A stretch of 64,000 nucleotides of DNA from Escherichia phage vB_EcoM_JNE01, in the sequence record OR670491; one strand, written 5' to 3'. The first letter of the stretch is position 1. The number at the start of each line of letters is the position of its first letter. Shown here one piece after another: positions 1-64,000 of this stretch. The notes under the pieces were generated by a model. It had not been told where the DNA came from, did no database searches, and saw only the letters and a list, made by a program, of their open reading frames with translations. The position numbers and the translations under genes were made by a program.

Positions 1-6
1 TCGTCT

Positions 7-189
7 ATGACAGAAACGAGTATCCTTACTGATAGTAAACAATATCAGATTGATATGAACCGTATGATTGATATTCAAACGACTACAATTCCTTTGATTA
101 TCATGCGTTTACGTTCACAGTTAGGCAAAGCAGTAGATGAGAATACTGCTGATATTATTCGTAACTTAGCTTACGGTAATAAAGAATAA
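7..189 (+). CDS. hypothetical small protein (window-edge ORF)
   Basis: 60-aa ORF in track; stop at 187-189 immediately followed by a consensus promoter. Confidence 0.3.
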   Translation: MTETSILTDSKQYQIDMNRMIDIQTTTIPLIIMRLRSQLGKAVDENTADIIRNLAYGNKE

Positions 190-197
190 AATAACTG

Positions 198-226
198 TTG
201 ACAACCCTAGGTGCTGTGCGTATAAT
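198..226 (+). promoter_or_regulatory. sigma70-type promoter
   Basis: TTGACA (198-203), 17-nt spacer, TATAAT (221-226); about 45 nt upstream of ORF 274. Confidence 0.6.
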
Positions 227-273
227 GTTTATCACTGAGCAGCACTTATCTTAACTTAAATGAGGAACACATA

Positions 274-1407
274 ATGTCCGAGAAAGAAATCAACCCTAAA
301 AAATCAACTGCTAAAGCCGCTAAAACTGTACGTCGCACGACCAAAGCAAAAGGTAATACTTTTGATTCGAGTGATATCTTTGAACAGACAACTAAATCTC
401 TACCAGTACTGAAAGATGCCAAAGGCAACAGCATGTCTCTTACCGTTGAGAACATCAATACCATCGGTACTTCTGCTGGTGCTAACGTTGGTCGCCTGGC
501 AGACCAGATTATGTCTAAAGTGAACGTAACTGATGACAACTCTGAGTTTGGTCAGTCCATCACTACTATTCTGTCTCTGACCCGTGCTGTTGATATTGAC
601 AGTCTTCAGGATGATAAGTCCATCGTTGGTTGGGTACGTAAACTCTTTGTTAATGCTAAACAGAAAGTTGGCGACCAGTACAAAAACAGTAAAGAGCAGA
701 TTGATGAAATCATGAACACTCTCCAGACTGGCATTAACCGTCAACATGGTGAATGTGAGTGGCTTGATACTGCTTACAATGAAAACAAAAACTACCTTTT
801 CGAACTGCGTGATACCTTAGCAGAACTGGAAGTAGTAACCAAGTCACAAGATGAACGTCTAACTGAAATGCAAGCAGATAGCGAAACTGATACCTTCGCA
901 ATCCAAGAGCAGAAGATGATCTGTGAAGCCCTGTCTAAGCAGGAAGATAAGATTCGTCGTCTGATTATCATGTGTGAGCTAAGTGCTCCACGTCTGATGA
1001 GCATGAAGAAAGTAAACCTGAACACTGTTTCTAAGTTTGAAGATCTGAAATCTGTTGTTATTCCAGCATGGAAATCCCAACTGGCAGAGCAGTTGATTTC
1101 TGAACGTCAACGTAAAGACAATGAATTGGGTAATTTGATTGATAACGAAACTAACCGTTTGTTGGAAGTCAACTCTAAGATGGTAGCAACTAACATGCTA
1201 GATGCTGCTAAAGCAAATAACCGTGGTATTGTGGATATCAAAACATTGCGTAACGTACATAAAACTACAATCGACGGCATCGAAGCTGTACTGATTGAAG
1301 AGAAGAAAGGCAAAGAAGAACGTGAGCGTGCTAAAGTTGAGCTACTACAGCTTTCTCATGACCTCGAAAACACTCTGCGTGAAATTGCAGATAAATCTAA
1401 CAAATAA
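274..1407 (+). CDS. hypothetical coiled-coil protein (possible TelA-like; unverified)
   Basis: 377-aa ORF; GAGGA RBS upstream; E. coli-optimal codons (CGT/CTG/GAA); Lys/Glu-rich heptad-like segments. Confidence 0.6.
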   Translation: MSEKEINPKKSTAKAAKTVRRTTKAKGNTFDSSDIFEQTTKSLPVLKDAKGNSMSLTVENINTIGTSAGANVGRLADQIMSKVNVTDDNSEFGQSITTILSLTRAVDIDSLQDDKSIVGWVRKLFVNAKQKVGDQYKNSKEQIDEIMNTLQTGINRQHGECEWLDTAYNENKNYLFELRDTLAELEVVTKSQDERLTEMQADSETDTFAIQEQKMICEALSKQEDKIRRLIIMCELSAPRLMSMKKVNLNTVSKFEDLKSVVIPAWKSQLAEQLISERQRKDNELGNLIDNETNRLLEVNSKMVATNMLDAAKANNRGIVDIKTLRNVHKTTIDGIEAVLIEEKKGKEERERAKVELLQLSHDLENTLREIADKSNK

Positions 1408-1410
1408 TAG

Positions 1411-1439
1411 TTGACACTAAGGTGCGTTTCAAATATAAT
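1411..1439 (+). promoter_or_regulatory. sigma70-type promoter
   Basis: TTGACA (1411-1416), 17-nt spacer, TATAAT (1434-1439). Confidence 0.55.
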
Positions 1440-1467
1440 ACTCTTATTGAAACGCACCTTCTTTTTT
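1419..1467 (+). terminator. rho-independent terminator / palindrome enclosing the -10 box
   Basis: Perfect 14-bp inverted repeat AAGGTGCGTTTCAA / TTGAAACGCACCTT followed by a T-run; the loop contains the TATAAT. Confidence 0.5.
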
Positions 1468-1489
1468 AAATTAATGAAAGGATAAAATA

Positions 1490-2176
1490 ATGAAACGTCG
1501 TCATGTTGCAGTTGATATCGAATGTTTGGGTACACCAGAAAACTCCGGTTATGACATTATTATTCCTAACTATGCAGTTGTTATGGTTCCATCCAAACCA
1601 ACTCACAACATCACTAATTTTTTCTATGTTAAACAGCCTTACCAAGCACAGGTAAATGCTGGTTTGAAATCCGATGCTTCCGCTATGAGCTTTTGGATGA
1701 ACAAATGTGCTAAAGAGTATCCAGGTGCTTATGAAGAAGTAGCCAGTACTATGGATTTGGCAACTGCTGAAATCTACACCTCAAATGGTAAAGCGAAGAA
1801 AATCTTCCCAAATGACTTGATTGCAGAATTTTGGGATGAATTGCGTTATCATTATGGTGAAGAAGTTCCACATTCGGTATGGGGTAATGGTTGCCACTTC
1901 GATTGTAGTATCCTTGAAGCTAACCATCGCAAACTTTACGGCAAAACCGGAATGTGGAGTTACGATGCACCAGATAATGCTCGCACTATCAAACGCTTAC
2001 TGAATGATGCAGCACGCCAGGAAATGGATGAAATTGTGGCAGTACAGTTACCTAAATTTGTACAGTTCGCAGAATCCTGTGATGTTAAGGGTTTAGAGCT
2101 ACATCACCCACTGTTTGATGCTGCACGTGAAGCAATTCAGATTTCTTACTGTCTCAATAAATTGAAATTGGATTAA
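1490..2176 (+). CDS. DEDDh-type 3'-5' exonuclease (DnaQ/RNase T/DexA-like)
   Basis: Exo I-like VAVDIECLG, Exo II-like GNGCHFDCSIL, Exo III-like HPLFDAAREA; 228 aa. Confidence 0.6.
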   Translation: MKRRHVAVDIECLGTPENSGYDIIIPNYAVVMVPSKPTHNITNFFYVKQPYQAQVNAGLKSDASAMSFWMNKCAKEYPGAYEEVASTMDLATAEIYTSNGKAKKIFPNDLIAEFWDELRYHYGEEVPHSVWGNGCHFDCSILEANHRKLYGKTGMWSYDAPDNARTIKRLLNDAARQEMDEIVAVQLPKFVQFAESCDVKGLELHHPLFDAAREAIQISYCLNKLKLD

Positions 2177-2177
2177 T

Positions 2178-3275
2178 ATGATGAATTTTGTTATCTTACT
2201 TATTCCGTCTTTGATTGTTGTTCTGGTTATGAAGTACATGTACGACCACACTATCAGTACTAAAGAGTTTTTCATTCATCTTTGTTCTTGTGTCGTGGGT
2301 GCATTATTGGTTCTTTGTGTTTCATATGCAATTAACTACAGTCAGCTTCATGATGTTGAAATCCTTAATGGACATGTAACATCAAAATACAACCACACTG
2401 AGTTCTGCACACCGAGTAGTTCATGTAAGCACTATACTTGGCATAAGAAGTGTCATACCAGTTATGATAGTAAGGGTAGAACACATCGTGAGTGTGAATC
2501 ATATAAGGTCTTTGATTATTCATACGAAGTTGATTGGTACGTTGACAGTACTGTAGGTAAGTTCGAAATTGAACGAGTGAATCGTCAAGGAACAATGACT
2601 CCACCAAGATGGAGTGTAGTTAAGATTGGTGATTATGCCGCCGCAGAGCATAACTATATCAACTATCTATTTGCTGATGAGCATTCATTGTTTAGTGAAA
2701 AACAAATCACTGAAGTATACGATCCTGAATACTTAGAACGTATTCCGACTTATCCATCGATTAGTAATTATTATAAAACATACCATGTTATTAATAAAAC
2801 TAATTATGATGTATCTGGTTTGAATGAGTATTTGATTGAAGAACTAAAAACAATGGGGGAACGTAAACAAGTAAACATTCAAGTACTTGTGTATCCTTAC
2901 CTTGATGTGAACTTTGTTGATGCTACATTAGCTGCATGGCGTGGTGGTAAGAAGAACGATGTGATTATGTTCTTTGGTATTGATGGTGATGGTACAGTGA
3001 AGAAATTCGATAGTACTTCATTCGCTAAAGGTATGAATAACGAAGATCTGCATTCTCAAATGCGTATGGATTCGTTAAATGAGAAATTATCGCTTGACTT
3101 GTTGAAGGTTCAGGTGCATAATATTGATACAAAGTTCCAGAGACTATCCAATCAAGAATTTGAATATCTCTCTGTTAAAATGGAACCACGTAAGGATGTT
3201 ATGATTATCGCTTCATTCATCCTAATGCTACTGTCAATCGTAATTGGTAATTACATGAGGAAAGTTGATTTATGA
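2178..3275 (+). CDS. membrane protein with N- and C-terminal TM segments (possible TPM-like partner of LemA)
   Basis: Hydrophobic N-terminus (FVILLIPSLIVVLV) and C-terminus (VMIIASFILMLLSIVIG); overlaps next gene by 4 nt. Confidence 0.55.
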   Translation: MMNFVILLIPSLIVVLVMKYMYDHTISTKEFFIHLCSCVVGALLVLCVSYAINYSQLHDVEILNGHVTSKYNHTEFCTPSSSCKHYTWHKKCHTSYDSKGRTHRECESYKVFDYSYEVDWYVDSTVGKFEIERVNRQGTMTPPRWSVVKIGDYAAAEHNYINYLFADEHSLFSEKQITEVYDPEYLERIPTYPSISNYYKTYHVINKTNYDVSGLNEYLIEELKTMGERKQVNIQVLVYPYLDVNFVDATLAAWRGGKKNDVIMFFGIDGDGTVKKFDSTSFAKGMNNEDLHSQMRMDSLNEKLSLDLLKVQVHNIDTKFQRLSNQEFEYLSVKMEPRKDVMIIASFILMLLSIVIGNYMRKVDL

Positions 3276-3826
3276 ATACTAAAGTAATGGTACTACTGGG
3301 CTTCTTGGTTGTTGTTATGATTGGTTGTTTTGGCGTAGTAAGTATGTTTACTGGTGCTCATGACCGTGCAGTAGAGTTTGAAGGAAATATTAAGAAGTAC
3401 TATGATGCTTCCGAAAGTCAACTAAGTAATTACACACTGAAAATCCAAGAGAAAAACCAAATAGCTGATAAGTACAAAGACGCACTAAAAGATACTATTG
3501 AAGCATATTTCCGTGGACGTGAAGGTGTTGACCAGAAATTTGTAATGTCACAGATTCAGCAACAGATTCCAAATCTTGATCCTAAGATTTATCAAGAAAT
3601 GATGGTTACAATTGATGCGGGTCGTGATAAATTCAACAACCTCCAGAAAATGAAAATTGACCAGTGTACCGATTATGAAAAATTCCGTAAAGGGTTCTGG
3701 AACTCCAAACTTCTAGATACCGCCGTGTTCCCTGGTAAAGACATTGAGCATCTATGTACTGTAGTTTCTGATGTACGAACTAAGAAAGCAATGCAAACTG
3801 GTATTCAAGAAGTAATTAAACTGTAA
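3272..3826 (+). CDS. LemA-like membrane protein (tentative)
   Basis: N-terminal TM followed by a ~160-aa domain whose C-terminal half (IPNLDPKIY...AGRDKFN...YEKFRKGFW) resembles the LemA family pattern. Confidence 0.5.
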   Translation: MNTKVMVLLGFLVVVMIGCFGVVSMFTGAHDRAVEFEGNIKKYYDASESQLSNYTLKIQEKNQIADKYKDALKDTIEAYFRGREGVDQKFVMSQIQQQIPNLDPKIYQEMMVTIDAGRDKFNNLQKMKIDQCTDYEKFRKGFWNSKLLDTAVFPGKDIEHLCTVVSDVRTKKAMQTGIQEVIKL

Positions 3827-3873
3827 CTAATGTTGGGAGTTCATTGTGAACTCCCTTTACTATAGGTGAATGT

Positions 3874-4476
3874 ATGTTTTTTAAAGAAACTCTAGAAGTG
3901 TTTGATATTGTCAAAGCATTGTATTACAGTAATAATATGGTAGAATGTATCTTACCATATGAATATAGTAATGATGCTGGACACAGTTTACGCATTGAAT
4001 CGGTTAATGGTTTTCACGGATACTATCAGTTTACCAAAAAACTTTCAGTACCGGAACATACCGTTCAATCCGTTCAAAAGCCACTAGGCCAGCATGTACA
4101 CTCTATTCCCAATCCAATTACCAATACCAATAACATATCAATATCAGGTGGCATCGCGTTTAATACAGTGACTACACCACAACGCTATACTATTAAAGTT
4201 AAAGTGGATAGAAATTTACGTACTTTATTAAGTGTTGATTGGTATGAATTAAAAGGTACTGGTTATTATATTAATAGTAATGGAACGGCTGTTGCAACTG
4301 ATGGGAACTTAATCGCATCTGCATTATATCTAGGTGAATCAACTATAGTTGATGGTGTATTATATGGAAATGATTCAGCCGAAGCATTTTTGAAAGATGT
4401 AGCCAGTGATGATAAAATAAGTATTCTTTCACTTATTAATCTACGTAAGGATGCAGATGAAATATTTAAAAAATGA
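3874..4476 (+). CDS. hypothetical protein (AT-rich gene)
   Basis: 200-aa ORF; low GC, Asn/Tyr-rich. Confidence 0.5.
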   Translation: MFFKETLEVFDIVKALYYSNNMVECILPYEYSNDAGHSLRIESVNGFHGYYQFTKKLSVPEHTVQSVQKPLGQHVHSIPNPITNTNNISISGGIAFNTVTTPQRYTIKVKVDRNLRTLLSVDWYELKGTGYYINSNGTAVATDGNLIASALYLGESTIVDGVLYGNDSAEAFLKDVASDDKISILSLINLRKDADEIFKK

Positions 4477-5056
4477 TTATAAGCACCAAGAAATACTAAA
4501 AACCGTAGAACAACAAGTTAATGCGGATTTAATGAAACTTAGTAATTTTGATCTTACTATATTTCATTATCTTGAATTGGAAAACCAGTTCGATTCATTT
4601 AATATTACCGTACATCCTAATAAGATCGTTGCAAAAAGTAAATTATATTACCCAGTAAAAGTTACTGAACTGCAATATAATAGTCCTTATATTAATCATA
4701 TAAGTGCTATTGCTAATGCAAAATCTTATAATAATAATTCTTGGATATCAAACACAATACAACAATCGATGCAATCTAAAAACCAACAGACTTTCGATAC
4801 AACTGTAAAAATAAAATACGAATACATTTTTGATACAGATGGTGTTTTTATGGGGTATAGTGTATTTGAAAATCTCAATGAGATGATACACCAGGTCGTA
4901 CTTGGTAAACATAAAGTTTTCGTAGATGCAGAGTGGTATCAGTACGAGGATTTTCGAGCAGTTGCATTTCAGAAAACATTAGTACAAGATGAAGCATTCT
5001 CTCTATTATTTGTTTGTGATATTATTTCCACACTAAGAGGTGACTTATGTATTTGA
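4451..5056 (+). CDS. hypothetical protein (AT-rich gene)
   Basis: 201-aa ORF; low GC. Confidence 0.5.
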   Translation: MQMKYLKNDYKHQEILKTVEQQVNADLMKLSNFDLTIFHYLELENQFDSFNITVHPNKIVAKSKLYYPVKVTELQYNSPYINHISAIANAKSYNNNSWISNTIQQSMQSKNQQTFDTTVKIKYEYIFDTDGVFMGYSVFENLNEMIHQVVLGKHKVFVDAEWYQYEDFRAVAFQKTLVQDEAFSLLFVCDIISTLRGDLCI

Positions 5057-5394
5057 TTGTTGTAGGAATTTTTTTAGTACTTTCTATCATTGCAGTTAAA
5101 TTGGCTGCTGTAGTTCGTTCTAAGTTAGTTGTAGGTGAAGATGGTTCAGTACTGGATTTTGTTATGGACTATCCAAAAACGTGTGCTATAATTGTACTTG
5201 TATTCCAGTTGTTTGGTGCATTTACAGTACGCCATCATCTGTACAATTTATATGATTGTAGTGTTCGCTCTGCATCACAAGGTGTAGAAACAGATTACAG
5301 TTGGTACTATGAGAAGTGCCGATTCAAAAACCAACATGGTATTTGGGTTGACTTTGATAAATTACGAGGAACACCATCTGGTGAAGAAGAATAA
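5047..5394 (+). CDS. hypothetical membrane protein
   Basis: 115-aa ORF with hydrophobic N-terminus (LIVVGIFLVLSIIAV). Confidence 0.5.
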   Translation: MYLIVVGIFLVLSIIAVKLAAVVRSKLVVGEDGSVLDFVMDYPKTCAIIVLVFQLFGAFTVRHHLYNLYDCSVRSASQGVETDYSWYYEKCRFKNQHGIWVDFDKLRGTPSGEEE

Positions 5395-5876
5395 TGTTTG
5401 AATTCCCTGAAGAAGAAAAGAATTACATCGATGCTACTGATGATGGTTATCGTCACATTAACATCTATAGTAAAGCAAAAACTAAACTTGGAAGGGATCT
5501 ATCAAACTTTTCTAATCATAGCTTTAGACTAGAACCTTATGGTTGGTTCCCGTCAGTAGAGACATTCTACTTCTGGTTCTTAACAGGACAGAAGCATGAT
5601 GATCTACGTAAAGTATCAGGGGCAGCGGCGAAAGCTGCTGCTAACAAGTACATGCATGACCGTATTGAGATGACAGATGAATGTATATCTATCATCCAGG
5701 ATGCTATTTGTGCAAAGATAATGCAAAATCCAGAATTAGCTGAACGCTTACGTAAGAGTAAATTACCATTTTGTCATTACTATGTGTACGCTGGGAAAGT
5801 TGTAGATGTTTCTGGTGAGCACTCATGGTTTGTTCAGACGTTCGAAGACATTAGAACAGCATTGAGGGAATTATGA
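5394..5876 (+). CDS. hypothetical protein; possible NADAR/YbiA-like domain
   Basis: 160-aa ORF; LSNFSNHSF...YGWFPSVETFYFW segment resembles the NADAR fold signature (low certainty). Confidence 0.5.
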   Translation: MFEFPEEEKNYIDATDDGYRHINIYSKAKTKLGRDLSNFSNHSFRLEPYGWFPSVETFYFWFLTGQKHDDLRKVSGAAAKAAANKYMHDRIEMTDECISIIQDAICAKIMQNPELAERLRKSKLPFCHYYVYAGKVVDVSGEHSWFVQTFEDIRTALREL

Positions 5877-6166
5877 GTAAATTATTCAGTACAGAAGGAT
5901 GTTGGTGCTGTTTTTCGAAAAATGTAAACTACGATATGGTAATGGAGATTGTTGGTAGAAATTATATTATAAGCGATTACTCTTATAATTATGATACTCT
6001 ATCAATAGTGACGTATCAATGTATATGTAATAATTGTTGGGCTAACGGAATATATGACAAATTAGCATGTTCTACAAACGAATGGATAGTATTATGTTTT
6101 AGTGAATATGTTTCAAACAACAAAGAGTTCTTTGAAAGGAGAGTTGATGCCAGAAAAAATGTTTAA
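5873..6166 (+). CDS. hypothetical Cys-rich protein
   Basis: 97-aa ORF with CWCC / CICNNC motifs; overlaps neighbours by 4 nt. Confidence 0.4.
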   Translation: MSKLFSTEGCWCCFSKNVNYDMVMEIVGRNYIISDYSYNYDTLSIVTYQCICNNCWANGIYDKLACSTNEWIVLCFSEYVSNNKEFFERRVDARKNV

Positions 6167-6386
6167 TTCTTACAATATGGATTCACTGCTTATTCCAAGT
6201 AATGACAGTACTGTTAAGATGAACATGTATTGGATTGTTAAAAATGGAAAAGTATTTCAGCACAAGATTACCAAAGTATGGCAATGTAATTCCAATAAAA
6301 TTATTGTACAATGCATTTCTAATGAATTCCCAGATACTGAAGTGGTTTTCATGCCGTATGCATATGTGCCAAAGGAAAAATTATGA
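6147..6386 (+). CDS. hypothetical protein
   Basis: Track ORF 6102-6386 trimmed to the ATG at 6147, which follows an AAGGAG RBS. Confidence 0.4.
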   Translation: MPEKMFNSYNMDSLLIPSNDSTVKMNMYWIVKNGKVFQHKITKVWQCNSNKIIVQCISNEFPDTEVVFMPYAYVPKEKL

Positions 6387-6541
6387 AAACGATGTTGACA
6401 TTATTCTTAGTACCACTTATAATGATTGTATTGTCTATTGGTGTTCCACAAACGTATGTGGTACAATTAAATATAATTGAGATTATATTGTTCGTGGTGC
6501 ATTGTTTATTATGCCGTAGTTATGTCAAGAAGAGGACTTAA
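6383..6541 (+). CDS. small hydrophobic membrane protein (52 aa)
   Basis: ATG overlapping previous stop (ATGA); AAGGAAA RBS; strongly hydrophobic; below track size cutoff. Confidence 0.35.
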   Translation: MKTMLTLFLVPLIMIVLSIGVPQTYVVQLNIIEIILFVVHCLLCRSYVKKRT

Positions 6542-6963
6542 TGAAATACTTTAAAACACAATTGGTTGTCAGTTCTGGTAAATCGCCGTGGGAGTTCTAT
6601 GAAGTTCCAGACGATTGGGACGAAGAATATTTAAAAGATTATGTACTTGAAGTAAATCAATGGGTTTACAACGCTGAATGTTTCACGTATAATGCAGTTG
6701 AAATCACAGAAACAGATTATCGTTTCGGTGTACAGGCAGTACAGTACTACGCATCTGATAGCAAGATGCTACAAGAGAACGTATTTCCTGTAAGAGAATG
6801 GGCGATTCTGCTTGCAAATCCGAATAAACCTGTTAGAATAGGTTATCCAAATATGCATCAGGTATATCGTATGAATGACAAACGTGAATTAAGTTATCAG
6901 TACGATTACAATGCTGCTAAATTTGGAATTCTTAAACAATTTCTAAAGGCATACCCAGTATGA
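6541..6963 (+). CDS. hypothetical protein
   Basis: 140-aa ORF tiling with neighbours. Confidence 0.55.
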   Translation: MKYFKTQLVVSSGKSPWEFYEVPDDWDEEYLKDYVLEVNQWVYNAECFTYNAVEITETDYRFGVQAVQYYASDSKMLQENVFPVREWAILLANPNKPVRIGYPNMHQVYRMNDKRELSYQYDYNAAKFGILKQFLKAYPV

Positions 6964-7298
6964 AAGAAGTAGAAAGTAAAGAGTGGATTGTTCGTTGCCA
7001 CTGCCATGACAAATCTGACCATGTTATTCATATTGCACAATATGACTTGACAGATGAGCACGGTGATGATAAAATGGGTCAATGTGTTATCACAACTCGT
7101 TTAGACCCACGAGCAGGATTATTTAAAAGAGCATGGATTGCGTTGAAGTATATGTTTGGTGTTGGGTGTTATCAGTACGTTGAAACAATAATTGATGTTG
7201 ACATTCTGAAAGAAGTCGTGTTACAATTAGAAGATAAACGAACTGATGACGAAAAAAAGGATGACCGCAGTTGTCGAACTGAAGTGAAAGTTTTATGA
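6960..7298 (+). CDS. hypothetical protein
   Basis: 112-aa ORF; 4-nt overlap with neighbours. Confidence 0.5.
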   Translation: MKEVESKEWIVRCHCHDKSDHVIHIAQYDLTDEHGDDKMGQCVITTRLDPRAGLFKRAWIALKYMFGVGCYQYVETIIDVDILKEVVLQLEDKRTDDEKKDDRSCRTEVKVL

Positions 7299-7489
7299 GT
7301 ACTGAACTTTATGAAAAAAAGTACTGTACAAGTTGTCTAACAGAGTATACAATACAAGGTATGGTGATTTGCACAAAGTGTCAGTCATCAAAATCATCAA
7401 CGTTTTTAGTCGATGACCGATTTAGTGATTTGAAACAGTTCAAAGCAAATCGTGTTCTTCGTGAATTTAGCAAACTAAATAAGGAATAA
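7295..7489 (+). CDS. hypothetical protein with Zn-ribbon-like CxxC...CxxC
   Basis: CTSC...CTKC pair within 64 aa. Confidence 0.45.
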   Translation: MSTELYEKKYCTSCLTEYTIQGMVICTKCQSSKSSTFLVDDRFSDLKQFKANRVLREFSKLNKE

Positions 7490-7492
7490 TCA

Positions 7493-7921
7493 ATGAATAT
7501 CGAACAAGTAATCCGCTCTAACGCTTTCTTCTCTGCTGAATCTGGTCGTGTTATCGAAGATATCAAAATCGAAGAACTGATGATCAACGTTAAGTACAAA
7601 GAACAGAACGAAGAAATGTCCAGCAGCATCTGTGCTCTACGTGCTCCATTCCGTAGTGAAAAAGCTAAGAAGCCAGCATATGTTCTAGCGATTGCTCTTG
7701 GTTGTGTAGTGAAGAAAGCAATTGACTCCAACCAACTAAATATCAAAGTTGCTCCAATGAACGATGAAGAGAACATCAACCTGGACTTCGACGGTCAACT
7801 GTCTGAAGAAGAATTCTTCCAGCTTTCTCTGATTCATGACTTCCGTAGCATCAACTTTGACCACATTCACTTCATCGACGAAATGGTTGAATTGGTTTCT
7901 CAGTACGAAGCTGAACTGTAA
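7493..7921 (+). CDS. EE-x-FFQxS-motif family protein
   Basis: 142 aa; motif SEEEFFQLSLIHDF about 35 aa from C-terminus; E. coli-optimal codon usage; followed by strong terminator. Confidence 0.65.
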   Translation: MNIEQVIRSNAFFSAESGRVIEDIKIEELMINVKYKEQNEEMSSSICALRAPFRSEKAKKPAYVLAIALGCVVKKAIDSNQLNIKVAPMNDEENINLDFDGQLSEEEFFQLSLIHDFRSINFDHIHFIDEMVELVSQYEAEL

Positions 7922-7935
7922 TAAGTAATAAAACA

Positions 7936-7959
7936 AGCCTCCTTGAAAGGGGGCTTTTG
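7936..7959 (+). terminator. rho-independent terminator
   Basis: Hairpin AGCCTCC-TTGAAA-GGGGGCT followed by TTTT. Confidence 0.6.
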
Positions 7960-7975
7960 TCATAAGGATATGTAA

Positions 7976-8533
7976 ATGAAGTTAATAGAACAAATTCAAA
8001 CCCTATCAAATCAGATTGCAGAGTTCTTGTCTGATAAAGAAGGATTTAAAGTAGAAATCACACACCACGGTGTAGGTATTGTTGTAACTTATCCAAGTGG
8101 TGATACAATGGATTATGATGTGTATGAGCTATTGCTATACACCCTAGCAGTGCGTAAGCTCGGTAGTGATATCGAACTTAAAATCAACAAAGATGAAAAT
8201 GGTAATGAAGTTTTTGCAGTAAACACTGATGCTAAACTTGACATTCCTGCTGGATTCACTAAAATCAATGAATCATTTATTGGTTTTAAACATGATTCTA
8301 TTCAGAGTGTTTTTATTGGTCGTCAAATTGCAAACACCCAATTCCCATACACTGTTATGACATTGTATAAAAACGGCAACTGGATGCGTCAGGATTTGGT
8401 AATGGCTGAAGTACTGTATGCACTAACCCATGACCTAAGCCTTGAACTCGTTGATAGTGCATTCTGCTTTAAACGTATTCGCAAACTATCTGCTGACATT
8501 CAAGCGGAACTAAAAGAACTAAATGATAAATAA
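7976..8533 (+). CDS. hypothetical protein
   Basis: 185-aa ORF between two terminators. Confidence 0.55.
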   Translation: MKLIEQIQTLSNQIAEFLSDKEGFKVEITHHGVGIVVTYPSGDTMDYDVYELLLYTLAVRKLGSDIELKINKDENGNEVFAVNTDAKLDIPAGFTKINESFIGFKHDSIQSVFIGRQIANTQFPYTVMTLYKNGNWMRQDLVMAEVLYALTHDLSLELVDSAFCFKRIRKLSADIQAELKELNDK

Positions 8534-8650
8534 ATGTACCAGAAATGGTTAACATAATCATGTTACTTTCCTCCCTTATACAATAATGATTTGTTATTCC
8601 ACATTTTATTTTTTCATTTCTCTTTTTTCGTACAAATTCTTTTTCGTACT

Positions 8651-8672
8651 GCCCCTACTTAGGGGCATTTTT
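8651..8672 (+). terminator. rho-independent terminator
   Basis: Hairpin GCCCCTACTTAGGGGC followed by a T-run. Confidence 0.6.
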
Positions 8673-8690
8673 ATTGCCTAAAATAAAGTT

Positions 8691-8718
8691 TTGACATTTG
8701 GTGATTAGGTGATATAAT
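8691..8718 (+). promoter_or_regulatory. sigma70-type promoter
   Basis: TTGACA (8691-8696), 16-nt spacer, TATAAT (8713-8718). Confidence 0.55.
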
Positions 8719-8745
8719 ATTCATATACATCTTAGAGGATACATT

Positions 8746-9174
8746 ATGATTTTCGATTTGCATTCATTTTTTAATAAATTCAACGAAGCTGATATCCCTA
8801 CGTGGGACGTAAAAATCAATCACACTAATAAATCATTGTGGCTACATAAAGGTAATGAATCGATCCAGATGATGATTAATGATGATTATGATATCACCCG
8901 CTTCTACCACATGGAAGAAAACAAAACCTTCGTTAAGGTTGCTTTCGACATATCTGATGATAATCTGTTCATCAACGTTCTGTCAGCCGGTTCTCATGTC
9001 CTGGTTGATGCTAAAATCAAAGAGATTAGTACTATCAAAAGTGAGGAAGGATTGTTTCAACGATCTGTTATTGAAGACCTGTACAATGTAGAATACTCTG
9101 ATATTGTGAAGCTGAAGGCAATCGTGGATAGTCTTAAAGCAAAAGCAAAAGAACTCATCAAAGAGGTATACTAA
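8746..9174 (+). CDS. EE-x-FFQxS-motif family protein
   Basis: 142 aa; motif SEEGLFQRSVIEDL. Confidence 0.6.
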   Translation: MIFDLHSFFNKFNEADIPTWDVKINHTNKSLWLHKGNESIQMMINDDYDITRFYHMEENKTFVKVAFDISDDNLFINVLSAGSHVLVDAKIKEISTIKSEEGLFQRSVIEDLYNVEYSDIVKLKAIVDSLKAKAKELIKEVY

Positions 9175-9641
9175 TGAAAAGCATTCTCCAAAACTGGAAT
9201 CCAGACACAATTAGTACTGAAACTAAATCGTCTTTTGCGTTCTCTATTATTAACATTGACGTTATAGATTATCTATCTATTGATTCGATGGACGCAAAGG
9301 AATGCACACATCGTGTGTGGTATGATTATGACCAAGGCGTAGAACTGACACTTACGTATAACACAGAAGATTTGGTTCAAAGTGAACAATACAGTGTGTG
9401 CCTTGATGGTACTATTGGTATTCGAAAGCATTACTTGAATGATGATGGGAAAGTTATTTCCGAAACAATCAATATCACAGATCATGGTTTTAATGAAGAA
9501 TCTTTCTTCATGGAAAGTACTATGCAGAATTTTGGCACAATGACTTTTGAAGATTATGTACATCTTAAAATTCTATATCGCAAAGTACTGGAAGTTGTTG
9601 CCGAACTGGAAAAGGTGAACAAACATGATCAACATTCATAA
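9174..9641 (+). CDS. EE-x-FFQxS-motif family protein (variant FFMES)
   Basis: 155 aa; motif NEESFFMESTMQNF; start overlaps previous stop. Confidence 0.6.
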   Translation: MKSILQNWNPDTISTETKSSFAFSIINIDVIDYLSIDSMDAKECTHRVWYDYDQGVELTLTYNTEDLVQSEQYSVCLDGTIGIRKHYLNDDGKVISETINITDHGFNEESFFMESTMQNFGTMTFEDYVHLKILYRKVLEVVAELEKVNKHDQHS

Positions 9642-10002
9642 AGAATTGGCATTATTAAAAAAAGATTTCGATGAAAATACATTAACACTATCATTAAATG
9701 CTGGTGTAATTAAAGTTGGTGTTTCCACGTCATACCTTGTTTACCGTAAGAACAGTAAAGAGGTCTTATATCATAATGAATCTGGTATAATTTGGGTGTA
9801 TGATATGGAAAAGAATGTCATCAATTACGTTACTGATTTTTATGCACATAAAACAGTTAATTTTGATGTTACTGAAGAGGAACTATTCCAACAATCTCTG
9901 ATAGAAGCTGATGTATTAATGCCAGAGGAAATTAAAATAATCACAGATGCGGTGCAGTATGTATTTGATAGTGTTCAAGAACATGAAGGTACTGAAGGAT
10001 AG
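9625..10002 (+). CDS. EE-x-FFQxS-motif family protein
   Basis: 125 aa; motif TEEELFQQSLIEAD. Confidence 0.6.
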   Translation: MINIHKELALLKKDFDENTLTLSLNAGVIKVGVSTSYLVYRKNSKEVLYHNESGIIWVYDMEKNVINYVTDFYAHKTVNFDVTEEELFQQSLIEADVLMPEEIKIITDAVQYVFDSVQEHEGTEG

Positions 10003-10005
10003 TCC

Positions 10006-10461
10006 ATGAATAAATTACAGGTTTTTGAATATCTAACACGTACATCAATGATGGATTTACCAGAAGTAACATGTAAGAACCCAAAAGAATTAATACGAAT
10101 CTATCATATTGTTGAGGATTTACAATACAGAATCAATACTGAATATGATTATGTTACTGTGTCTGTACAAAACTTAAACTGGAGTGGTTCAGCAGCGGAA
10201 ATGTTCAACATTTCATACGATACAGCTAATGATTGTTTAAGGGTATTCATTCGAGAAAGTTCTTATTCCCATATGGATTTTACTGAAGTTCGTGAGGTTA
10301 GTAATTGCCTAACGGAAGAAGGGTTTTTCCAAGAATCATTGGTACAGAATTTAGTGTTCACTCAAGATGAATTAAAATCTGTTATTGATATTTTGGAGTA
10401 TATACAGCTAAAAGCCAGAGCGAAATACAAAATAACAGAACAGATTCCGCGAGGTATATAA
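10006..10461 (+). CDS. EE-x-FFQxS-motif family protein
   Basis: 151 aa; motif TEEGFFQESLVQNL. Confidence 0.6.
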   Translation: MNKLQVFEYLTRTSMMDLPEVTCKNPKELIRIYHIVEDLQYRINTEYDYVTVSVQNLNWSGSAAEMFNISYDTANDCLRVFIRESSYSHMDFTEVREVSNCLTEEGFFQESLVQNLVFTQDELKSVIDILEYIQLKARAKYKITEQIPRGI

Positions 10462-10908
10462 ATGTTTTTTAATCCAGTACCTTTTTTTAATTTGTTAGGT
10501 GTAACATCAATCCCAGATTTAAAGATTGGTGAAGATTATTCTAATAATTACATACTTGCCCTGGAAATTGAATCGGATGATTTCAACTGCTATGTAACAT
10601 ACGATGCAAATGAAAATTCAGTAGCGGAACTGGTATTTGTATACATATATAACGTTTATAGCGGTGATGGCACTGGGGTTAAATCAGTTGAGGTTGAATC
10701 ATATGGCATCAAAGGTTCATTGATATTGAATGAAAACAACGTCGAATTCAATCTGGATGATTACAGTACTGAAGAAGCATTGTTTCAACTTAGTACTATC
10801 CAAGATTGCTGCTTAACTTTGAAAGATATAAAAGAATTCAAAGAACAGGTTGACAGTGTATATGAGATGTTATACAATGCTTATCCTGAATTTGAGATTA
10901 GAAGATAA
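10462..10908 (+). CDS. EE-x-FFQxS-motif family protein
   Basis: 148 aa; motif TEEALFQLSTIQDC. Confidence 0.6.
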   Translation: MFFNPVPFFNLLGVTSIPDLKIGEDYSNNYILALEIESDDFNCYVTYDANENSVAELVFVYIYNVYSGDGTGVKSVEVESYGIKGSLILNENNVEFNLDDYSTEEALFQLSTIQDCCLTLKDIKEFKEQVDSVYEMLYNAYPEFEIRR

Positions 10909-10917
10909 GGTATAAAA

Positions 10918-11178
10918 ATGACTAAAGTAGTTCGCAAACGCCACATGATGAACATGGATGAATTCCGTACTTTTGACAAATATCGTACAATGTTCCGTAT
11001 GCTGTCTAAGGGCCACCCTATTGTTATTGTAACTGAAAGTTACATGTCACCAGAGATGATGTTTGGAAACTATGAAAAGGTCTTTATGCTTTATGTGAAG
11101 CGTGAACTTCTAACTATTAAAACATTAGCAGAAGCCACTGATGAAGATATGGATGGTGATAATACATTCACCATGTGA
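10918..11178 (+). CDS. hypothetical protein
   Basis: 86-aa ORF. Confidence 0.5.
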   Translation: MTKVVRKRHMMNMDEFRTFDKYRTMFRMLSKGHPIVIVTESYMSPEMMFGNYEKVFMLYVKRELLTIKTLAEATDEDMDGDNTFTM

Positions 11179-11255
11179 GGATGTTATGCAAGATAAACCG
11201 AAAGAACCACTTGACCGTGACGATGATTTCTATGATGAACGATACGGAGAGAAAG

Positions 11256-11513
11256 ATGAATGAGCATAATGCAGTACTGAAAAAGATTATGTCAGAACTT
11301 GGCAGTGAGCTTGCTGTAACTGAAGAAGAATACCAATCATGGAAGAAAGATTTCGAACAACTTCCTGAACATGATAAAGTGTTTAATCTTCTTGGCGTAA
11401 TCAGCCAGTACTTACTAAGTGCAGGTGAAAGTAAAGCAGCATCTTCAATCCTTGCATCTGCAATCATTTGTACTTCACGTTGGTGTGACGAAAAATCTCT
11501 GGATGATTTCTAA
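11256..11513 (+). CDS. hypothetical protein
   Basis: Track ORF 11175-11513 trimmed to the ATG at 11256, preceded by a GGAGAGA RBS. Confidence 0.45.
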   Translation: MNEHNAVLKKIMSELGSELAVTEEEYQSWKKDFEQLPEHDKVFNLLGVISQYLLSAGESKAASSILASAIICTSRWCDEKSLDDF

Positions 11514-11565
11514 ATACTGTGCTATAATGAATTTATAGTACAACAATATAAAAAAAGGATTTTAT

Positions 11566-13455
11566 ATGAAACCAATCAGAGTACTGTCACTTTTTAATGG
11601 AATGAGTGTGGGATACATGGCACTTCAAGATGCTGGTATCCCAGTTGAAACGTATTACTCTTCCGAAATTGATAAGTATGCTATTGCTGAATCCCAAGAG
11701 AATTTCCCTGATATTATCCAACTAGGTGACGTTACCAAGTGGAAGGATTGGGATATTGAATGGGATAAGATTGACCTCCTTATGGGAGGGTTCCCGTGTT
11801 TCCCTGAAGGAACAATGATAATGACCGACAAAGGTCACAAAGATATTAAAGACATTCAAATTGGTGACATGGTACTAACTCATACTGGTCAATATCATCC
11901 AGTATTGAGTACAGGTGTTAAAAAAGCCCCTACGCGTATTATTTCAGGGCAAGGACATTTACCTATTGAATGTACTGATAATCACCCATTTTATTCTAGA
12001 AAAATGTCGTCTAGCTGGAATAACAGCATTAGACAATATGAACGTTCCTTCACTGAACCTGAGTGGATTGAGGCACACGAATTAACATCTGAACATTTTC
12101 TTTGTAATGTTAAATCAATTGAATCAGGTAAATCAACAAAAGATGAAAAATTCTGGTATTTTATGGGCCGCTTTATGGGTGATGGATGGACTTATAAAGT
12201 AAAGCGAAATAATAGAAAGAATAGTTACCAGTATAGAGTTTTCATCTGTTGTGCACATGATGAATTTGATGAATTGATTTCATGTTTTGAAGGTATGAAC
12301 ATGAAATATAATTATGTCAAAGAAAGAACATCATATAAATTTTATATATGTTCAAAAGAACTAGTTGAATTCTGTGAACAGATGGGTAAAGGTGCATCTA
12401 ATAAGAAAGTTCATCCTAATTTATTCAATGAATGTGTACAGAACCAGAAAGCATTCATTGATGGATATTTTGACGCAGATGGTCATGTTGATAGTAATTG
12501 TTATAAATTCACAACAACATCAATAGACTGCGTATTAGGTGTCCAACAATTAATAATGAATGTTTACGGAAGACATTCCAACATAAGCCTTACAGAACCA
12601 GAAAAAACTAAAGTTATTGAAGGACGAATTGTAAACCAAAAACCGTATTATGTTTTATCATATAAAAAAGACCAACCTAAAAAAGAGGAAGCTTTTTATG
12701 AAGAAAATTATTCATGGGTTAAAGGTGTAAAAACGAGTATTTCTACTGGTGAATGGAAAACTGTATATAATTTTGAAGTTGCCGTTGACAATACTTATAC
12801 CGCAAATAACATAGTTGTTCACAATTGTCAAGCCTGGTCGGTTGCAGGTAAACAGGGTGGAATAAATGATCCAAGAGGAATGTTGTTCCATACAATGGTT
12901 GATATTTACGAGCACATCAAAAGTCTCAATCCAGACTTGAAAGTACTGTTCGAGAATGTTAAAATGAAAGACGATTTCAAGCAATACATCAACAGTATTC
13001 TTGATATGACACCAGTACTGATAAATTCCCATAATTACACGCCTCACTTCAGACAACGTTATTATTGGTACAGTTCTGATAAATTACTAACTCCACCTGC
13101 ATTAATGAATGCACCTGTGCTTCAGGACATTCTGGATGATGGTTGGTATACTGACCGTACCGCTTCGTACTGTATAGATGCCAACTACTTTAAGGGTGGT
13201 GATTGTAATCAATACTTCAATAAGTCCAGGCGACAATTGGTGTTCAAGAACCCTGATATCAATCGTCAGTACTTACTTGAGAATGGTAAAAGAAACATTG
13301 ACTACCGTCACTTAAGTGTAGTAGAATGTTGTAAATTGCAAGGTGTACCAACTGATTATTTCAAGTTATCTAGTAATACACAGGCATATAAAATGCTAGG
13401 GAACGGTTGGACAATGCCAGTCATTTCACATTTGCTTAAAGAGATATTCTTTTAA
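11566..13455 (+). CDS. DNA (cytosine-5)-methyltransferase (Dcm-like) interrupted by an in-frame intein
   Basis: Motif I LFNGMSVGY; motif IV GGFP|CQAWSVAG split by a 343-aa insertion; motif VI ENVK; motif X MLGNGWTMPV. Confidence 0.85.
   Translation: MKPIRVLSLFNGMSVGYMALQDAGIPVETYYSSEIDKYAIAESQENFPDIIQLGDVTKWKDWDIEWDKIDLLMGGFPCFPEGTMIMTDKGHKDIKDIQIGDMVLTHTGQYHPVLSTGVKKAPTRIISGQGHLPIECTDNHPFYSRKMSSSWNNSIRQYERSFTEPEWIEAHELTSEHFLCNVKSIESGKSTKDEKFWYFMGRFMGDGWTYKVKRNNRKNSYQYRVFICCAHDEFDELISCFEGMNMKYNYVKERTSYKFYICSKELVEFCEQMGKGASNKKVHPNLFNECVQNQKAFIDGYFDADGHVDSNCYKFTTTSIDCVLGVQQLIMNVYGRHSNISLTEPEKTKVIEGRIVNQKPYYVLSYKKDQPKKEEAFYEENYSWVKGVKTSISTGEWKTVYNFEVAVDNTYTANNIVVHNCQAWSVAGKQGGINDPRGMLFHTMVDIYEHIKSLNPDLKVLFENVKMKDDFKQYINSILDMTPVLINSHNYTPHFRQRYYWYSSDKLLTPPALMNAPVLQDILDDGWYTDRTASYCIDANYFKGGDCNQYFNKSRRQLVFKNPDINRQYLLENGKRNIDYRHLSVVECCKLQGVPTDYFKLSSNTQAYKMLGNGWTMPVISHLLKEIFF
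11797..12825 (+). mobile_element. intein with LAGLIDADG homing-endonuclease domain, inserted at the MTase catalytic PCQ motif
   Basis: Begins C-F-P-E-G-T-M-I-M-T-D-K-G (Hint block A); ends NIVVHN followed by +1 Cys; two LAGLIDADG-like motifs (YFMGRFMGDG, FIDGYFDADG). Confidence 0.8.
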
Positions 13456-13456
13456 T

Positions 13457-13936
13457 ATGAACTATTTCCAAGACCGTAATAAAATACAAATTGCTCGTAA
13501 TCACAGAGCGAAGAAGGAGACTTTACGTTTCAATACACATTACCCTTTCGTCGGTGACACAGTACTGTATGAATGTTATACAAAAAAGAAAGTGTTTGTT
13601 GGCTCTGGTATTGGTACGGTCTTGGATATTAAACAATATTATTCGGATAAGATGCGTGTCAAATACACCGTACAGGATAATACAACAAACGAAGTATACG
13701 AGGTTATGTACAACGTCCATGTTTATCCATTGGATACGGTTGTTCTACTTACAAGAAGAGAAAAAACTATGTTTTACAGTGGCTATGATAAACTAACTAA
13801 TCAAATTATTCCTAATACTTTAGGTAAATTTAAAACTGACACAGAACAAGCACTCGTTAGTAAACTGGGTGTGGACTGGAAAAAAGAAAATTCTTTTATT
13901 GAAATTCGTCTAGTTGAAGTTACACTAAAAGACTGA
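13457..13936 (+). CDS. hypothetical protein
   Basis: 159-aa ORF directly after the MTase stop. Confidence 0.5.
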   Translation: MNYFQDRNKIQIARNHRAKKETLRFNTHYPFVGDTVLYECYTKKKVFVGSGIGTVLDIKQYYSDKMRVKYTVQDNTTNEVYEVMYNVHVYPLDTVVLLTRREKTMFYSGYDKLTNQIIPNTLGKFKTDTEQALVSKLGVDWKKENSFIEIRLVEVTLKD

Positions 13937-13999
13937 TATAATACTATCCACGTATACAATGCGTGGATTTTTTATACCCCCAAAAAAAGGTCAAATTAA

Positions 14000-14452
14000 A
14001 TGAAAATTGATGAGTTGGTGCATTTGCTTCCAAATGTTTACAAGAATGTTTTATTCACTAAAGAACTACATAAGCAAGGTTTCTCTGTTCGCCCAGCATT
14101 ACTTGCATCATCGTATCGATATGTAACAACATATGGAACGGTAGAATTCATTTCATATGACTATGAAGTAGACCCCGATTGTTATACATTATCTATTAGT
14201 ATATACAGTGAAGAGGAAGATTCTGGTCGTGAGATTAAAAATATTTCATATGATACTGATGGACAGTTTAGTCTTGAGTACTGTGATGATAGTATAGAAG
14301 AATTCTATTTAGAAGATGTAAATCGTTTGTGTGATGATGATTTTGTGTTCCAACAATCAACACTAACACCATTGGGTAATACTAATGGTAAAACATGGGA
14401 AACCTGTTTGTATTATCTGCAAGCAATTTGCACAGCTTTTAAGGGGGTTTAA
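14000..14452 (+). CDS. EE-x-FFQxS-motif family protein (divergent)
   Basis: 150 aa; motif DDDFVFQQSTLTPL. Confidence 0.55.
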   Translation: MKIDELVHLLPNVYKNVLFTKELHKQGFSVRPALLASSYRYVTTYGTVEFISYDYEVDPDCYTLSISIYSEEEDSGREIKNISYDTDGQFSLEYCDDSIEEFYLEDVNRLCDDDFVFQQSTLTPLGNTNGKTWETCLYYLQAICTAFKGV

Positions 14453-14854
14453 ATGAGTAAGTATACAATAAAAGTAATCTATGAGACTGGTGATACCAGC
14501 AGTAGTAGCATTATCGAAGAAAACATTGACTTACAATGGGAAACCATTGAAGGTGCACGTAATGCATTGCAGGTTCTTAAAGAACACTGGGAATACACTA
14601 TTAGACGAGATAAGTGCCGTACTCGTGATGAAGTCACTGGCCTTGATAGTGAGATGCATACCAAGACTTGGTACTCACCAAGTGGAGGTGAATATCTTTT
14701 TCGAGTGGATGTGGATGGTACAATGTGTTCATGTCATGCACCCTGGGTTGGGTACTTTGAAGTATTGAATAGTGCTGAAGTGGTTCCGGTCGTTGAAGAA
14801 GTAGAGAATCCTGATAAGATCAATTTTGATGCTCTGCGTTGGAATATAAAATGA
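14453..14854 (+). CDS. hypothetical protein
   Basis: 133-aa ORF. Confidence 0.5.
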   Translation: MSKYTIKVIYETGDTSSSSIIEENIDLQWETIEGARNALQVLKEHWEYTIRRDKCRTRDEVTGLDSEMHTKTWYSPSGGEYLFRVDVDGTMCSCHAPWVGYFEVLNSAEVVPVVEEVENPDKINFDALRWNIK

Positions 14855-15279
14855 CAGTACTGAAAAATCTTGCTAAGATAAAGCACCCTGTTGTCTATGG
14901 ATTGTGGAAAAAAGTAGCAACTGATGTTCCAGACAAAACTTGGCGTGGATTAAGTCGTGTTTTAAGTAATGTTAATGACATGACATATTCAACAAAAGAT
15001 GAACTAGTCATTGACATGCGTTTCCACCCAAAACCCAAACTGAGAATCAAGTACATAATCAAGATTCGTGCAACTTCGTTTGACATTAGTATTGAAAAGT
15101 ATTATGATGGCAATTGGTGGGATGACCCAGTTACAGTAATGTCTATGCTTGAAATGAAGTATGAAAATTTCGAAGAAATGATATTTCAGCACTTGACAAC
15201 GCAACAATATATGGGTATGATAGGTACTCAAGAGTTAGAGATGATTAACGAAATTCGTGACATTTACTTCAAGGAGTAA
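14839..15279 (+). CDS. hypothetical protein, EE-x-FFQxS-like motif
   Basis: 146 aa; motif FEEMIFQHLTTQQY. Confidence 0.5.
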   Translation: MEYKMTVLKNLAKIKHPVVYGLWKKVATDVPDKTWRGLSRVLSNVNDMTYSTKDELVIDMRFHPKPKLRIKYIIKIRATSFDISIEKYYDGNWWDDPVTVMSMLEMKYENFEEMIFQHLTTQQYMGMIGTQELEMINEIRDIYFKE

Positions 15280-15281
15280 TA

Positions 15282-15425
15282 ATGCCAATACGTAACAGTA
15301 CTTCACGATTTACACTACAACAGAAAGCAGATCTTCTTAATATGGTAAACAAAGAACCGGACTATCATTATCTGGTAATTGGTGGACGTGTTGAGAAGAT
15401 CAATCTTAAAGAATGTTTAAAGTAA
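15282..15425 (+). CDS. small hypothetical protein (47 aa)
   Basis: ATG 7 nt after an AAGGAG RBS; below track size cutoff. Confidence 0.35.
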   Translation: MPIRNSTSRFTLQQKADLLNMVNKEPDYHYLVIGGRVEKINLKECLK

Positions 15426-15435
15426 GGGGTTAACA

Positions 15436-15609
15436 ATGAGCTTGTCTGAATCATGGAATCAATTTAAAGAAGAAATCGGTTATTCACCAGTTAAGATTGA
15501 AGAAATCAATCGTACTGAAAGTATCAAAGCAAGTACTAATGGTACTACGTATGACCGTTATGACCCAAAATATGGTCTTCATGAAGAAATCACCAAGGAC
15601 AAAAACTAA
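15436..15609 (+). CDS. small hypothetical protein (57 aa)
   Basis: ATG after a GGGG purine run; below track size cutoff. Confidence 0.35.
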   Translation: MSLSESWNQFKEEIGYSPVKIEEINRTESIKASTNGTTYDRYDPKYGLHEEITKDKN

Positions 15610-15752
15610 TGGTTTACACTAACATCTTTAGTGGTTTAAAACGTAAATTCGAAAATGGTGTTGGTTATGCTTCAAGTGATGGTGGTGTAACCTGGGTTAA
15701 GAACAATACACCTGAAGGTCTGATTAAGAATCTTCCTTACTATAAAGCTTGA
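15609..15752 (+). CDS. small hypothetical protein (47 aa)
   Basis: TAATG overlap with the previous ORF. Confidence 0.3.
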   Translation: MVYTNIFSGLKRKFENGVGYASSDGGVTWVKNNTPEGLIKNLPYYKA

Positions 15753-15777
15753 CATGTAAATCGGGAGTACGTATAAT
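15749..15777 (+). promoter_or_regulatory. sigma70-type promoter with the -10 box inside a palindrome
   Basis: TTGACA, 17-nt spacer, TATAAT; inverted repeat GGGAGTA / TACTCCC flanks the -10. Confidence 0.55.
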
Positions 15778-15810
15778 ACTCCCATATTAATCCAAAATGA
15801 GGTATGCAGA

Positions 15811-16368
15811 ATGGCTGGTATCGATAAAATTTGTGAATTCAGTGGTGATTATGAACCAATGGGAATGTACGAAGCAAAGCGTAACCATATTCAAGTACTG
15901 TCAAAGTACCGTAAAGAATTTCGTGGAGCAGAAGCTACTCTGTACATTTTTGAAGGTGATTTACATGAGGTAAGTCCAGGAGGTTCATATTGGAAAGCTG
16001 AACTGGATGCTATCGTTTCACAACCAACCGAAGAGGATTGGAATAGTGGCAACGGATACCGTTATGGTCTTTATGAATATGGTCGCCGTAACATTTATCA
16101 GGTATTCTTCGATAACTTAGCTGGCTATAAGAAATTTGCTAAAAAACAACGCAATTTGCGTGTTATCCCAGAATACACATATGTTCTATCCGTTCCGTCA
16201 GTCCCTGGTAAAGTGGGTGGTATTTATATTAACAATACCTTTGCAATTAGCGATGTTAAACGCCGAATGAAACGCTTAATCGGTAAAAATTTGAAGATTA
16301 AAAAAGTACAAGGTGATGCATACGATTATGCACGTAACTATCTCCAACATGTTATGGTAACAGAATGA
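15811..16368 (+). CDS. hypothetical protein
   Basis: 185-aa ORF downstream of the promoter. Confidence 0.55.
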   Translation: MAGIDKICEFSGDYEPMGMYEAKRNHIQVLSKYRKEFRGAEATLYIFEGDLHEVSPGGSYWKAELDAIVSQPTEEDWNSGNGYRYGLYEYGRRNIYQVFFDNLAGYKKFAKKQRNLRVIPEYTYVLSVPSVPGKVGGIYINNTFAISDVKRRMKRLIGKNLKIKKVQGDAYDYARNYLQHVMVTE

Positions 16369-16559
16369 ATACACTAATCTTTATTAAAGATGTAGTACTT
16401 GCATTTTTGTTAACAATCGGTCTAGTTTTGATTGGTCTTATCCCACTGATTATATATCTATTAATGGGTGGTACAGATCCAGACGCGGATTATTGTTTAC
16501 GAATTTTGGGATTTGTTATCGTTGTTTTATTGATGGGTTACGTGTGTAACAGGAAATAA
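16365..16559 (+). CDS. small membrane protein
   Basis: 64 aa, two hydrophobic segments. Confidence 0.5.
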   Translation: MNTLIFIKDVVLAFLLTIGLVLIGLIPLIIYLLMGGTDPDADYCLRILGFVIVVLLMGYVCNRK

Positions 16560-16560
16560 T

Positions 16561-17367
16561 ATGGATATAGAAGAACTAGTTCTCAGTGAGTTCCGAAAAT
16601 ACATTGCATCTTGTGACCGAAGTGTGATTCGTTCATTCAACGAATACTTATTAAAATACAATGTATTAATGTTTGTTCCTATGTTTTTAGATGACAAAAG
16701 TACAGAGGAAGATGTTCCAAAGACTTTGTATATAGCCTTCTGTCATCGTAAATTGAATATGGATGAGTACGAGCACGCCGACATATGGACGGAAACAGAT
16801 GCGAACGAAACGAATACATTTTATTTGTATTCACCTTTAGCTAATGTTGTATACACTACTGAAACTAAGGCACTCTTTATCGAATCGTCTAAGATAGAAC
16901 CCATTTATCTTGAGCCAGTACCATTCAGTACTGTTGATAAGTTTCCTAAAGTTGGTGAATCACCAGACGGCTTAATGGAGTATCTAGTACTGGATTATAT
17001 GGAGTGCGATAGGATAACTTCAGAAGTAGAGGAACTAATTACATCTACCATTAATGTATTAATGACTAAATCATTAGAAGTGTATGATATATATCAAGAT
17101 ATTCATGTAACATCAAAATGTATACCTACTGGTGAATGTACATCGGTGATTAAGTTCAATGCAGAGATCTTAGGATTCGTTCGTTGTAAAGGTTATGATT
17201 TGTACAATCGTGAAATCTATGTCTTTGATAAGACTAAATGGAATGATTTGATGCAATTAATTGTAGACAACAGTGGTGTACGTGATATAATTCATTCATC
17301 AGTTCATGTGATTGATGTTACTAAAGACTGCGATGTATATTTCAAAATACCACTTTCAAAGAAATAG
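16561..17367 (+). CDS. hypothetical protein
   Basis: 268-aa ORF. Confidence 0.55.
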   Translation: MDIEELVLSEFRKYIASCDRSVIRSFNEYLLKYNVLMFVPMFLDDKSTEEDVPKTLYIAFCHRKLNMDEYEHADIWTETDANETNTFYLYSPLANVVYTTETKALFIESSKIEPIYLEPVPFSTVDKFPKVGESPDGLMEYLVLDYMECDRITSEVEELITSTINVLMTKSLEVYDIYQDIHVTSKCIPTGECTSVIKFNAEILGFVRCKGYDLYNREIYVFDKTKWNDLMQLIVDNSGVRDIIHSSVHVIDVTKDCDVYFKIPLSKK

Positions 17368-17375
17368 GTAAACAT

Positions 17376-17648
17376 ATGAAGATTCTTGAAGTTTTACATA
17401 CTTACATGGCACAGAGTACTCTTTACATTGGTAATGAGTTCAGTCCAGATCCACTTGACATGTTAGAACGTGTTAAAGCGATTTACCCTCAACTCGCGTC
17501 AAAAGAAGCGTTCGAACGTGAGATTGTACTGAATACTGACAATAAAGTACTCGATGACCAAGTTCAACAAGATGTAATTAATCTCTTGACAAAGAACGGA
17601 TATGTAGAGTATAATCCTTGTACTGTAATCATTGACTGTGAGTTATAA
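17376..17648 (+). CDS. hypothetical protein
   Basis: 90-aa ORF. Confidence 0.5.
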   Translation: MKILEVLHTYMAQSTLYIGNEFSPDPLDMLERVKAIYPQLASKEAFEREIVLNTDNKVLDDQVQQDVINLLTKNGYVEYNPCTVIIDCEL

Positions 17649-17916
17649 TATGAGTACTAAAGCTGAAATGAAAGAACGTTTGGTTCTTCTAAAAGAAGAA
17701 CGTCGTATTGTACGTCTGGATTGGGATATTCTCAATGCTAAAGATGATCAGTCCTATGCAACATGGAGCAATGAGAAGGTTCGTAACGAGCGTTCTAAAG
17801 AAGATAACAAACAGTTCATGGCATTGTCCAAACGTCTATCTTCATTGAACAGTGAGATTCGTGGCCTTCAGCGTAACATCACTGATATTCTTCTAGATGA
17901 AATGAAGGATCTCTAA
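17632..17916 (+). CDS. hypothetical protein (coiled-coil-like)
   Basis: 94-aa ORF. Confidence 0.5.
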   Translation: MTVSYNMSTKAEMKERLVLLKEERRIVRLDWDILNAKDDQSYATWSNEKVRNERSKEDNKQFMALSKRLSSLNSEIRGLQRNITDILLDEMKDL

Positions 17917-18212
17917 TGAATAAACATGAAGTATTAGTTCTGGATGGGACATTCTTTGTCCCTACCGAAGATGCACTGAATTGTTATGACCTAATCAATA
18001 AAGTTATGGCAGCAACTAAAACATGTTGCCGTCAGACACCAGGTGAATACGAGTTCAGTCAGATGAATGGCTTTATTCGTTACCAAGAAAAAGATCATTT
18101 TGAAGTTGATAAGCAAAAAGTTATTGACATTCTGAAAAAGAACGGATATAATGAATGTATAAATAACGATACGGATTTACCAGTTGTTCGAGTTCTTTTG
18201 AAAAATACATAA
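17916..18212 (+). CDS. hypothetical protein
   Basis: 98-aa ORF. Confidence 0.5.
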   Translation: MNKHEVLVLDGTFFVPTEDALNCYDLINKVMAATKTCCRQTPGEYEFSQMNGFIRYQEKDHFEVDKQKVIDILKKNGYNECINNDTDLPVVRVLLKNT

Positions 18213-18331
18213 AAAACTCTGGACAAAACCTGAAGTACTGATATAATGTATGTCATCGGCAGATACAAAAATGCAATCCATTCCTCAATGATGAGGACTT
18301 TCATAAAAAAGAAATAAAAGGGTATTATAAA

Positions 18332-18535
18332 ATGGCTAAAGAAACTAACGCACAAGTACTAGACGTAACCGACTTCGACCGCACTGTGAACTACATCAAG
18401 TTCCAGATTTCTCAAGCTGAAGAAGCTCTGGCTGAATTCCACGGTACTGGTGCAAGGCCAATCCGCTTTGCTCATCTAATCTCTTGGAAAAAATCTCTCC
18501 AAGAAGAACTAAAACGCCTAACTCACGGCGAATAA
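18332..18535 (+). CDS. hypothetical protein (highly expressed-type codons)
   Basis: 67 aa; optimal codons; followed by terminator. Confidence 0.5.
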   Translation: MAKETNAQVLDVTDFDRTVNYIKFQISQAEEALAEFHGTGARPIRFAHLISWKKSLQEELKRLTHGE

Positions 18536-18547
18536 GTATTAACCGTC

Positions 18548-18572
18548 GCCCTGTCATATGACGGGGCTTTTT
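18548..18572 (+). terminator. rho-independent terminator
   Basis: Hairpin GCCCTGTC-ATAT-GACGGGGC followed by TTTTT. Confidence 0.6.
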
Positions 18573-18603
18573 AATCACAATCAAATCCTAAAGGTAAAAA
18601 TCA

Positions 18604-19080
18604 ATGGGTATCGAATATATGTTTCTCTTCTTCTGCTTAGGTACACTGGCAGTGATTACATCAGGGTTAGTACTGAACACTTTAATCAGTGGTTCGAAGT
18701 ACTTTGTTACATTCCAATTGCTCATGTCTGCGACTCAATATAACAAAACATCTGAAGAAACTATTTCTTTACTACTCGAAAAGGTTTCAGCAAATTTAGT
18801 GGTTGCGAGTTTGTCATCGACTGAATCCAGAATTGAGTTTATGGATATAAATACAAACGAAGTAGTTGCAGAGATTTTTATTGGTAACAAATATTATTTC
18901 TATGGTACATTACAAAAATACTATGGAAAAACAATGACTGAATTATCAAGAAAACGCCCAGCAATCAAAACACTGAAACGTATTATCAAGTTGGAAAAAC
19001 AACTACTAGGTGACCGCACCGAAAATAAAGAACCACCAGTACAAAATAATAAAAAGAAAAATGTTGTGGAGCTACAATAA
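18604..19080 (+). CDS. hypothetical membrane-anchored protein
   Basis: 158 aa; hydrophobic N-terminus. Confidence 0.5.
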   Translation: MGIEYMFLFFCLGTLAVITSGLVLNTLISGSKYFVTFQLLMSATQYNKTSEETISLLLEKVSANLVVASLSSTESRIEFMDINTNEVVAEIFIGNKYYFYGTLQKYYGKTMTELSRKRPAIKTLKRIIKLEKQLLGDRTENKEPPVQNNKKKNVVELQ

Positions 19081-19373
19081 TGACACCAGAAGAATCCAAA
19101 CGAATATTGATTGATGTTCAAGAAGGTCTACTCAATATTATGGGATTAGTAAAAGATTTACCTCAAGGTTATCAGTTTAAAGTTCGTGAAATGTTATCAT
19201 GTGCAGAGACAGTAGTTTCAATGTATAATGATATTCAGCATGGTACTATCCCTGATATCCTAACTGAAAAATCAGAGAAGATTGAAGTTTTAGAAGTACC
19301 ACCTGAAGTTAAACAAGAACCACTTCCACCACGAACTGTATTAAAAATCGAAGACTTCGATTTAGACGACTAA
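19080..19373 (+). CDS. hypothetical acidic protein
   Basis: 97-aa ORF; acidic C-terminus. Confidence 0.5.
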   Translation: MTPEESKRILIDVQEGLLNIMGLVKDLPQGYQFKVREMLSCAETVVSMYNDIQHGTIPDILTEKSEKIEVLEVPPEVKQEPLPPRTVLKIEDFDLDD

Positions 19374-19375
19374 CA

Positions 19376-19527
19376 GGAGAAATAATGAGTAATCAAACGT
19401 GTGATTTAGTACAAAAACTTTTAGAGATTCAAGCACAAGGAAAGCAGCTTGACGAAAAACGAGCCAAGATGATTGATGACCTATGTGCTTCTATCCTAGC
19501 AGTATTTGCTGATAGCAAGAAAGATTA
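19376..19527 (+). CDS. small hypothetical protein (50 aa)
   Basis: ATG after AGGAGA RBS; followed by terminator; below track size cutoff. Confidence 0.35.
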
Positions 19528-19544
19528 ATCATTATTTTAAATAG

Positions 19545-19571
19545 CCCAGTCTTAGTACTGGGTATTTTTTT
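19545..19571 (+). terminator. rho-independent terminator
   Basis: Hairpin CCCAGT-CTTAGT-ACTGGG followed by a T-run. Confidence 0.6.
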
Positions 19572-19583
19572 AGGTAAATTATC

Positions 19584-19970
19584 ATGAACAAAGAAGAGAT
19601 CACGAACCTTATTAAATCAATATATGAAGAGGTCCAGGACGCAAAGAATATTTGTCAACACAGAACAGGTTACTCAACCGTAGGTGAAGTAGAAACTTTG
19701 AAGCTTGCGTTATGGACACCTGACCATCTTAACTACGTGGATTGTATAATCCATCGACAAGACACAGGTGGTTATTACTTTATATCCAATTATAACGCAG
19801 ACAAACAATCTCATTTTTATGTGGAGTTTTATCCACATGCGTTTCATCTAGTACAATCCGAAGAGGATGAATTTCAAAAACTCACCACTATAGGAACTGA
19901 TGAGAAATGCATTCCCTTTGAACTCTATGAAAAGATGCAGTACATTACTAGTGTTATGATGGCATATTGA
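19584..19970 (+). CDS. hypothetical protein (weak EE-x-FQ motif)
   Basis: 128 aa; SEEDEFQKLTTIG. Confidence 0.5.
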   Translation: MNKEEITNLIKSIYEEVQDAKNICQHRTGYSTVGEVETLKLALWTPDHLNYVDCIIHRQDTGGYYFISNYNADKQSHFYVEFYPHAFHLVQSEEDEFQKLTTIGTDEKCIPFELYEKMQYITSVMMAY

Positions 19971-20020
19971 CTAGTACTGAAAACTGTGCTATTCTTGTGT
20001 TTTAAATAGGAGATATTTTT

Positions 20021-20524
20021 ATGCTCATTACACATGTACCTGAAAGCATTACTGAAATTCTAAACAAAGTTAATGTTAATGAATTTGAACGAACTGTAAG
20101 AAAACATGATACTTACCACTATAAGCACAAAGATGGCGAACACCAAATAAACATAGATCTTAGTTATCAAACACTAACAATTAAAATGGTAACACGTTGG
20201 AACTTTGTTCGCAAAGACAGTATTATGCTTAATTTGGATAAAGGTATTATTAGAAAATTCTTCTCTGAATCAAATGGTATCTATCCAAACAATAATAGAA
20301 TTTTAACATATCAGTACTTAACTGATGAAGCTGTACATTTCCAGGAGAGCTTAATTTGTGATAACAAGTACTTTCCTAGTATGTCTGATGTTTTGAAATT
20401 AAAAGAACTATATGACTATTACTATAATGATACTAACCTTTGGGATGAAGAAATGGAAAAACGTCAAAGGGAACGTAACAAAAATAAAGTCTGGACTGGT
20501 TCACATTGGATGACACGAAAATGA
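20021..20524 (+). CDS. EE-x-FFQxS-motif family protein (divergent)
   Basis: 167 aa; DEAVHFQESLICDN. Confidence 0.5.
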   Translation: MLITHVPESITEILNKVNVNEFERTVRKHDTYHYKHKDGEHQINIDLSYQTLTIKMVTRWNFVRKDSIMLNLDKGIIRKFFSESNGIYPNNNRILTYQYLTDEAVHFQESLICDNKYFPSMSDVLKLKELYDYYYNDTNLWDEEMEKRQRERNKNKVWTGSHWMTRK

Positions 20525-20934
20525 ATCAATGCTACGAAATTAATGTAACAAAACCTGAAACAAGCACTTTGGAAGCGTTGGAAGACACATTAACAGTACT
20601 ACAATCTCCTGACAAAGAAACATCATTAGTAACCATTGAATACAAGGATTGTACGGTTGATGCTGGGAAACATCCAGAGTGGAAAGCACACCAATATTAC
20701 TCAATATACATTCGCTATGAAAATTTCATAACTGATATGGCCTACGCAGAGGACTATCTGTTACTGGAGAATCATTTTGTATTCAAACAAAAAGAATACA
20801 TGTATTGTACTCCTGAATATCTCGAAGAAGAAGAATTTCAGTATTCTTTGGTGCAGGATGAAGTTGAGTACAACAAAGTATTAGTACTGTCAAAAATACA
20901 TAAAATACTAAAGGATAAATATGTCACACAGTGA
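20506..20934 (+). CDS. EE-x-FFQxS-motif family protein
   Basis: 142 aa; EEEEFQYSLVQDE. Confidence 0.55.
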   Translation: MDDTKMNQCYEINVTKPETSTLEALEDTLTVLQSPDKETSLVTIEYKDCTVDAGKHPEWKAHQYYSIYIRYENFITDMAYAEDYLLLENHFVFKQKEYMYCTPEYLEEEEFQYSLVQDEVEYNKVLVLSKIHKILKDKYVTQ

Positions 20935-21091
20935 ATGGATGTACTTTATGAAACAAAAATATGCACCGCCTTTAAACGAAAGTATTAGCTACATTCACTG
21001 GAATGTAATCAAAAACCCTTCGTTATATAAACGATATTTCGTAGAACCAAATACTGGTTGGTTTTTAATGGAACTTATTTTTAGGGATTAA
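20921..21091 (+). CDS. MTHEEW-family micro-protein (56 aa)
   Basis: MSHSEWMYF...; below track size cutoff. Confidence 0.4.
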   Translation: MSHSEWMYFMKQKYAPPLNESISYIHWNVIKNPSLYKRYFVEPNTGWFLMELIFRD

Positions 21092-21093
21092 TC

Positions 21094-21255
21094 ATGACAC
21101 ATGAAATTTGGTTAAACTTAATGGCACACGATTTAAAACGAAGTATTAAACACTGGGATCTATATCTGATGATGACTATCAATTCACCTGTGTACTATAA
21201 ATCTGTACTAGATGCTTCGGCCCTTACTTTCATTGCAATTTCTATGAGTAGATAA
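21094..21255 (+). CDS. MTHEEW-family micro-protein (53 aa)
   Basis: MTHEIWLNL... Confidence 0.4.
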   Translation: MTHEIWLNLMAHDLKRSIKHWDLYLMMTINSPVYYKSVLDASALTFIAISMSR

Positions 21256-21256
21256 T

Positions 21257-21421
21257 ATGTCATACGATGAATGGTTTGGTATGTGTCTCAAGAGATATTA
21301 CGGAGACATATACTATTTTGAGAATTTCATTTATAATTGTTTACGAAATAAAGATGAATACTATTCTAATATAGTTGTAAATGACGATTTCAGTACTTAC
21401 ATAGGTATATGTTTATCATGA
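21257..21421 (+). CDS. MTHEEW-family micro-protein (54 aa)
   Basis: MSYDEWFGM... Confidence 0.4.
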   Translation: MSYDEWFGMCLKRYYGDIYYFENFIYNCLRNKDEYYSNIVVNDDFSTYIGICLS

Positions 21422-21429
21422 GGTAACTA

Positions 21430-21615
21430 ATGACATATCAAGACTGGATTGAACGAATGGACAGAATCTTTGCCAATGACGTTTTTTATTTCAGAACAGG
21501 GGGTCTGGATAAAAGCATCAAAGACGATACTCTGTTTACCAGATGTATCATTGACTATCTGGATTGTTATGGTACAATGTATGGTATTGCCCGTACTACG
21601 GATAAAGATGAATGA
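21430..21615 (+). CDS. MTHEEW-family micro-protein (61 aa)
   Basis: MTYQDWIERM...; in ORF track. Confidence 0.45.
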   Translation: MTYQDWIERMDRIFANDVFYFRTGGLDKSIKDDTLFTRCIIDYLDCYGTMYGIARTTDKDE

Positions 21616-21785
21616 CACATAAAGAATGGTTGGTACAAACTAAACACTCGGTTATACCAGGTATGAAATTTTGGAATGAACAGTTGATGCACTTCGTAAG
21701 TAATAAAGTGTATTACGATGCATTCTTTGGAAAACATGCTACAATTGAGGTTCATGTGTATTATGCTATTGCATTTAGTGATTAA
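21612..21785 (+). CDS. MTHEEW-family micro-protein (57 aa)
   Basis: MTHKEWLVQ...; ATGA overlap with previous. Confidence 0.4.
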   Translation: MTHKEWLVQTKHSVIPGMKFWNEQLMHFVSNKVYYDAFFGKHATIEVHVYYAIAFSD

Positions 21786-21788
21786 TTT

Positions 21789-21953
21789 ATGAAATATGAC
21801 CATTTAAAATACTATGCTGATAGAATAAATTATTATCCCTTTTATATAAGAAGCTTAGATGCATTAATATCAAAAAAAGTTGTATATAAACGATCTCAAG
21901 CTGATCTAACCAATATAGCATTCATTCTTGCAGTACTGTCTAAAATGGGATAA
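21789..21953 (+). CDS. small hypothetical protein (54 aa), same array
   Basis: MKYDHLKYY... Confidence 0.3.
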   Translation: MKYDHLKYYADRINYYPFYIRSLDALISKKVVYKRSQADLTNIAFILAVLSKMG

Positions 21954-21978
21954 TGTTAAATTAGGATGAATACAAAAT

Positions 21979-22170
21979 ATGACACATGAACAATGGATGA
22001 AACAATTCAGTGAGGATTATAAAGCTGCCATATCCTTTTATGGAAAAAGATTCAACTATCTTTTTTGTAGTGAATATCATTATAGAAATATAGTTCTTTA
22101 TGAACAAACAGAAGGTGAAAAAGCTGCCGACCATTGGGTTGTAATGTACATCCTTGCTATGTCAAAATAA
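21979..22170 (+). CDS. MTHEEW-family micro-protein (63 aa)
   Basis: MTHEQWMKQF...; in ORF track. Confidence 0.45.
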   Translation: MTHEQWMKQFSEDYKAAISFYGKRFNYLFCSEYHYRNIVLYEQTEGEKAADHWVVMYILAMSK

Positions 22171-22195
22171 CACAAAAAATATTTTAATAAATATA

Positions 22196-22223
22196 TAGAC
22201 AATAGCGTTATATGAGATATAAT
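22196..22223 (+). promoter_or_regulatory. sigma70-type promoter upstream of tRNA-Leu
   Basis: TAGACA, 16-nt spacer, TATAAT (22218-22223). Confidence 0.5.
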
Positions 22224-22281
22224 GTTTGTCGTGAAGGAGAAAAGCATGATCGATGAATTCGACGGCTTTTAAATAATACAT

Positions 22282-22849
<568 letters not shown>

Positions 22850-22881
22850 TACTGATAAATATTAATGAAAGGTATAGAGAA

Positions 22882-23079
22882 ATGACTAAATCCGAACTTC
22901 TGGCTTTATTAGAAAATTATCCAGATGATGCATGTATTGAAGTAGTTCACACTGCACAACATTTTGACATTGAAGATGTTGTACGATACAATGACAAAGG
23001 TGTGATGATTATGGAACTATGTATCGGTGCTTTGAAAACTGTGCCAGAATCAACTAAACGAAAATCCCAAAAGGAATAA
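22882..23079 (+). CDS. hypothetical protein
   Basis: 65-aa ORF. Confidence 0.45.
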   Translation: MTKSELLALLENYPDDACIEVVHTAQHFDIEDVVRYNDKGVMIMELCIGALKTVPESTKRKSQKE

Positions 23080-23085
23080 AATATT

Positions 23086-23319
23086 ATGGAAACTAATACA
23101 ATTTTAGATGTAGTAAACAGTGTTAATACTGGTGACTTTGTTCACATTCTTTTATCCAACATCCGCGTTAAGGGTATTGTTGAAAGTGTTGATTCTGAAG
23201 TTCTAACTATTGTTGAAGTTGATCCATACGACAATAATAAATCAGTTCGTCTGTGCATTGATGTTTCCAAAATTGTAGCACTCGGTACAGAAATTATTAC
23301 TGAAGAAACTAATCTATAA
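23086..23319 (+). CDS. hypothetical protein
   Basis: 77-aa ORF. Confidence 0.45.
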   Translation: METNTILDVVNSVNTGDFVHILLSNIRVKGIVESVDSEVLTIVEVDPYDNNKSVRLCIDVSKIVALGTEIITEETNL

Positions 23320-23330
23320 AACGACAATAA

Positions 23331-23407
<77 letters not shown>

Positions 23408-23460
23408 CTTAAGAGGATTTAATATGTTTAAAGATGAACGTCCAGATTTGTAAATAATCA

Positions 23461-23489
23461 TTGACTAAATAATCCAGTACTGATAAAAT
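23461..23489 (+). promoter_or_regulatory. promoter with CAGTACTG spacer motif, upstream of tRNA-Ser
   Basis: TTGACT, 17-nt spacer containing CAGTACTG, TAAAAT. Confidence 0.5.
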
Positions 23490-23495
23490 AAATTT

Positions 23496-23582
<87 letters not shown>

Positions 23583-23589
23583 TCAATAT

Positions 23590-23671
<82 letters not shown>

Positions 23672-23692
23672 ATTTTAATTTAAGGTGTATCC

Positions 23693-23857
23693 ATGACGCA
23701 TGAAGAATGGATGAATGATATTAATTTTAGATATTCGGGTATCGGTAGTTGGCGAAAATATCATTGGGAAATTATATCAGACCCAGCAGAATACGATAAA
23801 CTTATAAACCATGAAGTATATCCGTGGTTCTTTATTGAAATAATGGTACGAATATGA
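23693..23857 (+). CDS. MTHEEW-family micro-protein (54 aa)
   Basis: MTHEEWMNDINFRYSG...; first of three tandem copies. Confidence 0.45.
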   Translation: MTHEEWMNDINFRYSGIGSWRKYHWEIISDPAEYDKLINHEVYPWFFIEIMVRI

Positions 23858-24018
23858 CGCATGAAGAATGGATGAATGACATTAATTTTAGATATTCGGG
23901 TTTCGGTAAATGGCTAAAGTATCATTGGGAATTTATTACTGATCCTCAAATGTACGATAAACTTATAAATGATCAAGCATATGAAATTTACTTATTTGAA
24001 ATACTGGTCAGAACATGA
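23854..24018 (+). CDS. MTHEEW-family micro-protein (54 aa)
   Basis: Near-identical N-terminus to previous; ATGA overlap. Confidence 0.45.
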   Translation: MTHEEWMNDINFRYSGFGKWLKYHWEFITDPQMYDKLINDQAYEIYLFEILVRT

Positions 24019-24179
24019 CGCATGAAGAATGGATGAGAAAACAAAAGCTAACATGGAATCCTTATTGTTACCAGTTAGACCCAAGAATGTGGGATGTGAT
24101 ACGTATTAAATGTATGTACAAATCATTTCTTGGTGATATAATGGATGTTGAAGTACTGATGAATTTAGTACATCGATAA
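24015..24179 (+). CDS. MTHEEW-family micro-protein (54 aa)
   Basis: MTHEEWMRKQKL...; ATGA overlap. Confidence 0.45.
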   Translation: MTHEEWMRKQKLTWNPYCYQLDPRMWDVIRIKCMYKSFLGDIMDVEVLMNLVHR

Positions 24180-24209
24180 TAAAAATCTTATTTAAATGGG
24201 ATTGATATC

Positions 24210-24571
<362 letters not shown>

Positions 24572-24575
<4 letters not shown>

Positions 24576-24600
24576 CTAAATAGTTCAGTACTGATAAAAT
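24572..24600 (+). promoter_or_regulatory. promoter with CAGTACTG spacer motif
   Basis: TTGACT-AAATAGTTCAGTACTGA-TAAAAT. Confidence 0.5.
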
Positions 24601-24757
24601 GGTAAGGCGTGGAAATATGTTTACAGTAGTTACATAGTAGCCTGTACGCCCCACGTCAAGGTAGCCGAAAGGCAAGTTAAAAAGGGTGGTTATAAAGCTG
24701 AATTAACAGCGGCGTTTAAAAGCGTCACCATCCATTTTTTTAATTAAAGTTGGTGAT

Positions 24758-25259
<502 letters not shown>

Positions 25260-25264
25260 AAATC

Positions 25265-25354
25265 GGTCCCGTTGCCTAGCGTCCGAAGGCAGCCGACTCA
25301 TAATCGGTCACAGTTAATGACACGCCACTGGTTAGAATCCAGTCGGGACCACCA
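25265..25354 (+). tRNA. type II (long variable arm) tRNA with CAT anticodon; identity unclear
   Basis: Acceptor GGTCCCG/CGGGACC; anticodon arm GCCGA-CTCATAA-TCGGT; 18-nt variable region; atypical T-loop TTAGAAT; CCA encoded. Confidence 0.55.
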
Positions 25355-25358
25355 ATTA

Positions 25359-25431
25359 GACTCTGTAGTTCAGTTGGTAGAACGCTTCACTCATAATGAA
25401 GAAGTCGCTGGTTCAATCCCAGTACTGACCA
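25359..25431 (+). tRNA. tRNA-Met(CAT)-like; 3' acceptor strand not complementary (possible pseudogene)
   Basis: Canonical D-arm and anticodon arm CTTCA-CTCATAA-TGAAG, T-loop TTCAATC, but 5' GACTCTG does not pair with 3' ACTGACC; 3' end abuts the low-GC minus-strand gene. Confidence 0.45.
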
Positions 25432-25439
25432 CAAAAAAA

Positions 25440-27137
<1,698 letters not shown>

Positions 27138-27207
27138 AATATTCTCCTGAATTTTCTAAAAGTTATAATAATATTTAGTTACAATATTTATGATATAGAT
27201 TAAAAAG

Positions 27208-27236
27208 TTGAAATGTGTTCAAAAATGTGGTATAAT
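27208..27236 (+). promoter_or_regulatory. sigma70-type promoter
   Basis: TTGAAA, 17-nt spacer, TATAAT with upstream TG. Confidence 0.45.
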
Positions 27237-27242
27237 ACCTCT

Positions 27243-27486
<244 letters not shown>

Positions 27487-27514
27487 CTTTTTAATTTAAA
27501 AGTACTTTACTGTA

Positions 27515-28084
27515 GTGTTTAGTATCGTATATTGTAATCAAAAGGATATAATAAAACTCATGGAGAGAGTTGAAGAATGGCGTGATGTTGTTGGTTATGA
27601 AGACCATTTCCAAGTTAGTAACAAAGGTAGAATTTACAGCAAAAGAACAAATAAAATTTTAGTTCAAGGTACTAATAAAAAAGGTTATAAAGTATTAAGT
27701 ACTAGAATTGGTGGAAGAACTGGAGTATGTAAGTGTTTTAGGGTTCATATTTTAGTGGCTCAAGCATTTATATCAAATCCACATAATAAGCCCATTGTAA
27801 ACCATAAAGATGGCAATAAACAAAACAACGAAGACTGGAATTTAGAATGGTCTACATATAGTGAGAATACTAATCATGCTTATAAAAATGGTTTAACAAT
27901 ACCATTAAAAGGAACTGAACAAGTTCAATCCAAATTAACCGAAGATGATGTTAGATACATACGTTCAGTGTATAAACCATATGATAAAACATATGGTGCA
28001 TCTATGTTAGCAAAACAATTTGGTGTACATCATAGTTTAATATCGGATATAGCATCACATAAATCATGGAAGCATGTTAAGTAA
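27515..28084 (+). CDS. HNH homing endonuclease
   Basis: N-terminal motif EEWRDVVGYEDHFQVSNKGRIYS; HNH motif HILVAQAF...NHKDGNKQNN; low GC. Confidence 0.8.
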   Translation: MFSIVYCNQKDIIKLMERVEEWRDVVGYEDHFQVSNKGRIYSKRTNKILVQGTNKKGYKVLSTRIGGRTGVCKCFRVHILVAQAFISNPHNKPIVNHKDGNKQNNEDWNLEWSTYSENTNHAYKNGLTIPLKGTEQVQSKLTEDDVRYIRSVYKPYDKTYGASMLAKQFGVHHSLISDIASHKSWKHVK

Positions 28085-28103
28085 TAAAAAAACAGTACTG
28101 AAC

Positions 28104-28135
<32 letters not shown>

Positions 28136-28146
28136 CAAACATATTC

Positions 28147-28222
28147 GGCCCTGTATACAATCCAGGAATGTACTCTGCTCATAACAGATGTAAGGTCGGG
28201 GCAGCACCGACCAGGGCCACCA
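28147..28222 (+). tRNA. tRNA-like gene with CAT anticodon and non-canonical T-loop
   Basis: Acceptor GGCCCTG/CAGGGCC + A + CCA; anticodon hairpin TCTG-CTCATAA-CAGA; T-arm GTCGG-GGCAGCA-CCGAC (not TTCRANY). Confidence 0.4.
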
Positions 28223-28382
28223 ATTTTGGACACATTAATCTTCGATGGTAATGCTGGTTAATATCTTACGGCTGTAAAATGCAATACATTACATATTGCT
28301 TCAGGTACAGAGATATAAAGATTAATTAATAAGGTATCCTTATTTTGTCCAATCCTTAATAACTAGAAATGGTGGGAAAGAA

Positions 28383-28829
28383 ATGAAAGGTGTTTCAATT
28401 TTTTACGATTACCATGAACAAGGTTTACCACATCAGATTGCTGGAATCTATTCTACGTCTGATAAAACCGAAGAAGAGATGCGTACTGAATTATTGTCGC
28501 TAATTGGTGAGAGAAGTTTCCATGAACGTGATCAACCAATTTTCATTAACCACACACATTTGTATGCAAAAAGTTTGCTAGGTGAAGAACTTGATAAAAA
28601 GGTGGAATACACTTTGAAACAGTTCTTCCCAATCGCACTTGATGTAGTTGGTTTCAAATCATCGGATTTCAAGTTCATGTACTATGATGTTGAAGCATAT
28701 GAGTTCGCTTGGAACAATCGTTATCATAAACAATTACACCAATATCGTTTAGAACTTCAACATGAAGCGGCTGAAGCATATAAAGCAAAACGAGCAGCAC
28801 AGAAGCTTGAAGGTAACGTACAGAAATGA
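28383..28829 (+). CDS. hypothetical protein
   Basis: 148-aa ORF. Confidence 0.5.
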   Translation: MKGVSIFYDYHEQGLPHQIAGIYSTSDKTEEEMRTELLSLIGERSFHERDQPIFINHTHLYAKSLLGEELDKKVEYTLKQFFPIALDVVGFKSSDFKFMYYDVEAYEFAWNNRYHKQLHQYRLELQHEAAEAYKAKRAAQKLEGNVQK

Positions 28830-29128
28830 TAGAATCTATCTTATGTGTACTGTTGCCAATTTTAGTAGTTGCTTTGATATGTCTTTATTATGGTTACAGT
28901 ACTGTAATTGATAAAAAGCAAGTTTACGTCATTACATTCAGTACTACACATATTGAGTTTGGTAATGTACATACCGGTATCACTTATATTGCATATCGTT
29001 GTAAGTACTTCCATAAGTTCAAATCTTATGATATGATCTATTACTGTGATGAATCCAACGTGAACCGTTATATTGACATAAACGATGAATCAAAAAAATC
29101 GTTTTACAGTTTTAAAGAATTAAAATAA
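28826..29128 (+). CDS. hypothetical membrane protein
   Basis: 100 aa; hydrophobic N-terminus. Confidence 0.5.
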   Translation: MIESILCVLLPILVVALICLYYGYSTVIDKKQVYVITFSTTHIEFGNVHTGITYIAYRCKYFHKFKSYDMIYYCDESNVNRYIDINDESKKSFYSFKELK

Positions 29129-29208
29129 ATGTAGACGGATGTATTCAGTACTGAATCACCAGGGGAGGTTGTAATTCCCGATTCAGTAGCTTTTTAAGCG
29201 GTTTCGTG

Positions 29209-29255
<47 letters not shown>

Positions 29256-29256
29256 G

Positions 29257-29309
<53 letters not shown>

Positions 29310-29327
29310 CGAGGTACTCCGGTATGC

Positions 29328-29360
<33 letters not shown>

Positions 29361-29468
29361 AATATTGTTGCAACAGTATTCAGTACTACTTTTTAATTGA
29401 CACAACTTTGAATGAGGTGTATTATGTTCCAAGAAGAAAACTGGGGTTTTTAACATAAAGGGGAATGT

Positions 29469-29576
29469 ATGAAAGTGAGTAAAGAAACGGCTAAACAGCT
29501 TGAAGAACTTTGTTCAGCACAACCTATGCCTACACTTGCTTTAATCAAGTTAATGCGTCGAAATAAGCAAAAATAA
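29469..29576 (+). CDS. small hypothetical protein (35 aa)
   Basis: ATG after AAAGGGGAA RBS; below track size cutoff. Confidence 0.25.
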   Translation: MKVSKETAKQLEELCSAQPMPTLALIKLMRRNKQK

Positions 29577-29659
29577 AAATGATAAATAATACAGTAAGAT
29601 GACCTCCCCTCAATACGAAAGAGTATGGAGACTTGTTGGTTATCTTACTTCTTAAATTA

Positions 29660-29732
29660 GCCTTCTTAACTCAGTTGGTAGAGTAATCGCCTTGTAAGCG
29701 ATAAGTCATCCGTTCAAGTCGGATAGAGGGCA
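29660..29732 (+). tRNA. tRNA-Thr (anticodon TGT)
   Basis: Acceptor GCCTTCT/AGAGGGC; D-arm ACTC-AGTTGGTAG-AGT; anticodon arm ATCGC-CTTGTAA-GCGAT; T-arm ATCCG-TTCAAGT-CGGAT. Confidence 0.8.
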
Positions 29733-29734
29733 CA

Positions 29735-29816
<82 letters not shown>

Positions 29817-29828
29817 TAAAGGTGAACA

Positions 29829-30260
29829 ATGAAAATGAACATTGTAAAATTTGTTGATTATGTATTACAAAACGAAACATGGTCACTACACGATGTACAA
29901 GTAGAAGACGTTGGTGAAGTGCGTGTTTTTTGCTATGATCCAGAATTGAATGAAATCACTGATTTGAGTAAATGTTTTAATATTTTTATGGCTTATGAAC
30001 TCAATAAGAAGTTTTATTCAATTGATATGTATTTGAACACTGTTACATTTAGAATTTCTGAATATGATAATTTTAATGAAGATTATTATATTGATGAAAG
30101 CATTGAATTTAATGTAGATGATATAGACACTGAAGAAAAATTCTTTCAGTACTCTCTTGTTAATGACACATTGGGCTTGACATTTGATGACGTTAAAGCT
30201 ATACTTAAAGTTCAGAAATTGATTCCTGAAGATGTCCAAAATCCCTTACGTGAAGAATAA
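29829..30260 (+). CDS. EE-x-FFQxS-motif family protein
   Basis: 143 aa; TEEKFFQYSLVNDT. Confidence 0.6.
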   Translation: MKMNIVKFVDYVLQNETWSLHDVQVEDVGEVRVFCYDPELNEITDLSKCFNIFMAYELNKKFYSIDMYLNTVTFRISEYDNFNEDYYIDESIEFNVDDIDTEEKFFQYSLVNDTLGLTFDDVKAILKVQKLIPEDVQNPLREE

Positions 30261-30273
30261 TCTGGAGATATAA

Positions 30274-30468
30274 ATGTTTTTGAATTTACTAACTGTGTTT
30301 GGACGTACCTTACTATTAGCAGTAATTCATACACCTGGTATCACGAAGTTAGTTTCTTATAAGTTCAAAGAAGATTTACATAATGGTACTGAAAAGTATC
30401 TTCGTAAATTGAATAAAGATTTAGGTGTTAAAGAAACAACACCATTCAAGAAGTATAGTGACGATTAA
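30274..30468 (+). CDS. hypothetical protein
   Basis: 64-aa ORF. Confidence 0.4.
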   Translation: MFLNLLTVFGRTLLLAVIHTPGITKLVSYKFKEDLHNGTEKYLRKLNKDLGVKETTPFKKYSDD

Positions 30469-30675
30469 AATATATTACCGAATAATTCAGTACTGGATAT
30501 GCTGTACTGATAGCTTCTAGCCAGTACTGGATTCCTCCTTTTTCACTAGAAGCTGTCACTTATTCATACGTTTGTTACCCTCATAGCACTCGTTGTTTCA
30601 AAAGGTATCTTATTACCCCCCTCTCGTAAGATACTTGAATTTAGTAGTTGACTTTTCAACTTCTTATATGTTATA

Positions 30676-30712
30676 CTTAGGCTGAATCAAATGATTCGGC
30701 CTTTTTCTTTTT
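30676..30712 (+). terminator. rho-independent terminator
   Basis: Hairpin GGCTGAATC-AAA-TGATTCGGCC followed by TTTTTCTTTTTT; lies just upstream of the RBS for the next gene. Confidence 0.5.
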
Positions 30713-30726
30713 TAGGAGTGCTTTTA

Positions 30727-31149
30727 ATGAATTTCAGTACTACAAAAGAAGCGATAGCACATGCAACAGTTTCTATGTGTAAAGCCATTGCAGATGGAAA
30801 TTTTAACAAGGATATATACTACCAATTAAACGAACAACAAGTTGATATTAATTGTTATAATGAAAACGGTATGTGTACTTCATACGATAAAGCCAGTAAT
30901 ATCTTCTTTATGATCCGAGAGTTACCAAATGAACAATTATGTAAGTTCTATGCTGAAATTGATATGTATAAGAACTATATTAATTTCCAATTCTTGGATA
31001 TAGATCTATTTCGATTGGATATCACTTCTGATATGTTAAACCTAACAGAAGAAATGTTTTTCCAAATGAGCTTAGTTTACGATTTTAAGTACTTCGAATA
31101 TGAAACATTACGTAAGATATTTCAAGTAGCGGGGACTCTACATGAATAA
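30727..31149 (+). CDS. EE-x-FFQxS-motif family protein
   Basis: Track ORF trimmed to the ATG after a TAGGAG RBS; motif TEEMFFQMSLVYDF. Confidence 0.55.
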   Translation: MNFSTTKEAIAHATVSMCKAIADGNFNKDIYYQLNEQQVDINCYNENGMCTSYDKASNIFFMIRELPNEQLCKFYAEIDMYKNYINFQFLDIDLFRLDITSDMLNLTEEMFFQMSLVYDFKYFEYETLRKIFQVAGTLHE

Positions 31150-31561
31150 TAAGATTCTCAAGAAAATTTTAGATAGGACTGATATCTTCATTAAAGGTAG
31201 TGATGAAAATTACAACGTTCTGCATGATGGTGATATCGATACGCACATCTCATCTTATCTAAACAACTACCGTTGTAGTGTAAGTTATTGTAATAATATA
31301 GTTTTCGTAACAACATCTGAAACATTAGGATCGATTGGTTGGATTGACATTTTGGAGGATGGATTCACTTATGAAAATGAAGTCCTGGATTATACACTTG
31401 AATTCTACGACATTCAGGACTATAATTTAACAGAAGATGTGTACTTCCAGTTGAGTACTATCTATGATTTTGATATCATCGAATTTGAAGATTTGAAGAG
31501 AATCTTTAAGATTTGTGATTTTTTAAAAGGGAACCGAAATGAATCGACAATCGTTGCCTAA
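31142..31561 (+). CDS. EE-x-FFQxS-motif family protein
   Basis: 139 aa; TEDVYFQLSTIYDF. Confidence 0.6.
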   Translation: MNNKILKKILDRTDIFIKGSDENYNVLHDGDIDTHISSYLNNYRCSVSYCNNIVFVTTSETLGSIGWIDILEDGFTYENEVLDYTLEFYDIQDYNLTEDVYFQLSTIYDFDIIEFEDLKRIFKICDFLKGNRNESTIVA

Positions 31562-31982
31562 AGAGCATGAGGACAACATCCTAAAGCGTTTGGATGAGAT
31601 CACCAACACCCCATTAAGTGTTCTGGAAGCGAACTACGATGCCAAATTCAAGCAGTTCTTGTTCAACAATAGTGAATGGTGGTACAGTACTCCAGAATTG
31701 GTTTGTGCTGTTAATGTGGGCGTAGGTGAGTATGAGTATGCTATTCACTATAACCAGAAGAACATAAGCATCATTGTTGATGAAATTGCAGAGTCTGATA
31801 AATGGCGTGATGATAACAGTATCTTAAGTATGGCTTTGAATTACAAAAATGATTCTGAATACTTTCAAGATAGTACTATCAAAGAGATTGAAGTATCTTA
31901 TAATGTAATAGAAAAGATGCGTGAATTTTGTTTGTACATACTAAAAGTGACAGAGGATCTCCAATGCAAGCATCCGAGATGA
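31539..31982 (+). CDS. EE-x-FFQxS-motif family protein (divergent)
   Basis: 147 aa; DSEYFQDSTIKEI. Confidence 0.55.
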   Translation: MNRQSLPKEHEDNILKRLDEITNTPLSVLEANYDAKFKQFLFNNSEWWYSTPELVCAVNVGVGEYEYAIHYNQKNISIIVDEIAESDKWRDDNSILSMALNYKNDSEYFQDSTIKEIEVSYNVIEKMREFCLYILKVTEDLQCKHPR

Positions 31983-32398
31983 GAAAACTGATTGAGAAAG
32001 AACATGGTAGTGTTGAGAATTTGGCTACAAAGATCATTGAAAGCCTTAAATTTGATGAATACCATAAGAGACTTGCACACAATGTTATTGGTGTTTCAAA
32101 AAGAGCCACCATTCTATATTTTCCTCGTTTACAAGAATATAACTTAGAATCAAACACAGATGGAACATTCTTTCAGGTGTACCGAAAAGAAGGTGAAGAC
32201 CGTGTAAGAATGTCATTACAACTTCCCGCCTCTTACACATACAGAGTTAATGATATTGAAGAGTCATGCAAGACTGAAGAAGAATTCTTTCAGGTTAGTT
32301 TGTTTCATGACTTGATCTTTTCTTATGAGTTCTTTAAAGAAGTCGAGTACTTGTTTAACTTGGCTGCCGAAAAACTGAAAAAAGATATGGAAAATTGA
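31964..32398 (+). CDS. EE-x-FFQxS-motif family protein
   Basis: Track ORF trimmed to the ATG after a GAGGA RBS; TEEEFFQVSLFHDL. Confidence 0.55.
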   Translation: MQASEMRKLIEKEHGSVENLATKIIESLKFDEYHKRLAHNVIGVSKRATILYFPRLQEYNLESNTDGTFFQVYRKEGEDRVRMSLQLPASYTYRVNDIEESCKTEEEFFQVSLFHDLIFSYEFFKEVEYLFNLAAEKLKKDMEN

Positions 32399-32399
32399 G

Positions 32400-32807
32400 A
32401 TGTTTTGTCTAACTGATGATATAATTAAAGAAGTTGTAGATATACTGAATAACCCTGGTACATTCACTAAATCCACTGAGTTGATTACTGAATTTCGTGA
32501 TGGGTGCTCTTATTACACAAACAATAACAGTACATGCGTGAGTCTTAACCTATCGGATGGGACTGGGGCGTTAATGCACCGTTACAGTACTCCGTTAGAT
32601 GGTGTACAATTTTCTTTTTCATTGATTGATAAAGAGTACAGTCTATTCTGTGATGATTATGAGAGTCTCAATGACCTGTATCTTGATTCTAAAATGTACT
32701 TCTCCGAAGAAGAACACTTCATGGATAGTACAGTTGAAAATCTAACAATTCCTTACACTATTATGGAAGAATTCAATACATTTTGCAGGAACTACGCAAA
32801 TGCATGA
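32400..32807 (+). CDS. EE-x-FFQxS-motif family protein (variant HFMDS)
   Basis: 135 aa; SEEEHFMDSTVENL. Confidence 0.55.
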   Translation: MFCLTDDIIKEVVDILNNPGTFTKSTELITEFRDGCSYYTNNNSTCVSLNLSDGTGALMHRYSTPLDGVQFSFSLIDKEYSLFCDDYESLNDLYLDSKMYFSEEEHFMDSTVENLTIPYTIMEEFNTFCRNYANA

Positions 32808-33267
32808 CTTATATGAAGATATTAATGATGTTATTGATGTAGCATTATGGACTGTTTTCGAATACAGAACAGAAAACAAACACTGGTCTAATTGGTATAC
32901 TAATGATAACCAAAAACTACTGCTAGGTCATGGTAATACCGTTGAGTGTCTTGCATTCACTCGTCATGGGGCAAGTGATGATATAAGGGATTGTTTTAAT
33001 ATACAAATATCACTACTTGGACAAGGTGTGTTGTATAAGATTGATGTTTATCATGATCGTTTATTTGTAGTGTCTGGTAGTGCTACCCGCATTGTATTAG
33101 GTTATGACATGAACCCAAGTGAAGCGGATTTGTTTATTGGTGATTTCGATAAAGACATTGATTGTGCAAGATACTTTCAATTAAGTACTTTGTATAGTTT
33201 ATGTAATATTAGTCATCGTGGATTAAAGAAGTTACAAAGTATTGCACGAAATTTAAATTCTGAATAA
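32800..33267 (+). CDS. EE-x-FFQxS-motif family protein (divergent)
   Basis: 155 aa; CARYFQLSTLYSL. Confidence 0.55.
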   Translation: MHDLYEDINDVIDVALWTVFEYRTENKHWSNWYTNDNQKLLLGHGNTVECLAFTRHGASDDIRDCFNIQISLLGQGVLYKIDVYHDRLFVVSGSATRIVLGYDMNPSEADLFIGDFDKDIDCARYFQLSTLYSLCNISHRGLKKLQSIARNLNSE

Positions 33268-33279
33268 CAGGAGAATATT

Positions 33280-33726
33280 ATGAGTTTTAATGGTAACATT
33301 GCAAAAGTACTTATTGTGTTTGAAAACTGTGAGTCCTTTTATGTTGAACAAAAAGACATTCTATGGATGCACATTGGTGATATTAAAACTAAAGTGTTTC
33401 GCTATTCTAATGTACTTAGTATCGAAAATGTAGCTGGACAGTTTGGAATTGCACTACGCAAAGAAATTGAAACCGAATTTTGGGGAAATCAAACATTACT
33501 TAATCGTTTGGATATGCGTGATGTTACGAACATTACTCTATATGACGTTAACAATGAGAGCGTCTCTTATGTTGTTGAGTGGGCTGATTATAGCGATCAA
33601 CAAACGTCAATCAATCAACGTACTTTCGTGACACCCGATGGCAATGTTGTATTCGTCAGTACTACATCTGCTTTAGTGGATGTTGATGTTGAACGTATTG
33701 ATTTCAACGCTCAGTACATGTCTTGA
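33280..33726 (+). CDS. hypothetical protein
   Basis: 148-aa ORF. Confidence 0.5.
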   Translation: MSFNGNIAKVLIVFENCESFYVEQKDILWMHIGDIKTKVFRYSNVLSIENVAGQFGIALRKEIETEFWGNQTLLNRLDMRDVTNITLYDVNNESVSYVVEWADYSDQQTSINQRTFVTPDGNVVFVSTTSALVDVDVERIDFNAQYMS

Positions 33727-33751
33727 CAACAGTATGTGCACGCTGTATAAT
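33723..33751 (+). promoter_or_regulatory. sigma70-type promoter with palindrome around the -10
   Basis: TTGACA, 17-nt spacer, TATAAT; inverted repeat ATGTGCAC / GTGCACAT. Confidence 0.55.
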
Positions 33752-33782
33752 GTGCACATATTAACTTAATGGGTATTTAAAA

Positions 33783-34211
33783 ATGAGTACAGTAAAAATC
33801 AATGTACACTTTCTTGATTCATGGAAAGATGTTTGTACTGGTGTTAGTGAAGTAGAATACAGTACTGAAACTATCCACGCGGAAGATAAATGGCAAGCTG
33901 AATCACAGTTAGAAAAACTAAAAGAAACAGTAGGAACATCAGTTTCTGCTGGAACTGAGCATACACGTAAAATCATTGGTATTGATGAAATTGCACAGGT
34001 TCAGGTATTCTTGACGAACGAACAAATGATGAAGTTCATTCTTGACAACAATGTGGAACTTGCATTGGATGGTTCAGTATGGCAGAAAACTGACGGTACA
34101 AAAGTACGAGTGAAGTACCGTGTTACCATCAATGGAACTGCTATGTGTGGCATGGATTTGGAAGATGCAATCAATTACTACGTAAACAACATAAGAGGAA
34201 AAAAATGCTAA
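33783..34211 (+). CDS. hypothetical protein
   Basis: 142-aa ORF. Confidence 0.5.
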   Translation: MSTVKINVHFLDSWKDVCTGVSEVEYSTETIHAEDKWQAESQLEKLKETVGTSVSAGTEHTRKIIGIDEIAQVQVFLTNEQMMKFILDNNVELALDGSVWQKTDGTKVRVKYRVTINGTAMCGMDLEDAINYYVNNIRGKKC

Positions 34212-34567
34212 CAGTTATATTGTGTACCTTGATGTGTTGTGTTACAATTATCATATGCCGATTGATCAATAACGCCTCTTTGGAAAAAGCATTTGAGCAT
34301 GAGAGAAATCTTAAAGAGTTGGAGAACCCATCACCAATTAAGAAACAAAAGTCTCCATATTCATTACGTAGGGTGTTGCATTCCAAATCAAAAAAATGGG
34401 GATATTGTCTTTTGGAGGGTGGTGGCATCTACACATCAGTTGATGGATACTACGAAGTGAATTATGATATCAAAGAAGCAATTGAGCTTTTGTGGACTAT
34501 GGAGGATTTAGGTAATTATGAGCGTACTAAGTTTGAATTCTTACAAGATGATCCAGGAACTTCATGA
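34205..34567 (+). CDS. hypothetical membrane protein
   Basis: Track ORF trimmed to the ATG after an AGAGGA RBS; N-terminal TM. Confidence 0.45.
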   Translation: MLTVILCTLMCCVTIIICRLINNASLEKAFEHERNLKELENPSPIKKQKSPYSLRRVLHSKSKKWGYCLLEGGGIYTSVDGYYEVNYDIKEAIELLWTMEDLGNYERTKFEFLQDDPGTS

Positions 34568-34718
34568 AAAACATGCTATAATTGTAGATGTAGAAAAGCA
34601 GGAAGTTGTGATGAAGAAGAAAGCCTATCAGATTCTGGATAACTTCCGCTCTAAAGCATTCATCATGAAGTTGTGTGCTGACGAGCATTTAGTAGGAAGA
34701 TTTTTATACAAGGAGTAA
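34518..34718 (+). CDS. hypothetical protein
   Basis: 66-aa ORF; start uncertain. Confidence 0.35.
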   Translation: MSVLSLNSYKMIQELHEKHAIIVDVEKQEVVMKKKAYQILDNFRSKAFIMKLCADEHLVGRFLYKE

Positions 34719-34724
34719 CACAAC

Positions 34725-35066
34725 ATGAACATGAGTAAAACTATTCAGTACTTGAGTTCAAATTTCAGCAAAATTATCACCAGAGGTGGAATGATTGTCC
34801 ACCCTGAAACTGATGAAATGTATATTGTCCGTTTCGATGCAAGTTCTTATGATCAAGTACTTGTGGTTTCTAAGATGGTAGGGTATAATGAAGTTATTCA
34901 ATTCTGTTGTACAGAATTTGGAATCTACATTAAAGATTCGGATACTAACACAATTTCACATTATTTTTATCACACGTTGATGGGTACTAAAGACTTTGGT
35001 CTTAAATTCGATGATTTAGTACAATGTCACTATATGTTCAAAACCTACCCAGCATCTGGGAACTAA
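34725..35066 (+). CDS. hypothetical protein
   Basis: 113-aa ORF. Confidence 0.5.
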   Translation: MNMSKTIQYLSSNFSKIITRGGMIVHPETDEMYIVRFDASSYDQVLVVSKMVGYNEVIQFCCTEFGIYIKDSDTNTISHYFYHTLMGTKDFGLKFDDLVQCHYMFKTYPASGN

Positions 35067-35078
35067 GGAGTTACAAAT

Positions 35079-35927
35079 ATGTCTAACATTTTCTTCAAAT
35101 CCGTTTCTTTCAATAAAGCTGCTTACTCTTACTCTTATGTAGAAGGACGAGTACTGAACATTGTTGTTGATGGTGTACCACTATCTGTCCATTTTCAATC
35201 AAACGCTGAAGCCATTGACGGACTAAAAGAACTTACTGACCTTTTGAATGGCGAACGTGCGACCAATCAAGACACAGTGAAAACAAATCCACTTGACGAC
35301 CTCGTTAACAAAATGAAAAGTGGTAAAGTACTGAATATCTTGAACGAATGTAATGAAAAACTAAGCGGTGTTCTGGAACGTACAAAAGACACTGTAAGTG
35401 ATAAAGTAAGTGACGCAGCTTACCGTCACATTACCAGTGCAATTGAAGAACGTGCACGTCAACTATTCACTGACGTTGAAGACCGTCTTAAAGATTTAAA
35501 AGATAATCTACCTGATATTGAAGACGTTCTTAACCAGGCATTTAGCACTGAAGAACAACCAAAACAAGAACAAGAACAACCTAAACCAAAACCAACTGTT
35601 AAGACTAAACGTAGCTTCGGTACAGTTGAAGATGTATTTGGTTTTGAAGTAACTTCAACTAAAGAAGTTAAGAAAGAAGCAGTGGATACTTCTGAAGTTC
35701 TAATTGGTGATATGCGTCCATCTGAACTACGTGCAGCAATCGATGTATTTGTAAATGATATTACCAGTACTGAACGTGCACAATCCATGTTCAATAGTAT
35801 CATTTCTAACTTCGATAAAGAAACTGCCGATGAAGCGATGCAAGCATTCAAAGAACTAATCTACAATGTTGCAATCCAACATGAAGATAAAACACTAGAA
35901 CAAGTTCTACGTGAAAACTTCCAATAA
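35079..35927 (+). CDS. hypothetical protein (optimal codons, Lys/Glu/Pro-rich linker)
   Basis: 282 aa; AAGGAG RBS; followed by bidirectional terminator. Confidence 0.55.
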   Translation: MSNIFFKSVSFNKAAYSYSYVEGRVLNIVVDGVPLSVHFQSNAEAIDGLKELTDLLNGERATNQDTVKTNPLDDLVNKMKSGKVLNILNECNEKLSGVLERTKDTVSDKVSDAAYRHITSAIEERARQLFTDVEDRLKDLKDNLPDIEDVLNQAFSTEEQPKQEQEQPKPKPTVKTKRSFGTVEDVFGFEVTSTKEVKKEAVDTSEVLIGDMRPSELRAAIDVFVNDITSTERAQSMFNSIISNFDKETADEAMQAFKELIYNVAIQHEDKTLEQVLRENFQ

Positions 35928-35935
35928 TTGAAAAA

Positions 35936-35964
35936 GAAAAAGCCTCCATATGGAGGCTTTTTTA
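35936..35964. terminator. bidirectional rho-independent terminator
   Basis: Hairpin AGCCTCCA-TA-TGGAGGCT flanked by A-run and T-run; separates convergent genes. Confidence 0.65.
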
Positions 35965-37122
35965 TTATGCAGTATAACCAACAATGACGATGGATGAATC
36001 AAACGGCTCTACAGATCGTACTGTAACGTTGTCATCAGCATCTAGTTCAATCTCACATAGTACTGTATGATTCATATCATCATATACTTGTACTTGTGGA
36101 TATAACTTACCATGTGTTGCTTTAGGTATACTTAGTGTATACATCATTTCAGAATCAACTACCCAATCACTTGAAAGTATTTCATCGAAGTAAGGTGTAG
36201 TCTGGATTGTTTTACCAATTACGCTCAAAGAGATTGGTTCATTATCACTTTGATATACAGTGATATTACCACTTGCATCTACATTGATATCAACACCAAT
36301 GAGAAAATCATTTGCGTTGTAAGCTTGTAGTACTAGATGATCGCCACGGTCATGCACGACTTCAGGTAGGACCGCTTTATATAGCCCATCACTTACGAAA
36401 TCAAACTGTGCCAGTGCGATGTTCGTCACAAATCCAATATCCTCACCTGATTCCAACACGTCAAACTCAACTGTTTTAGTATTGTATATATCGGAAGTAA
36501 GTATTACAGTTCCCTTACCTTGTTGTGTAATAGCATCAACAGGAATGCTAAACACGTCATCGATAATTTCAGTAGTAAAGTATTCAGTACCGTCAGGTAG
36601 GATTACTGTGATTTTCATACCAGTAGTATCAATCACTTCACCTGCGTTAAACAAGCGACCACCAACCAAATCGTCACCAACAAACACTGGGAACATAATG
36701 ATGTTATCAATGTCATGGTCTACAATCCCACATTCAGGGACGTACATATCATATAGAGTGGTTGAGCTACCTAGAATTGTTTTATGTAAGAGGAACTTAT
36801 AAACGAACCCGTTTGGATCAGTACTAAGATTTTGTTCAGTATGGCCTCGAATGAAGAAAGAGTTTTTCTTAATTTCACTGAGTAGTTGATCATTGGTTTT
36901 ATTGTAGTTAAGCTGATACCCATTCGTATCAGTTGTTGTTAGTTGTACTTTGCGATAGATAACGTTAGTTTTTGGATCTAGAATATCGTATAGTCTGTGG
37001 CTTCGTTGACGATAGATTCTCATGTTCTTGAGCTTCGTACCATCTTGTAAATACACACCATCAACAATATACCCACATTCACCAAACTTATAACGTCCAG
37101 CAGCAGCAATTGACCTTGACAT
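35965..37122 (-). CDS. hypothetical protein (minus strand); possible fibre/adhesin-like beta-rich protein
   Basis: Track ORF 35965-37182 trimmed to the ATG after a GGAGGGAG RBS; about 385 aa. Confidence 0.5.
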   Translation of the reverse strand: MSRSIAAAGRYKFGECGYIVDGVYLQDGTKLKNMRIYRQRSHRLYDILDPKTNVIYRKVQLTTTDTNGYQLNYNKTNDQLLSEIKKNSFFIRGHTEQNLSTDPNGFVYKFLLHKTILGSSTTLYDMYVPECGIVDHDIDNIIMFPVFVGDDLVGGRLFNAGEVIDTTGMKITVILPDGTEYFTTEIIDDVFSIPVDAITQQGKGTVILTSDIYNTKTVEFDVLESGEDIGFVTNIALAQFDFVSDGLYKAVLPEVVHDRGDHLVLQAYNANDFLIGVDINVDASGNITVYQSDNEPISLSVIGKTIQTTPYFDEILSSDWVVDSEMMYTLSIPKATHGKLYPQVQVYDDMNHTVLCEIELDADDNVTVRSVEPFDSSIVIVGYTA

Positions 37123-37238
37123 TACTCCCTCCATTGGTATAATAATTATAACGTATTTATTCCAGTTCATAAAAAATAGCACTTGACCACTAGTGATATT
37201 TGTTGTATTATTACGTGGAATATTGATAAGGGGATACC

Positions 37239-37823
37239 ATGAGTGTTTTAGAAAAACGTCTAGTAATCAGAGACAACAAAATGATTGTTAAGCTAAACAA
37301 AGATGAGGCTGATTCTTTTCTGGCTAAGGCCATTGAGAAATCAGAGAGATACAAAGTACTAGCACCGGATAACAAATCTCCATATGGTTTTAACCACATA
37401 CATGGTCACTTTGTTGGTATGGTATGTGAGCACGCGTCATTCGTTCTTTTTAATGAAATCGAAAATTCAACGGGTATTAAACTCAACATTGACCCTGCAT
37501 TCCAAAGTGATGGTCGTGATGGTGAATGTGATATTCTTGTTAACAACCTACGTATTGAAGTAAAAGGTATTAAGTACAAATCATGGAAAGACTTCGGTCC
37601 ATGTGTTAGTACTCGACAATTGAAAAATATTCAGAAAAAAGCTGACGTGGTTCTATGGGTATTGTATAATGAGAAAAAGCAGGAGTTCTCATTTGAAGGA
37701 TTCAACTACGTCAAGGACATTAGTTCAGTACCAGTAGTATTGACAGGTGTACCAGGCCGTGTTATGATTGAGAACCATCCAGTACTAAGTATCATTAAAC
37801 CATTACAGGAGCTACCACTATGA
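37239..37823 (+). CDS. hypothetical protein; possible PD-(D/E)xK nuclease-like core
   Basis: 194 aa; D-x(n)-ECDIL...EVKG arrangement reminiscent of the PD-(D/E)xK motif (weak). Confidence 0.5.
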   Translation: MSVLEKRLVIRDNKMIVKLNKDEADSFLAKAIEKSERYKVLAPDNKSPYGFNHIHGHFVGMVCEHASFVLFNEIENSTGIKLNIDPAFQSDGRDGECDILVNNLRIEVKGIKYKSWKDFGPCVSTRQLKNIQKKADVVLWVLYNEKKQEFSFEGFNYVKDISSVPVVLTGVPGRVMIENHPVLSIIKPLQELPL

Positions 37824-38050
37824 TTTGTGCAAACGTTTTTCAGGATACTGGTGACGAGTACAATACTAAACTTGGGTTTTTATCTTTCCCTGTTCTACCA
37901 CCCATCGGTGCAACATTAAATCTCACGATTAACGGACATGAAACTTATTTTAAAGTCATTGATATTGAGTACTGTGCTAAGTTGTACGAACGTATTCACG
38001 AATTGGCAATTCCAGTAGATATTGATATCATCGTTAAAGAGGATATTTAA
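37820..38050 (+). CDS. hypothetical protein
   Basis: 76-aa ORF; 4-nt overlap. Confidence 0.45.
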   Translation: MICANVFQDTGDEYNTKLGFLSFPVLPPIGATLNLTINGHETYFKVIDIEYCAKLYERIHELAIPVDIDIIVKEDI

Positions 38051-38560
38051 ATGTTTAAAAACTTTCTAGCTATTGCAGCAGTTGTTTTTCTGGTGAGTGC
38101 AGTTAGCAATCCTGTTTATGCTTCAGTTACTGAAGACACTACACCTACGCAGAAGATTAAAACTATCGGCACTGGAAAACAGCCACCTAAACGCAGTGCT
38201 GACGAGTATATCCCTGAGATGAGGGAGAACGCCAGACAGACTCGTGCTTTGCGTCAGAGCCGTGAAGATGCGTTATTCAGCCCTGAACAGCAACGTCTTC
38301 GTAAAAGCAAAGGTCATAAGTGGGATGTAGTGAAATCCCCATCATTCTGTGCTGGATATGCAAAAGTGAAGATGGAACAACACAACAACCAGTACTACCA
38401 GGATATGATTACATTCTATGATGCACGTATCTCGGATACAGATATGATGTCGGGAACTGTAGATCGTGAAAAGTTCCTTGCTGGCTATGACATGATTGAT
38501 GATAACAAAATCATGGAATGTGTTGAAGTATATGAGAAGTACAGAGGATTTGACGAATGA
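38051..38560 (+). CDS. secreted protein (signal peptide)
   Basis: N-terminal hydrophobic core with A-x-A-like site (PVYASV). Confidence 0.5.
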   Translation: MFKNFLAIAAVVFLVSAVSNPVYASVTEDTTPTQKIKTIGTGKQPPKRSADEYIPEMRENARQTRALRQSREDALFSPEQQRLRKSKGHKWDVVKSPSFCAGYAKVKMEQHNNQYYQDMITFYDARISDTDMMSGTVDREKFLAGYDMIDDNKIMECVEVYEKYRGFDE

Positions 38561-39021
38561 TTTATCTCGTATTACTTTTTTCACCTTTAATATTCTTTGT
38601 TGTGTACAATATTATTATTGACACACGAAACTTCAAGTACACAGTAATTATCTGTAAGAACGAGGGATGGTCTAACTTCCTTAGAGTTCTCTGGGAATCT
38701 TACTTCATTGATAAAAGATTCGTGAGGTGTCCTGAATTTGATAAGTGGGAGTATAGTAACGCTAAACTATCATCTATTGAGTACATACTTAGACATTACT
38801 TGAGTTCAACTAAAGGTGTTACATTCGAGAAAGCATACCCTTATGATAGGTCGTATGTAAAATATCGTTTGGAATATCAAGATAAACTTGTTAAACTAGA
38901 GATGTACCACAAGGGTGTGTTTTGCTATGTATTTGACTATCTGGTGATCCCACCTTACCATGCACGATTGATTGAAGCAGCAATTAAAAAGAATGATAAA
39001 AATATTCTTGACATACTTTAA
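38557..39021 (+). CDS. hypothetical membrane-anchored protein
   Basis: 154 aa; hydrophobic N-terminus. Confidence 0.5.
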   Translation: MIYLVLLFSPLIFFVVYNIIIDTRNFKYTVIICKNEGWSNFLRVLWESYFIDKRFVRCPEFDKWEYSNAKLSSIEYILRHYLSSTKGVTFEKAYPYDRSYVKYRLEYQDKLVKLEMYHKGVFCYVFDYLVIPPYHARLIEAAIKKNDKNILDIL

Positions 39022-39069
39022 ATAACCCAGTATACTAATCTCATAACGTAATCACTAGAGGATATAAAG

Positions 39070-39558
39070 ATGGACGTATTAGCTACCCAATTCAAACGTA
39101 ATGCAGAACTTCGTGAAGGTTACATGAGTATTAGTGAAGTTGTTGAGAACAATTTTAAACAATACATCTTTAACTCGGCTATCAAGATTAAGCCTACTAA
39201 AGAATCACCAGACCGTAGCTTTACCAAATGGATCGCTTACTGGGAAGAATCCCCGATTGCAATCGAGATGACTGTAATTACTACAGTACTGGAAACTGGT
39301 TACGTTAAGGCAACCATCGTTGATAAGAAAGTGCGTACCTTAGAAGAAGTGGGTGAGTATCCTGCACGTAACTCTAAAGTATTTGGCTATCTGGTTGATT
39401 CTAAGTTTAAACTAGAAAAAGATGTCCGTGCATATGTGATGGATAAAGTACAGCAACTTTCTGACACACAACAACAATCACCTGCACCTGTTTCAAAAAG
39501 CGAAGCTGTGGACCAAGCAGCGATTGAACAAATCAAAAAGGCATGGGGTCTGAAATAA
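39070..39558 (+). CDS. hypothetical protein
   Basis: 162-aa ORF. Confidence 0.5.
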   Translation: MDVLATQFKRNAELREGYMSISEVVENNFKQYIFNSAIKIKPTKESPDRSFTKWIAYWEESPIAIEMTVITTVLETGYVKATIVDKKVRTLEEVGEYPARNSKVFGYLVDSKFKLEKDVRAYVMDKVQQLSDTQQQSPAPVSKSEAVDQAAIEQIKKAWGLK

Positions 39559-39968
39559 TGTTCAGTTCACAAAACATTAAGTACATCTTCTTGTTTGGTA
39601 TTCTGTCATGGGTTATTCTTCCAGTACTAGATGTACTGGGAGTACCATCCGATAATAAAATTAATGAAATTTTCGGTTTATCATCTGCGTTTTTTGCTTT
39701 CGGTGTATTAGGTCTTGGTATATATATGGTTTTTGAGGGTTATGGTGATAAAGATGACCGACGCAGATTTTTCATGTTCATGTTTGGTAAGATGCATTAT
39801 AATTTCATCTTTACATTTAGTCTGATTCCGTGTATCATATATGCAGTGTGTTATGAATACTACGACTACGCAGGTTGGGGTCTTGAAGTGTTCTTGATTT
39901 TAGAATACATCAGGACTAAACAAAATGAATATGCATATTTGTATGCTATGATGAAAGTGAAGGAATGA
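39558..39968 (+). CDS. hypothetical multi-pass membrane protein
   Basis: Track ORF trimmed to the ATG overlapping the previous stop (TAATG). Confidence 0.45.
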   Translation: MFSSQNIKYIFLFGILSWVILPVLDVLGVPSDNKINEIFGLSSAFFAFGVLGLGIYMVFEGYGDKDDRRRFFMFMFGKMHYNFIFTFSLIPCIIYAVCYEYYDYAGWGLEVFLILEYIRTKQNEYAYLYAMMKVKE

Positions 39969-39972
39969 TAAA

Positions 39973-40416
39973 ATGTATTCAAAAAATAAAACATTGTTTA
40001 TTGTTTATATTATTATTATCATTGATGCAATTAGTAATTACCTCACACTCAATAACATTGAAACATTTATCAATCCGATATGGTTCTGTATAAATCTTGG
40101 AGCACTTGCAGTATTCTCAGCGATTGCATTACTGGGATTGATTGCAGTGTATCTGATTGGTTTGAACGAAAATGACAGAGTTGATTTTGTTAAGGAATAC
40201 GGAACGAAATCATTATCAAAATTCGTTTGGGTTCTTCCATTATGTTTGCTTATAGTGTATGATGTTCAAATGCATTTATATGAATCAGCCGTAATTTTAA
40301 CACCTATCATGCTTATATATAACGCTTTCGTTAATGAGCACAGGTTAGCCATTAAAGAACACTTCATACGAATGGCTAAGATGGGAACCACTCAATTGAA
40401 TGAACAAGAGGATTGA
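39973..40416 (+). CDS. hypothetical multi-pass membrane protein
   Basis: 147 aa; several hydrophobic segments. Confidence 0.5.
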   Translation: MYSKNKTLFIVYIIIIIDAISNYLTLNNIETFINPIWFCINLGALAVFSAIALLGLIAVYLIGLNENDRVDFVKEYGTKSLSKFVWVLPLCLLIVYDVQMHLYESAVILTPIMLIYNAFVNEHRLAIKEHFIRMAKMGTTQLNEQED

Positions 40417-40420
40417 ACTA

Positions 40421-40672
40421 ATGAACGTTGAACGTGTCCAAGAATTAGCAGCAGCATTACAGGCGAACGAAAACCAATGTCAAGAACTGCGTGATACTAT
40501 TAAAGTCGAGTACGCACGCTTACAGGGTCTTCTCCAGGAATCTAACTGGGTAGTAACCAAAGGTATCGAAGCAATCTATAAAGATATTGAATCCCTTTTC
40601 AACAAGAAGTCTAAGTTTGAATCCGATTCTTACAACAAACGTAAAGAACTAAATTCAGTACTGGGTGTCTAA
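40421..40672 (+). CDS. hypothetical protein
   Basis: Track ORF trimmed to the ATG after an AAGAGGA RBS. Confidence 0.45.
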   Translation: MNVERVQELAAALQANENQCQELRDTIKVEYARLQGLLQESNWVVTKGIEAIYKDIESLFNKKSKFESDSYNKRKELNSVLGV

Positions 40673-40750
40673 AAAAAAAAGTACTTGACCAATTGAATAT
40701 CATGGAGTACATTGTGCTCCTACTTTAATGAAAAGCCAAAAGGAAATAAA

Positions 40751-41011
40751 ATGAAATCTATTCTCGTTGCAGTTAACCTGGTTGCTTCCCCATCTTTCAA
40801 CTTCAAAAAAGTTGTTGCTGACAATCTGAAGAACATCTGCCCTAATGCTGAATTGACTTTCTGTGTATTCGATTCCGAGAAACTAACAACTGTTGATCTA
40901 AACTATCTCTTGAACGATGTACAAAGTATTTCTGGTGAAAGTAACTTCAATGTAGTTCAGGAAGTTGCAGACGAGTATGATGATACTTTGGTTATTTCGG
41001 AGAATTTCTAA
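40751..41011 (+). CDS. hypothetical protein; first gene of the sigma-factor operon
   Basis: Track ORF trimmed to the ATG after an AAAGGAAA RBS; 86 aa. Confidence 0.45.
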   Translation: MKSILVAVNLVASPSFNFKKVVADNLKNICPNAELTFCVFDSEKLTTVDLNYLLNDVQSISGESNFNVVQEVADEYDDTLVISENF

Positions 41012-41016
41012 ATCCA

Positions 41017-41436
41017 ATGCGAAGAATCATACAGTACTTAATCAGGAAATTATTTCGTTATGAAACGATAGAATATAAAGCTAATCTTGCATACCAAATT
41101 TACATAGCATTGTGTACTGGTGATTACGCTGTGTTGAATAAGTACTGTGCTTCTAAAGCAACTATTGATATAATGGCACTTCGTCTGTACGAGTGCCAGT
41201 TCTTTAGATACAATCATTATCAGTACAGATATGATGAAAAAGATTTCAATAGCATTGATATGCTAACGAAATTATGTAATAATAAAAAGAATATTCACAT
41301 ATCAGAATTCACCGCATTGTATTTTTATCTCAAGAGTTCATTATATATTAACTCTATGAAGAGATTCGATACTCGTGTTAATGCATTTGAAGGTAAAGAA
41401 TATGAGATATATGATAAATTTTTAGATAAGGTGTAA
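41017..41436 (+). CDS. hypothetical protein
   Basis: 139-aa ORF. Confidence 0.5.
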   Translation: MRRIIQYLIRKLFRYETIEYKANLAYQIYIALCTGDYAVLNKYCASKATIDIMALRLYECQFFRYNHYQYRYDEKDFNSIDMLTKLCNNKKNIHISEFTALYFYLKSSLYINSMKRFDTRVNAFEGKEYEIYDKFLDKV

Positions 41437-41437
41437 T

Positions 41438-41935
41438 ATGACTACTGTTTATATTGATAAGCGTTTAGGCGTATTAATGACTGATTCAAGGGTGACAAGT
41501 ACTCGCCCACGAATTTTTTTGGGTATCTTCCCATTAAAAGAAAAAAACCACTACGGTGTTGTTTCACAGAAAACCTTGTATGTTCATGACCGTCTCTTCA
41601 GTGCAGCAGGATCAGTTTCTGAAATTGACAAAGTACTGAATTATTTAATTACTGGTGAAAAGGTAATTCCTTCCAAAAAGCTATCGTGCCATTGTGTGTT
41701 GTTATCTAAGGACTATTGTATTCATTTTGTCCTAGTAGACGGTAAGTTCGTTAAGAAGTTAGTTTTTCTACACAAGGACTACACGTTTTTTATGGGTAGT
41801 GGTGGTGAATATATGATTGACGCAGCTTGTCATGAGGACTATAGTACTCTCCAAGCTAAAGTACTGGATACTTTTATGAAAGTAAAAAATCATGATTGTT
41901 TCAGTGATGATAATATTAATGTATATCGTTTTTGA
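41438..41935 (+). CDS. HslV/ClpQ-like Ntn-hydrolase peptidase (proteasome beta-type), tentative
   Basis: N-terminal Met-Thr-Thr; TDSRVT (cf. HslV GDGQAT); Lys at ~33; AAGS; GSGG motif at ~120; 165 aa. Confidence 0.45.
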   Translation: MTTVYIDKRLGVLMTDSRVTSTRPRIFLGIFPLKEKNHYGVVSQKTLYVHDRLFSAAGSVSEIDKVLNYLITGEKVIPSKKLSCHCVLLSKDYCIHFVLVDGKFVKKLVFLHKDYTFFMGSGGEYMIDAACHEDYSTLQAKVLDTFMKVKNHDCFSDDNINVYRF

Positions 41936-41957
41936 TTTTTTTCATTAGGAGCCGTAA

Positions 41958-42920
41958 TTGAAAAAGCTAGATCTAAATGCAATTGCTGATGAAGTACTGG
42001 ATGAATGTTTTGCTAGTGAAGAAGTCAACGTATTAGAGGCAATTGATGCCGTTGAAGAAGAACATGATGACCACAAGTTCGAGAAGCCTAACACTGGTAT
42101 CAGTTTGACTCGTCCTAAAGGTGTAACGAATGAAATGCTCATCCAGGAAGTACGTGATGGCATTAACGTTGAAAAGAACATTGATCTTCTGGTACGTTAC
42201 AACTACCCAATGATTGTTAGTACTGCTCGTAAATGTACATGTTTCATCCCATTTGAAGATAAGATTTCATATGGTGTTGAAGGTTTAATGCGAGCGATTC
42301 ATACATTCGATCCTACCAAGAACGTTAAGTTCATTACCTATGCAACAACAACAGTGTATATGACAATCTATAACGAAAGTGCAGACGCTAACTACCTAGT
42401 GCACTTCCCACGTTATATGAGTGTTAACAACATTTATGTGAAACGTTGTGTAGAAGCGTACCAAAAGAAATATGGTAGGTTCCCAACTCCAGAGATGGTC
42501 GCTGAAGAGACTGGTATTGAGATTCAACACGTTAAGAATTGTCTAACCTACACCAATACTTATATGGCATTGGATATGAAATTGAGTACTGATTCAGAAA
42601 GTACCTTGTCTGACATTGTTACTACAGTTGATCCTGATTACAACTTAGGTGCAGAAACTATCAGTATCCCACTGGTACAAAGTATTGCAGATATGATGCA
42701 TAATCTATCTGAAAAAGACCGTGAGTTGATTGAACGTGTACATGGTATTGGTTCAGCACAAGAACCAGAAACGCTACGAGAAATCATTGAGAGCGGTTTT
42801 GAAGATGAGAAGGGTAAAGTCATTACTGCTCGTTCTTCCTTGCACCGTAAGTACTCTGACGCAATGGAACGCCTACGTAAGATGGTGAAGTCCAGAGGTT
42901 ATGAGTTCGAAGATTTTTAA
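41958..42920 (+). CDS. sigma70-family RNA polymerase sigma factor
   Basis: Region 2: GLMRAIHTFDPTKNVKFITYATTTVYMTI...FPRYM; region 4: LSEKDRELIERVHGIG...ETLREI...ARSSLHRKYSDAMERLR; apparent TTG start after GGAG. Confidence 0.7.
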   Translation: MKKLDLNAIADEVLDECFASEEVNVLEAIDAVEEEHDDHKFEKPNTGISLTRPKGVTNEMLIQEVRDGINVEKNIDLLVRYNYPMIVSTARKCTCFIPFEDKISYGVEGLMRAIHTFDPTKNVKFITYATTTVYMTIYNESADANYLVHFPRYMSVNNIYVKRCVEAYQKKYGRFPTPEMVAEETGIEIQHVKNCLTYTNTYMALDMKLSTDSESTLSDIVTTVDPDYNLGAETISIPLVQSIADMMHNLSEKDRELIERVHGIGSAQEPETLREIIESGFEDEKGKVITARSSLHRKYSDAMERLRKMVKSRGYEFEDF

Positions 42921-42927
42921 GATTAAA

Positions 42928-42954
42928 GGGTTGACTTCGGTCAACCCTTTTTTT
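42928..42954 (+). terminator. PeSL-like terminator hairpin
   Basis: GGGTTGAC-TTCG-GTCAACCC followed by a T-run. Confidence 0.65.
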
Positions 42955-43439
42955 ATGGGACAAATTCGTAAATGGTGATACAATGATCTATGCACAACCA
43001 CAATGACAGTACTTGTACTGATAATCTTCCCTAATTCACTTGAAAACGTAAAGGATAGATGAGCTTTTCATTGTAGCGAACAGCAAAAGAAACCCGTTAG
43101 ATGTGGGCATAGTTTGAACCCCTCACGGCAATGCGGCTGTATAAAGAACCACGTTAGGATGGCTGGTGGTTCCTCGATAGACATATAAGGATAACACCTT
43201 ACGAATTATCTAAGGGAGAGTTATCAGATTTTGTACAATATAGTTGCGTCCAAAATTTGAGTACTCACATTAAGTATTTGATTGCATAGATACTTAATGA
43301 AGATACACTATGTTTAAAAGTGTAGACCGTCATATGAAACTGAAGTAGAGAGAAACAGGATGATCCGCTTTCGTGCTCTTTAAGAGTAATCTTCAATGCA
43401 ATAGCTCTGATACCATCAGCGTCAAATTCCCCTCTGTGT

Positions 43440-43447
43440 GGGGGGGG
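43440..43447. repeat. G8 homopolymer tract in a long non-coding region
   Basis: GTGTGGGGGGGGAAG read directly from sequence. Confidence 0.5.
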
Positions 43448-43558
43448 AAGAAAAATCCCTTTCTCAAATCCCGTCAATATTATAAAGTCCTTGACAGTTA
43501 TTATACATTCGCGTAAGATACGTAGTATCAGAAGCGAACAGACATCTCGAAGAGATGG

Positions 43559-43792
43559 ATGATTAACATTAAGGAACATCTAATGAATTCAACAATCTTC
43601 TTAGTAGCAGCTCTTTCAATGCAAAGCGGTGTACAAATCACTCCAATGAATTCCATGAATCAATGTATTTCTGTTCGTGATAGTACCTACGAACAGGTCA
43701 ATAAAAATATCTGGATGTCTATTGACAAAGAACAGATGTGGTGTTATAACAGTAATACAAAAGTTAAACTGTTTGTTGGTGAGAAAGAATAA
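43559..43792 (+). CDS. hypothetical protein
   Basis: 77-aa ORF. Confidence 0.45.
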   Translation: MINIKEHLMNSTIFLVAALSMQSGVQITPMNSMNQCISVRDSTYEQVNKNIWMSIDKEQMWCYNSNTKVKLFVGEKE

Positions 43793-43795
43793 TAG

Positions 43796-43824
43796 TTGAC
43801 ACGTAAGAAGTTCTAGAGTATAAT
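43796..43824 (+). promoter_or_regulatory. sigma70-type promoter
   Basis: TTGACA, 17-nt spacer, TATAAT. Confidence 0.55.
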
Positions 43825-43874
43825 TTCTACATTGAGTACTGAACTAAATCATTAATTAATCAAGAGGGTTTATC

Positions 43875-44060
43875 ATGCAAGTTATCGTTCTTATCGTTGG
43901 TATCGTACTGGGTGTTTATGGTCATTCCTGGATGCAGGAGAAGTTTCCTAATACTCGTCCAGACTTCTGTAGCACTACGGTGAGTTCTGAACTATCTAAA
44001 GATAGCAAAGATAGCATTGGTACTAAACTGGATAAAGTACTGAACGTAATTAACGAGTGA
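43875..44060 (+). CDS. small membrane protein
   Basis: 61 aa; hydrophobic N-terminus. Confidence 0.45.
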   Translation: MQVIVLIVGIVLGVYGHSWMQEKFPNTRPDFCSTTVSSELSKDSKDSIGTKLDKVLNVINE

Positions 44061-44071
44061 GGTAAGTTGTA

Positions 44072-44359
44072 ATGTTTATTCCTAATAATTCTAAAATTGG
44101 AACACAAGTACAACTTCTAGAAGATGTAAGTACTTGCAGTGGTACTTTCACTAAAGGTCACATCTTAACTATCACAGGTGAAACCGAGCGTGGTTATGAT
44201 TTGGAAGATGCTGATGGTAATCGTATCTTAGAAGCAGGGTTTAGTCGTTTTGTTGAAGTGGATAGTACTGACCAGAAAGAAACAGAAGGTCATTGTTTTG
44301 ATTACCAAGAAGTCAACTCAAAATGTATCTGTGGTGAAATTTATAGTAAATGGGATTGA
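44072..44359 (+). CDS. hypothetical protein
   Basis: 95-aa ORF. Confidence 0.5.
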   Translation: MFIPNNSKIGTQVQLLEDVSTCSGTFTKGHILTITGETERGYDLEDADGNRILEAGFSRFVEVDSTDQKETEGHCFDYQEVNSKCICGEIYSKWD

Positions 44360-44429
44360 CATAGTATAGAAATACTATATAATGTTTATATCAAATGAAA
44401 TTCACTTTAACCAACGATAGGAAAATATT

Positions 44430-44708
44430 ATGTCTTTAACCAAAGAAGAACGTGACCTTATTGAAAAAGCAATCTGGTTTTATGCAAATGAAAGCCAGTG
44501 CAGTGATGAAGAAGCACGTGAACTGTGCAACCACCTTAGACAGAAACAAGAACTGAAAGTGTATCGTATACGTGCTGTGGATGATGGGGATCGTATTGTT
44601 CTAGCGGAAACAAAAGAAGAAGCAGAACAAATCTTCACTGATAATAACGAAAATCCACATTACATGGAAGAAGTCTGTGAAGTGAAAAAAGGTACTTATA
44701 TCGATTGA
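44430..44708 (+). CDS. hypothetical protein
   Basis: 92 aa; TTGACA-17-TATAAT promoter about 40 nt upstream. Confidence 0.5.
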   Translation: MSLTKEERDLIEKAIWFYANESQCSDEEARELCNHLRQKQELKVYRIRAVDDGDRIVLAETKEEAEQIFTDNNENPHYMEEVCEVKKGTYID

Positions 44709-44826
44709 CAGTACTGAATAATAGCAGTATAATGTTTATATCAAAGGGAATGCAGTGAAAGGAAAGACAGCATAATCGTACTCGTCACTGCGTTTCCACC
44801 CTTTTAAATTAAATGAGGAATTAATT

Positions 44827-45135
44827 ATGTTTCAAACTAACACTCAAGGTTTTGTAATCATCGATCTGAATAAAAACAGCGGTCATTGGATGAAACCTAC
44901 TGACGCATGTATGCAGTTTGATTTCTTAGGTTATAAAATCAGTGTAAGCACTGGTGGTTCAGTACTGCGTGGTGGTTGTATCGTTGAACATCTCGTCACT
45001 GATCCTGAAGGCCGCGAATACGAAATCGCAGGTTCAGTACAAGATGCTATCATGTTCGTGTGTCAGCGTGAAATGAATGGCAGTAACAGCAACGCACTGA
45101 CAAACGCATTATCACAAGAAGTGGAGGTTCGTTAA
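44827..45135 (+). CDS. hypothetical protein
   Basis: 102-aa ORF. Confidence 0.5.
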   Translation: MFQTNTQGFVIIDLNKNSGHWMKPTDACMQFDFLGYKISVSTGGSVLRGGCIVEHLVTDPEGREYEIAGSVQDAIMFVCQREMNGSNSNALTNALSQEVEVR

Positions 45136-45380
45136 TGAAATATATTGTTTTAGTAGTAATGGCGTTTTTACTGAGTGCTTGTGATGCAAGTACGAAAGAC
45201 CGAACCAGTGAATTCCTTCTCCCTACTGAGTTAAAGGATGCTGGGTGTAAGATTTACCGTATGCGTCAGGAAGGTGATGGTGCAACTTTGTACACAGTTT
45301 ACTGCCCTAATGCTAATACCAGTACATCTTTCCGTACAGGAAAGACAACCGTACATGCATCTGTCATCAATGGTGAATAA
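45135..45380 (+). CDS. small lipoprotein
   Basis: Signal peptide with lipobox LLSAC; about 60-aa mature protein with two further Cys. Confidence 0.55.
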   Translation: MKYIVLVVMAFLLSACDASTKDRTSEFLLPTELKDAGCKIYRMRQEGDGATLYTVYCPNANTSTSFRTGKTTVHASVINGE

Positions 45381-45381
45381 C

Positions 45382-45747
45382 ATGGGATTGGACACAACTA
45401 AAGCCCAAGAACTACATAAGCGAGCAATGGATGAAGAGTTTTTAGCAAACATTCGCTATAAGATGGAGAAGCTATATCGTAGTGCTGAAATCTTAGAAGA
45501 CAAAAAACCTTCCATGACTACAAAATATTTCAATATCACTAACGACATTTGTTATAGTCCAGGTGAAATTTGGATTGAGTGGGAGTCTTGGACAGGGGAT
45601 ATTCTTCGTGTGCAAGGTTATTGTGTTCAATACGCTTTCGACGGTAATTCTAAATCACTGAAGGTACTATGTACTAATACGAATGATGTAGTGGATGTCA
45701 ACTTACATTGTATTAAATGGGTTGACTTTGGAGATGTAGATGAATAA
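45382..45747 (+). CDS. hypothetical protein
   Basis: Track ORF 45238-45747 trimmed to the first ATG after the previous stop. Confidence 0.4.
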   Translation: MGLDTTKAQELHKRAMDEEFLANIRYKMEKLYRSAEILEDKKPSMTTKYFNITNDICYSPGEIWIEWESWTGDILRVQGYCVQYAFDGNSKSLKVLCTNTNDVVDVNLHCIKWVDFGDVDE

Positions 45748-46000
45748 AATTAAATTCATTGTACTTATGGTTCTCATGTGTGTTTCACTCACTGGGTGTG
45801 ATGAAGACCTTTCAGCTAAAACATTAGCTCGCTGGAACTGTAAGATGACTGGTGAGAAGTTCAAAACAGTCGAAAGTGTTTGTGTTGGTGAAGGTAGAAG
45901 CCGCTGCGACAAAATGGTTGACCATGAAGTGGAATTGTTTGTATATGATTGTCCAACAAAGGGTCGAGTACTGAGTAAAAGTGAGTTAATTTATAATTGA
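45740..46000 (+). CDS. small lipoprotein
   Basis: Signal peptide with lipobox SLTGC; Cys-rich mature part. Confidence 0.55.
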   Translation: MNKIKFIVLMVLMCVSLTGCDEDLSAKTLARWNCKMTGEKFKTVESVCVGEGRSRCDKMVDHEVELFVYDCPTKGRVLSKSELIYN

Positions 46001-46056
46001 CAGTACACCACAAAAGGGATACAATGTATCCCTACTTTAATCGAAGAGGCTAACAA

Positions 46057-46266
46057 ATGACTACTAATGAAATGCTGAAAGCAATCTGGGATAAAGGTTA
46101 TGAACTGAAAGTAACCAGTACTGAGATTCGCGTATTCAAGACTGAGTACTGTGAATATCTGGATTTAGATACTTATAACAGTATTGTCGTTGAGCAACAC
46201 AAAGGCAATGTTACTGAAAGTATTGATTCAGTACTTAAACGTTCTTTAGCTATCGTTGGTGCTTAA
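46057..46266 (+). CDS. hypothetical protein
   Basis: 69-aa ORF. Confidence 0.45.
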   Translation: MTTNEMLKAIWDKGYELKVTSTEIRVFKTEYCEYLDLDTYNSIVVEQHKGNVTESIDSVLKRSLAIVGA

Positions 46267-46373
46267 AATGAATTCAGATTTACAGAAGATGATTGGATTT
46301 GGTATTTCTGTGTTTTTTGTTATGATTTCTTTTGCAATTTTCATCCCTAAACTATTTCATTAAGAGGTGTATT

Positions 46374-46568
46374 ATGATTTCTTTATATGTTGCTGTTATG
46401 CTCACTCATGGACAAATCGACCGCACCGTAGGTAAAGGTGTTTACACTACAGCAGATGAATGTTACACTGCTACTGCTTGGCCTCAAGATGAAGGTTCAA
46501 GTAATGAATTCAAATGTCTCAAAGTTAAAGGTGACTTTGTTAATCTTAAGGTTGTTGAGGCCAAATAA
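46374..46568 (+). CDS. small secreted/membrane protein
   Basis: Track ORF trimmed to the ATG after an AAGAGG RBS. Confidence 0.4.
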   Translation: MISLYVAVMLTHGQIDRTVGKGVYTTADECYTATAWPQDEGSSNEFKCLKVKGDFVNLKVVEAK

Positions 46569-47068
46569 TGGATATAAACGATTTACTATCGATAGTTTCA
46601 AGACCATGTAAACACTCTTTTGATAGTCATTCCTTTAATTACACAGACAAGATTCAAGTAGTCACCGAGGAATGTTATGGAGTAACAACTATACAGATTT
46701 TGGATAACTATAGTAATAGTTTATGTTATATATACTTGACAAACCGCAGTGATGAACTTAAAAAAACCGAAATTGTATTATTTGGCAAACAGTGTTCAGA
46801 CACGCGTGATATTGAGATACTTTATTATCCTGGAAAATCTACACGCGAAATTGTTTATGACATGTACGCACTAGATGATAACTTTGTTATTGATTACAGT
46901 ACTGAAGAAAAGGTTTTTCAACAAAGTTTAGTACACAACTTTGTGTTGGGTGATCCTGGTATTCCAAAGATTTTTAAAATTCTCGATTCAATTACAGTGG
47001 ATTTTGAATTTCATATGTGCATACGTTCTGAATACTTGGATGATTTTGTGGAGATTTTCGGTTTATGA
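46568..47068 (+). CDS. EE-x-FFQxS-motif family protein
   Basis: 166 aa; TEEKVFQQSLVHNF. Confidence 0.55.
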   Translation: MDINDLLSIVSRPCKHSFDSHSFNYTDKIQVVTEECYGVTTIQILDNYSNSLCYIYLTNRSDELKKTEIVLFGKQCSDTRDIEILYYPGKSTREIVYDMYALDDNFVIDYSTEEKVFQQSLVHNFVLGDPGIPKIFKILDSITVDFEFHMCIRSEYLDDFVEIFGL

Positions 47069-47286
47069 AACGATTTTACATCAACTATCTGTGTGTATCC
47101 GAATTCAATAACGTAAGAGGTCACACAATCGAAAAGCAATCTATGGATGTATATGTTCGTGCTGAAAGTCCTACACATGCATTGTTTAAACTTATCAGTG
47201 AAGTCACCAAGTACAATACTCCCAAAACCCAACGCTACATTGGTGCTTTGTATGATATCAATGAAGTTCCAGGGTGTGATATATAA
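47065..47286 (+). CDS. hypothetical protein
   Basis: 73-aa ORF. Confidence 0.45.
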   Translation: MKRFYINYLCVSEFNNVRGHTIEKQSMDVYVRAESPTHALFKLISEVTKYNTPKTQRYIGALYDINEVPGCDI

Positions 47287-47354
47287 AAAGTACTTGACTT
47301 GGATTAGAAATCTATATATAATATATACATATTAATCGAAATGGAAAATAAATC

Positions 47355-48029
47355 ATGTTGGCTAATCTTCAGTACTTTGTAACTTCTCCGTGGGATGAAC
47401 GTGGTGTTGAACTGAACCACAAAGAAACAAGTTTTGATGACATTGGTGTAGGTACATACATCTCTGCAAATTACGACCGTAACCATCCATTTTGGGAAAA
47501 GTTTAAAGATAATGAAAGTAATCGTGTTATGTCATTATTTCAACTTAAACAACCAGGGATTGTAGCTGGTTATAATGAAGAAGACATGATCAATGTATTC
47601 ACTAACTATAAGGTAGTTGAAGAATTCCCGTGGATTAATAAACACAACGGCAATGCTTATAGTTCAGATGATTATCGTGAAATGGTCACAAATGATGATG
47701 CAATTACGTTACCAAGTGGACGTCCAGTTCCATCATCAACAAATTGTATGTCTTCTTATGGTACGGCTGATAATCTTCAGCAAATCCTGAAGAAGTATAA
47801 GCGTGTTCTGGATTCAGAAGACGAGTTAGTACTGTGTATTCATCCTGTGTACAAATCCGAACAACCAGAAAGTGGTGGCTGGCGTTGGCATAAGAATGGT
47901 ACATATATTGGTAACAAAAGAAGTAAACGTGGATATGAATACCTGGCTGATGAACCTGATATTGAAGTAGTAATCGGCTTTAAATTTCTTAAAGTACAGA
48001 GGAAAGACAATGCTTTATCTAATTCTTAG
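47355..48029 (+). CDS. hypothetical protein
   Basis: 224-aa ORF. Confidence 0.55.
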   Translation: MLANLQYFVTSPWDERGVELNHKETSFDDIGVGTYISANYDRNHPFWEKFKDNESNRVMSLFQLKQPGIVAGYNEEDMINVFTNYKVVEEFPWINKHNGNAYSSDDYREMVTNDDAITLPSGRPVPSSTNCMSSYGTADNLQQILKKYKRVLDSEDELVLCIHPVYKSEQPESGGWRWHKNGTYIGNKRSKRGYEYLADEPDIEVVIGFKFLKVQRKDNALSNS

Positions 48030-48252
48030 TTTTGTGGTTGCAATCGTTTTTATGTTTTACCCAACCTTCGTAGCACTGGTTGTACAGAAAAGCTACCGTA
48101 CTATTGGCATCATCATGGTACTGAATATTGCACTTGCTCTAGTGTCTATGCTTGTAGTAGTATCATCGCTGGCGTGGGTTGATATCATTACATTTTGGTT
48201 ATTTGTGTTTTCTTATTTGATGATTGTTGAAGTCAAACCTATTGACTTATAA
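48010..48252 (+). CDS. small membrane protein
   Basis: 80 aa; two hydrophobic segments. Confidence 0.45.
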   Translation: MLYLILSFVVAIVFMFYPTFVALVVQKSYRTIGIIMVLNIALALVSMLVVVSSLAWVDIITFWLFVFSYLMIVEVKPIDL

Positions 48253-48300
48253 GTTACTTCTGATATAATAACTTTACATTAACTGATATGAGGTATTAAA

Positions 48301-48633
48301 ATGTTAGCACTTATTTCTTCTATTCCGGCTATGGTACTCGTTTGGATTATTGTTTTTTATATGTTTTCATCTGCTAAAACGAAAGAAAAGATGGAAGACT
48401 TGTTCTTGTTGGATACAACTGTAGTTGAAGTATTCTTCTGGGTAGTAGTCATCGGAACTGTTGTAATGATTCTGAACTTTGTATTACCACTTGGAATCGC
48501 TCACAACATTCTGTCCCTTGTTGAATATTTTATTGCAATCATTTGGTTCATGCAATGTCTGTTTGCTGGTAAGGTTGGAATCTGGTTTACGTTGGTGAAA
48601 GAAAAGATTAGTACGCTTACTAAAACTAAGTAA
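48301..48633 (+). CDS. membrane protein
   Basis: 110 aa; three hydrophobic segments. Confidence 0.5.
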   Translation: MLALISSIPAMVLVWIIVFYMFSSAKTKEKMEDLFLLDTTVVEVFFWVVVIGTVVMILNFVLPLGIAHNILSLVEYFIAIIWFMQCLFAGKVGIWFTLVKEKISTLTKTK

Positions 48634-48705
48634 TATTCTCAAAAATGTTAAATACTTCTGTACAAAGTAATGTTCAGAAGTATTTTTACTTTTATTGAGG
48701 GTATC

Positions 48706-49068
48706 ATGAAATATGTAATAATAACTATAACTTTTTTAATTGGATTGATTTCTAGTTCAGCCAATGCAGTAGTTGGTGAAGAACTAGATTGTATGGGGAA
48801 TGATGGGATATGGCATGTACTTACAAATGACCCACAAAATGGAACTAATATTGTAGTTGACGGTGATGTTTATAGGTTCAGAAACGAAAGTACAATAGGT
48901 AACAAAAAAGTCTCGACATATAAAAATGATGCTGATATAATAGCTAACGTAATCTTGATTGTAGATCCAAAGACAAGGGATGGAGATATCTATATTGTAA
49001 TATATAGAGATTCTTCGAATAAACGCGATGAGGATATAGATAAGCTTAATCTACATTGCGAATTTTAA
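48706..49068 (+). CDS. secreted protein, paralogue of 49453
   Basis: Track ORF trimmed to the ATG after a GAGGG RBS; signal peptide; Cys near both termini. Confidence 0.5.
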   Translation: MKYVIITITFLIGLISSSANAVVGEELDCMGNDGIWHVLTNDPQNGTNIVVDGDVYRFRNESTIGNKKVSTYKNDADIIANVILIVDPKTRDGDIYIVIYRDSSNKRDEDIDKLNLHCEF

Positions 49069-49079
49069 ACGAGGTTCTT

Positions 49080-49448
49080 ATGTTAAACACGGTTCTTCAG
49101 TACATCTTAAGCATTCCATTTATTCTTAGCAGTCTTGTATCTGTAGCATCAATACTTTTTAGTATCTTTTCAGTAATGTACTGTGTATATACTAAAAAAT
49201 ATACATTCATCAATAAGGTAAACTCCTTATTTGAAACTGATAGTGTACCGTATTGTGTGTGGTCTTTTAGTGCAGCGGGAATTTTTGCAACATTCCTTCT
49301 TTACTGCCTGGATATTATTGACAGAAGTTATGTTCTAATTAGCATTGGGGTAGGATTATATTCATCGTGTTGGTACTTGATTTATGTTGTAGACTCGTGG
49401 TATACTGCATATCAGCAGTACACGATTAATAAACAATATTCCAAGTGA
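49080..49448 (+). CDS. membrane protein
   Basis: Track ORF trimmed to the ATG after a GAGG RBS; multiple hydrophobic segments. Confidence 0.45.
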   Translation: MLNTVLQYILSIPFILSSLVSVASILFSIFSVMYCVYTKKYTFINKVNSLFETDSVPYCVWSFSAAGIFATFLLYCLDIIDRSYVLISIGVGLYSSCWYLIYVVDSWYTAYQQYTINKQYSK

Positions 49449-49452
49449 GGAT

Positions 49453-49812
49453 ATGACCATGAAAGTATTTTTATTCTTTATCTGTATGATTTTTTGTGCT
49501 GTACAAGCTCATGCGGAACCACTGGCAAAGATGTTTTGTTCAGAGGGTGAAGTACAGCACATCTATCAAGGTGATTCTGATGACCACGATATCATTTACA
49601 TTGATGGATCGATTTATAACTTTGTAAAAGAACATACAGTTGGTGATGTAAGTTTTACCGAGTACGCATCGAATGTAGATAAGAATGAGTTAGCGTTTAT
49701 CCAGGTTAACTTAGAAGAAGATGCTGATGAAGTACAAGATGTTAAATTGGTTCTAATGCGTAAAGGTGCAGGTACTACAGAGTTTGGTGGCTCCTGTGTG
49801 TTTGATGCATAG
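49453..49812 (+). CDS. secreted protein, paralogue of 48706
   Basis: Signal peptide (...CAVQAHA); shared D-G-x-(V/I)-Y-x-F core and Cys pair with 48706. Confidence 0.5.
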   Translation: MTMKVFLFFICMIFCAVQAHAEPLAKMFCSEGEVQHIYQGDSDDHDIIYIDGSIYNFVKEHTVGDVSFTEYASNVDKNELAFIQVNLEEDADEVQDVKLVLMRKGAGTTEFGGSCVFDA

Positions 49813-49826
49813 TCGGGAGATAAAAT

Positions 49827-50018
49827 ATGTTGATTTATCAAGGTGATGGTATTCGTGTATTGCAGCATCCATTCCTTCAAGTCTTCGATGTACAGAAGTT
49901 TCAAGAAGGTGATGATCCAAGAACATATGGACGTAAACATGATTACTTCACAGTAAAGCAATGTACAAGTATTGAAGAAGTTCGTTCATTAGTGAAAGAA
50001 CTAGAAAATAATGGTTGA
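49827..50018 (+). CDS. hypothetical protein
   Basis: 63-aa ORF; followed by PeSL. Confidence 0.45.
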   Translation: MLIYQGDGIRVLQHPFLQVFDVQKFQEGDDPRTYGRKHDYFTVKQCTSIEEVRSLVKELENNG

Positions 50019-50043
50019 CTTCGGTCAACCTTTTTTGTATACT
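50013..50043 (+). promoter_or_regulatory. PeSL-like terminator-promoter cassette
   Basis: Hairpin GGTTGAC-TTCG-GTCAACC + T-run; TTGACT in stem, 17-nt spacer, TATACT. Confidence 0.6.
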
Positions 50044-50073
50044 TAATTCATATTAATTGATGAGGGTATTGCG

Positions 50074-50520
50074 ATGCTGGTATATCGTTTTGAATTAGGC
50101 TTTAGTTATGTAGAAGAAAACTTATATCCAGTGAGATCAATTGGACCGTTCGCACGTTACTATTCACAATACAGTACTGACAACGGGTTTGACCGTTTGC
50201 GTTTAGGAACACCACACGAATTGCAACCTGAACCAGAAAAGGATGGCATTCATTGCATCAAGCACGGTTGGGCTTTTGGCTGTGCATCAATTAAAGACCT
50301 TATTCGTTTCTTCGCTAATGACTTAGGTCGTTTGCATCGTTCCGGCTTTCAGGTTTTTGTATATGAAGTTCCTGATAATCATGTTGATGTTGGTGGTCAC
50401 CAGGTTCAGTACTACGTAGGTAGTGCTAATTTAGTACGCATCATGGGTGTACGTGAAATGAAGCAAGAATACCGCCAGATGAAAGAGGTTGAAGATGCAA
50501 AAAACGCTGTACACGTTTAA
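50074..50520 (+). CDS. hypothetical protein
   Basis: 148-aa ORF. Confidence 0.5.
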   Translation: MLVYRFELGFSYVEENLYPVRSIGPFARYYSQYSTDNGFDRLRLGTPHELQPEPEKDGIHCIKHGWAFGCASIKDLIRFFANDLGRLHRSGFQVFVYEVPDNHVDVGGHQVQYYVGSANLVRIMGVREMKQEYRQMKEVEDAKNAVHV

Positions 50521-50854
50521 GAAGTGGTACACATTCACTTTACCTGGTGACAAATACTTTGACCAACAGGATGATGAATATTACAAAAAAGAAACTCTCA
50601 AATTACTGAAGATGGCTAAACAAGCCCTTTCTGTATACAACAGTTCTTTAAACGTAGCCTATGAGCATTACCGAATCACGGCAAAGATTGATGAAGAAGA
50701 TGGTGAACTTTCATTCTTTGAATACGATATTGTATACTTTGGTTACACCGATGATGAAGACCCAATCAACGTTGATAAGATACGACTTGACCTCACCGCT
50801 ATATCTGTTATACTTAAACAACTGGCTGAGATGTGTGGCTTAATTGAAACATAA
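50495..50854 (+). CDS. hypothetical protein
   Basis: Track ORF trimmed to the second ATG, after an AGAGG RBS. Confidence 0.45.
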   Translation: MQKTLYTFKKWYTFTLPGDKYFDQQDDEYYKKETLKLLKMAKQALSVYNSSLNVAYEHYRITAKIDEEDGELSFFEYDIVYFGYTDDEDPINVDKIRLDLTAISVILKQLAEMCGLIET

Positions 50855-50866
50855 TAGAGGAACACT

Positions 50867-51133
50867 ATGAAACTTAAAATTGAATACAGTGGTTTCTGTA
50901 TGCGTAAAAATACTGAATTTGTAAACCGCACTAAAGGTTCAGAACTCTTTTTTAAAGAGATGCAAATTCCTTATGTAATTGAGACAGTTGGAGATCGTGA
51001 AGTACTGTCCTATGAAGAATACACTAAAGTAGATGTACCGTGGTATTCTGAGCACATGTATATGGACATGGCAGAACGTTACAATTGCGAATTTATTATT
51101 AAACCAAAAACTATCACAATCAAATTTAACTAA
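50867..51133 (+). CDS. hypothetical protein
   Basis: 88-aa ORF. Confidence 0.5.
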   Translation: MKLKIEYSGFCMRKNTEFVNRTKGSELFFKEMQIPYVIETVGDREVLSYEEYTKVDVPWYSEHMYMDMAERYNCEFIIKPKTITIKFN

Positions 51134-51144
51134 GGTAAAATAAA

Positions 51145-51438
51145 ATGATCAGTGCTTCAGTGAATGCCAATATTGTTTCAGATGTAAATTTAATTAAAGA
51201 ATGCACAGATAATGATACTCGTGATCTTTATATTAACAACGTCATTGAGCAATATGGAAACATGGGTGTTATGGAGTTCGTCCGCTTAAACGGTGAACTA
51301 ATCAAGAATAAGATTCGTCTTAAACTTGCGGTTCATCCAAAGGCGTGGGCATTCACAATGAAGTACGCAGAAGATATGTTAGAGCTACGCCGCAGTACTG
51401 TTTACGAACGTTTACATAATGGCACATTAGAGGGTTAA
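51145..51438 (+). CDS. hypothetical protein
   Basis: 97-aa ORF. Confidence 0.5.
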   Translation: MISASVNANIVSDVNLIKECTDNDTRDLYINNVIEQYGNMGVMEFVRLNGELIKNKIRLKLAVHPKAWAFTMKYAEDMLELRRSTVYERLHNGTLEG

Positions 51439-51439
51439 T

Positions 51440-51685
51440 ATGAAAAAGATTGCATTGGGATTGGCTTTTCTTGCATTGAGTGCTTCTTCGTTTGCAGGGC
51501 AAGCAGAATATGATCAACCACGTTCTGTGAAGTGTGTAGATTTGCGTGGGGGAATTATATCTTATGATGAACATGAAGTACGACGTGCTAAAATTGATAG
51601 TGATGGAACAACGGTAATACTGAAGGATGGAAAATTCATTCAATTCAGTCCAGCAGTTCAATGTATCACGGTTTTGCAAGAATAA
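51440..51685 (+). CDS. small secreted protein
   Basis: Signal peptide (...SASSFAGQ); two Cys in mature part. Confidence 0.5.
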   Translation: MKKIALGLAFLALSASSFAGQAEYDQPRSVKCVDLRGGIISYDEHEVRRAKIDSDGTTVILKDGKFIQFSPAVQCITVLQE

Positions 51686-51764
51686 AAGCTTTATTGATCT
51701 ATATCAATTTTCATTACCAAAATGTAAATATTAATGAGTAAAATATATTTTCATGGAGGTTTAT

Positions 51765-52001
51765 ATGGAAGTTGTTATTATAATATGTGCATTTATTTCT
51801 TTGATAGTAATGTTATCTCCAACTTTTATTGCACACAAATTGAAGAACAATAATGCTGAAGCAATAACATACGTTAACATTTGTTGTGTAATGACATATG
51901 GAATACTGTTGTTCTTTACTGAATTTACTTTTATTCCTATAGTTGTATGTTCATCAATGTTCATATGGTTATTCTTACTGTATGAATCTATTAAAAAATA
52001 A
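51765..52001 (+). CDS. small membrane protein
   Basis: Track ORF trimmed to the ATG after a GGAGG RBS. Confidence 0.45.
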   Translation: MEVVIIICAFISLIVMLSPTFIAHKLKNNNAEAITYVNICCVMTYGILLFFTEFTFIPIVVCSSMFIWLFLLYESIKK

Positions 52002-52010
52002 TCAATAACT

Positions 52011-52043
52011 GGGTTGACCGAAGTCAACCCTTTGTTGTATAGT
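52011..52043 (+). promoter_or_regulatory. PeSL-like cassette (inverted loop CGAA)
   Basis: Hairpin GGGTTGAC-CGAA-GTCAACCC; TTGACC -35 and TATAGT -10. Confidence 0.5.
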
Positions 52044-52052
52044 GAGGTTCTT

Positions 52053-52625
52053 ATGAATCGTAAAGGCCGCTTCAAAGTATCAAAGAAAAATAAGAGTTCC
52101 AAATTTAAGCCCATTGTTATATCCGTGAAAAGTAAGCCTGAATTAACTGCTCTTAGTCATAAGATTGTTTCACCTAAGATTAAAGTATCTTACATTAATT
52201 CGTTAAAATTCCAAAAGGTAAAACCACAAGACCAACTCATTTCACTTATATTTGAACGTAATGATTTTGAGATATCAGTCGATGATTATAGAGGCTATAA
52301 TGCTGGCTTCATTAATGTAACTTGTAATAAAGAACTAACTGCGTTAGAAAATTTGACATGTATAATAAATCTTGATAAAGGGGTGGTGACGTACCAATTT
52401 GTACATTTAACCAATATCAATAATGGTATGGGTGTGCAATCCAGAATAATAGTACCTACATGTGATGAGACTAGTTTAGCGAAGCTCAATGAAGAAGAAT
52501 ATTTTCAAGAAAGTATTGTAACTGAGCATTTGGATGTTATAATAGAAACCTACAAAGAATGCGTATGGGTTTTGAACGCAATCAAACCTAAATTATGTTT
52601 AATGAATATAGTTCGTGATTTGTAA
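52053..52625 (+). CDS. EE-x-FFQxS-motif family protein
   Basis: Track ORF trimmed to the ATG after a GAGG RBS; NEEEYFQESIVTEH. Confidence 0.5.
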   Translation: MNRKGRFKVSKKNKSSKFKPIVISVKSKPELTALSHKIVSPKIKVSYINSLKFQKVKPQDQLISLIFERNDFEISVDDYRGYNAGFINVTCNKELTALENLTCIINLDKGVVTYQFVHLTNINNGMGVQSRIIVPTCDETSLAKLNEEEYFQESIVTEHLDVIIETYKECVWVLNAIKPKLCLMNIVRDL

Positions 52626-52637
52626 ATTGGAGAGAAA

Positions 52638-53081
52638 ATGAGTTGGATACATGTTAATCATTCAGTACTGAACGAAATTGATATCTTTGCTTTCGTCAAC
52701 CTTAAGGATGATACTGTCCTTCGTGGACGTTTGTTCACTACACACGAAGGAGTTAAAGGTATTGCACTGATGGATACAAATGGTGCAGTATATGCTTCAC
52801 AGGAGCTACCTGCGTGGACGTATAGCAGTACTGAAGAGAATGTATTCGCAGAAGTAATGAAAGGCTTAGAGGCTCTGCCTGGTGGCGATATCCAGAACAT
52901 CGTATTCAATATTGAACGCGGTAATTACTCACCAGAACATCTAAGTGCATTAGCTATGAGAGCATTGAAGTCAGCTATAGTCACACCTAAGTGTGTGATT
53001 CTGAAGTATGTTCCTGACTTATCGTTAAGTGCACAAGATATGGAATCATTCATTTTTACATCTGAACTGAAACAATATTGA
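52638..53081 (+). CDS. hypothetical protein
   Basis: 147-aa ORF. Confidence 0.5.
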   Translation: MSWIHVNHSVLNEIDIFAFVNLKDDTVLRGRLFTTHEGVKGIALMDTNGAVYASQELPAWTYSSTEENVFAEVMKGLEALPGGDIQNIVFNIERGNYSPEHLSALAMRALKSAIVTPKCVILKYVPDLSLSAQDMESFIFTSELKQY

Positions 53082-53180
53082 ACAAATTTCAGTTAAGTGA
53101 TATAATTACAATGAGTTAATAAGAACAGAACTCATTTGTTATAAATACAAATGTAATTTATCTCTTTAAGGAGTATTGAA

Positions 53181-53564
53181 ATGGTTGATAAATGGAACAA
53201 GAAAGATCCATCACACGATGTGGATATTTCAGGTCTTGACAATGAGCACAAGCATAAGTATCTAGATTCACTAGGTCTACTAAAGCCTGACCAAAGTCTA
53301 TCTCATGACCGCCCTTCACGTGAAAAGGCATTCAGCCTTGAATCCTTGGGTCATGAATTGAATCGTGTATTTGAAGATCACCCAATCTATGTTCGTGATA
53401 TTATTGAAAAGCTTAAAGTAACTCCTAAAGAGCACTTTAAAGCAACAGTACATGCGGCGTTCCGCTCTTTGCACGAAGCACTAAAGAAAACTCATAACCT
53501 ACGTAAGATTCATGATGATATCGTGAAAGCTATCGAAGGTGAGAAACATAAGTTCAAGAAATAA
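53181..53564 (+). CDS. hypothetical basic protein with LxSLGLL motif
   Basis: 127 aa; KYLDSLGLLKP shared with ORF 54152. Confidence 0.5.
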   Translation: MVDKWNKKDPSHDVDISGLDNEHKHKYLDSLGLLKPDQSLSHDRPSREKAFSLESLGHELNRVFEDHPIYVRDIIEKLKVTPKEHFKATVHAAFRSLHEALKKTHNLRKIHDDIVKAIEGEKHKFKK

Positions 53565-53607
53565 ACACTAAGGTTGACTTCGGTCAGCATTTTTTATTGA
53601 TTTAGTA

Positions 53608-53636
53608 TTGACACTATTAAAAGAAATGAATATAAT
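53608..53636 (+). promoter_or_regulatory. sigma70-type promoter
   Basis: TTGACA, 17-nt spacer, TATAAT; just after a PeSL-like hairpin at 53572-53595. Confidence 0.5.
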
Positions 53637-53678
53637 ATCAATCAAGACGTAGATAAACCTAACTTAATGAGGATGTGT

Positions 53679-53972
53679 ATGAAAATTATTATTGCGTTGT
53701 TAGTATGTATATCATTTCAAGTATTATCTGCCCCACAATTAGTATGTACAATTACCCGAACTGATGGACAGACTATGACATTCAATACGAATGAATTGTT
53801 TGGAAGATCAAGTACTGAAACGGAAACCACATATCAATATCACCGACTTGATGTTGGTAATAATGTATCTACGCAAACAGACATGACCATCGATAAAATC
53901 ACACTTAAGGGTCGAATTATTGCTGAGAGAAGTGGTGTTCCAGCTTTATCGGCAACAGTAGACTGCAACTAA
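53679..53972 (+). CDS. small secreted protein
   Basis: Track ORF trimmed to the ATG after a GAGGA RBS; signal peptide; Cys pair. Confidence 0.5.
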   Translation: MKIIIALLVCISFQVLSAPQLVCTITRTDGQTMTFNTNELFGRSSTETETTYQYHRLDVGNNVSTQTDMTIDKITLKGRIIAERSGVPALSATVDCN

Positions 53973-54151
53973 GGAACAGGTATGTATTTATATATCGCAA
54001 TTTCAAGTATTGTCTTTGTTGTTATCGTTACTGGATGGTTTGGGTATCTAATGTTAAGTACAAAATAGGTTGACTTCGGTCAGCCTTTTCTTTATACTAT
54101 AAATATAGTCATAGAGAATAAACCAATATGAAATCTATGGAGAGAAATCAA

Positions 54152-55972
54152 ATGCCAGGTCAATTTACTGATAAAAATGGTGGTAATATGGCTGGTCACT
54201 CTGACCGTTGGAGTGATGCTAACCGCCGTAAGAATAGTTATCAAGCAGGACAAGGTTCACGTGGTTCACGTAATCAAGGGACAGGTTTAGCTGGTAAGGC
54301 AAACGCAGAAGCAGGTGAAGTTAAGAGTACTGAGAACATGACTGAGCTAGAAAAGCTACGTTATGTTAACTCATTAGGTCTTCTTAACGCAACACAGAAA
54401 CAACGCCTTGCTGATATGGAACGTGCTGAGAAAGAACAAGCAGTTCCTAAAGAAGAACCAAAACCAGAAGCTCCTAAAGCAGCTAACCCTGTTAAAGAGT
54501 TATCTGATAACTTAGGTAAGATCTTTGCTAACAAACCACAGTTGATTCAGGGTATTGTCAAAGCACTACAGGCAGTTCCTAAAGAAGAACTCAAAGGTAA
54601 AGCACAAGCTGTACTTGATGCAATGAAAGGTAATAAGAGCACTGAACCTACTGAAGTATTCAGTACTATCATGCGTGCACTGGAAGGTAAACAGAAATCC
54701 TTACCACAAAAGACCGATCAAAAACCAAGCAAACCTAGTGGAAGAATGTCTGAAGACGAATTCCGTGAAGTAAATGATTACTTAGGTGCTAAGTTTGTGA
54801 ACGATATTATCAATCAAGCTAAACAATATACAGACTTAGAGAAAGCACTGTACATTATTGATATGGCAATTGAAAATGTAGATGATGTAAATGATTCTCG
54901 TGCAGTTCGTATGTCAATGTCAAGTGCTGCTGATGACCTCACATCAATGGGATTAACGCTCAAGGATGAAGACGAAAATAATGATATTGAGTTTGATGAA
55001 CACTCACACGATGATGTTAATCTGGAAAGTATTCTTAAAACTTTTGATAGTATTGGCAAAGCAGACCGTGCTAATGCACAGCAAGTCAAGAATGTACTAG
55101 CTAAACTTGAAAACCGTTTAGAAGGTAAAGACGATAAGATTCAATTAGTACATGATGCTATCAAATCAGCATTAGATTCTTATGCACCTGGTGAGAAGTC
55201 TCGATTCATCACTGCTATGAATGCTGCATTCAATACTATGAAAAAGTATGAAGCTGAACATGGTGAGAAAGTATCAAAAGATGGTTACTTAGTTCGTGAT
55301 GATGAAGAAGGGGCAGTTGACCAGAAAGATGCTGAAACATCTCATGATGATTTACCTGATACTGTTGATATGGATGGTTACATTCATCGTCCTGAAATGG
55401 GAGAGTTTGGTTCTGACAAAGAAGGATTTGAACATGCAATGGCAGTGTACAAAGCTCTCGTGAACAATCCAGATTATGCCAACCGATTTGTAGATGAGTT
55501 TGATAGTGCATGGAACAACTACAAAGACAAAGGTTATGACTTCCCTGCTGAGGCAGCATTCTTTGAACTTGGTAAACTTTTAGCTAAACATGGAATTGAT
55601 GTAGGTTCTAAAGATGGTACTGATACTGATGGCATGGAAGCAGAATTGGCTAAAGATCGTGAAATGAACGACAACTCCATTCATGAACTCCAGAAGCTAA
55701 TGATGTGGATATCCGATATTGGTAAAAAAGCTGGTGCTGATAATAAGAGTATCAACAAAAACATTAGTTGGATTAAAAGTAATGTTGGTAAAAATGCTCG
55801 TAAACTACAAAAAGCATGGACTGATTTAGTAAATGGTGCTGATGATGTTGACATTGAATCACCAGAAGCATACGAATATGCATTAACTACTCTTGATAAT
55901 TCCTTTAAAGATTACGATAACGGTAACGTAACTCATTGGGAAAAGGATATCATGAACAAATACGGTAAATGA
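54152..55972 (+). CDS. large hypothetical protein (about 606 aa), charged and low-complexity
   Basis: Track ORF trimmed to the ATG after a GGAGAG RBS; optimal codons; flanked by PeSL cassettes; shares YVNSLGLL motif with ORF 53181. Confidence 0.55.
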   Translation: MPGQFTDKNGGNMAGHSDRWSDANRRKNSYQAGQGSRGSRNQGTGLAGKANAEAGEVKSTENMTELEKLRYVNSLGLLNATQKQRLADMERAEKEQAVPKEEPKPEAPKAANPVKELSDNLGKIFANKPQLIQGIVKALQAVPKEELKGKAQAVLDAMKGNKSTEPTEVFSTIMRALEGKQKSLPQKTDQKPSKPSGRMSEDEFREVNDYLGAKFVNDIINQAKQYTDLEKALYIIDMAIENVDDVNDSRAVRMSMSSAADDLTSMGLTLKDEDENNDIEFDEHSHDDVNLESILKTFDSIGKADRANAQQVKNVLAKLENRLEGKDDKIQLVHDAIKSALDSYAPGEKSRFITAMNAAFNTMKKYEAEHGEKVSKDGYLVRDDEEGAVDQKDAETSHDDLPDTVDMDGYIHRPEMGEFGSDKEGFEHAMAVYKALVNNPDYANRFVDEFDSAWNNYKDKGYDFPAEAAFFELGKLLAKHGIDVGSKDGTDTDGMEAELAKDREMNDNSIHELQKLMMWISDIGKKAGADNKSINKNISWIKSNVGKNARKLQKAWTDLVNGADDVDIESPEAYEYALTTLDNSFKDYDNGNVTHWEKDIMNKYGK

Positions 55973-55981
55973 TAAAGAAAA

Positions 55982-56014
55982 GGGTTGACTTCGGTCAGCC
56001 CTTTTTGCTATAAT
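55982..56014 (+). promoter_or_regulatory. PeSL-like terminator-promoter cassette
   Basis: GGGTTGAC-TTCG-GTCAGCCC + TTTTT; TTGACT in stem; TGCTATAAT extended -10. Confidence 0.65.
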
Positions 56015-56042
56015 CATTTCATCAACTCAAGAGGAAACAAAA

Positions 56043-56450
56043 ATGAAAAAGACTATTTTAAGCGTAATCGGTGCAGTACTGTTCATGGTAACTTCAGTTG
56101 CTTCTGCTGCAACAGTAGAAGAGATCTTTAATAACAACCTACCTACTCAAGAAGAGATGGGTATTAAGAAGTGTGACCTTTCCCGTTACATCATTTTGGG
56201 ATCACAACTGGTTCCTGATGGTAAGGTTAAAAATCGTGTTAATCTGGTTGAAGATGGTAACACCTTCAGTTTTGAATATGGCGTAGCACCAACCTCCGGT
56301 TCTATGGATAACGTTGATGAAAACACTGGTTCCACCTGGAGTACTAACAAAGGTGATGTGTTCCATCGTATGCGTGAAGGTGGTAAACTGAAATATGTTT
56401 ACGAAAGCCCATTCATCAAACGCGTGTATATTATGACCAACTGCCATTGA
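56043..56450 (+). CDS. secreted protein
   Basis: Signal peptide (...TSVASAAT); Cys near both ends of the mature part. Confidence 0.55.
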   Translation: MKKTILSVIGAVLFMVTSVASAATVEEIFNNNLPTQEEMGIKKCDLSRYIILGSQLVPDGKVKNRVNLVEDGNTFSFEYGVAPTSGSMDNVDENTGSTWSTNKGDVFHRMREGGKLKYVYESPFIKRVYIMTNCH

Positions 56451-56501
56451 CAGATACATTTCAGTACTGTATAATACCTACATCAACCAGAGGATATGAC
56501 A

Positions 56502-56786
56502 ATGAATGTATTAGCCAATCTTGTAGGACAGATGCGTTATAACGAAATCATCACTGATGTTTCTGAACTCACTGAATCAAAAAGCTACATCCACTTAGAT
56601 GAACTAATCATCAAGTACGGAGAGATTGGTGTCAATGAGCTTATTGTTTTTATGATTGAAACTCACAAGTTGAAGTACTTTAAGCTGAACTCTGAACCGT
56701 ATGCAGAACCTAATCTTTATTACAGTTATTACTTGAAGTACAAAGATGAATTCAATAGTATTTTTAGTAAACTATTACTTGCATAG
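56502..56786 (+). CDS. hypothetical protein
   Basis: Track ORF trimmed to the ATG 9 nt after an AGAGGA RBS. Confidence 0.45.
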   Translation: MNVLANLVGQMRYNEIITDVSELTESKSYIHLDELIIKYGEIGVNELIVFMIETHKLKYFKLNSEPYAEPNLYYSYYLKYKDEFNSIFSKLLLA

Positions 56787-56795
56787 GATAACAAT

Positions 56796-57128
56796 ATGAA
56801 TTTTGAATTGATTAATAAAATATCATTCTGTTTCATGTGTTTAATACAATTGTATTTGACACTTGGATATATACTTAGATTTTTTAAGTACAAAAGTATA
56901 TATAAACGCTTTTATGATGATGCACCTATCTTCGATTTACTGTTCATCGGTAATGCGTTTTCTATAGGAGAAATTCTGGTTGATGGCATTGACCCTGCTC
57001 AACCACAGTTAGTTAGTATCTTACTTGGACTAATTGTATCATGTGTTGGTATATTCCCATTGGTGTGGTCATTCTTTCACTTCGTTGGGTGGCTTGATAA
57101 AATACGTAATAATTTACCGGAGCGATAA
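56796..57128 (+). CDS. small membrane protein, paralogue family of three
   Basis: Two TM segments; C-terminal ...RNNLPER. Confidence 0.5.
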   Translation: MNFELINKISFCFMCLIQLYLTLGYILRFFKYKSIYKRFYDDAPIFDLLFIGNAFSIGEILVDGIDPAQPQLVSILLGLIVSCVGIFPLVWSFFHFVGWLDKIRNNLPER

Positions 57129-57463
57129 TGCAAACAGTAAACACATTAAGTTTTATCATTTGTACTGTGTCTGTATTTTATATGGTACTGTGTTATGTTT
57201 TGTGGTTTTTCAAATTTGAAAGCATTTTAGAACGTGTTTATAGGCTGGACTTAGAAGATGAGATTGGTATAACAGTACTCACTGTTCTAGGTTTTGTCTG
57301 TGGTGCGTCTATCCTGTTGGATATGTACATGAAACTACCCATTGATGCCCCACATCCTCCAGTAATCACCAGTTCAATTGTAATTGGTATTGTAGGTTTC
57401 CAGGGATTGATTAGTCTGTTTTCCTCAATAGCTACATATAGAGATAAGCTACCAAAGAGGTAA
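57128..57463 (+). CDS. small membrane protein, paralogue
   Basis: Same architecture; C-terminal ...RDKLPKR. Confidence 0.5.
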   Translation: MQTVNTLSFIICTVSVFYMVLCYVLWFFKFESILERVYRLDLEDEIGITVLTVLGFVCGASILLDMYMKLPIDAPHPPVITSSIVIGIVGFQGLISLFSSIATYRDKLPKR

Positions 57464-57465
57464 AA

Positions 57466-57819
57466 ATGTCGGATAAGTACTACTTTACGGGTAAGAAATG
57501 TGAACCATACGTTTTGGATTACAAGGAGCAGGAACAACCTAAACCGAAAAAGAAAGCGAAGAAGGAAGTAGTGAAGAAACAAAAACCACTGGTTAAAGGA
57601 TTGAAACTTAAACCTTTCCAAAAACTGGACTTTGACACTTACAGAAAGATTTATTTGGATTTGACGTGTAACATTAGCTTTGATGTTAATGCGATGAACA
57701 GGAAGTATAACCTGAAGGGTAGTTTCAATTTTTATTATGACTTAAAGAATGATGATCTTGAATCTTACCATGAGTGGTATAACGTTATGAATAACCACGT
57801 CGATGACAATAACCCATAG
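57466..57819 (+). CDS. hypothetical basic protein
   Basis: 117 aa; Lys-rich segment. Confidence 0.5.
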   Translation: MSDKYYFTGKKCEPYVLDYKEQEQPKPKKKAKKEVVKKQKPLVKGLKLKPFQKLDFDTYRKIYLDLTCNISFDVNAMNRKYNLKGSFNFYYDLKNDDLESYHEWYNVMNNHVDDNNP

Positions 57820-57827
57820 GTGAATAT

Positions 57828-58178
57828 ATGATTGAAATTATCGGAACGATCAGTTTTGTGTCATGTGTATTGTTCTGCACTTACATGATAATTGGACACA
57901 TTTTGTATTTCTTCAATTACATTACTGTGTTTAAAAAATTCTACTTCGAAAAGAGTGGATTTTTGTTTTACATTTGTGATTTTTTCACATGGGTGTCAAT
58001 GGGTGCAGTTATAATGGATATTATGTTTAGTGAAGATGTTTCTAAGGTAGGGTTCGGAATGACGCTTCTACCATTTGCACTATTCGTTACCCTTGTAGCT
58101 TTGTTCTTGATAGTGTTATCAAGTAATTTTATATCAGAGAAATTAAACAAGGCTAGAGAAAACTTCCCAATGCGATAA
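57828..58178 (+). CDS. small membrane protein, paralogue
   Basis: Same architecture as 56796 and 57128; C-terminal ...RENFPMR. Confidence 0.5.
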   Translation: MIEIIGTISFVSCVLFCTYMIIGHILYFFNYITVFKKFYFEKSGFLFYICDFFTWVSMGAVIMDIMFSEDVSKVGFGMTLLPFALFVTLVALFLIVLSSNFISEKLNKARENFPMR

Positions 58179-58189
58179 AGGAGTATACT

Positions 58190-58468
58190 ATGTTCGCACT
58201 ACGTAATAAAAAGACTCACCAAATCGTGGATTATGAATGGGTTTGCTATTACAATACTGGCAGCACTGATATGATTCTGTGCCATGATGGTGAAGAACCA
58301 TTTGTAACCAAACGTCGTGAAACACTCGAAGAGATCATCGAAGAATACAATACCAATGTAAATGCTGAAAATGGTCCTTATGGCGATGGCCTACGTGTAG
58401 AGTTACCAGATGCGTATGAAACTGGTAACATGGATTCTTACGAGATTGTAGAACTGGTGGTTAAGTAA
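58190..58468 (+). CDS. hypothetical protein
   Basis: 92-aa ORF. Confidence 0.5.
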   Translation: MFALRNKKTHQIVDYEWVCYYNTGSTDMILCHDGEEPFVTKRRETLEEIIEEYNTNVNAENGPYGDGLRVELPDAYETGNMDSYEIVELVVK

Positions 58469-58845
58469 TGCGTGTAATGTATAAAGTAACTGAGCTAAAC
58501 AAGCGTCTGCTTAAGATTTCTATGTTTGAGGATAAAGAATCTCTCTATAACTTTAAACGTGCTGTAGAGGCTGCTACGCATCTACAGAAGCTTAAGGATA
58601 AAGGATGTATCATTCTTGAAAACAATTCAGTACTGGAAGGTAACTTCAGTGTAGCCTTTGATGAAGCAGAAGATGGAACACTTTCTATGCCACGTTTGGG
58701 TACTGGTGACATGACAGTGTGGATTGGCTTTACTATGGGAAACAAGAAAGGAACTGTATACGTTGATGAAGAAGAGTTGAAAGATAGCTTCAAAAACTTA
58801 TCGTACATCGAACCACAATACTCTCATAAACTAAGTTTATTTTGA
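58468..58845 (+). CDS. hypothetical protein
   Basis: 125-aa ORF. Confidence 0.5.
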   Translation: MRVMYKVTELNKRLLKISMFEDKESLYNFKRAVEAATHLQKLKDKGCIILENNSVLEGNFSVAFDEAEDGTLSMPRLGTGDMTVWIGFTMGNKKGTVYVDEEELKDSFKNLSYIEPQYSHKLSLF

Positions 58846-58921
58846 GTTGACAATAAAGTTCAGTACTGTATAATGTTTATCAAGGGGATGAACTTCTCAT
58901 CCCCACAATCGAGGAATTGTC

Positions 58922-59476
58922 ATGATTACTTTTAAGAAAACTGCTAACCACATCCATGAGATCTACATTAACGGTCACAAAGCTGGCCTTCTTCGTTTAC
59001 TCGCCCATCATCCGAATATTACCGTATCTGATAATGAACCTAAAGATTGGCGTGTATTTTTCTTTGGAAAGTACAGTGATTTTCAAGTATCAAACCTGAA
59101 GAACATTCGTTCAGTATGCACGTTAACTGAAATTAAAGAAAAGTTAACCAAAGCATTGAAAACTAATCCAGATAGTGTTCTTCCACCTGATAACTTTGTA
59201 GAGAAAGGATATGCCTTAGCTCATTTCAAAGATGGTACTATTCAATCTATCAGTACTGAATATGAATATCAATGGACTGAGTACTTCACTTATGGATCGC
59301 GTAATACATTGATGGCTTCACGTAGTAAATTGGAAGAAGTACTGACTCGTATGAATGAACGCGAGCGTCAATTTTATGACAAACCAGAAATGTGGAGTTC
59401 AACTTACATTGACCGTATTGACTATGTTATTATGACTCCAATATTTGACACTGCTTACTATGATTCTTTGAAATAA
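58922..59476 (+). CDS. hypothetical protein
   Basis: 184 aa; TTGACA-N17-TATAAT promoter about 60 nt upstream. Confidence 0.55.
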   Translation: MITFKKTANHIHEIYINGHKAGLLRLLAHHPNITVSDNEPKDWRVFFFGKYSDFQVSNLKNIRSVCTLTEIKEKLTKALKTNPDSVLPPDNFVEKGYALAHFKDGTIQSISTEYEYQWTEYFTYGSRNTLMASRSKLEEVLTRMNERERQFYDKPEMWSSTYIDRIDYVIMTPIFDTAYYDSLK

Positions 59477-59487
59477 GGATAACTTAT

Positions 59488-59664
59488 ATGAAACTACGTA
59501 CTCGTAATCGACTGATGGATGCACTGTACCATGAACAGCTTTCACTGAATGAAGTGAAGCGTCAGTTAATGTACACATATCTGTTACCCGCTCGCATTGC
59601 AAAACAACGTGCTAAAGAATTGCTGAAAGAAGCAATCGAGTACTGGGAATCTGATTCGTACTAA
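59488..59664 (+). CDS. small hypothetical protein (58 aa)
   Basis: ATG after an AAGGA RBS; below track size cutoff. Confidence 0.35.
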   Translation: MKLRTRNRLMDALYHEQLSLNEVKRQLMYTYLLPARIAKQRAKELLKEAIEYWESDSY

Positions 59665-59692
59665 TTGTCACGTTAATTAAGTGAGGCGATAA

Positions 59693-59944
59693 ATGAAAAT
59701 TTTATTAGTTCTAATACTACTAATTGTTTTACCATTTACGTTAGTATCCCCTGAACTTGCATGGAATGTGTTTGTGTACTTACTATGTACTATTGTAGTA
59801 AATGGTATCTTGTTCTTAGTTCTATTCATAAATGGAATAGGACACGGTGGAGGATGGACCAGAACTGCTGATATTGTACATAAAACCACTATGTCTTTAT
59901 TTGTAGTGTGGAATTTATTCTGGACTTGGTTTGTGTTCTTCTAA
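59693..59944 (+). CDS. small membrane protein
   Basis: 83 aa; three hydrophobic segments. Confidence 0.5.
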   Translation: MKILLVLILLIVLPFTLVSPELAWNVFVYLLCTIVVNGILFLVLFINGIGHGGGWTRTADIVHKTTMSLFVVWNLFWTWFVFF

Positions 59945-59953
59945 TTAAAAAAT

Positions 59954-60325
59954 ATGAATATAGATTTGAAAGGTGCAACCCGAACTGTCATACTCATTGG
60001 GGAATATGCTATCAAGATTCCAACCTTTAAAAGTTGGAAGCTATTCTTAACAGGGATGATAGCTAACCTCAATGAACGTTCTTGGATGCAGTACTCCAAA
60101 CGTAGTGACAGTGGTATATGTCCTACTTTGTGGTCATCTATGACTGGTCTGATAACAGTACAGAAGCGATGTAAACCAGTACATCACCGAGGATTGTTTT
60201 GGGTGGAGTTGTGTGCGTTAGCATCGAAATCAGAGTTGAGTACTGACTTCTTTTATTCAGATGCGAAGCCAGAAAACTTTGGGTATCTGAATGGTAAGTT
60301 AGTTAAACTTGATTACGGAGATTAA
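59954..60325 (+). CDS. protein-kinase-like mini-ORF (N-lobe plus catalytic-loop motifs only)
   Basis: GEYAIKIP (beta3 Lys-like), YSDAKPENF (catalytic-loop-like), C-terminal DYGD (DFG-like); 123 aa. Confidence 0.45.
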   Translation: MNIDLKGATRTVILIGEYAIKIPTFKSWKLFLTGMIANLNERSWMQYSKRSDSGICPTLWSSMTGLITVQKRCKPVHHRGLFWVELCALASKSELSTDFFYSDAKPENFGYLNGKLVKLDYGD

Positions 60326-60326
60326 T

Positions 60327-60596
60327 ATGTACGCATTATATAATAAAGAAAAGAAACGATTCGCTAAGGTTGAAATTTTTATTGATACATTTGATATGTT
60401 AGAGTATTGTATCATCACTGATACTTATGAAGCATTGTATTACGTTCTTGATGACGTATCAGTACTGCAACGATTACTTGAGCGTTCAAAAAGTACATGC
60501 CAGGGTATCCATGATGGTTCATCTTATGAAACACCTGATTGTCCACACGGTCAACTCGATGGGTATGAGATTGTTAAGTTGGGAATTATTGAGTAA
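60327..60596 (+). CDS. hypothetical protein
   Basis: Track ORF trimmed to the ATG after a GGAG RBS, 2 nt after the kinase-like stop. Confidence 0.45.
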   Translation: MYALYNKEKKRFAKVEIFIDTFDMLEYCIITDTYEALYYVLDDVSVLQRLLERSKSTCQGIHDGSSYETPDCPHGQLDGYEIVKLGIIE

Positions 60597-60661
60597 AAGG
60601 TATTGACACAGTTCCCATTTAACAGTATTATGTATGTACACCAACTAATGAGGAATCTGAA

Positions 60662-61021
60662 ATGGCATCTTTAACTGAAATCACTGAACTTAATCCACTG
60701 GCAATTAGTACTGTTCAACGCACCAAGACGTTTTACTTCCGTCCAGCAGAAGGTTGGAAGCGTGGCGTGAATGGTGATTATCGTGAACTGGAAGATAATC
60801 TCGTGGGACGTGTTAATTCAGAACTTAATGTTTATGAAGGTGTTAAGGTTGTACGTTCACATTCTCGTTATTTTGAATACTACATTGAGTCTTCATCAGT
60901 GAATGAAAACAGTTCATTTTCTGTTGACAATACTGATACACTGCGTAATGCAGTATCTATTCTATGTAACATTGCAGAAGAGATGGGATTAACTATCGTA
61001 ACGATTGGTGAGTTAGCATGA
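60662..61021 (+). CDS. hypothetical protein
   Basis: 119-aa ORF. Confidence 0.5.
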   Translation: MASLTEITELNPLAISTVQRTKTFYFRPAEGWKRGVNGDYRELEDNLVGRVNSELNVYEGVKVVRSHSRYFEYYIESSSVNENSSFSVDNTDTLRNAVSILCNIAEEMGLTIVTIGELA

Positions 61022-61158
61022 TTAAAACTTTTATTCTTACAATGGTATTTGGTTCTTATGGTGCTGGTGTGCACCAGTAACTAAGAAATAAAAAAAGGTT
61101 GACAGTAGTCATCCCTTTCTATATAATTAATACATCTTAAGCGAACGAGGATTTACAA

Positions 61159-61575
61159 ATGAATGCAACTCTGAATGGTAAAAATATCAACGTAGCTACT
61201 ATTGCTGCAATTCTGCTAAACAATCGTGAAGTAACTATTGACTTACCACTTACAACTAAAACTGGTATTCTCATTACACGAAATGAATCACACTTCGTTG
61301 GTTACAAAAAGCAAGATGTTATTTCCGTTTGTTTTTATGAATCAGACGGCATCGACGACGAAGTAACTAGTACTGAATACTTCAATACCGACATGATTGA
61401 ATCAGCATCTAAAGCTGCACTTGAGCGTCATGCAAGTGAAGATCCAACTGAAGCATCCAACTTCAGTGTTTCATTTGAAAACACTTTCATCAAAATTGAT
61501 GAAAATGTTATTGATTTTGAAATGGCTGATATCAGTCCGATGGATCTCAATGGCCTTCCAACTGTTAAAGGATAA
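61159..61575 (+). CDS. hypothetical protein
   Basis: 138-aa ORF. Confidence 0.5.
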   Translation: MNATLNGKNINVATIAAILLNNREVTIDLPLTTKTGILITRNESHFVGYKKQDVISVCFYESDGIDDEVTSTEYFNTDMIESASKAALERHASEDPTEASNFSVSFENTFIKIDENVIDFEMADISPMDLNGLPTVKG

Positions 61576-61580
61576 TACAA

Positions 61581-62000
61581 ATGAAATGTCCAATCTGTGA
61601 AAAACAATTGAATGTTGGATCAATTCCTTTCCTTTGGATGGATCGCTACGGTGATAAATGCGTTGCCAGGACTGAATGCTGTGGTCATGCAGTAACAATG
61701 CGTAAGGTTTCAACCTATACAGCAGACCCGTATGTTGGTGAGCGAAGCGAAGATGATTGGGGTACAGAGTTTACTCCTTTGAAGTCTAAAATCCAAGCAC
61801 AAGTAAACGATGAACTTTATGATTCAGTACTGATGCACTTGAAGAACAACGAACTGAGAGAAGCACTTGATGTTATTCGTTCTATTAAGAACCCTTTAAC
61901 AGCAGCTTGGGTGACTCATCAAGTACTGGAATATTTGGATACACCTAGCCAAAAACAAACGCGTAACTGGCTCATTAACGCATTGTATAGTGGAGTATAA
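61581..62000 (+). CDS. hypothetical protein with CxxC...CC motif
   Basis: 139 aa; N-terminal CPICEK...TECCGH. Confidence 0.5.
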   Translation: MKCPICEKQLNVGSIPFLWMDRYGDKCVARTECCGHAVTMRKVSTYTADPYVGERSEDDWGTEFTPLKSKIQAQVNDELYDSVLMHLKNNELREALDVIRSIKNPLTAAWVTHQVLEYLDTPSQKQTRNWLINALYSGV

Positions 62001-62145
62001 GAGTAGTTGTAATCGAAGCTGTAATTTATATGTTGAGGTAGTTCAAATGAAAGTTATGTTTGTATACAACGAATTTGAAGAATGCAAAGGTTGTGGTTTG
62101 CCGAACTATCTTTGTTCCTGTCATGGTGAGTATTTCTGAAATAAA

Positions 62146-62178
62146 GGGTTGACTTCGGTCAGCCCTTTTTGCTATAAT
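62146..62178 (+). promoter_or_regulatory. PeSL-like terminator-promoter cassette upstream of denV
   Basis: GGGTTGAC-TTCG-GTCAGCCC + TTTTT; TTGACT -35; TGCTATAAT. Confidence 0.65.
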
Positions 62179-62206
62179 ACTTTCATCAAGACGAGAGGAT
62201 GAAAAC

Positions 62207-62722
62207 ATGACACGCATTAACTTAGTACACGTTAAAGAACTTGCTGACCAACATCTGATGGCTGAATACCGTGAACTCCCACGCGTGTTTGGTGCTGTAC
62301 AAAAACATGTTCAAGCACGTAAACGTGTCCGTGATTTCAAAATTAACAGTACTTACCTGTTAGGTTCAGGTCATGTAACATTCTTCTACGACAAGTTACT
62401 TTACTTACAGAAGCGACATATTGATATTGTCAACGAATGTTTGCGTCGTGGTATGAAGATTCAAAACACTGAAGTAAACGATATCAGTGGGTTCCCTGCT
62501 GAGTTTTGTAATGATTACGTACCATCGGAGTCAGAGATTAAAACATCGCGTGAGCGTTTGATTGAGAAGCTCCAGATGAAGCCTAAGTGGTATAAATTTA
62601 CTGATGTTGAATGTCCACAGTACGTTAAAGATATGCAGAACGTAAGTAGTAAGATCGAATCTAGTACTGATATGTTCGACGAAATTGAAGAACAAATCAA
62701 AGATGAAATGAATAATTATTAA
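62207..62722 (+). CDS. denV: endonuclease V (pyrimidine-dimer DNA glycosylase/AP lyase), T4 DenV homologue
   Basis: [30 protein letters not shown]...KRVRDFKI...[10 protein letters not shown] matches T4 endonuclease V nearly residue for residue over the N-terminal 70 aa. Confidence 0.9.
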
Positions 62723-62760
62723 AGGAAAGGATTGACTTCGGTCACACAAAGGAACATAAC

Positions 62761-62955
62761 ATGTTATTACTATATTCAAAGCGTTTCTGGATTTCTTTCA
62801 TTGTACTTTCGCTAATCGGCTTCGGTGTGAGTATAATCTTTTCGTGGGATGAATTGGGTACATGGTATTATGAAGTTCCGTGGTACATGAAGATAGCTCC
62901 TTGTTACGCGGCATTGTTCGTGTCCTTCCTTATTGTTGTCTTCAGTGAGGATTAG
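62761..62955 (+). CDS. small membrane protein
   Basis: 64 aa; two hydrophobic segments. Confidence 0.45.
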   Translation: MLLLYSKRFWISFIVLSLIGFGVSIIFSWDELGTWYYEVPWYMKIAPCYAALFVSFLIVVFSED

Positions 62956-63037
62956 TTGATGTAGTGGCTGATAAATCACATGAATTACTAAGGGTACGTT
63001 GGCCTCATCTTAATGAGAAGAAATAAACATTTTAAAG

Positions 63038-63069
63038 GGTTGACTTCTGTCAGCCCTTTTTGCTATAAT
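63038..63069 (+). promoter_or_regulatory. PeSL-like terminator-promoter cassette
   Basis: GGGTTGAC-TTCT-GTCAGCCC + TTTTT; TGCTATAAT. Confidence 0.6.
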
Positions 63070-63095
63070 TATTTCATTAACTAAAGAGGTAATAC

Positions 63096-63329
63096 ATGAA
63101 ACTATCTTTTATACGTTTAGCAGAATTCTTCGGTACTGATATCATTACTTTACAACAAATTGCAGACAATACTTCATTAAGTACACAAGAAGTACTTGAC
63201 TTGGATGTAATTAAGTGCGATAATACTTCCATCGATTACAAAGAAGGTCTTGTCGAAAAAGATAAGATTCAGGCTAAGATTAATGGTGCTGGACGGGTTC
63301 AGTACTGGAAAGGAGTTTTAAGTAAATGA
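63096..63329 (+). CDS. hypothetical protein
   Basis: 77-aa ORF. Confidence 0.5.
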   Translation: MKLSFIRLAEFFGTDIITLQQIADNTSLSTQEVLDLDVIKCDNTSIDYKEGLVEKDKIQAKINGAGRVQYWKGVLSK

Positions 63330-64000
63330 AAATTTATATTGATAAATTTGGAACGACTTATGAATATTATGATTATACACATTATAATTCATATATACAA
63401 AAAAATCATAACCAAATGTCACCTTATTTGCATTATGAAGATTTAATGGAACTATTCTCTAAAAATGTAAATTCTATTAAATTTATTGGTTTTAAAGATG
63501 CAACATGGAAAAGTTCACATACGCATGTGTATTTTGAATATGATAATATGGTATATGAACATTCAATATCAAATATCAAAACAAAATTCGCTGATCATAG
63601 ACATAAACCAGGTAGAATATGTAGAACCTTGGAACAAATTATAAATGAGTCCATTTATATATTTAAAAAATATGATAAATTTAATTTTCATAGCAGTGCA
63701 TCATTTAATGGAGCACGAACTATAATCAATTATACAATTGAAGGACGTGAAAGAATATTTTCTATATCATTCAATTCATTAATAAAAGATTTTAAAGGGG
63801 GAAGCCCATGTTATTCATATGAAGAAGTAGAAAATATATCTATAAAAAAATTAAATGAACATAATTTGAGATTTATCTCAATTAGTAAATTTAATGGTGT
63901 GTTTAGTTGTATTGAATATGAACAACCAACACAGAAAGGAAAAAAATATGTTGATTTTAATATATTAATCTATAATGAATGGAAAGGTAATCTACCGAAT
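63327..64000 (+). CDS. hypothetical protein, 3'-partial (runs off window); very AT-rich gene
   Basis: ATG at 63327; open frame with no stop to window end (at least 224 codons); Asn/Tyr/Ile/Lys-rich; not in the track because it is unterminated. Confidence 0.45.

Follow-up and report, generated by a model that had tools for sequence, protein, structure and literature searches.

The 64,000-nucleotide stretch of Escherichia phage vB_EcoM_JNE01 DNA analysed here (OR670491; hereafter the window) carries many short genes whose products differ widely in sequence but bear a common motif near the C-terminus, raising the questions of whether they form one family and what such a family might do for the phage. 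The 22-gene family is confirmed as real, large and lineage-restricted. As to its role, the reading we favour, with a probability of roughly 0.4, is that of a multigene family of mostly acidic, non-virion early proteins that may act as diversified binders of host proteins.

Definition and detection of the family

Twenty-two plus-strand genes encoding proteins of 121–190 aa (about 14–22 kDa) share the motif [TS]-E-E-x-[FYL]-F-[QM]-x-S-[TL]-[IVL]-x-[DN], which lies 28–60 residues, mostly 28–43, from the C-terminus. All 22 ORFs named in the original prediction, which had counted at least that many paralogues, exist on this strand (see table). In its strict form, [ST]EEx[FLYV]F[QM]xS[LTV], the motif has 10 matches in the plus frames of the window versus 0 in the minus frames, and the core F[QM]xS[LTVI] scores 22 in the 140 plus-strand genes versus 1.1 ± 1.0 in residue shuffles (shuffle maximum 5). 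Of the 23 candidates, 20 came back at E ≤ 1.3e-3 when leave-one-out HMMs were searched against 371 window ORFs, while a deeper profile built on 150 sequences (A3) retrieved 22 window ORFs at E ≤ 1.1e-8 and a borderline 23rd at E 0.007. The EExFFQxS family was defined as proteins of 120–190 aa having a [TSDN]-E-E-x-[FYL]-F-[QM]-x-S-[TL]-[IVL]-x-[DN] helix 28–60 aa from the C-terminus together with a profile match, a definition that takes in 22 window ORFs. Among 150 homologues, the motif residues are conserved at 92% (E102), 84% (E103), 84% (Q107), 96% (S109) and 84% (D/N113). Mean column identity across the family is 15%; the remainder of the protein is therefore highly diverged, as had been noted originally. 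Pairwise BLASTP at 1e-4 connects just 5 of the 22 members, so the family is visible only via the motif or a profile. The mean pI is 5.0, with 19 of 23 candidates having a pI below 5.2 and a net charge of −7 to −19; three members are neutral or basic.

The two tandem clusters described originally are present, but neither is strictly contiguous, as non-members interrupt them at 7976–8533 and 30274–30468. For six members, translation probably starts at an internal ATG (14851, 20521, 22460, 30727, 31964 and 52053), as judged from the Turkey5 annotation and homologue lengths.

Members of the EExFFQxS family in the window, with motif and profile scores
Coordinates	Strand	Description	Motif	A3 E	Leave-one-out E	Remarks
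7493..7921	+	member, 142 aa	SEEEFFQLSLIHD	6.4e-18	4e-7	
8746..9174	+	member, 142 aa	SEEGLFQRSVIED	2.5e-18		perfect sigma70 promoter (8691-8718) and terminator (8650-8667) closely 5'
9174..9641	+	member, 155 aa	NEESFFMESTMQN	8.2e-16		
9625..10002	+	member, 125 aa	TEEELFQQSLIEA	3.5e-16		
10006..10461	+	member, 151 aa	TEEGFFQESLVQN	4.7e-19		AlphaFold model 1
10462..10908	+	member, 148 aa	TEEALFQLSTIQD	9.5e-18		
14000..14452	+	divergent member, 150 aa	DDDFVFQQSTLTP	9.2e-10	0.63 (weak)	
14839..15279	+	divergent member	FEEMIFQHLTTQQ	5.7e-11	1.2e-3	S replaced by L; probable start 14851
19584..19970	+	possible 23rd, very divergent, 128 aa	SEEDEFQKLTTIG	0.0068	1.5	excluded from count
20021..20524	+	member, 167 aa	DEAVHFQESLICD	4.2e-14		C-terminal tail basic
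20506..20934	+	member	LEEEEFQYSLVQD	1.7e-12		probable start 20521
22433..22849	+	member	TEEELFMKSTIQN	4.6e-18		probable start 22460
24210..24575	+	member, 121 aa	NEEAYFQMSTVQE	9.1e-11		
24758..25129	+	member, 123 aa	DEEDEFQKSTVYE	6.8e-10		
29829..30260	+	member, 143 aa	TEEKFFQYSLVND	6.4e-16		AlphaFold model 2
30691..31149	+	member	TEEMFFQMSLVYD	3.3e-15		probable start 30727
31142..31561	+	member, 139 aa	TEDVYFQLSTIYD	9.6e-16		
31539..31982	+	member, 147 aa	NDSEYFQDSTIKE	5.1e-14		
31928..32398	+	member	TEEEFFQVSLFHD	9.8e-16		probable start 31964
32400..32807	+	member, 135 aa	SEEEHFMDSTVEN	2.5e-15		
32800..33267	+	member, 155 aa	DCARYFQLSTLYS	7.7e-11		acidic pair lacking
46568..47068	+	scattered member, 166 aa	TEEKVFQQSLVHN	3.8e-14		Turkey5 orthologue is two separate ORFs
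52053..52625	+	scattered member, 190 aa from 52053	NEEEYFQESIVTE	1.1e-8		ORF opens 52014; basic N-terminal extension; homologue is phAPEC6 gp039c

The family is undescribed: in line with the original failure to recognise it, no curated library or paper was found that names or describes it. Pfam gave no match for the 22 members or the 150 homologues, with immunity, SUKH and Imm-type domains found in none of the 150; NCBIfam gave no match for the family, and the 22 members matched 0 PADLOC families. PHROGs spreads the family over 24 groups without assigned function (phrog_17453, 24941, 24321, 21500, 23322 and 19 others); each window member is assigned to one of them, with cross-matches to others via the motif region. 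All named homologues are annotated “hypothetical”. Standard annotation misses the family because BLAST links so few members and PHROGs divides them so finely.

Predicted fold and the motif helix

AlphaFold models of two members, model 1 (pLDDT 74.7, pTM 0.67) and model 2 (pLDDT 83.7, pTM 0.75), have the same topology: helix A, an antiparallel meander sheet of 6–7 strands, helix B, which is formed by the motif, and helix C, the last agreeing with the helix originally predicted to follow the motif. The motif occupies helix 102–111 in model 2 and 104–113 in the other, with a pLDDT of 94–97 over the motif block. T (56%), S (20%), D (10%) and N (6%), the residues found at its N-cap position, are canonical N-cap residues. 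Hydrophobic residues alternate along the strands. On a helical wheel, about 240 degrees of the motif helix is conserved and the only free positions, 104, 108 and 112, share one helix face, a pattern more in keeping with a helix that is packed or lies at an interface. The strict conservation of its polar residues (E, E, Q, S and D/N) exceeds the usual need of helix packing and might instead point to a site for a ligand or partner.

The first proposal, of a C-terminal module that stays constant while the remainder varies, describes the sequences fairly. The accompanying proposal of variable effector domains is not supported by the models, in which the motif helix is integral to one compact domain; the variable N-terminal half thus belongs to that domain and does not form an effector of its own. 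The same models bear on an unlikely adaptor scheme that generalises the original idea, in which a conserved helix B and C module would dock all paralogues on the same partner machinery (a host protease, RNA polymerase or a phage factor, for example), and the variable sheet would recruit substrates, by analogy with F-box or SOCS-box proteins. Such a scheme would account for motif residues (E102, E103, Q107, S109 and D/N113) that are near-invariant beyond what a packing helix needs, set in an otherwise variable sequence (15% column identity), and for the size and early character of the family. However, the models place the motif helix within one compact domain at very high pLDDT, its three free positions imply a helix packed over most of its surface, and neither a fusion, a co-occurring conserved gene nor a candidate partner was seen.

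The nearest solved fold, at a weak level (Foldseek E ≥ 0.08, TM ≤ 0.37), is that of the acidic MAM33/p32 proteins (the MAM33/p32/gC1qR family; C1QBP; Pfam PF02330; PDB 1p32, 3qv0, 3jv1, 1yqf and 7te3). Apparent agreement in helix A, a seven-strand sheet, helices B and C and acidity, together with the repeated appearance of p32, Mam33, p22 and a Leishmania homologue for two models in two programs, would speak for true remote homology. We nevertheless regard this as quite improbable: PF02330 matched none of the 22 window members or 150 homologues, a PDB sequence-profile search with the family returned no match, hhalign against a sequence taken as human p32 gave a probability of 0.07, and EExFFQxS[TL][IV] did not emerge as a MAM33 signature from the tests that were run.

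The originally speculative link of the Q-x-S-L-[IVF] core to the beta-clamp-binding pentapeptide, under which the proteins would be hijackers of DnaN, is very hard to sustain, since the resemblance of QLSLI (7493) and QVSLF (31928) to QL[SD]LF is superficial, the consensus is matched by 0 of 22 members, and the motif is confidently predicted as a helix within a folded domain rather than a flexible, accessible peptide at a terminus or in a linker, as which clamp-binding motifs act. Among 150 homologues, position 2 of this core is variable (Q 22%, L 20%, E 16%), position 4 is T (56%) or L (40%), position 5 is I, V or L and never F, and the Q itself is M in 15% of sequences.

Predicted early expression, distribution and divergence

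In this Asteriusvirus jumbo coliphage, the window represents the early region driven by host sigma70. Near-consensus sigma70 promoters (at least 11 of 12 matches) number 42 on the plus strand and 0 on the minus strand, with 1.6 expected, and the family members are therefore regarded as early genes, in keeping with the original prediction. In phage CBB, an early region was inferred from the same architecture (PMC5259590). The two mapped family homologues of phAPEC6, gp039c and gp054c, are absent from its virion proteome (62 proteins in Table 1 of that study), and gp037c, which is listed there, is not a family member (profile E 0.45). Size and gene order suggest that none of the virion-listed phAPEC6 proteins encoded where the family lies belongs to it; gp077 and gp078c, which lie in that region by gene order, are of the wrong size, and we thus infer that the other members are absent as well.

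A search of 1.84 billion proteins yielded 132 clusters at 50% identity, all of 85–217 aa, with the core motif present in 136 of 144 proteins (the 132 clusters plus earlier matches). The family was found only in Rak2-like jumbo phages, here those of Escherichia, Klebsiella, Cronobacter and Pectobacterium. Tandem arrays comprise 7 members in a 13 kb fragment of RaK2, 8 on contig L007 and 11–12 in 10 kb of metagenomic contig L014. Nineteen members, likewise arrayed in tandem, are found in G17, where the family slots are syntenic, and 19 in the Turkey5 segment examined.

Relative to Turkey5, dN/dS is 0.19 over 17 gene pairs, with 0.15 for neighbouring genes; the genes are therefore functional and under purifying selection and, as their value does not stand out above that of the neighbours, show nothing that points to positive selection over short evolutionary distances. 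Compared with syntenic genes of G17, the family has a median effective identity of 26% and the neighbours one of 49% (p=0.009); the family diverges at about twice the neighbours' rate. Fast divergence is also seen in many non-family genes of the region. An expansion of ORFans that are decaying or have no function, or else an artefact of annotation, might be read into the very high divergence and the one split Turkey5 orthologue but is scarcely tenable in the face of the dN/dS value, a motif kept across 132 sequence clusters, the synteny with G17 and a confidently predicted fold.

Proposed function and comparison with known systems

The data presented above have led us to propose a model of diversified host-protein binding in which host sigma70 RNA polymerase would transcribe the family members early. 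Each would fold as one compact alpha/beta domain (helix A, a 6–7-strand sheet, helix B and helix C), with [T/S/D/N] predicted to cap the N-terminus of helix B and E-E to lie in its first turn. Helix C, which is amphipathic, would act together with F, S, [T/L], [I/V] and the [D/N]-[F/L] after them to clamp the helical hairpin onto one sheet face, and these elements may also make an oligomer interface, while the opposite sheet face and the loops would be polar and hypervariable. The paralogues presumably arose by tandem duplication followed by quick divergence, and the variable acidic surface of each may bind and neutralise a different host protein, plausibly a basic nucleic-acid-binding or defence protein. 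The mode of action would resemble that of acidic MAM33/p32-type binders or phage decoys and would serve host takeover or anti-defence.

Arsenals for anti-defence or host takeover typically consist of early, acidic, fast-diverging, tandemly duplicated genes, and the family is therefore a tractable candidate set for new counter-defence mechanisms, in phages that are also under development for therapy. It accounts for about 4% of the genes in a roughly 350-kb phage (22 of about 550–580); in the 64-kb early region, with its 140 genes, the share is about 16%. The profile now unites these ORFans and offers a predicted fold and a mutational handle (E102, F106, Q107 and S109). In a bolder and rather doubtful form of the proposal, the family would be a phage-evolved adaptor/decoy toolkit, its invariant EExFFQxS helical module serving to oligomerise or to dock on a single shared host machine and its more than 20 hypervariable sheets capturing different host defence or nucleoid proteins. 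If so, no acidic scaffold of the MAM33/p32 type would have been described in a bacterial virus before, and the family would be a bacterial-virus counterpart of the poxvirus multigene host-range families.

The window resembles the arrays of small early takeover genes in T4-like and Rak2-like phages, such as the CBB_390-546 region, in its dense, one-strand array of short hypothetical ORFs, RpoD-type promoters and interspersed tRNAs and homing endonucleases (PMC5259590). Such regions have been portrayed as unrelated ORFans, whereas in the vB_EcoM_JNE01 window 22 of the genes belong to a single family, united by a strict motif and a shared predicted fold.

MAM33/p32 proteins, which assemble into acidic, doughnut-shaped homotrimers and chaperone basic proteins or sequester them, share strong acidity with the family. 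In their fold, seven consecutive antiparallel strands come between helix A and helices B and C, compared with 6–7 strands and weak structural scores for the models here, and they are a eukaryotic mitochondrial family, unlike the phage proteins. T7 Ocr and T4 Arn, both small, strongly acidic and made early in infection, neutralise DNA-binding proteins of the host's defence. The window family is likewise small, acidic and early, a functional analogy, as no sequence or fold relation to either protein and no sign of DNA mimicry was found; and whereas Ocr and Arn are single genes, the family has more than 20 members.

A lineage-specific family detectable by profile

The 22 ORFs originally named as paralogues are all present on the + strand, and their grouping into one family was borne out by motif counts, leave-one-out HMMs and a profile built from 150 homologues. 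The strict motif [ST]EEx[FLYV]F[QM]xS[LTV] occurs 10 times in the window, in + strand frames only, and its core, F[QM]xS[LTVI], is found 22 times in 140 + strand genes as against 1.1 +/- 1.0 in residue shuffles. Leave-one-out HMMs recovered 20 of 23 candidates at E<=1.3e-3; the 150-homologue profile detected the 22 ORFs at E<=1.1e-8 and a borderline 23rd (Table). The motif's invariant F is 28-60 residues away from the C-terminus. The family is real, large and confined to this phage lineage. Pairwise BLASTP with a cut-off of 1e-4 links no more than 5 of the 22 members, which explains why the family has so far gone unnoticed.

The window is 97.6% identical to Escherichia phage Turkey5 (351 kb) and, over part of its length, ~79% identical to other Asteriusvirus jumbo coliphages (G17, phAPEC6, 121Q-type). 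Proteins of phage vB_EcoM_JNE01 match two of the family members with 100% identity. When 1.84 billion representative proteins were searched exhaustively with a profile, 132 clusters (50% identity) were retrieved at E<=1e-3, all of 85-217 aa; when these were combined with earlier matches, 136 of 144 proteins carried the core motif, and the cluster proteins that were traced came from metagenomic contigs. A degenerate DNA motif probe matched only nine stretches in IMG/VR, six on five contigs of 345-366 kb (RaK2 included) and three on contigs of 30-137 kb; tblastn with the consensus peptide, which retrieved only nine Klebsiella phage records, is too insensitive for mapping the distribution of the family. 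Structural search of BFVD gave significant matches solely to uncharacterised proteins of the Rak2-like jumbo phages RaK2, GAP32 and CBB and their relatives. Tandem arrays are found in RaK2 (seven members in 13 kb), in a metagenomic contig (11-12 members in 10 kb) and in IMG/VR contig 3300007747_000009 (L007; eight members, whose greater length suggests a subfamily with an extension), and the syntenic region of G17 holds 19 members.

All named homologues are annotated as "hypothetical protein". The original view that this is not a described family held in HMM searches, which gave no match to any model of Pfam, NCBIfam or PADLOC; in PHROGs the 22 members are spread over 24 groups of unknown function. 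One metagenomic homologue among the 150 matches Pfam RecQ-1-like_HTH (E 3.7e-12), possibly through a domain fusion; this protein was not among the 20 candidates rescanned. The literature searched, on Asteriusvirus, Rak2-like phages, jumbo phage anti-defence and MAM33 in connection with phage yielded only generic remarks on paralogues, which account for ~10% of RaK2 proteins and 22 CBB ORFs, and no description of the family. Small early phage genes are already known to expand within particular lineages; the family itself is undescribed, large and detectable only by profile, and its sharp motif makes it experimentally tractable.

Probable early expression and divergence of the members

The window consists of short genes arrayed in a single direction. 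Sigma70-type promoters matching at least 11 of 12 consensus positions number 42 on the + strand (18 of them with 12/12 matches) and 0 on the - strand, versus 1.6 expected, which identifies the whole window as an early region served by the host RNA polymerase. An early, host-takeover region was inferred from the same architecture in CBB (PMC5259590). Among the other genes of the window are those for a phage sigma factor, a C5-methyltransferase with an intein and an HNH homing endonuclease. The published virion proteome of phAPEC6 (62 proteins) does not include the two mapped homologues, gp039c and gp054c, and gp037c, a small virion protein adjoining them, is not a family member. Given the promoters and the absence of gp039c and gp054c from the virion, the members are most likely early, non-structural proteins.

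Comparison with Turkey5 gave a dN/dS of 0.19 for 17 gap-free orthologue pairs, versus 0.15 for 97 neighbouring genes. The value of 0.19 indicates that the members are under purifying selection and functional, excluding a non-functional expansion; positive selection was likewise rejected, as the pooled dN/dS of members is no different from that of their neighbours. In G17, members occupy syntenic slots with a median effective identity of 26%, versus 49% for neighbours of at least 80 aa (one-sided Mann-Whitney p 0.009); the slots at 8746-10461 have 28-32% identity to G17 and their flanking genes 66-94%. The pattern is one of birth-and-death, in which members diverge fast and keep a conserved scaffold.

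Table. Modelled and borderline members, and other features of the window and of related genomes (L011, Turkey5 segment)
Coordinates	Strand	Feature	Observation
10006-10461	+	Family member, AlphaFold2 model 1	28 sequences; pLDDT 74.7, pTM 0.67
29829-30260	+	Family member, AlphaFold2 model 2	150 sequences; pLDDT 83.7, pTM 0.75
19584-19970		Borderline 23rd member	E 0.007 with the 150-homologue profile
46568-47068	+	Family member	Turkey5 orthologue (L011 5957-6441) split into two overlapping ORFs, probably frameshifted
L011 44882-45556		Possible further member outside the window	E 4e-5
L007 2177-8361		Tandem array	Members of ~180-215 aa, longer than those of the window
11566-13455	+	C5 cytosine DNA methyltransferase	Interrupted, after the catalytic-Cys region, by an intein (Hint_2 + LAGLIDADG_3 homing endonuclease); homologues in Turkey5 and G17 only 861 nt, without intein
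22282-29813		8 tRNA genes among family members	Leu-TAA, Gly-TCC, Ser-TGA, Ser-ACT, 2x Met-CAT, 2x Thr-TGT; Ser anticodon ACT (A at wobble position) unusual, G17 annotation identical
25440-27137	-	Lone - strand ORF, 565 aa	GC-poor patch (28%) directly after tRNA cluster; no Pfam match; no counterpart at this position in Turkey5 annotation or G17; looks like a recent insertion; by sequence, may encode a tail-spike or pectate-lyase-like protein
27515-28084		HNH/NUMOD4 homing endonuclease	Follows the 565-aa ORF
20921-21091, 23693-24179		Small paralogue set	ORFs of 54-56 aa in tandem triplets
21094-21255, 21612-21785		Small paralogue pair	ORFs of 53-57 aa
56796-58178		Small paralogue set	Three ORFs of ~110 aa
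L011 27836-43532	-	Array of ~12 RCC1/HERC1-like beta-propeller paralogues, beyond the window	Second large paralogue family in the Turkey5 genome; their equivalents in phAPEC6 are 'DNA condensation proteins' of the virion

Predicted structure and proposed role of the conserved helix

Both AlphaFold2 models consist of one domain, comprising helix A, a 6-7-strand antiparallel meander, helix B and helix C; what had been proposed as a variable N-terminal effector domain is, in both, the sheet of this same single domain. The motif forms helix B (residues 102-111 in model 2; block pLDDT 94-97) and is followed by the amphipathic helix C. Column statistics over 150 sequences place T (56%), S (20%), D (10%) or N (6%) at position 101, these being the four classical helix N-cap residues, followed by E at 102 (92%) and 103 (84%), F/Y/L at 105, F at 106 (100%), Q (84%) or M (15%) at 107, S at 109 (96%), T (56%) or L (40%) at 110, I/V/L at 111, D/N at 113 (84%) and F/L at 114. 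Only 104, 108 and 112 are free, all on one helical face, so that ~240 degrees of helix B are constrained. In the strands, conserved hydrophobic residues (34, 36, 54, 56, 72, 74) alternate with polar, variable ones. The models and the column statistics suggest that helices B and C are clamped as a hairpin against one side of the sheet, where they would form the conserved core and possibly an oligomer interface as well, and that the loops and the other side of the sheet make up the variable surface.

We infer that the conserved helix serves mainly in the structure or at an interface. The variable acidic surface would bind diverse host proteins for host takeover or anti-defence. In an adaptor variant, one common partner may instead bind via the motif, given the unusual invariance of its polar residues. 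The arrangement of diverged ~150-aa genes in tandem arrays suggested a polyimmunity, SUKH-type or defence-related family; this reading was rejected, as it finds no support in Pfam or PADLOC and the model fold is not SUKH-like. The proposed beta-clamp-binding motif fails on consensus mismatch and helical context. Also discarded was a likeness of E-x-x-[YF]-F-Q to the potyviral NIa/TEV protease site, E-x-x-Y-x-Q|S, since the post-Q residue is variable, S is at +2 and the motif is helical; no NIa/TEV-type protease is known in this setting.

Comparison with MAM33/p32

Foldseek returned no significant match for model 2; Mam33, T. brucei p22, the Leishmania homologue and p32 came up again, ranked 2-7 (E 0.08-0.14, TM 0.2-0.37). 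A sequence link to any solved structure was likewise lacking, the sole weak match, 3ihk 'TEENYFQK', being a chance motif match. p32 is a very acidic homotrimer in which seven strands lie between helix A and the pair of helices B and C. The family differs from MAM33/p32 in that a sequence-level link was looked for and none was found; it resembles p32 in its acidity (mean pI 5.0, net charge mostly -7 to -19), and the helix A/strands/helix B/helix C order of the models may match the p32 topology. We therefore describe the predicted fold as MAM33/p32-like in topology, a scaffold that would be unexpected, and leave the family itself outside MAM33.

What the first reader, a model, noticed from the sequence alone, without database searches (positions are those of the whole stretch)
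11566..13455. Intein with LAGLIDADG homing endonuclease inserted exactly at the catalytic Cys of a Dcm-type DNA methyltransferase
The methyltransferase motif IV reads GGFP followed by a 343-aa insertion that starts CFPEGTMIMTDKG (Hint N-terminal block) and ends NIVVHN (C-terminal His-Asn); the extein resumes with CQAWSVAG. Excising 11797-12825 restores a canonical GGFPCQAWS catalytic loop. The insertion carries two LAGLIDADG-like motifs (YFMGRFMGDG, FIDGYFDADG). Methyltransferase activity should therefore depend on protein splicing. Inteins in phage methyltransferases are uncommon, so this is a notable selfish element in an anti-restriction-type gene.
Basis: partly seen in the sequence, partly recalled or inferred. 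Interest (0 to 1): 0.7.

Follow-up and report, generated by a model that had tools for sequence, protein, structure and literature searches.

The report
Mobile intein splitting a phage cytosine methyltransferase
A jumbo E. coli phage carries a selfish protein insert (an intein with its own DNA-cutting enzyme) exactly in front of the catalytic cysteine of its DNA cytosine methyltransferase; the call is correct and sequence comparison shows the element moved recently, but it belongs to a large family of such inserts.

Summary
ORF 11566-13455 (+) encodes 629 aa. Residues 78-420 (nt 11797-12825) form a 343-aa class-1 intein: Cys1, TxxH, two LAGLIDADG motifs, terminal His-Asn, +1 Cys. It lies between the Pro and the catalytic Cys of motif IV of a C5 DNA methyltransferase. 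In-silico excision restores GGFPCQAWS and a contiguous PF00145/TIGR00675 match. The AlphaFold model (pLDDT 90.7) matches the TliVMA, PI-SceI and PI-PfuI inteins.

Sibling phage Turkey5 has the empty site. Its exteins are 98-99% identical to the window except for the first 102 nt after the insertion point (73.5%; 27 mismatches per 100 nt against about 2; p=4e-23). That stretch matches other intein-bearing alleles, which is a co-conversion tract. Intein dS between the window and TH47 is 0.25 against 1.15-1.35 for the exteins, and the endonuclease dN/dS is 0.08. Together these indicate recent homing by a selected endonuclease.

The site is not rare. It is occupied in 4 other Asteriusvirus genomes, in 6 distant phages, and in at least 131 of the top 150 metagenomic cluster representatives. 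A 2025 actinophage survey lists C-5 methylases as intein hosts. The window is therefore a new, unannotated member (its product is identical to a vB_EcoM_JNE01 'hypothetical protein') of a known kind. Splicing and cleavage are inferred, not shown. The -1 proline is a notable detail.

The parts
11566..13455 (+). Precursor ORF, 629 aa (73.2 kDa): N-extein + intein + C-extein. The product is identical to WOL22890.1, 'hypothetical protein' of Escherichia phage vB_EcoM_JNE01.
11566..11796 (+). N-extein, 77 aa. It holds C5-MTase motif I (LFNGMSVG, nt 11590-11613) and the first half of motif IV, ending GGFP (nt 11785-11796). The -1 residue is Pro.
11797..12825 (+). Intein, 343 aa (39.9 kDa), 32.1% GC against 37.6-41.1% in the exteins. 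Class-1 architecture with a Hint splicing domain interrupted by a LAGLIDADG endonuclease domain.
11797..11835 (+). Intein block A (CFPEGTMIMTDKG). Cys1 is the nucleophile for the N-S acyl shift.
   Evidence: (C1 nearly invariant)
11968..11997 (+). Intein block B (ECTDNHPFYS) with the TxxH motif: Thr60 and His63 in intein numbering.
   Evidence: (T60 and H63 nearly invariant)
12124..12681 (+). LAGLIDADG homing-endonuclease domain (approximate bounds, intein aa ~110-295, taken from the model's secondary structure). Motif 1 is YFMGRFMGDG at 12157-12186 and motif 2 is FIDGYFDADG at 12454-12483. Both keep the penultimate catalytic Asp.
   Evidence: I-DmoI TM-score 0.63-0.70 normalised to target; dN/dS 0.076
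12763..12825 (+). Intein blocks F (VYNFEVAVDNTYTAN) and G (NIVVHN). The penultimate His and terminal Asn343 (succinimide formation) are present. The position that I recall as Asp in the canonical block-F consensus is Asn here and in nearly all relatives.
   Evidence: (N325 nearly invariant, N343 invariant)
12826..13455 (+). C-extein, 209 aa plus the stop codon. Its first residue, Cys (12826-12828), is both the +1 splice nucleophile and the catalytic Cys of MTase motif IV (PCQ). It also holds ENV (12946-12963), QRR (13048-13068) and GNG (13396-13422).
12826..12927 (+). Co-conversion tract: the first 102 nt of the C-extein (plus 2 mismatches in the last 4 nt of the N-extein, 11793-11796). It is 73.5% identical to the otherwise 98-99% identical Turkey5 allele but 90% identical to the intein-bearing TH47 and UE-S1 alleles. 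It encodes INDPRGMLFHTMVDIY.

Best explanation
This is a bifunctional class-1 intein, made of a Hint splicing domain and a double-motif LAGLIDADG homing endonuclease. It sits in the C5 DNA methyltransferase gene of an Asteriusvirus jumbo coliphage, and the encoded protein is identical to one of vB_EcoM_JNE01.

Shown by sequence: the element is translated in frame as a 73-kDa precursor in which the catalytic loop (motif IV, P-C) is split, so the precursor cannot be an active methyltransferase.

Inferred from the established class-1 splicing mechanism: Cys1 makes a thioester at the Pro77-Cys78 bond. The +1 Cys, which is the future catalytic cysteine of the enzyme, takes over the N-extein by trans-thioesterification. 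Asn343 cyclises to release the 40-kDa intein. An S-N shift then yields the 33-kDa methyltransferase reading GGFPCQAWS.

Inferred at the DNA level: the free intein cuts intein-less alleles at the motif IV coding sequence during co-infection, and repair from the occupied allele copies in the intein plus flanking extein DNA.

Shown by comparison: this lineage acquired the intein recently, by transfer of the intein plus about 100 bp of 3' flank onto a Turkey5-like backbone. Whether splicing and cleavage actually occur is inferred, not demonstrated.
For: Anatomy. The boundaries are exact and all class-1 nucleophiles and blocks are present. Hint_2 and LAGLIDADG_3 score above their Pfam cut-offs. The AlphaFold2 model has pLDDT 90.7 and pTM 0.89. 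Its best PDB matches are HEN-containing inteins: TliVMA 7qsu (E 1.5e-17, TM-score 0.72 normalised to query), PI-SceI, PI-PfuI and PI-PkoII. The central domain matches I-DmoI.

Host gene. Excision gives a contiguous C5-MTase match, PF00145 at 129.6 bits and TIGR00675 at 121.3 bits against a cut-off of 100.65.

Presence/absence polymorphism. Of 12 Asteriusvirus alleles read, 5 are occupied and 7 are empty at exactly the same codon boundary.

Mobility. The window is 97.9% identical to Turkey5 over 25 kb and 98.3-99.1% over the exteins. The exception is nt +1..+102 of the C-extein, at 73.5% (27 mismatches per 100 nt against about 2 per 100 background; binomial p=4e-23). That tract is 90% identical to intein-bearing TH47 and UE-S1. 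TH47 shows a longer tract (about -33..+210) on a different, G17-like backbone, which points to independent events. Six amino-acid states in the tract co-segregate 12/12 with intein presence. Intein dS between the window and TH47 is 0.25, against 1.15-1.35 for the exteins of the same pair.

Selection. dN/dS is 0.08 for the whole intein and 0.076 for the endonuclease domain.

Family context. The same P|C site is occupied in six distant phages and in at least 131 of the top 150 cluster representatives. Of these, 111 have both junctions recognisable and 107 end HN|C.

No intron family matches the region.
Against: No biochemical data exist, so splicing, cleavage and methylation are all inferred.

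The -1 residue is Pro. The literature reports that it blocks or strongly impairs splicing in most tested inteins (PMC6486613).

The position I recall as Asp in the canonical block-F consensus is Asn.

The methyltransferase may be dispensable, so an unspliced null allele could persist for some time. The Mannheimia phage homologue has an intact intein but a frameshifted C-extein.

The tract could also reflect ordinary recombination with an intein-bearing phage rather than endonuclease-initiated repair.
Confidence: 0.85

Rival explanations
1. Dead-end insertion. The element is a genuine intein by descent, but it does not splice efficiently in this context, so the gene is in effect a methyltransferase null allele that serves only to carry a homing endonuclease.
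For: The -1 Pro is unfavourable in tested inteins. Block F carries Asn where I recall Asp in the canonical consensus. Orphan phage methylases can be lost: the Mannheimia 587AP2 C-extein is frameshifted directly after CQS while its intein ORF is intact. The window's acquisition is recent, so little time has passed for extein decay to show.
Against: Cys1, TxxH, His-Asn and the +1 Cys are all intact. At least 106 independent 50%-identity clusters keep -1 Pro together with an intact HN|C junction and downstream MTase motifs. That long-term pattern is hard to explain without splicing. All five occupied Asteriusvirus alleles read (window, TH47, A4, UE-S1, ph0011) keep open, full-length exteins despite up to about 30% nucleotide divergence.
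Confidence: 0.1
2. Splicing-competent intein with an inactive endonuclease. The intein is now inherited only vertically or by ordinary homologous recombination between co-infecting phages, with no endonuclease-initiated homing.
For: Cleavage was not tested. Degenerate endonuclease domains do occur in this family: P0002 and P0009 lack the LAGLIDADG-1 region, and 18 of 111 relatives are mini-inteins under 200 aa. A mosaic tract can arise from any recombination event.
Against: Both LAGLIDADG motifs keep their catalytic Asp. dN/dS of the endonuclease domain is 0.076. The recombination tracts in two different backbones are centred on the insertion point. The intein is about five times younger by dS than its host gene.
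Confidence: 0.12
3. It is not an intein at all. Alternatives are an assembly artefact, a gene fusion, or a group I/II intron with an in-frame homing-endonuclease ORF.
For: None beyond the general possibility. Intron-borne LAGLIDADG genes are common in phages.
Against: The reading frame is continuous through both junctions. The Hint domain is detected by HMM and by fold. No Rfam intron family matches at E<=1. The same protein occurs on independent contigs. Homologous occupied alleles exist in four other isolate genomes.
Confidence: 0.01

Closest known systems
HEN-containing class-1 inteins with solved structures (PI-SceI / Sce VMA1, TliVMA, PI-PfuI, PI-PkoII)
   Same: The domain plan is the same: a Hint splicing domain interrupted by a two-motif LAGLIDADG endonuclease. 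Cys1, TxxH, His-Asn and the +1 Cys are present. The best structural matches are 7qsu (E 1.5e-17, TM-score 0.72 normalised to query), 1ef0/1vde, 1dq3 and 2cw7.
   Different: Sequence identity is only 10-18%. The host protein and insertion site differ. The element is smaller (343 aa against 366-537 aa). Pro occupies -1, and Asn occupies the block-F position I recall as Asp in the canonical consensus.
Inteins at the P|C (motif IV) site of other C5 DNA methyltransferases: Asteriusvirus TH47, A4, UE-S1 and ph0011; Mannheimia 587AP2; Propionibacterium B22 gp50; Lactobacillus Nyseid; Erwinia Y3; P1-like RCS47 Dmt; Pseudomonas Lana; and more than 130 metagenomic clusters
   Same: The insertion point is identical: between the Pro (Asp in Lana) and the catalytic Cys. 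The intein family is the same (24-95% identity over the full length). The termini follow the same pattern, CF..GT ... VHN|C.
   Different: The window's copy is a distinct allele: 95% aa identity to TH47, 77% to A4, and 54% to UE-S1/ph0011, whose endonuclease core is only about 40% identical. It sits on a Turkey5-like backbone. None of the deposited records I read annotates the intein.
Actinophage methylase inteins (Kelley et al. 2016 DNMT-1/2; Gosselin et al. 2023 Dorothy_75 family; 2025 ICE-BLAST survey)
   Same: These are LAGLIDADG inteins in orphan phage DNA methylases with patchy distribution and evidence of horizontal transfer between divergent exteins. The intein is a detectable homologue at about 28% identity. 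The 2025 survey lists C-5 methylase (IPR001525) among intein hosts.
   Different: The well-described cases are large N6/N4 (PF01555) methylases with a different insertion site. No paper I could search describes the C5 motif IV site, its -1 Pro, or any Asteriusvirus case.

Membership tests
Class-1 intein (Hint domain) | N-terminal Cys/Ser/Thr nucleophile (block A) | tested here: met
   Cys78 of the precursor is Cys1 of the intein. It is nearly invariant in alignment A1.
Class-1 intein (Hint domain) | Block B TxxH | tested here: met
   TDNH; T60 and H63 are nearly invariant.
Class-1 intein (Hint domain) | C-terminal His-Asn followed by a +1 Cys/Ser/Thr | tested here: met
   The junction reads ...VVHN|C. 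N343 is invariant and the +1 Cys nearly invariant. 107 of 111 relatives end HN|C.
Class-1 intein (Hint domain) | Canonical block F with Asp at F:4 | tested here: not met
   The block reads VYN rather than VYD, and the Asn is nearly invariant in this family. The canonical consensus is from my recollection of intein block definitions. This is a family-wide variant, not a lesion specific to this copy.
Class-1 intein (Hint domain) | Hint fold | tested here: met
   Pfam Hint_2 scores 33.7 bits against a cut-off of 28.4. The AF2 model has pLDDT 90.7. Foldseek top hits are solved inteins.
Class-1 intein (Hint domain) | In-frame insertion at a conserved site of a host protein, absent from orthologues | tested here: met
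   Seven intein-less orthologues have the uninterrupted GGFPCQAWS.
Class-1 intein (Hint domain) | Autocatalytic protein splicing | not testable with these tools
   This needs expression plus western blot or mass spectrometry. The -1 Pro makes the test non-trivial.
LAGLIDADG homing endonuclease (single-chain, two-motif) | Two LAGLIDADG motifs, each with a catalytic acidic residue | tested here: met
   FMGRFMGDG and IDGYFDADG. D228 and G229 are nearly invariant.
LAGLIDADG homing endonuclease (single-chain, two-motif) | Profile and fold match | tested here: met
   LAGLIDADG_3 scores 30.9-33.2 bits against a cut-off of 22.5. I-DmoI matches with TM-score 0.63-0.70 normalised to target.
LAGLIDADG homing endonuclease (single-chain, two-motif) | Site-specific cleavage of the empty allele, leading to homing | tested here: inconclusive
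   Cleavage cannot be tested here. The indirect signatures are positive: a co-conversion tract centred on the site, intein dS well below extein dS, and HEN dN/dS of 0.076.
C5 DNA cytosine methyltransferase (PF00145 / TIGR00675) | Profile score above the curated cut-off after excision | tested here: met
   PF00145 scores 129.6 bits against 22. TIGR00675 scores 121.3 bits against 100.65.
C5 DNA cytosine methyltransferase (PF00145 / TIGR00675) | Motifs I (FxGxG), IV (PC), VI (ENV), VIII (QxRxR) and X (GNG) | tested here: met
   LFNGMSVG; GGFP|CQ; LFENV; FRQRYYW; LGNGW. The assignment of these strings to motifs rests on my knowledge of the C5-MTase motif set.
Dcm proper (E. coli Dcm-like subfamily, NF007772) | Subfamily profile above cut-off | tested here: not met
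   20.7 bits against a cut-off of 710. The closest solved sequences are DNMT3A/3B, then M.HaeIII and M.HhaI.
C5 DNA cytosine methyltransferase (PF00145 / TIGR00675) | m5C methylation activity and target specificity | not testable with these tools
   This needs methylome sequencing of virion DNA or an in-vitro assay.

The most novel reading that the evidence does not exclude
The P|C-site inteins would be a natural family specialised to splice with proline at -1 while using the host enzyme's own catalytic cysteine as the +1 nucleophile. In the phage, splicing would be conditional, for example sensitive to redox state through the Cys1/Cys+1 pair, or to DNA binding. The intein would then act as a post-translational timer of methyltransferase activity rather than as a neutral parasite. 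The six extein substitutions that always accompany the intein (I/V-NDPRGMLFHTMVDIY against LNDIRGQLFLVMV-D/E-IF) would be co-adaptations needed for splicing, not mere hitch-hikers.
Probability: 0.1. Interest if true: 0.6.

Novelty: new member of a known kind. Interest (0 to 1): 0.33.

Why it matters
Biologically, this is a textbook selfish element in a probably non-essential phage gene, so it changes little about how inteins or phages are understood.

Its practical value has three parts.

(1) It corrects an annotation. The gene is labelled 'hypothetical protein' in vB_EcoM_JNE01, and none of the sister records I read marks the intein.

(2) JNE01 and Turkey5 form a near-isogenic occupied/empty pair: 97.9% identical over 25 kb, with exteins identical in protein outside a 100-bp tract. 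This is a convenient natural system for measuring intein homing and co-conversion in a jumbo phage.

(3) The family natively tolerates proline at -1, a junction that defeats most engineered inteins. At least 18 mini-intein relatives exist at the same site, which could interest protein engineers.

Tried and rejected
Literature. Ten full-text searches found no paper that describes an intein at motif IV of a C5 methyltransferase or any intein in Asteriusvirus. The hits concerned N6/N4 methylases of actinophages, apart from one catalogue-level mention of C-5 methylase hosts. Apparent leads led nowhere. The QuickDrop paper on junction specificity is not held.

Intron rival. An Rfam scan of 11000-14000 gave only two sub-threshold chance hits, so this was rejected.

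Endonuclease swap in UE-S1/ph0011. I looked for a closer donor of their divergent endonuclease core with tblastn. None in the phage collection is closer than the TH47/A4 type at about 40%. Module replacement and rapid divergence therefore cannot be told apart.

Sequence-only PDB search with the intein gave only weak hits (gp41-1 at E 2.8e-4, PI-PkoII at 1e-3). The fold search was needed.

The word-indexed homologue search returned only 14 proteins and badly under-reports the family. The exhaustive phmmer search with a junction-spanning query corrected this.

I did not fold the whole precursor, because the tools return no coordinates from which intein-extein contacts could be measured.
Full report
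**1. The observation.**
The window holds one ATG-to-stop ORF at 11566..13455 on the + strand, encoding 629 aa. GGFP occupies aa 74-77. A 343-aa segment follows, from Cys78 (nt 11797, CFPEGTMIMTDKG) to Asn420 (nt 12825...NIVVHN). The next residue is Cys421, followed by QAWSVAG. Removing nt 11797-12825 gives a 286-aa protein that reads GGFPCQAWS. The two LAGLIDADG-like strings lie at nt 12157-12186 and 12454-12483. Calculated masses are 73.2 kDa for the precursor, 39.9 kDa for the intein and 33.2 kDa for the spliced product.

**2. What the parts are.**
- Pfam finds C-5 DNA_methylase in the precursor (E 3.6e-31), split into three stretches. After excision the match tightens to two stretches and rises to E 2.2e-37.
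- TIGR00675 rises from 101.2 to 121.3 bits, against a cut-off of 100.65.
- Within the insert, Hint_2 (33.7 bits against 28.4) and LAGLIDADG_3 (30.9-33.2 bits against 22.5) pass Pfam's own thresholds.
- PHROGs matches the whole insert to the intein-bearing part of a phage NrdD family (E 4e-35).
- An alignment with 11 database relatives shows near-invariant Cys1, Thr60-x-x-His63 (block B), the Gly/Asp of both LAGLIDADG motifs, block F, the invariant terminal Asn343 and the +1 Cys.
- One deviation from the canonical class-1 consensus, as I recall it, is family-wide: block F reads VYN rather than VYD.
- AlphaFold2 with that alignment gives a confident model (pLDDT 90.7, pTM 0.89).
- Its best PDB neighbours are endonuclease-containing inteins: TliVMA 7qsu (E 1.5e-17, TM-score 0.72 normalised to query), PI-SceI, PI-PfuI and PI-PkoII. 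The middle domain matches I-DmoI.
- No Rfam intron model matches the region.

The insert is therefore a bifunctional class-1 intein and not an intron or a fusion.

**3. The host gene.**
The spliced protein has the C5-MTase motifs I, IV, VI, VIII and X. It is a C5 methyltransferase at superfamily level but not a Dcm orthologue: NF007772 scores 20.7 bits against a cut-off of 710. Its best matches among solved structures are the DNMT3A/3B catalytic domains, aligned over the full length at E 7e-22, ahead of M.HaeIII and M.HhaI. The intein lies between the Pro and the Cys of the PC dipeptide. The +1 splice nucleophile is therefore the enzyme's own catalytic cysteine, and the -1 residue is proline.

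**4. Source and relatives.**
The precursor is identical to WOL22890.1, a 'hypothetical protein' of Escherichia phage vB_EcoM_JNE01 (355,583 bp). The genome announcement for that phage does not mention an intein.

The first 25 kb of the window are 97.9% identical to phage Turkey5 over 93% of their length. Both are Asteriusvirus-like (121Q/PBECO4 group) jumbo phages.

Megablast of the gene finds 35 phage records. Only TH47 aligns over the full length (89.6%). Turkey5 (95.8%) and most of the rest align over the exteins only; UE-S1 and ph0011 also align over the 3' end of the intein. tblastn with the intein adds A4 (76.6% aa) and scores UE-S1 and ph0011 at 54%.

I read twelve alleles. Five are occupied (window, TH47, A4, UE-S1, ph0011) and seven are empty (Turkey5, Turkey3, 121Q, EC.P1, G17, phAPEC6, SD-2_S15). 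All share the same codon boundary.

**5. Evidence that the element is mobile.**
With the intein removed, the window and Turkey5 differ at about 2 positions per 100 nt over 6.9 kb. The first 100 nt 3' of the insertion point, however, carry 27 mismatches (binomial p=4e-23). Only two mismatches lie in the last 4 nt on the 5' side.

Segment by segment, window against Turkey5:
- N-extein: 98.3% identical.
- C-extein nt 103-630: 99.1% identical.
- C-extein nt 1-102: 73.5% identical, while the same tract is 90.2% identical to the intein-bearing TH47 and UE-S1.

TH47 shows the same pattern on another backbone. It is 94.6% identical to G17, with a longer tract of roughly -33..+210. This points to separate transfer events.

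The tract encodes six amino-acid states: [I/V]NDPRGMLFHTMVDIY in occupied alleles against LNDIRGQLFLVMV[D/E]IF in empty ones. These co-segregate 12/12 with intein presence.

Between the window and TH47, dS is 0.25 for the intein but 1.15-1.35 for the exteins, so the intein is much younger than the genes it sits in. dN/dS is 0.08 overall and 0.076 for the endonuclease domain alone.

These are the classic signatures of endonuclease-driven homing with co-conversion of flanking extein DNA, and of purifying selection on the endonuclease. They remain indirect. Ordinary recombination centred by chance on the site is not formally excluded.

**6. How common the arrangement is.**
The same P|C site is occupied by homologous inteins in several distant phages:
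- Mannheimia phage 587AP2 (GGTP|C...HN|CQS)
- Propionibacterium phage B22 gp50
- Lactobacillus phage Nyseid
- Erwinia jumbo phage Y3, the Dmt of P1-like phage RCS47, and Pseudomonas phage Lana

I then ran an exhaustive phmmer search of 1.84 billion cluster representatives. The query was a junction-spanning 160-aa segment, made of the 77-aa N-extein plus 83 aa of intein. It returned 96 hits at E<=1e-30, and almost all of the top 150 aligned in one stretch across the junction.
- 131 of the 150 have the ...P|CF..GT junction.
- 111 have both junctions recognisable, and 107 of those end HN|C.
- Insert lengths run from 134 to 391 aa: 18 are mini-inteins, 20 are intermediate and 73 are full size.

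This spread fits the usual homing cycle of invasion, endonuclease decay and loss. Related inteins also sit in phage NrdD, thymidylate synthase and N6/N4 methylases.

In the literature, mycobacteriophage N6/N4 methylase inteins are described. A 2025 actinophage survey lists C-5 methylase among intein hosts. I found no description of the motif IV site itself, nor of any Asteriusvirus intein.

**7. The proline at -1.**
The literature states that natural and engineered inteins generally fail or splice poorly with Pro at -1 (PMC6486613). Here -1 Pro is the rule: 131 of 138 recognised junctions. This cuts both ways. It is the main reason to keep a 'non-splicing' rival alive for this copy. Yet its persistence across more than a hundred diverged clusters with intact junctions and intact downstream methyltransferase motifs argues that the family has adapted to it.

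**8. Verdict.**
'Dcm-type' applies only at superfamily level. Methyltransferase inteins are not uncommon. Splicing dependence is inferred.

The best explanation, at confidence 0.85, is a splicing-competent, recently homed LAGLIDADG intein. The rivals are a non-splicing dead end (0.10), a splicing intein with a dead endonuclease (0.12; this overlaps the main explanation only on the splicing step) and a non-intein (0.01).

Novelty: a new, unannotated member of a known and, as shown here, large kind. Interest is modest. The useful extras are the near-isogenic occupied/empty phage pair with a clean co-conversion tract, and the native -1 Pro junction.

Noticed in passing
window 11566-11796 plus 12826-13455 (spliced extein): The 286-aa methyltransferase is closer in sequence to the mammalian DNMT3A/3B catalytic domains (E 7e-22, aligned over residues 2-281) than to M.HaeIII (1.7e-18) or M.HhaI (6e-18). 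Its N-terminus, KPIRVLSLFNG, nearly copies that of DNMT3A, KPIRVLSLFDG. It looks like a DNMT3-like phage C5 methyltransferase of unknown target specificity.
   Followed up: partly
L004 (UE-S1) 1770-3650 and L011 (ph0011) 679-2559: The UE-S1/ph0011 intein shares about 90% identical Hint termini with the window's intein, but its endonuclease core is only 23-45% identical. No closer relative exists in the phage collection. This is either replacement of the endonuclease module or very fast divergence inside an otherwise conserved intein.
   Followed up: partly
L005 (Mannheimia phage 587AP2) 1264-3100: The homologous intein ORF is intact, but the C-extein is frameshifted immediately after CQS. The record annotates two overlapping 'DNA methyltransferase' CDSs. 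This is a decayed host gene carrying an intact intein.
   Followed up: no
P0002 and P0009 (metagenomic homologues, alignment A1): These P|C-site inteins have lost the LAGLIDADG-1 region, so their endonuclease is degenerating. P0002 sits in an extein closely related to the window's and also carries the intein-linked DPRGMLFHT tract.
   Followed up: no
window 22282-29813: A cluster of eight tRNA genes on the + strand: Leu-taa, Gly-tcc, Ser-tga, an unusual Ser-act call, two Met-cat and two Thr-tgt.
   Followed up: no
window 274-1407 and 41958-42920: There is a TelA-family (tellurite/toxic-anion resistance) homologue (E 4e-39) and an ORF with sigma-70 regions 2 and 3. Four other ORFs of 365-614 aa (2178-3275, 25440-27137, 35965-37182, 54128-55972) have no Pfam match.
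   Followed up: no
window 11797-12825: The intein is more AT-rich (32.1% GC) than the flanking exteins (41.1% and 37.6%) and the window as a whole (35.0%).
   Followed up: no

What the first reader, a model, noticed from the sequence alone, without database searches (positions are those of the whole stretch)
40751..42920. Operon pairing a phage sigma70-family sigma factor with an HslV-like (proteasome-type) peptidase
ORF 41958-42920 carries clear sigma70 region 2 (GLMRAIHTFDPTKNVKFITYATTTVYMTI...FPRYM) and region 4 (LSEKDRELIERVHGIG...ETLREI...RKYSDAMERLR) signatures. Immediately upstream, ORF 41438-41935 begins Met-Thr-Thr and has a conserved Lys near position 33 and a GSGG motif, the hallmarks of the HslV/ClpQ Ntn-hydrolase (proteasome beta) fold, with no HslU-like ATPase nearby. 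Two small unknown ORFs (40751, 41017) lead the same transcription unit, which ends at the terminator at 42928. A full-length sigma70-family factor is not part of the canonical T4 regulatory scheme (gp55/AsiA/MotA). Co-transcription with a proteasome-like peptidase suggests a regulated-proteolysis or processing module, but that is inference.
Basis: partly seen in the sequence, partly recalled or inferred. Interest (0 to 1): 0.8.

Follow-up and report, generated by a model that had tools for sequence, protein, structure and literature searches.

The report
Phage sigma factor beside proteasome-like peptidase
A giant E. coli phage carries, side by side in its early-gene region, its own RNA-polymerase sigma factor and a small proteasome-type threonine peptidase. 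Both gene kinds are already known from phages, and comparison with relatives gives no sign that the two depend on each other.

Summary
The window is a Rak2-like jumbo coliphage, 98.5% identical to Escherichia phage Turkey5, not a T4-type phage.

ORF 41958-42920 is an RpoD/RpoS-like sigma factor. Regions 2 and 3 are clear. Region 4 escapes Pfam and carries an insertion in its helix-turn-helix. Such sigmas are a published hallmark of this phage group.

The "regulated-proteolysis module" idea is not supported:
- About 20 related phages have the orthologous sigma but no peptidase.
- Five distant peptidase homologues have no sigma gene nearby.
- RaK2, Munch and a metagenomic relative have a terminator between the two genes.

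Verdict: new member of a known kind, modest interest.

In passing: directly after the sigma terminator (43030-43482) lies a roughly 450-nt, covariation-supported structured RNA. It occurs about four times per genome in Rak2-like phages and is absent from Rfam. This looks more novel than the finding.

The parts
39008..39036 (+). Near-consensus sigma70 promoter (TTGACA-17-TATACT), the strongest candidate start of the transcript that runs through the four genes
   Evidence: 11 of 12 matches. The window holds 16 perfect TTGACA-N16-18-TATAAT sites, all on the + strand, against 0.13 expected, so this is a host-sigma70-driven early region. No terminator-like site lies between here and 42925 except a weak one inside a coding region.
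40685..40713 (+). Weak promoter-like site (TTGACC-17-TACATT) in the 78-nt gap before ORF 40751
   Evidence: 9 of 12 matches; sequence. Consensus match only; not tested.
40751..41011 (+). Small ORF (86 aa), function unknown, conserved in the clade
   Evidence: phrog_26969, E 1.5e-41. No Pfam family. Homologous to the RaK2 100-aa ORF in the same position (26% identity, E 9e-10).
41017..41436 (+). ORF (139 aa), function unknown, specific to this lineage; its stop lies 1 nt before the peptidase start
   Evidence: phrog_37211, E 1.8e-64. No Pfam family. Not detectably related to the 151/159-aa ORFs in this slot in RaK2 and Hallingskeid, which are 47% identical to each other.
41438..41935 (+). Proteasome-beta/HslV-fold N-terminal-threonine peptidase (165 aa), PPH-like, with no partner ATPase gene
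41958..42920 (+). RpoD/RpoS-like phage sigma factor (320 aa) with conserved regions 2 and 3, a divergent region 4 and a conserved N-terminal motif
   Evidence: Pfam r2 and r3. phrog_351. NCBIfam RpoD_Cterm and rpoS models, all below their curated cut-offs. PDB SigB/SigA/RpoS hits, E about 1e-17. AlphaFold helical domains at 58-144, 156-222 and 232-312. N-terminal motif MKKLDLNxIxDEVLDECF nearly invariant.
42925..42950 (+). Intrinsic terminator that ends the transcription unit
   Evidence: AAAGGGTTGAC-TTCG-GTCAACCCTTT followed by TTTTTAT. Conserved in fEgEco12 and phAPEC6.

Best explanation
These are two neighbouring early genes of a Rak2-like jumbo coliphage. They sit in a region read by host sigma70-RNA polymerase from consensus promoters.

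The sigma gene encodes an RpoD/RpoS-like factor that binds host core polymerase. It keeps sigma70-like region 2 but has a remodelled region 4.2. I infer that it redirects the polymerase to a phage promoter class with a normal -10 element and a different -35 element, that is, the middle genes.

The gene before it encodes a compact proteasome-type threonine peptidase. Host methionine aminopeptidase exposes Thr1. Asp17, Lys33, Gly47, Ser129, Asp166 and Ser169 equivalents complete the active site, so it is most likely an active hydrolase. It lacks helix H2, like the phage proteasome homologue PPH. It probably works as a self-assembling accessory protease on host or phage proteins early in infection, without a phage-encoded unfoldase.

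The adjacency of the two genes reflects inherited gene order and shared early timing, not an obligatory enzyme-substrate pair.

Shown: the identity of both proteins, conservation of the catalytic residues, the early-region context and the phyletic patterns.
Inferred: peptidase activity, oligomeric state, substrates and the sigma's promoter class.
For: Sigma identity.

Early-region context: 16 perfect sigma70 promoters, all on the + strand, against 0.13 expected. The CBB paper places the orthologous sigma in the early region. It also describes a second promoter class with a standard -10 but a TGAAACG -35, upstream of DNA-synthesis genes, plus a gp55-like late sigma (PMC5259590). Region 4 escapes Pfam across the whole family, and the model shows an insertion at 279-291 between the helix-turn-helix helices.

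Peptidase:
- phrog_1040 matches.
- Every one of about 35 homologues starts MTT.
- Invariant or near-invariant T2, D16, K45, G58, S121, D153.
- All 39 weak PDB profile hits are proteasome beta subunits, with the motifs TT..DSRxT and GSG..D.YS aligned.
- A single helix at 60-72 where H1 and H2 would be, matching 'PPH/RPC lacks H2' (PMC8665760).
- Absent from the phAPEC6 virion proteome text; that phage has a separate gp21-like prohead protease.

Independence of the two genes:
- The sigma is full length in 73 records, the peptidase is in 51. Two divergent queries returned the same counts by genus, and none of the hits was a CBB/GAP32/BF/Yen9-04-type phage.
- CBB's sigma keeps the N-terminal motif although no peptidase is nearby.
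- The peptidase occurs without a sigma nearby in L009, L010, L012, L013 and L016.
- Terminators lie between the two genes in RaK2, Munch and L011.
Against: - The peptidase-then-sigma order persists down to 27-31% peptidase identity (Munch, L011, L014; 2.1 kb apart in L017). This is deeper than most local synteny and could reflect function.
- In this genome the genes are only 22 nt apart, with no terminator between them.
- No Pfam or NCBIfam model recognises the peptidase, and profile matches to solved proteasomes are individually non-significant (best E 0.03). The assignment rests on fold, PHROG profiles and motif congruence.
- The AlphaFold model is of moderate quality (pLDDT 78; residues 19-22 and 36-41 are below 50).
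- No expression, activity or binding data exist for any member.
Confidence: 0.55

Rival explanations
1. Dedicated protease-sigma module. The peptidase matures the phage sigma (removing its N-terminal segment, as SpoIIGA does for pro-sigmaE in Bacillus subtilis), times its destruction, or clears a competitor such as host sigma70, sigmaS, sigma32 or an anti-sigma factor.
For: - Tight spacing and no terminator between the genes in this genome.
- Adjacency kept across deep divergence.
- The sigma has a nearly invariant 18-residue N-terminal motif, followed by a variable acidic linker that AlphaFold cannot place.
- From established knowledge, not tested here: the spoIIGA-sigE operon has the same gene order, and E. 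coli HslUV degrades sigma32.
Against: - About 20 Rak2-like genomes (CBB, GAP32, Serratia BF, Yersinia Yen9-04, XbC2 and others) carry the orthologous sigma with the same N-terminal motif but no detectable peptidase.
- Five distant peptidase homologues have no sigma within reach.
- Terminators separate the genes in RaK2, Munch and L011.
Confidence: 0.15
2. The peptidase acts by hijacking the host. It docks onto host HslU (in place of, or mixed with, host HslV) to retarget or poison the host HslUV protease.
For: - The closest solved fold is HslV.
- The E. coli host encodes HslU, and the phage clade encodes no HslU/ClpX-type ATPase.
- Orphan HslV genes are noted in another jumbo phage (PMC7823757).
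Against: - The model lacks helix H2.
- From my own recollection of HslUV structures, not tested here: H2 lies on the ring face where HslU docks.
- Direct profile comparison with E. coli HslV aligns only the GSGG region.
- No NCBIfam HslV model matches.
- Other orphan proteasome homologues (BPH, Anbu) work without a known ATPase (PMC5777263 and PMC8665760).
Confidence: 0.15
3. The protein is not a degradative protease. Either it is a connectase-like Thr1 transpeptidase or ligase acting on a specific target, or it is a non-catalytic scaffold that keeps the fold.
For: - Loss of H2 and a 20-residue insertion in the S2-S3 region could preclude stacked rings (PMC8665760 makes this point for several new homologues).
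Against: - The Ser129, Asp166 and Ser169 equivalents typical of proteolytic beta subunits are all conserved.
- Invariance of the catalytic residues argues against a pseudoenzyme.
Confidence: 0.1

Closest known systems
PPH (Proteasome homologue of Phages and their Hosts) and the related AAH/RPC groups, Fuchs, Alva and Lupas 2021 (PMC8665760)
   Same: - Phage-encoded.
- Compact group I (HslV/BPH-like) proteasome homologue.
- No propeptide.
- Conserved Thr1/Asp17/Lys33/Gly47 core.
- The second helix (H2) is missing.
- No dedicated ATPase.
   Different: - 165-183 aa rather than about 140, owing to an insertion of roughly 20 residues between strands S2 and S3.
- Forms its own narrow family (phrog_24804): only 17 representatives at 50% identity among 1.84 billion proteins.
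- Direct sequence clustering with PPH could not be tested.
HslV (ClpQ), the peptidase of the bacterial HslUV protease
   Same: - Met-Thr-Thr start with Thr1 exposed by methionine removal.
- GSGG motif.
- Similar size.
   Different: - No adjacent or phage-encoded HslU.
- Not recognised by Pfam or NCBIfam HslV/proteasome models.
- H2 absent.
- The Lys33 equivalent is shifted to residue 45 by an insertion.
Orphan bacterial and archaeal proteasome homologues BPH, Anbu and connectase
   Different: These are cellular proteins with both or neither of helices H1/H2. Connectase is a ligase. There is no sequence-level relationship to the phage family.
RpoD-like sigma factors of group 2 (Rak2-like) jumbo phages, for example CBB_513 and the GAP32 and RaK2 sigmas
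   Same: Orthologous (32-40% identity over the full length). Same early-region position. Same N-terminal motif. Described as a hallmark of the group (PMC7824862, PMC11895373).
   Different: The allele here is only 57% identical to that of PBECO4, 121Q and phAPEC6, although the neighbouring peptidase is 73% identical. No biochemical data exist for any of them.
Bacillus subtilis spoIIG operon (SpoIIGA protease followed by pro-sigmaE)
   Same: A protease gene immediately upstream of a sigma70-family gene, and a sigma with an N-terminal extension. This comes from established knowledge and is an analogy only.
   Different: SpoIIGA is a membrane aspartic protease. Here the co-occurrence test fails: the sigma, with the same N-terminus, exists without the peptidase in about 20 genomes.

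Membership tests
Proteasome-beta/HslV superfamily (MEROPS T1, Ntn hydrolases) | Alpha-beta-beta-alpha sandwich fold of proteasome subunits | tested here: met
   [not shown]
Proteasome-beta/HslV superfamily (MEROPS T1, Ntn hydrolases) | Thr nucleophile at the mature N-terminus | tested here: met
   M1 T2 T3 invariant in all 25 aligned sequences, and every homologue retrieved starts MTT. Methionine removal before Thr is inferred from the known specificity of methionine aminopeptidase.
Proteasome-beta/HslV superfamily (MEROPS T1, Ntn hydrolases) | Asp/Glu17, Lys33 and Gly47 plus the Ser129, Asp166 and Ser169 equivalents | tested here: met
   D16 and K45 conserved in at least 90% of sequences; G58, S121 and D153 invariant; S/T at 156. 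The motifs align with beta5 TT..DSRAT and GSGS..RDAYSG.
Proteasome-beta/HslV superfamily (MEROPS T1, Ntn hydrolases) | Recognition by curated sequence models (Pfam Proteasome, NCBIfam HslV). This is a detection criterion, not a defining property. | tested here: not met
   No Pfam hit at E up to 1 and no NCBIfam hit at E up to 1. Only PHROG phrog_1040 'peptidase HslV family' matches.
HslV proper (partner of HslU) | Cognate HslU ATPase gene in the same genome or operon | tested here: not met
The two of these that were listed are not Rak2-like phages, whereas 32 Escherichia records carry the peptidase.
HslV proper (partner of HslU) | Both flanking helix pairs (H1-H2, H3-H4) and double hexameric rings | tested here: inconclusive
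   The model shows one helix (60-72) where H1 and H2 would be. The oligomeric state cannot be tested with these tools.
PPH (phage/host proteasome homologue) | Phage-borne, lacks H2, compact (about 140 aa), clusters with PPH sequences | tested here: inconclusive
   Phage-borne and H2-less: met. Length is 165 aa: not met. Clustering was not tested, because no PPH reference sequence is available in the tools.
Sigma70 family, groups 1-3 (RpoD/RpoS-like) | Region 2 (core binding, -10 recognition) and region 3 | tested here: met
   Pfam Sigma70_r2 at 36.8 bits (cut-off 24) and Sigma70_r3 at 45.6 bits (cut-off 25.3). PDB SigB/SigA/RpoS hits with E from 1e-17 to 1e-13.
Sigma70 family, groups 1-3 (RpoD/RpoS-like) | Region 4 helix-turn-helix (-35 recognition, beta-flap binding) | tested here: inconclusive
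   No Pfam Sigma70_r4 hit in this protein, even for the C-terminal fragment alone; the RaK2 orthologue gives a half-length hit at E 0.03. None of 26 homologues has r4 precomputed. RpoS/SigB alignments do reach residue 306-318, and AlphaFold gives confident helices at 232-248, 252-262, 273-278 and 292-312 with an insertion at 279-291.
Sigma70 family, groups 1-3 (RpoD/RpoS-like) | Binds core RNA polymerase and directs promoter-specific initiation | not testable with these tools
   Needs pull-down and in vitro transcription.
Protease/pro-sigma processing module (SpoIIGA-sigmaE type) | Protease and sigma co-occur and are co-transcribed across genomes | tested here: not met
   - Sigma without peptidase in CBB, GAP32, BF, Yen9-04 and XbC2.
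- Peptidase without a nearby sigma in 5 contigs.
- Terminators between the two genes in RaK2, Munch and L011.

The most novel reading that the evidence does not exclude
A virus-encoded proteasome-type peptidase directly controls a virus-encoded sigma factor, either by removing its conserved N-terminal segment or by timing its destruction. Together with the multi-copy structured RNA transcribed immediately downstream, these genes would form an early cassette for taking over host RNA polymerase in one branch of the Rak2-like phages.
Probability: 0.08. Interest if true: 0.8.

Novelty: new member of a known kind. Interest (0 to 1): 0.35.

Why it matters
The sigma is very likely the switch that moves host polymerase from early to middle genes in a group of 350-kb coliphages that is being proposed for therapy. 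None of these sigmas has been characterised.

The peptidase adds a well-defined, catalytically complete and very narrow family to the recently recognised phage proteasome homologues, none of which has a known substrate. If it acts with host HslU, or on transcription factors, it would be a new host-takeover route, but the present evidence does not point there.

The practical gains from this check are:
- corrected catalytic-residue assignments for mutagenesis (T2, D16, K45, S121, D153);
- a clear phyletic argument against an obligatory protease-sigma pair;
- a pointer to an unannotated, covariation-supported large RNA next door.

Tried and rejected
- Pfam and NCBIfam scans of the peptidase found nothing.
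- phmmer and profile searches of the peptidase against PDB sequences gave no significant hit. The single-sequence best hits were unrelated fluorescent proteins. The A2 profile's hits were all proteasome beta subunits, but with E of 0.03 or worse.
- K34 as the Lys33 equivalent: rejected, because it is not conserved.
- Prohead-maturation protease: rejected. The protein does not appear in the phAPEC6 virion proteome text, and a separate gp21-like protease exists (RaK2 ORF092).
- ORF 41017 as a conserved partner of the peptidase: rejected. It is not homologous to the ORF in that slot in RaK2 or Hallingskeid.
- CBB_507 (175 aa, upstream of the CBB sigma) as a hidden peptidase homologue: rejected, because it has no MTT start and is unrelated.
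- The terminator-like site at 41490-41508 and the promoter-like site at 41817-41845, both inside the peptidase gene, were treated as chance. They lie in coding sequence, and the promoter hexamers vary in relatives.
- A search for the CBB 'TGAAACG' -35 promoter class in this window gave 0 matches. This is uninformative, because the window is early region.
- Homology of the downstream RNA element to PA5oct ncRNA002 and ncRNA004: no match with either nhmmer or the covariance model.
- The loose DNA pattern used to scan IMG/VR returned mostly chance matches. Only 12 of 120 loci were real.
Full report
**What is in the sequence**

The four ORFs are real and tightly packed on the + strand:
- 40751-41011, 86 aa from the ATG. 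The RBS is AAGGA, and the annotated Turkey5 CDS has the same length.
- 41017-41436, 139 aa.
- 41438-41935, 165 aa, beginning MTTVYIDK.
- 41958-42920, 320 aa, with a TTG start preceded by AGGAG.

Sequence around the starts was read. The gaps between the genes are 5, 1 and 22 nt. A strong intrinsic terminator (11-bp stem, then a T-run) lies at 42925-42950. The only other terminator-like site, at 41490, is a 6-bp stem inside the peptidase coding region.

**What genome this is**

The region is 98.5% identical over its whole length to Escherichia phage Turkey5 (351 kb). It is 76-83% identical to fEgEco12, PBECO4, 121Q, phAPEC6 and other jumbo coliphages of the Asteriusvirus/Rak2-like group. The sigma protein is 100% identical to one from phage vB_EcoM_JNE01. 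T4 is therefore the wrong frame of reference.

The window is an early region. It contains 16 perfect TTGACA-N16-18-TATAAT promoters, all on the + strand, where 0.13 are expected by chance. The nearest upstream of the finding are at 37116-37143 (perfect) and 39008-39036 (11 of 12 matches). The CBB paper reached the same conclusion for the orthologous region and placed the sigma gene in it (PMC5259590).

**The sigma factor**

- Pfam finds region 2 (residues 78-140, 36.8 bits) and region 3 (161-223, 45.6 bits), both above the gathering cut-offs.
- PHROGs assigns phrog_351, an RNA polymerase sigma factor family.
- NCBIfam RpoD_Cterm, rpoS and SigB models match at E 1e-26 to 1e-23, but far below their curated cut-offs.
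- The best solved relatives are M. tuberculosis SigB and SigA and RpoS, with E about 1e-17.

No Pfam Sigma70_r4 hit is obtained for the whole protein or for the C-terminal 96 residues. The RaK2 orthologue gives only a half-length hit at E 0.03. None of 26 homologues has a precomputed r4 hit. Even so, the RpoS and SigB alignments reach residues 306-318. The AlphaFold model (pLDDT 70 overall, 78-90 for residues 240-312) has helices at 232-248, 252-262, 273-278 and 292-312, with an insertion at 279-291 between the last two. I read this as a sigma-4 domain with a remodelled helix-turn-helix.

That reading fits the promoter class reported for CBB and GAP32, which has a normal -10 element but a TGAAACG -35 element and sits upstream of DNA-synthesis genes (PMC5259590). 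This link is my inference. The same paper reports a gp55-like late sigma in these phages, so the RpoD-like factor is most plausibly the middle-gene switch.

[quoted passage not shown] It is annotated as a sigma factor in most related records.

The N-terminal 18 residues (MKKLDLNxIxDEVLDECF) are nearly invariant. A variable acidic linker follows, which AlphaFold cannot place.

**The peptidase**

No Pfam or NCBIfam model matches. Sequence searches of solved structures are individually non-significant. Four independent lines nevertheless agree.

1. *PHROG profiles.* phrog_1040, 'peptidase HslV family', matches at E 2.3e-7 over the whole length. It matches 16 of 19 homologues, with a best E of 8.8e-11.

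3. *N-terminus.* Every homologue found starts Met-Thr-Thr. This covers 18 homologues from the 5.8-billion-protein set and 17 representatives from an exhaustive profile search of 1.84 billion proteins, with identity down to 19%.

4. *Catalytic residues.* The conserved columns are exactly the catalytic constellation of proteasome beta subunits.
   - T2 corresponds to Thr1.
   - D16 corresponds to Asp17.
   - K45 corresponds to Lys33.
   - G58 corresponds to Gly47.
   - S121 (in GSG) corresponds to Ser129.
   - D153 corresponds to Asp166.
   - S/T156 corresponds to Ser169.

   The family profile aligns its TTvyvdkrlgl.vlTDsrvT and GSGs...kDkYsddniniY blocks with the [20 protein letters not shown] and GSGS...RDAYSGG.VNLY blocks of beta5. 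All 39 weak PDB hits are proteasome beta subunits.

The real lysine is displaced by an insertion between strands S2 and S3, which is the low-confidence part of the model.

The model has one helix (60-72) where H1 and H2 normally lie. Loss of H2 is the distinguishing mark of PPH/RPC, the 'Proteasome homologue of Phages and their Hosts' described by Fuchs, Alva and Lupas (PMC8665760).

A search of predicted viral structures finds 17 phage proteins with E of 1e-3 or better. They include one named HslV and proteins from PhiPA3, Noxifer, RisingSun and RP12. The fold is therefore widespread in large phages.

**No unfoldase, and not a structural protein**

Only 4 are Escherichia records, and the two of these that were listed are not Rak2-like phages, whereas 32 Escherichia records carry the peptidase. 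An orphan HslV in a jumbo phage has been noted before (PMC7823757).

The phAPEC6 orthologues (gp067c peptidase, gp066c sigma) do not appear in the text or tables of that phage's virion mass-spectrometry paper. The phage also has a separate gp21-like prohead protease.

**Is the pairing functional?**

*For:*
- The order peptidase-then-sigma is kept in all 51 phage records that have the peptidase. These include RaK2 and K64-1 (50% identity), Hallingskeid (45%, with two small ORFs between) and Munch and 7t3 (31%).
- It is also kept in metagenomic relatives at 27-36% identity: L011 is adjacent, L014 has one 50-aa ORF between, and in L017 the sigma is 2.1 kb downstream.

*Against:*
- *Sigma without peptidase.* The orthologous sigma is full length in 73 records. 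The peptidase was found in 51 records with each of two divergent queries, with the same counts by genus. None of the hits was a CBB, GAP32, Serratia BF, Yersinia Yen9-04, XbC2 or pEa_SNUABM phage.
- *CBB in detail.* In CBB the genes before the sigma are an HTH regulator and small ORFs, and the 175-aa CBB_507 is unrelated. CBB's sigma nevertheless keeps the N-terminal motif.
- *Peptidase without sigma.* Five more distant peptidase homologues have no sigma gene within the 2-4 kb available. Two of them sit after a UvrD helicase instead.
- *Terminators between the genes.* RaK2, L011 and Munch have an intrinsic terminator hairpin with a T-run between the two genes. In Munch the record itself annotates it.
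- *Variable upstream gene.* The gene immediately upstream of the peptidase is not conserved.

The local region is collinear across the clade, so adjacency is largely inherited. I conclude that the two are independent early functions that travel together in one branch.

**Mechanism and rivals**

Best-supported account (confidence 0.55):
- Both genes are transcribed early from host-type promoters.
- The sigma then retargets core polymerase.
- The peptidase, with Thr1 exposed by methionine aminopeptidase, is an active PPH-like protease acting on unknown host or phage proteins.

Rivals:
- A SpoIIGA/pro-sigmaE-like processing or turnover module (0.15).
- Docking on host HslU (0.15).
- A connectase-like or non-degradative role (0.10).

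All need biochemistry to separate them.

**Novelty**

- The sigma is already known as a class.
- The peptidase family is labelled 'unknown function' in PHROGs and 'hypothetical protein' in most records. Two records (fEgEco12, Turkey3) already call it HslV or ATP-dependent protease next to the sigma.
- Phage proteasome homologues are published.
- This makes it a new, narrow and catalytically complete member of a known kind. No paper in the searched library discusses the pairing.

**Side observation: a structured RNA after the sigma gene**

*Location and conservation.* The ORF-free 600 nt after the sigma terminator is not empty. From about 43030 to 43482 (+ strand) lies an element preceded by an extended -10 promoter at 42957-42984; the block GTGnTAnAAT is invariant in five lineages. 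The element is 93-95% identical among coliphages whose flanking genes are 76-83% identical. It is still about 70% identical in CBB, GAP32, Serratia BF, Yersinia Yen9-04, Xanthomonas XbC2 and Munch.

*Copy number.*
- It occurs in 61 phage records at 235 places, about four dispersed same-strand copies per genome. Every copy that was fetched and inspected lies in an intergenic gap that is largely or wholly unannotated.
- The window has one copy.

*Link to the sigma gene.*
- A copy directly follows the sigma gene in the coliphages, RaK2, L011 and L017.
- A copy lies 2-5 kb downstream of the sigma in the CBB-type phages.

*Structure evidence.*
- RNAalifold on 14 sequences predicts 70 pairs, 39 of them with compensatory double changes.
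- On the 5' domain, 99% of cells pair, against 36-44% when the partners are slid.
- In that domain 15 of 25 pairs show double changes, against 1-3 in the slid controls.
- No pair in that domain varies on one side only.
- G-U pairs place the RNA on the + strand.
- Paralogues show a relocated internal module and optional terminator-like insertions.

*Not a known family.* Rfam 15 finds nothing at E up to 1 for nine copies. The PA5oct ncRNAs do not match. I found no description of it in the literature searched. It looks like an undescribed large structured RNA family.

**Limits**

- Model coordinates could not be inspected, so the three-dimensional placement of the catalytic residues is inferred from alignment and secondary structure.
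- PPH membership could not be tested by sequence.
- Absence of the peptidase from CBB-type genomes rests on tblastn at E up to 0.01.
- No expression data exist for any of these genes.

Noticed in passing
window 42957-43490 (+): promoter 42957-42984, conserved core 43030-43482. Also L004 6584-7032, L011 2465-2911, L017 4291-4622, L019 11250-11694, L030-L033, L035-L038.: A roughly 450-nt conserved structured-RNA candidate lies directly after the sigma terminator, with its own extended -10 promoter.
- It has about 4 dispersed same-strand copies per genome in Rak2-like jumbo phages (61 records, 235 places).
- It is 93-95% identical where the flanking genes are 76-83% identical.
- 39 of 70 predicted pairs show compensatory changes. 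In the 5' domain 99% of cells pair, against about 40% in slid controls.
- Paralogues show a relocated internal module.
- Rfam 15 has no match (E up to 1, nine copies), and PA5oct ncRNA002 and ncRNA004 do not match.
It is probably a new class of large phage RNA.
   Followed up: partly
whole window, for example 198-226, 1411-1439, 43796-43824, 44356-44383, 61099-61127: There are sixteen perfect sigma70 consensus promoters (TTGACA-N16-18-TATAAT), all on the + strand, against 0.13 expected by chance. The whole 64 kb is therefore a host-polymerase-driven early region.
   Followed up: partly
window 41958-42014 (sigma residues 1-18): The N-terminal motif MKKLDLNxIxDEVLDECF of the sigma is nearly invariant across orthologues down to 35% identity, and is also present in CBB. 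A variable acidic linker follows. It could be a mini region 1.1, a partner-binding helix or a degron.
   Followed up: partly
window 41958-42920 compared with relatives: The sigma allele here (shared with the fEgEco12 group at 87%) is only about 57% identical to that of PBECO4, 121Q and phAPEC6. The adjacent peptidase is about 73% identical to both groups, and the downstream RNA is 93-95% identical. This suggests fast evolution or allelic replacement of the sigma within one genus.
   Followed up: no
L005 about 4010-4081, L011 about 1240-1389, L004 about 5514-5576: In Munch and the metagenomic contig L011, the short spacer before the sigma gene holds a consensus-like promoter followed by an intrinsic terminator hairpin and then the sigma RBS. 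RaK2 has the terminator only. This could be a leader or attenuator arrangement, and it is absent from the window's lineage.
   Followed up: no
window 22282-29813: Eight tRNA genes: Leu-TAA, Gly-TCC, Ser-TGA, Ser with the unusual anticodon ACT, two Met-CAT and two adjacent Thr-TGT.
   Followed up: no
window 40751-41011; L004 4226-4528: The small conserved ORF that leads the gene group begins MKxILVAV(D/N). From memory this resembles the start of universal-stress-protein-like alpha/beta domains, but no Pfam family matches.
   Followed up: no
MT710307.1 106144-107868 (Salmonella phage pSal-SNUABM-04): The published statement that this jumbo phage has HslV genes but no HslU (PMC7823757) appears incomplete. 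tblastn with HslU finds a 38%-identical match there, annotated as 'putative DnaA protein'.
   Followed up: no
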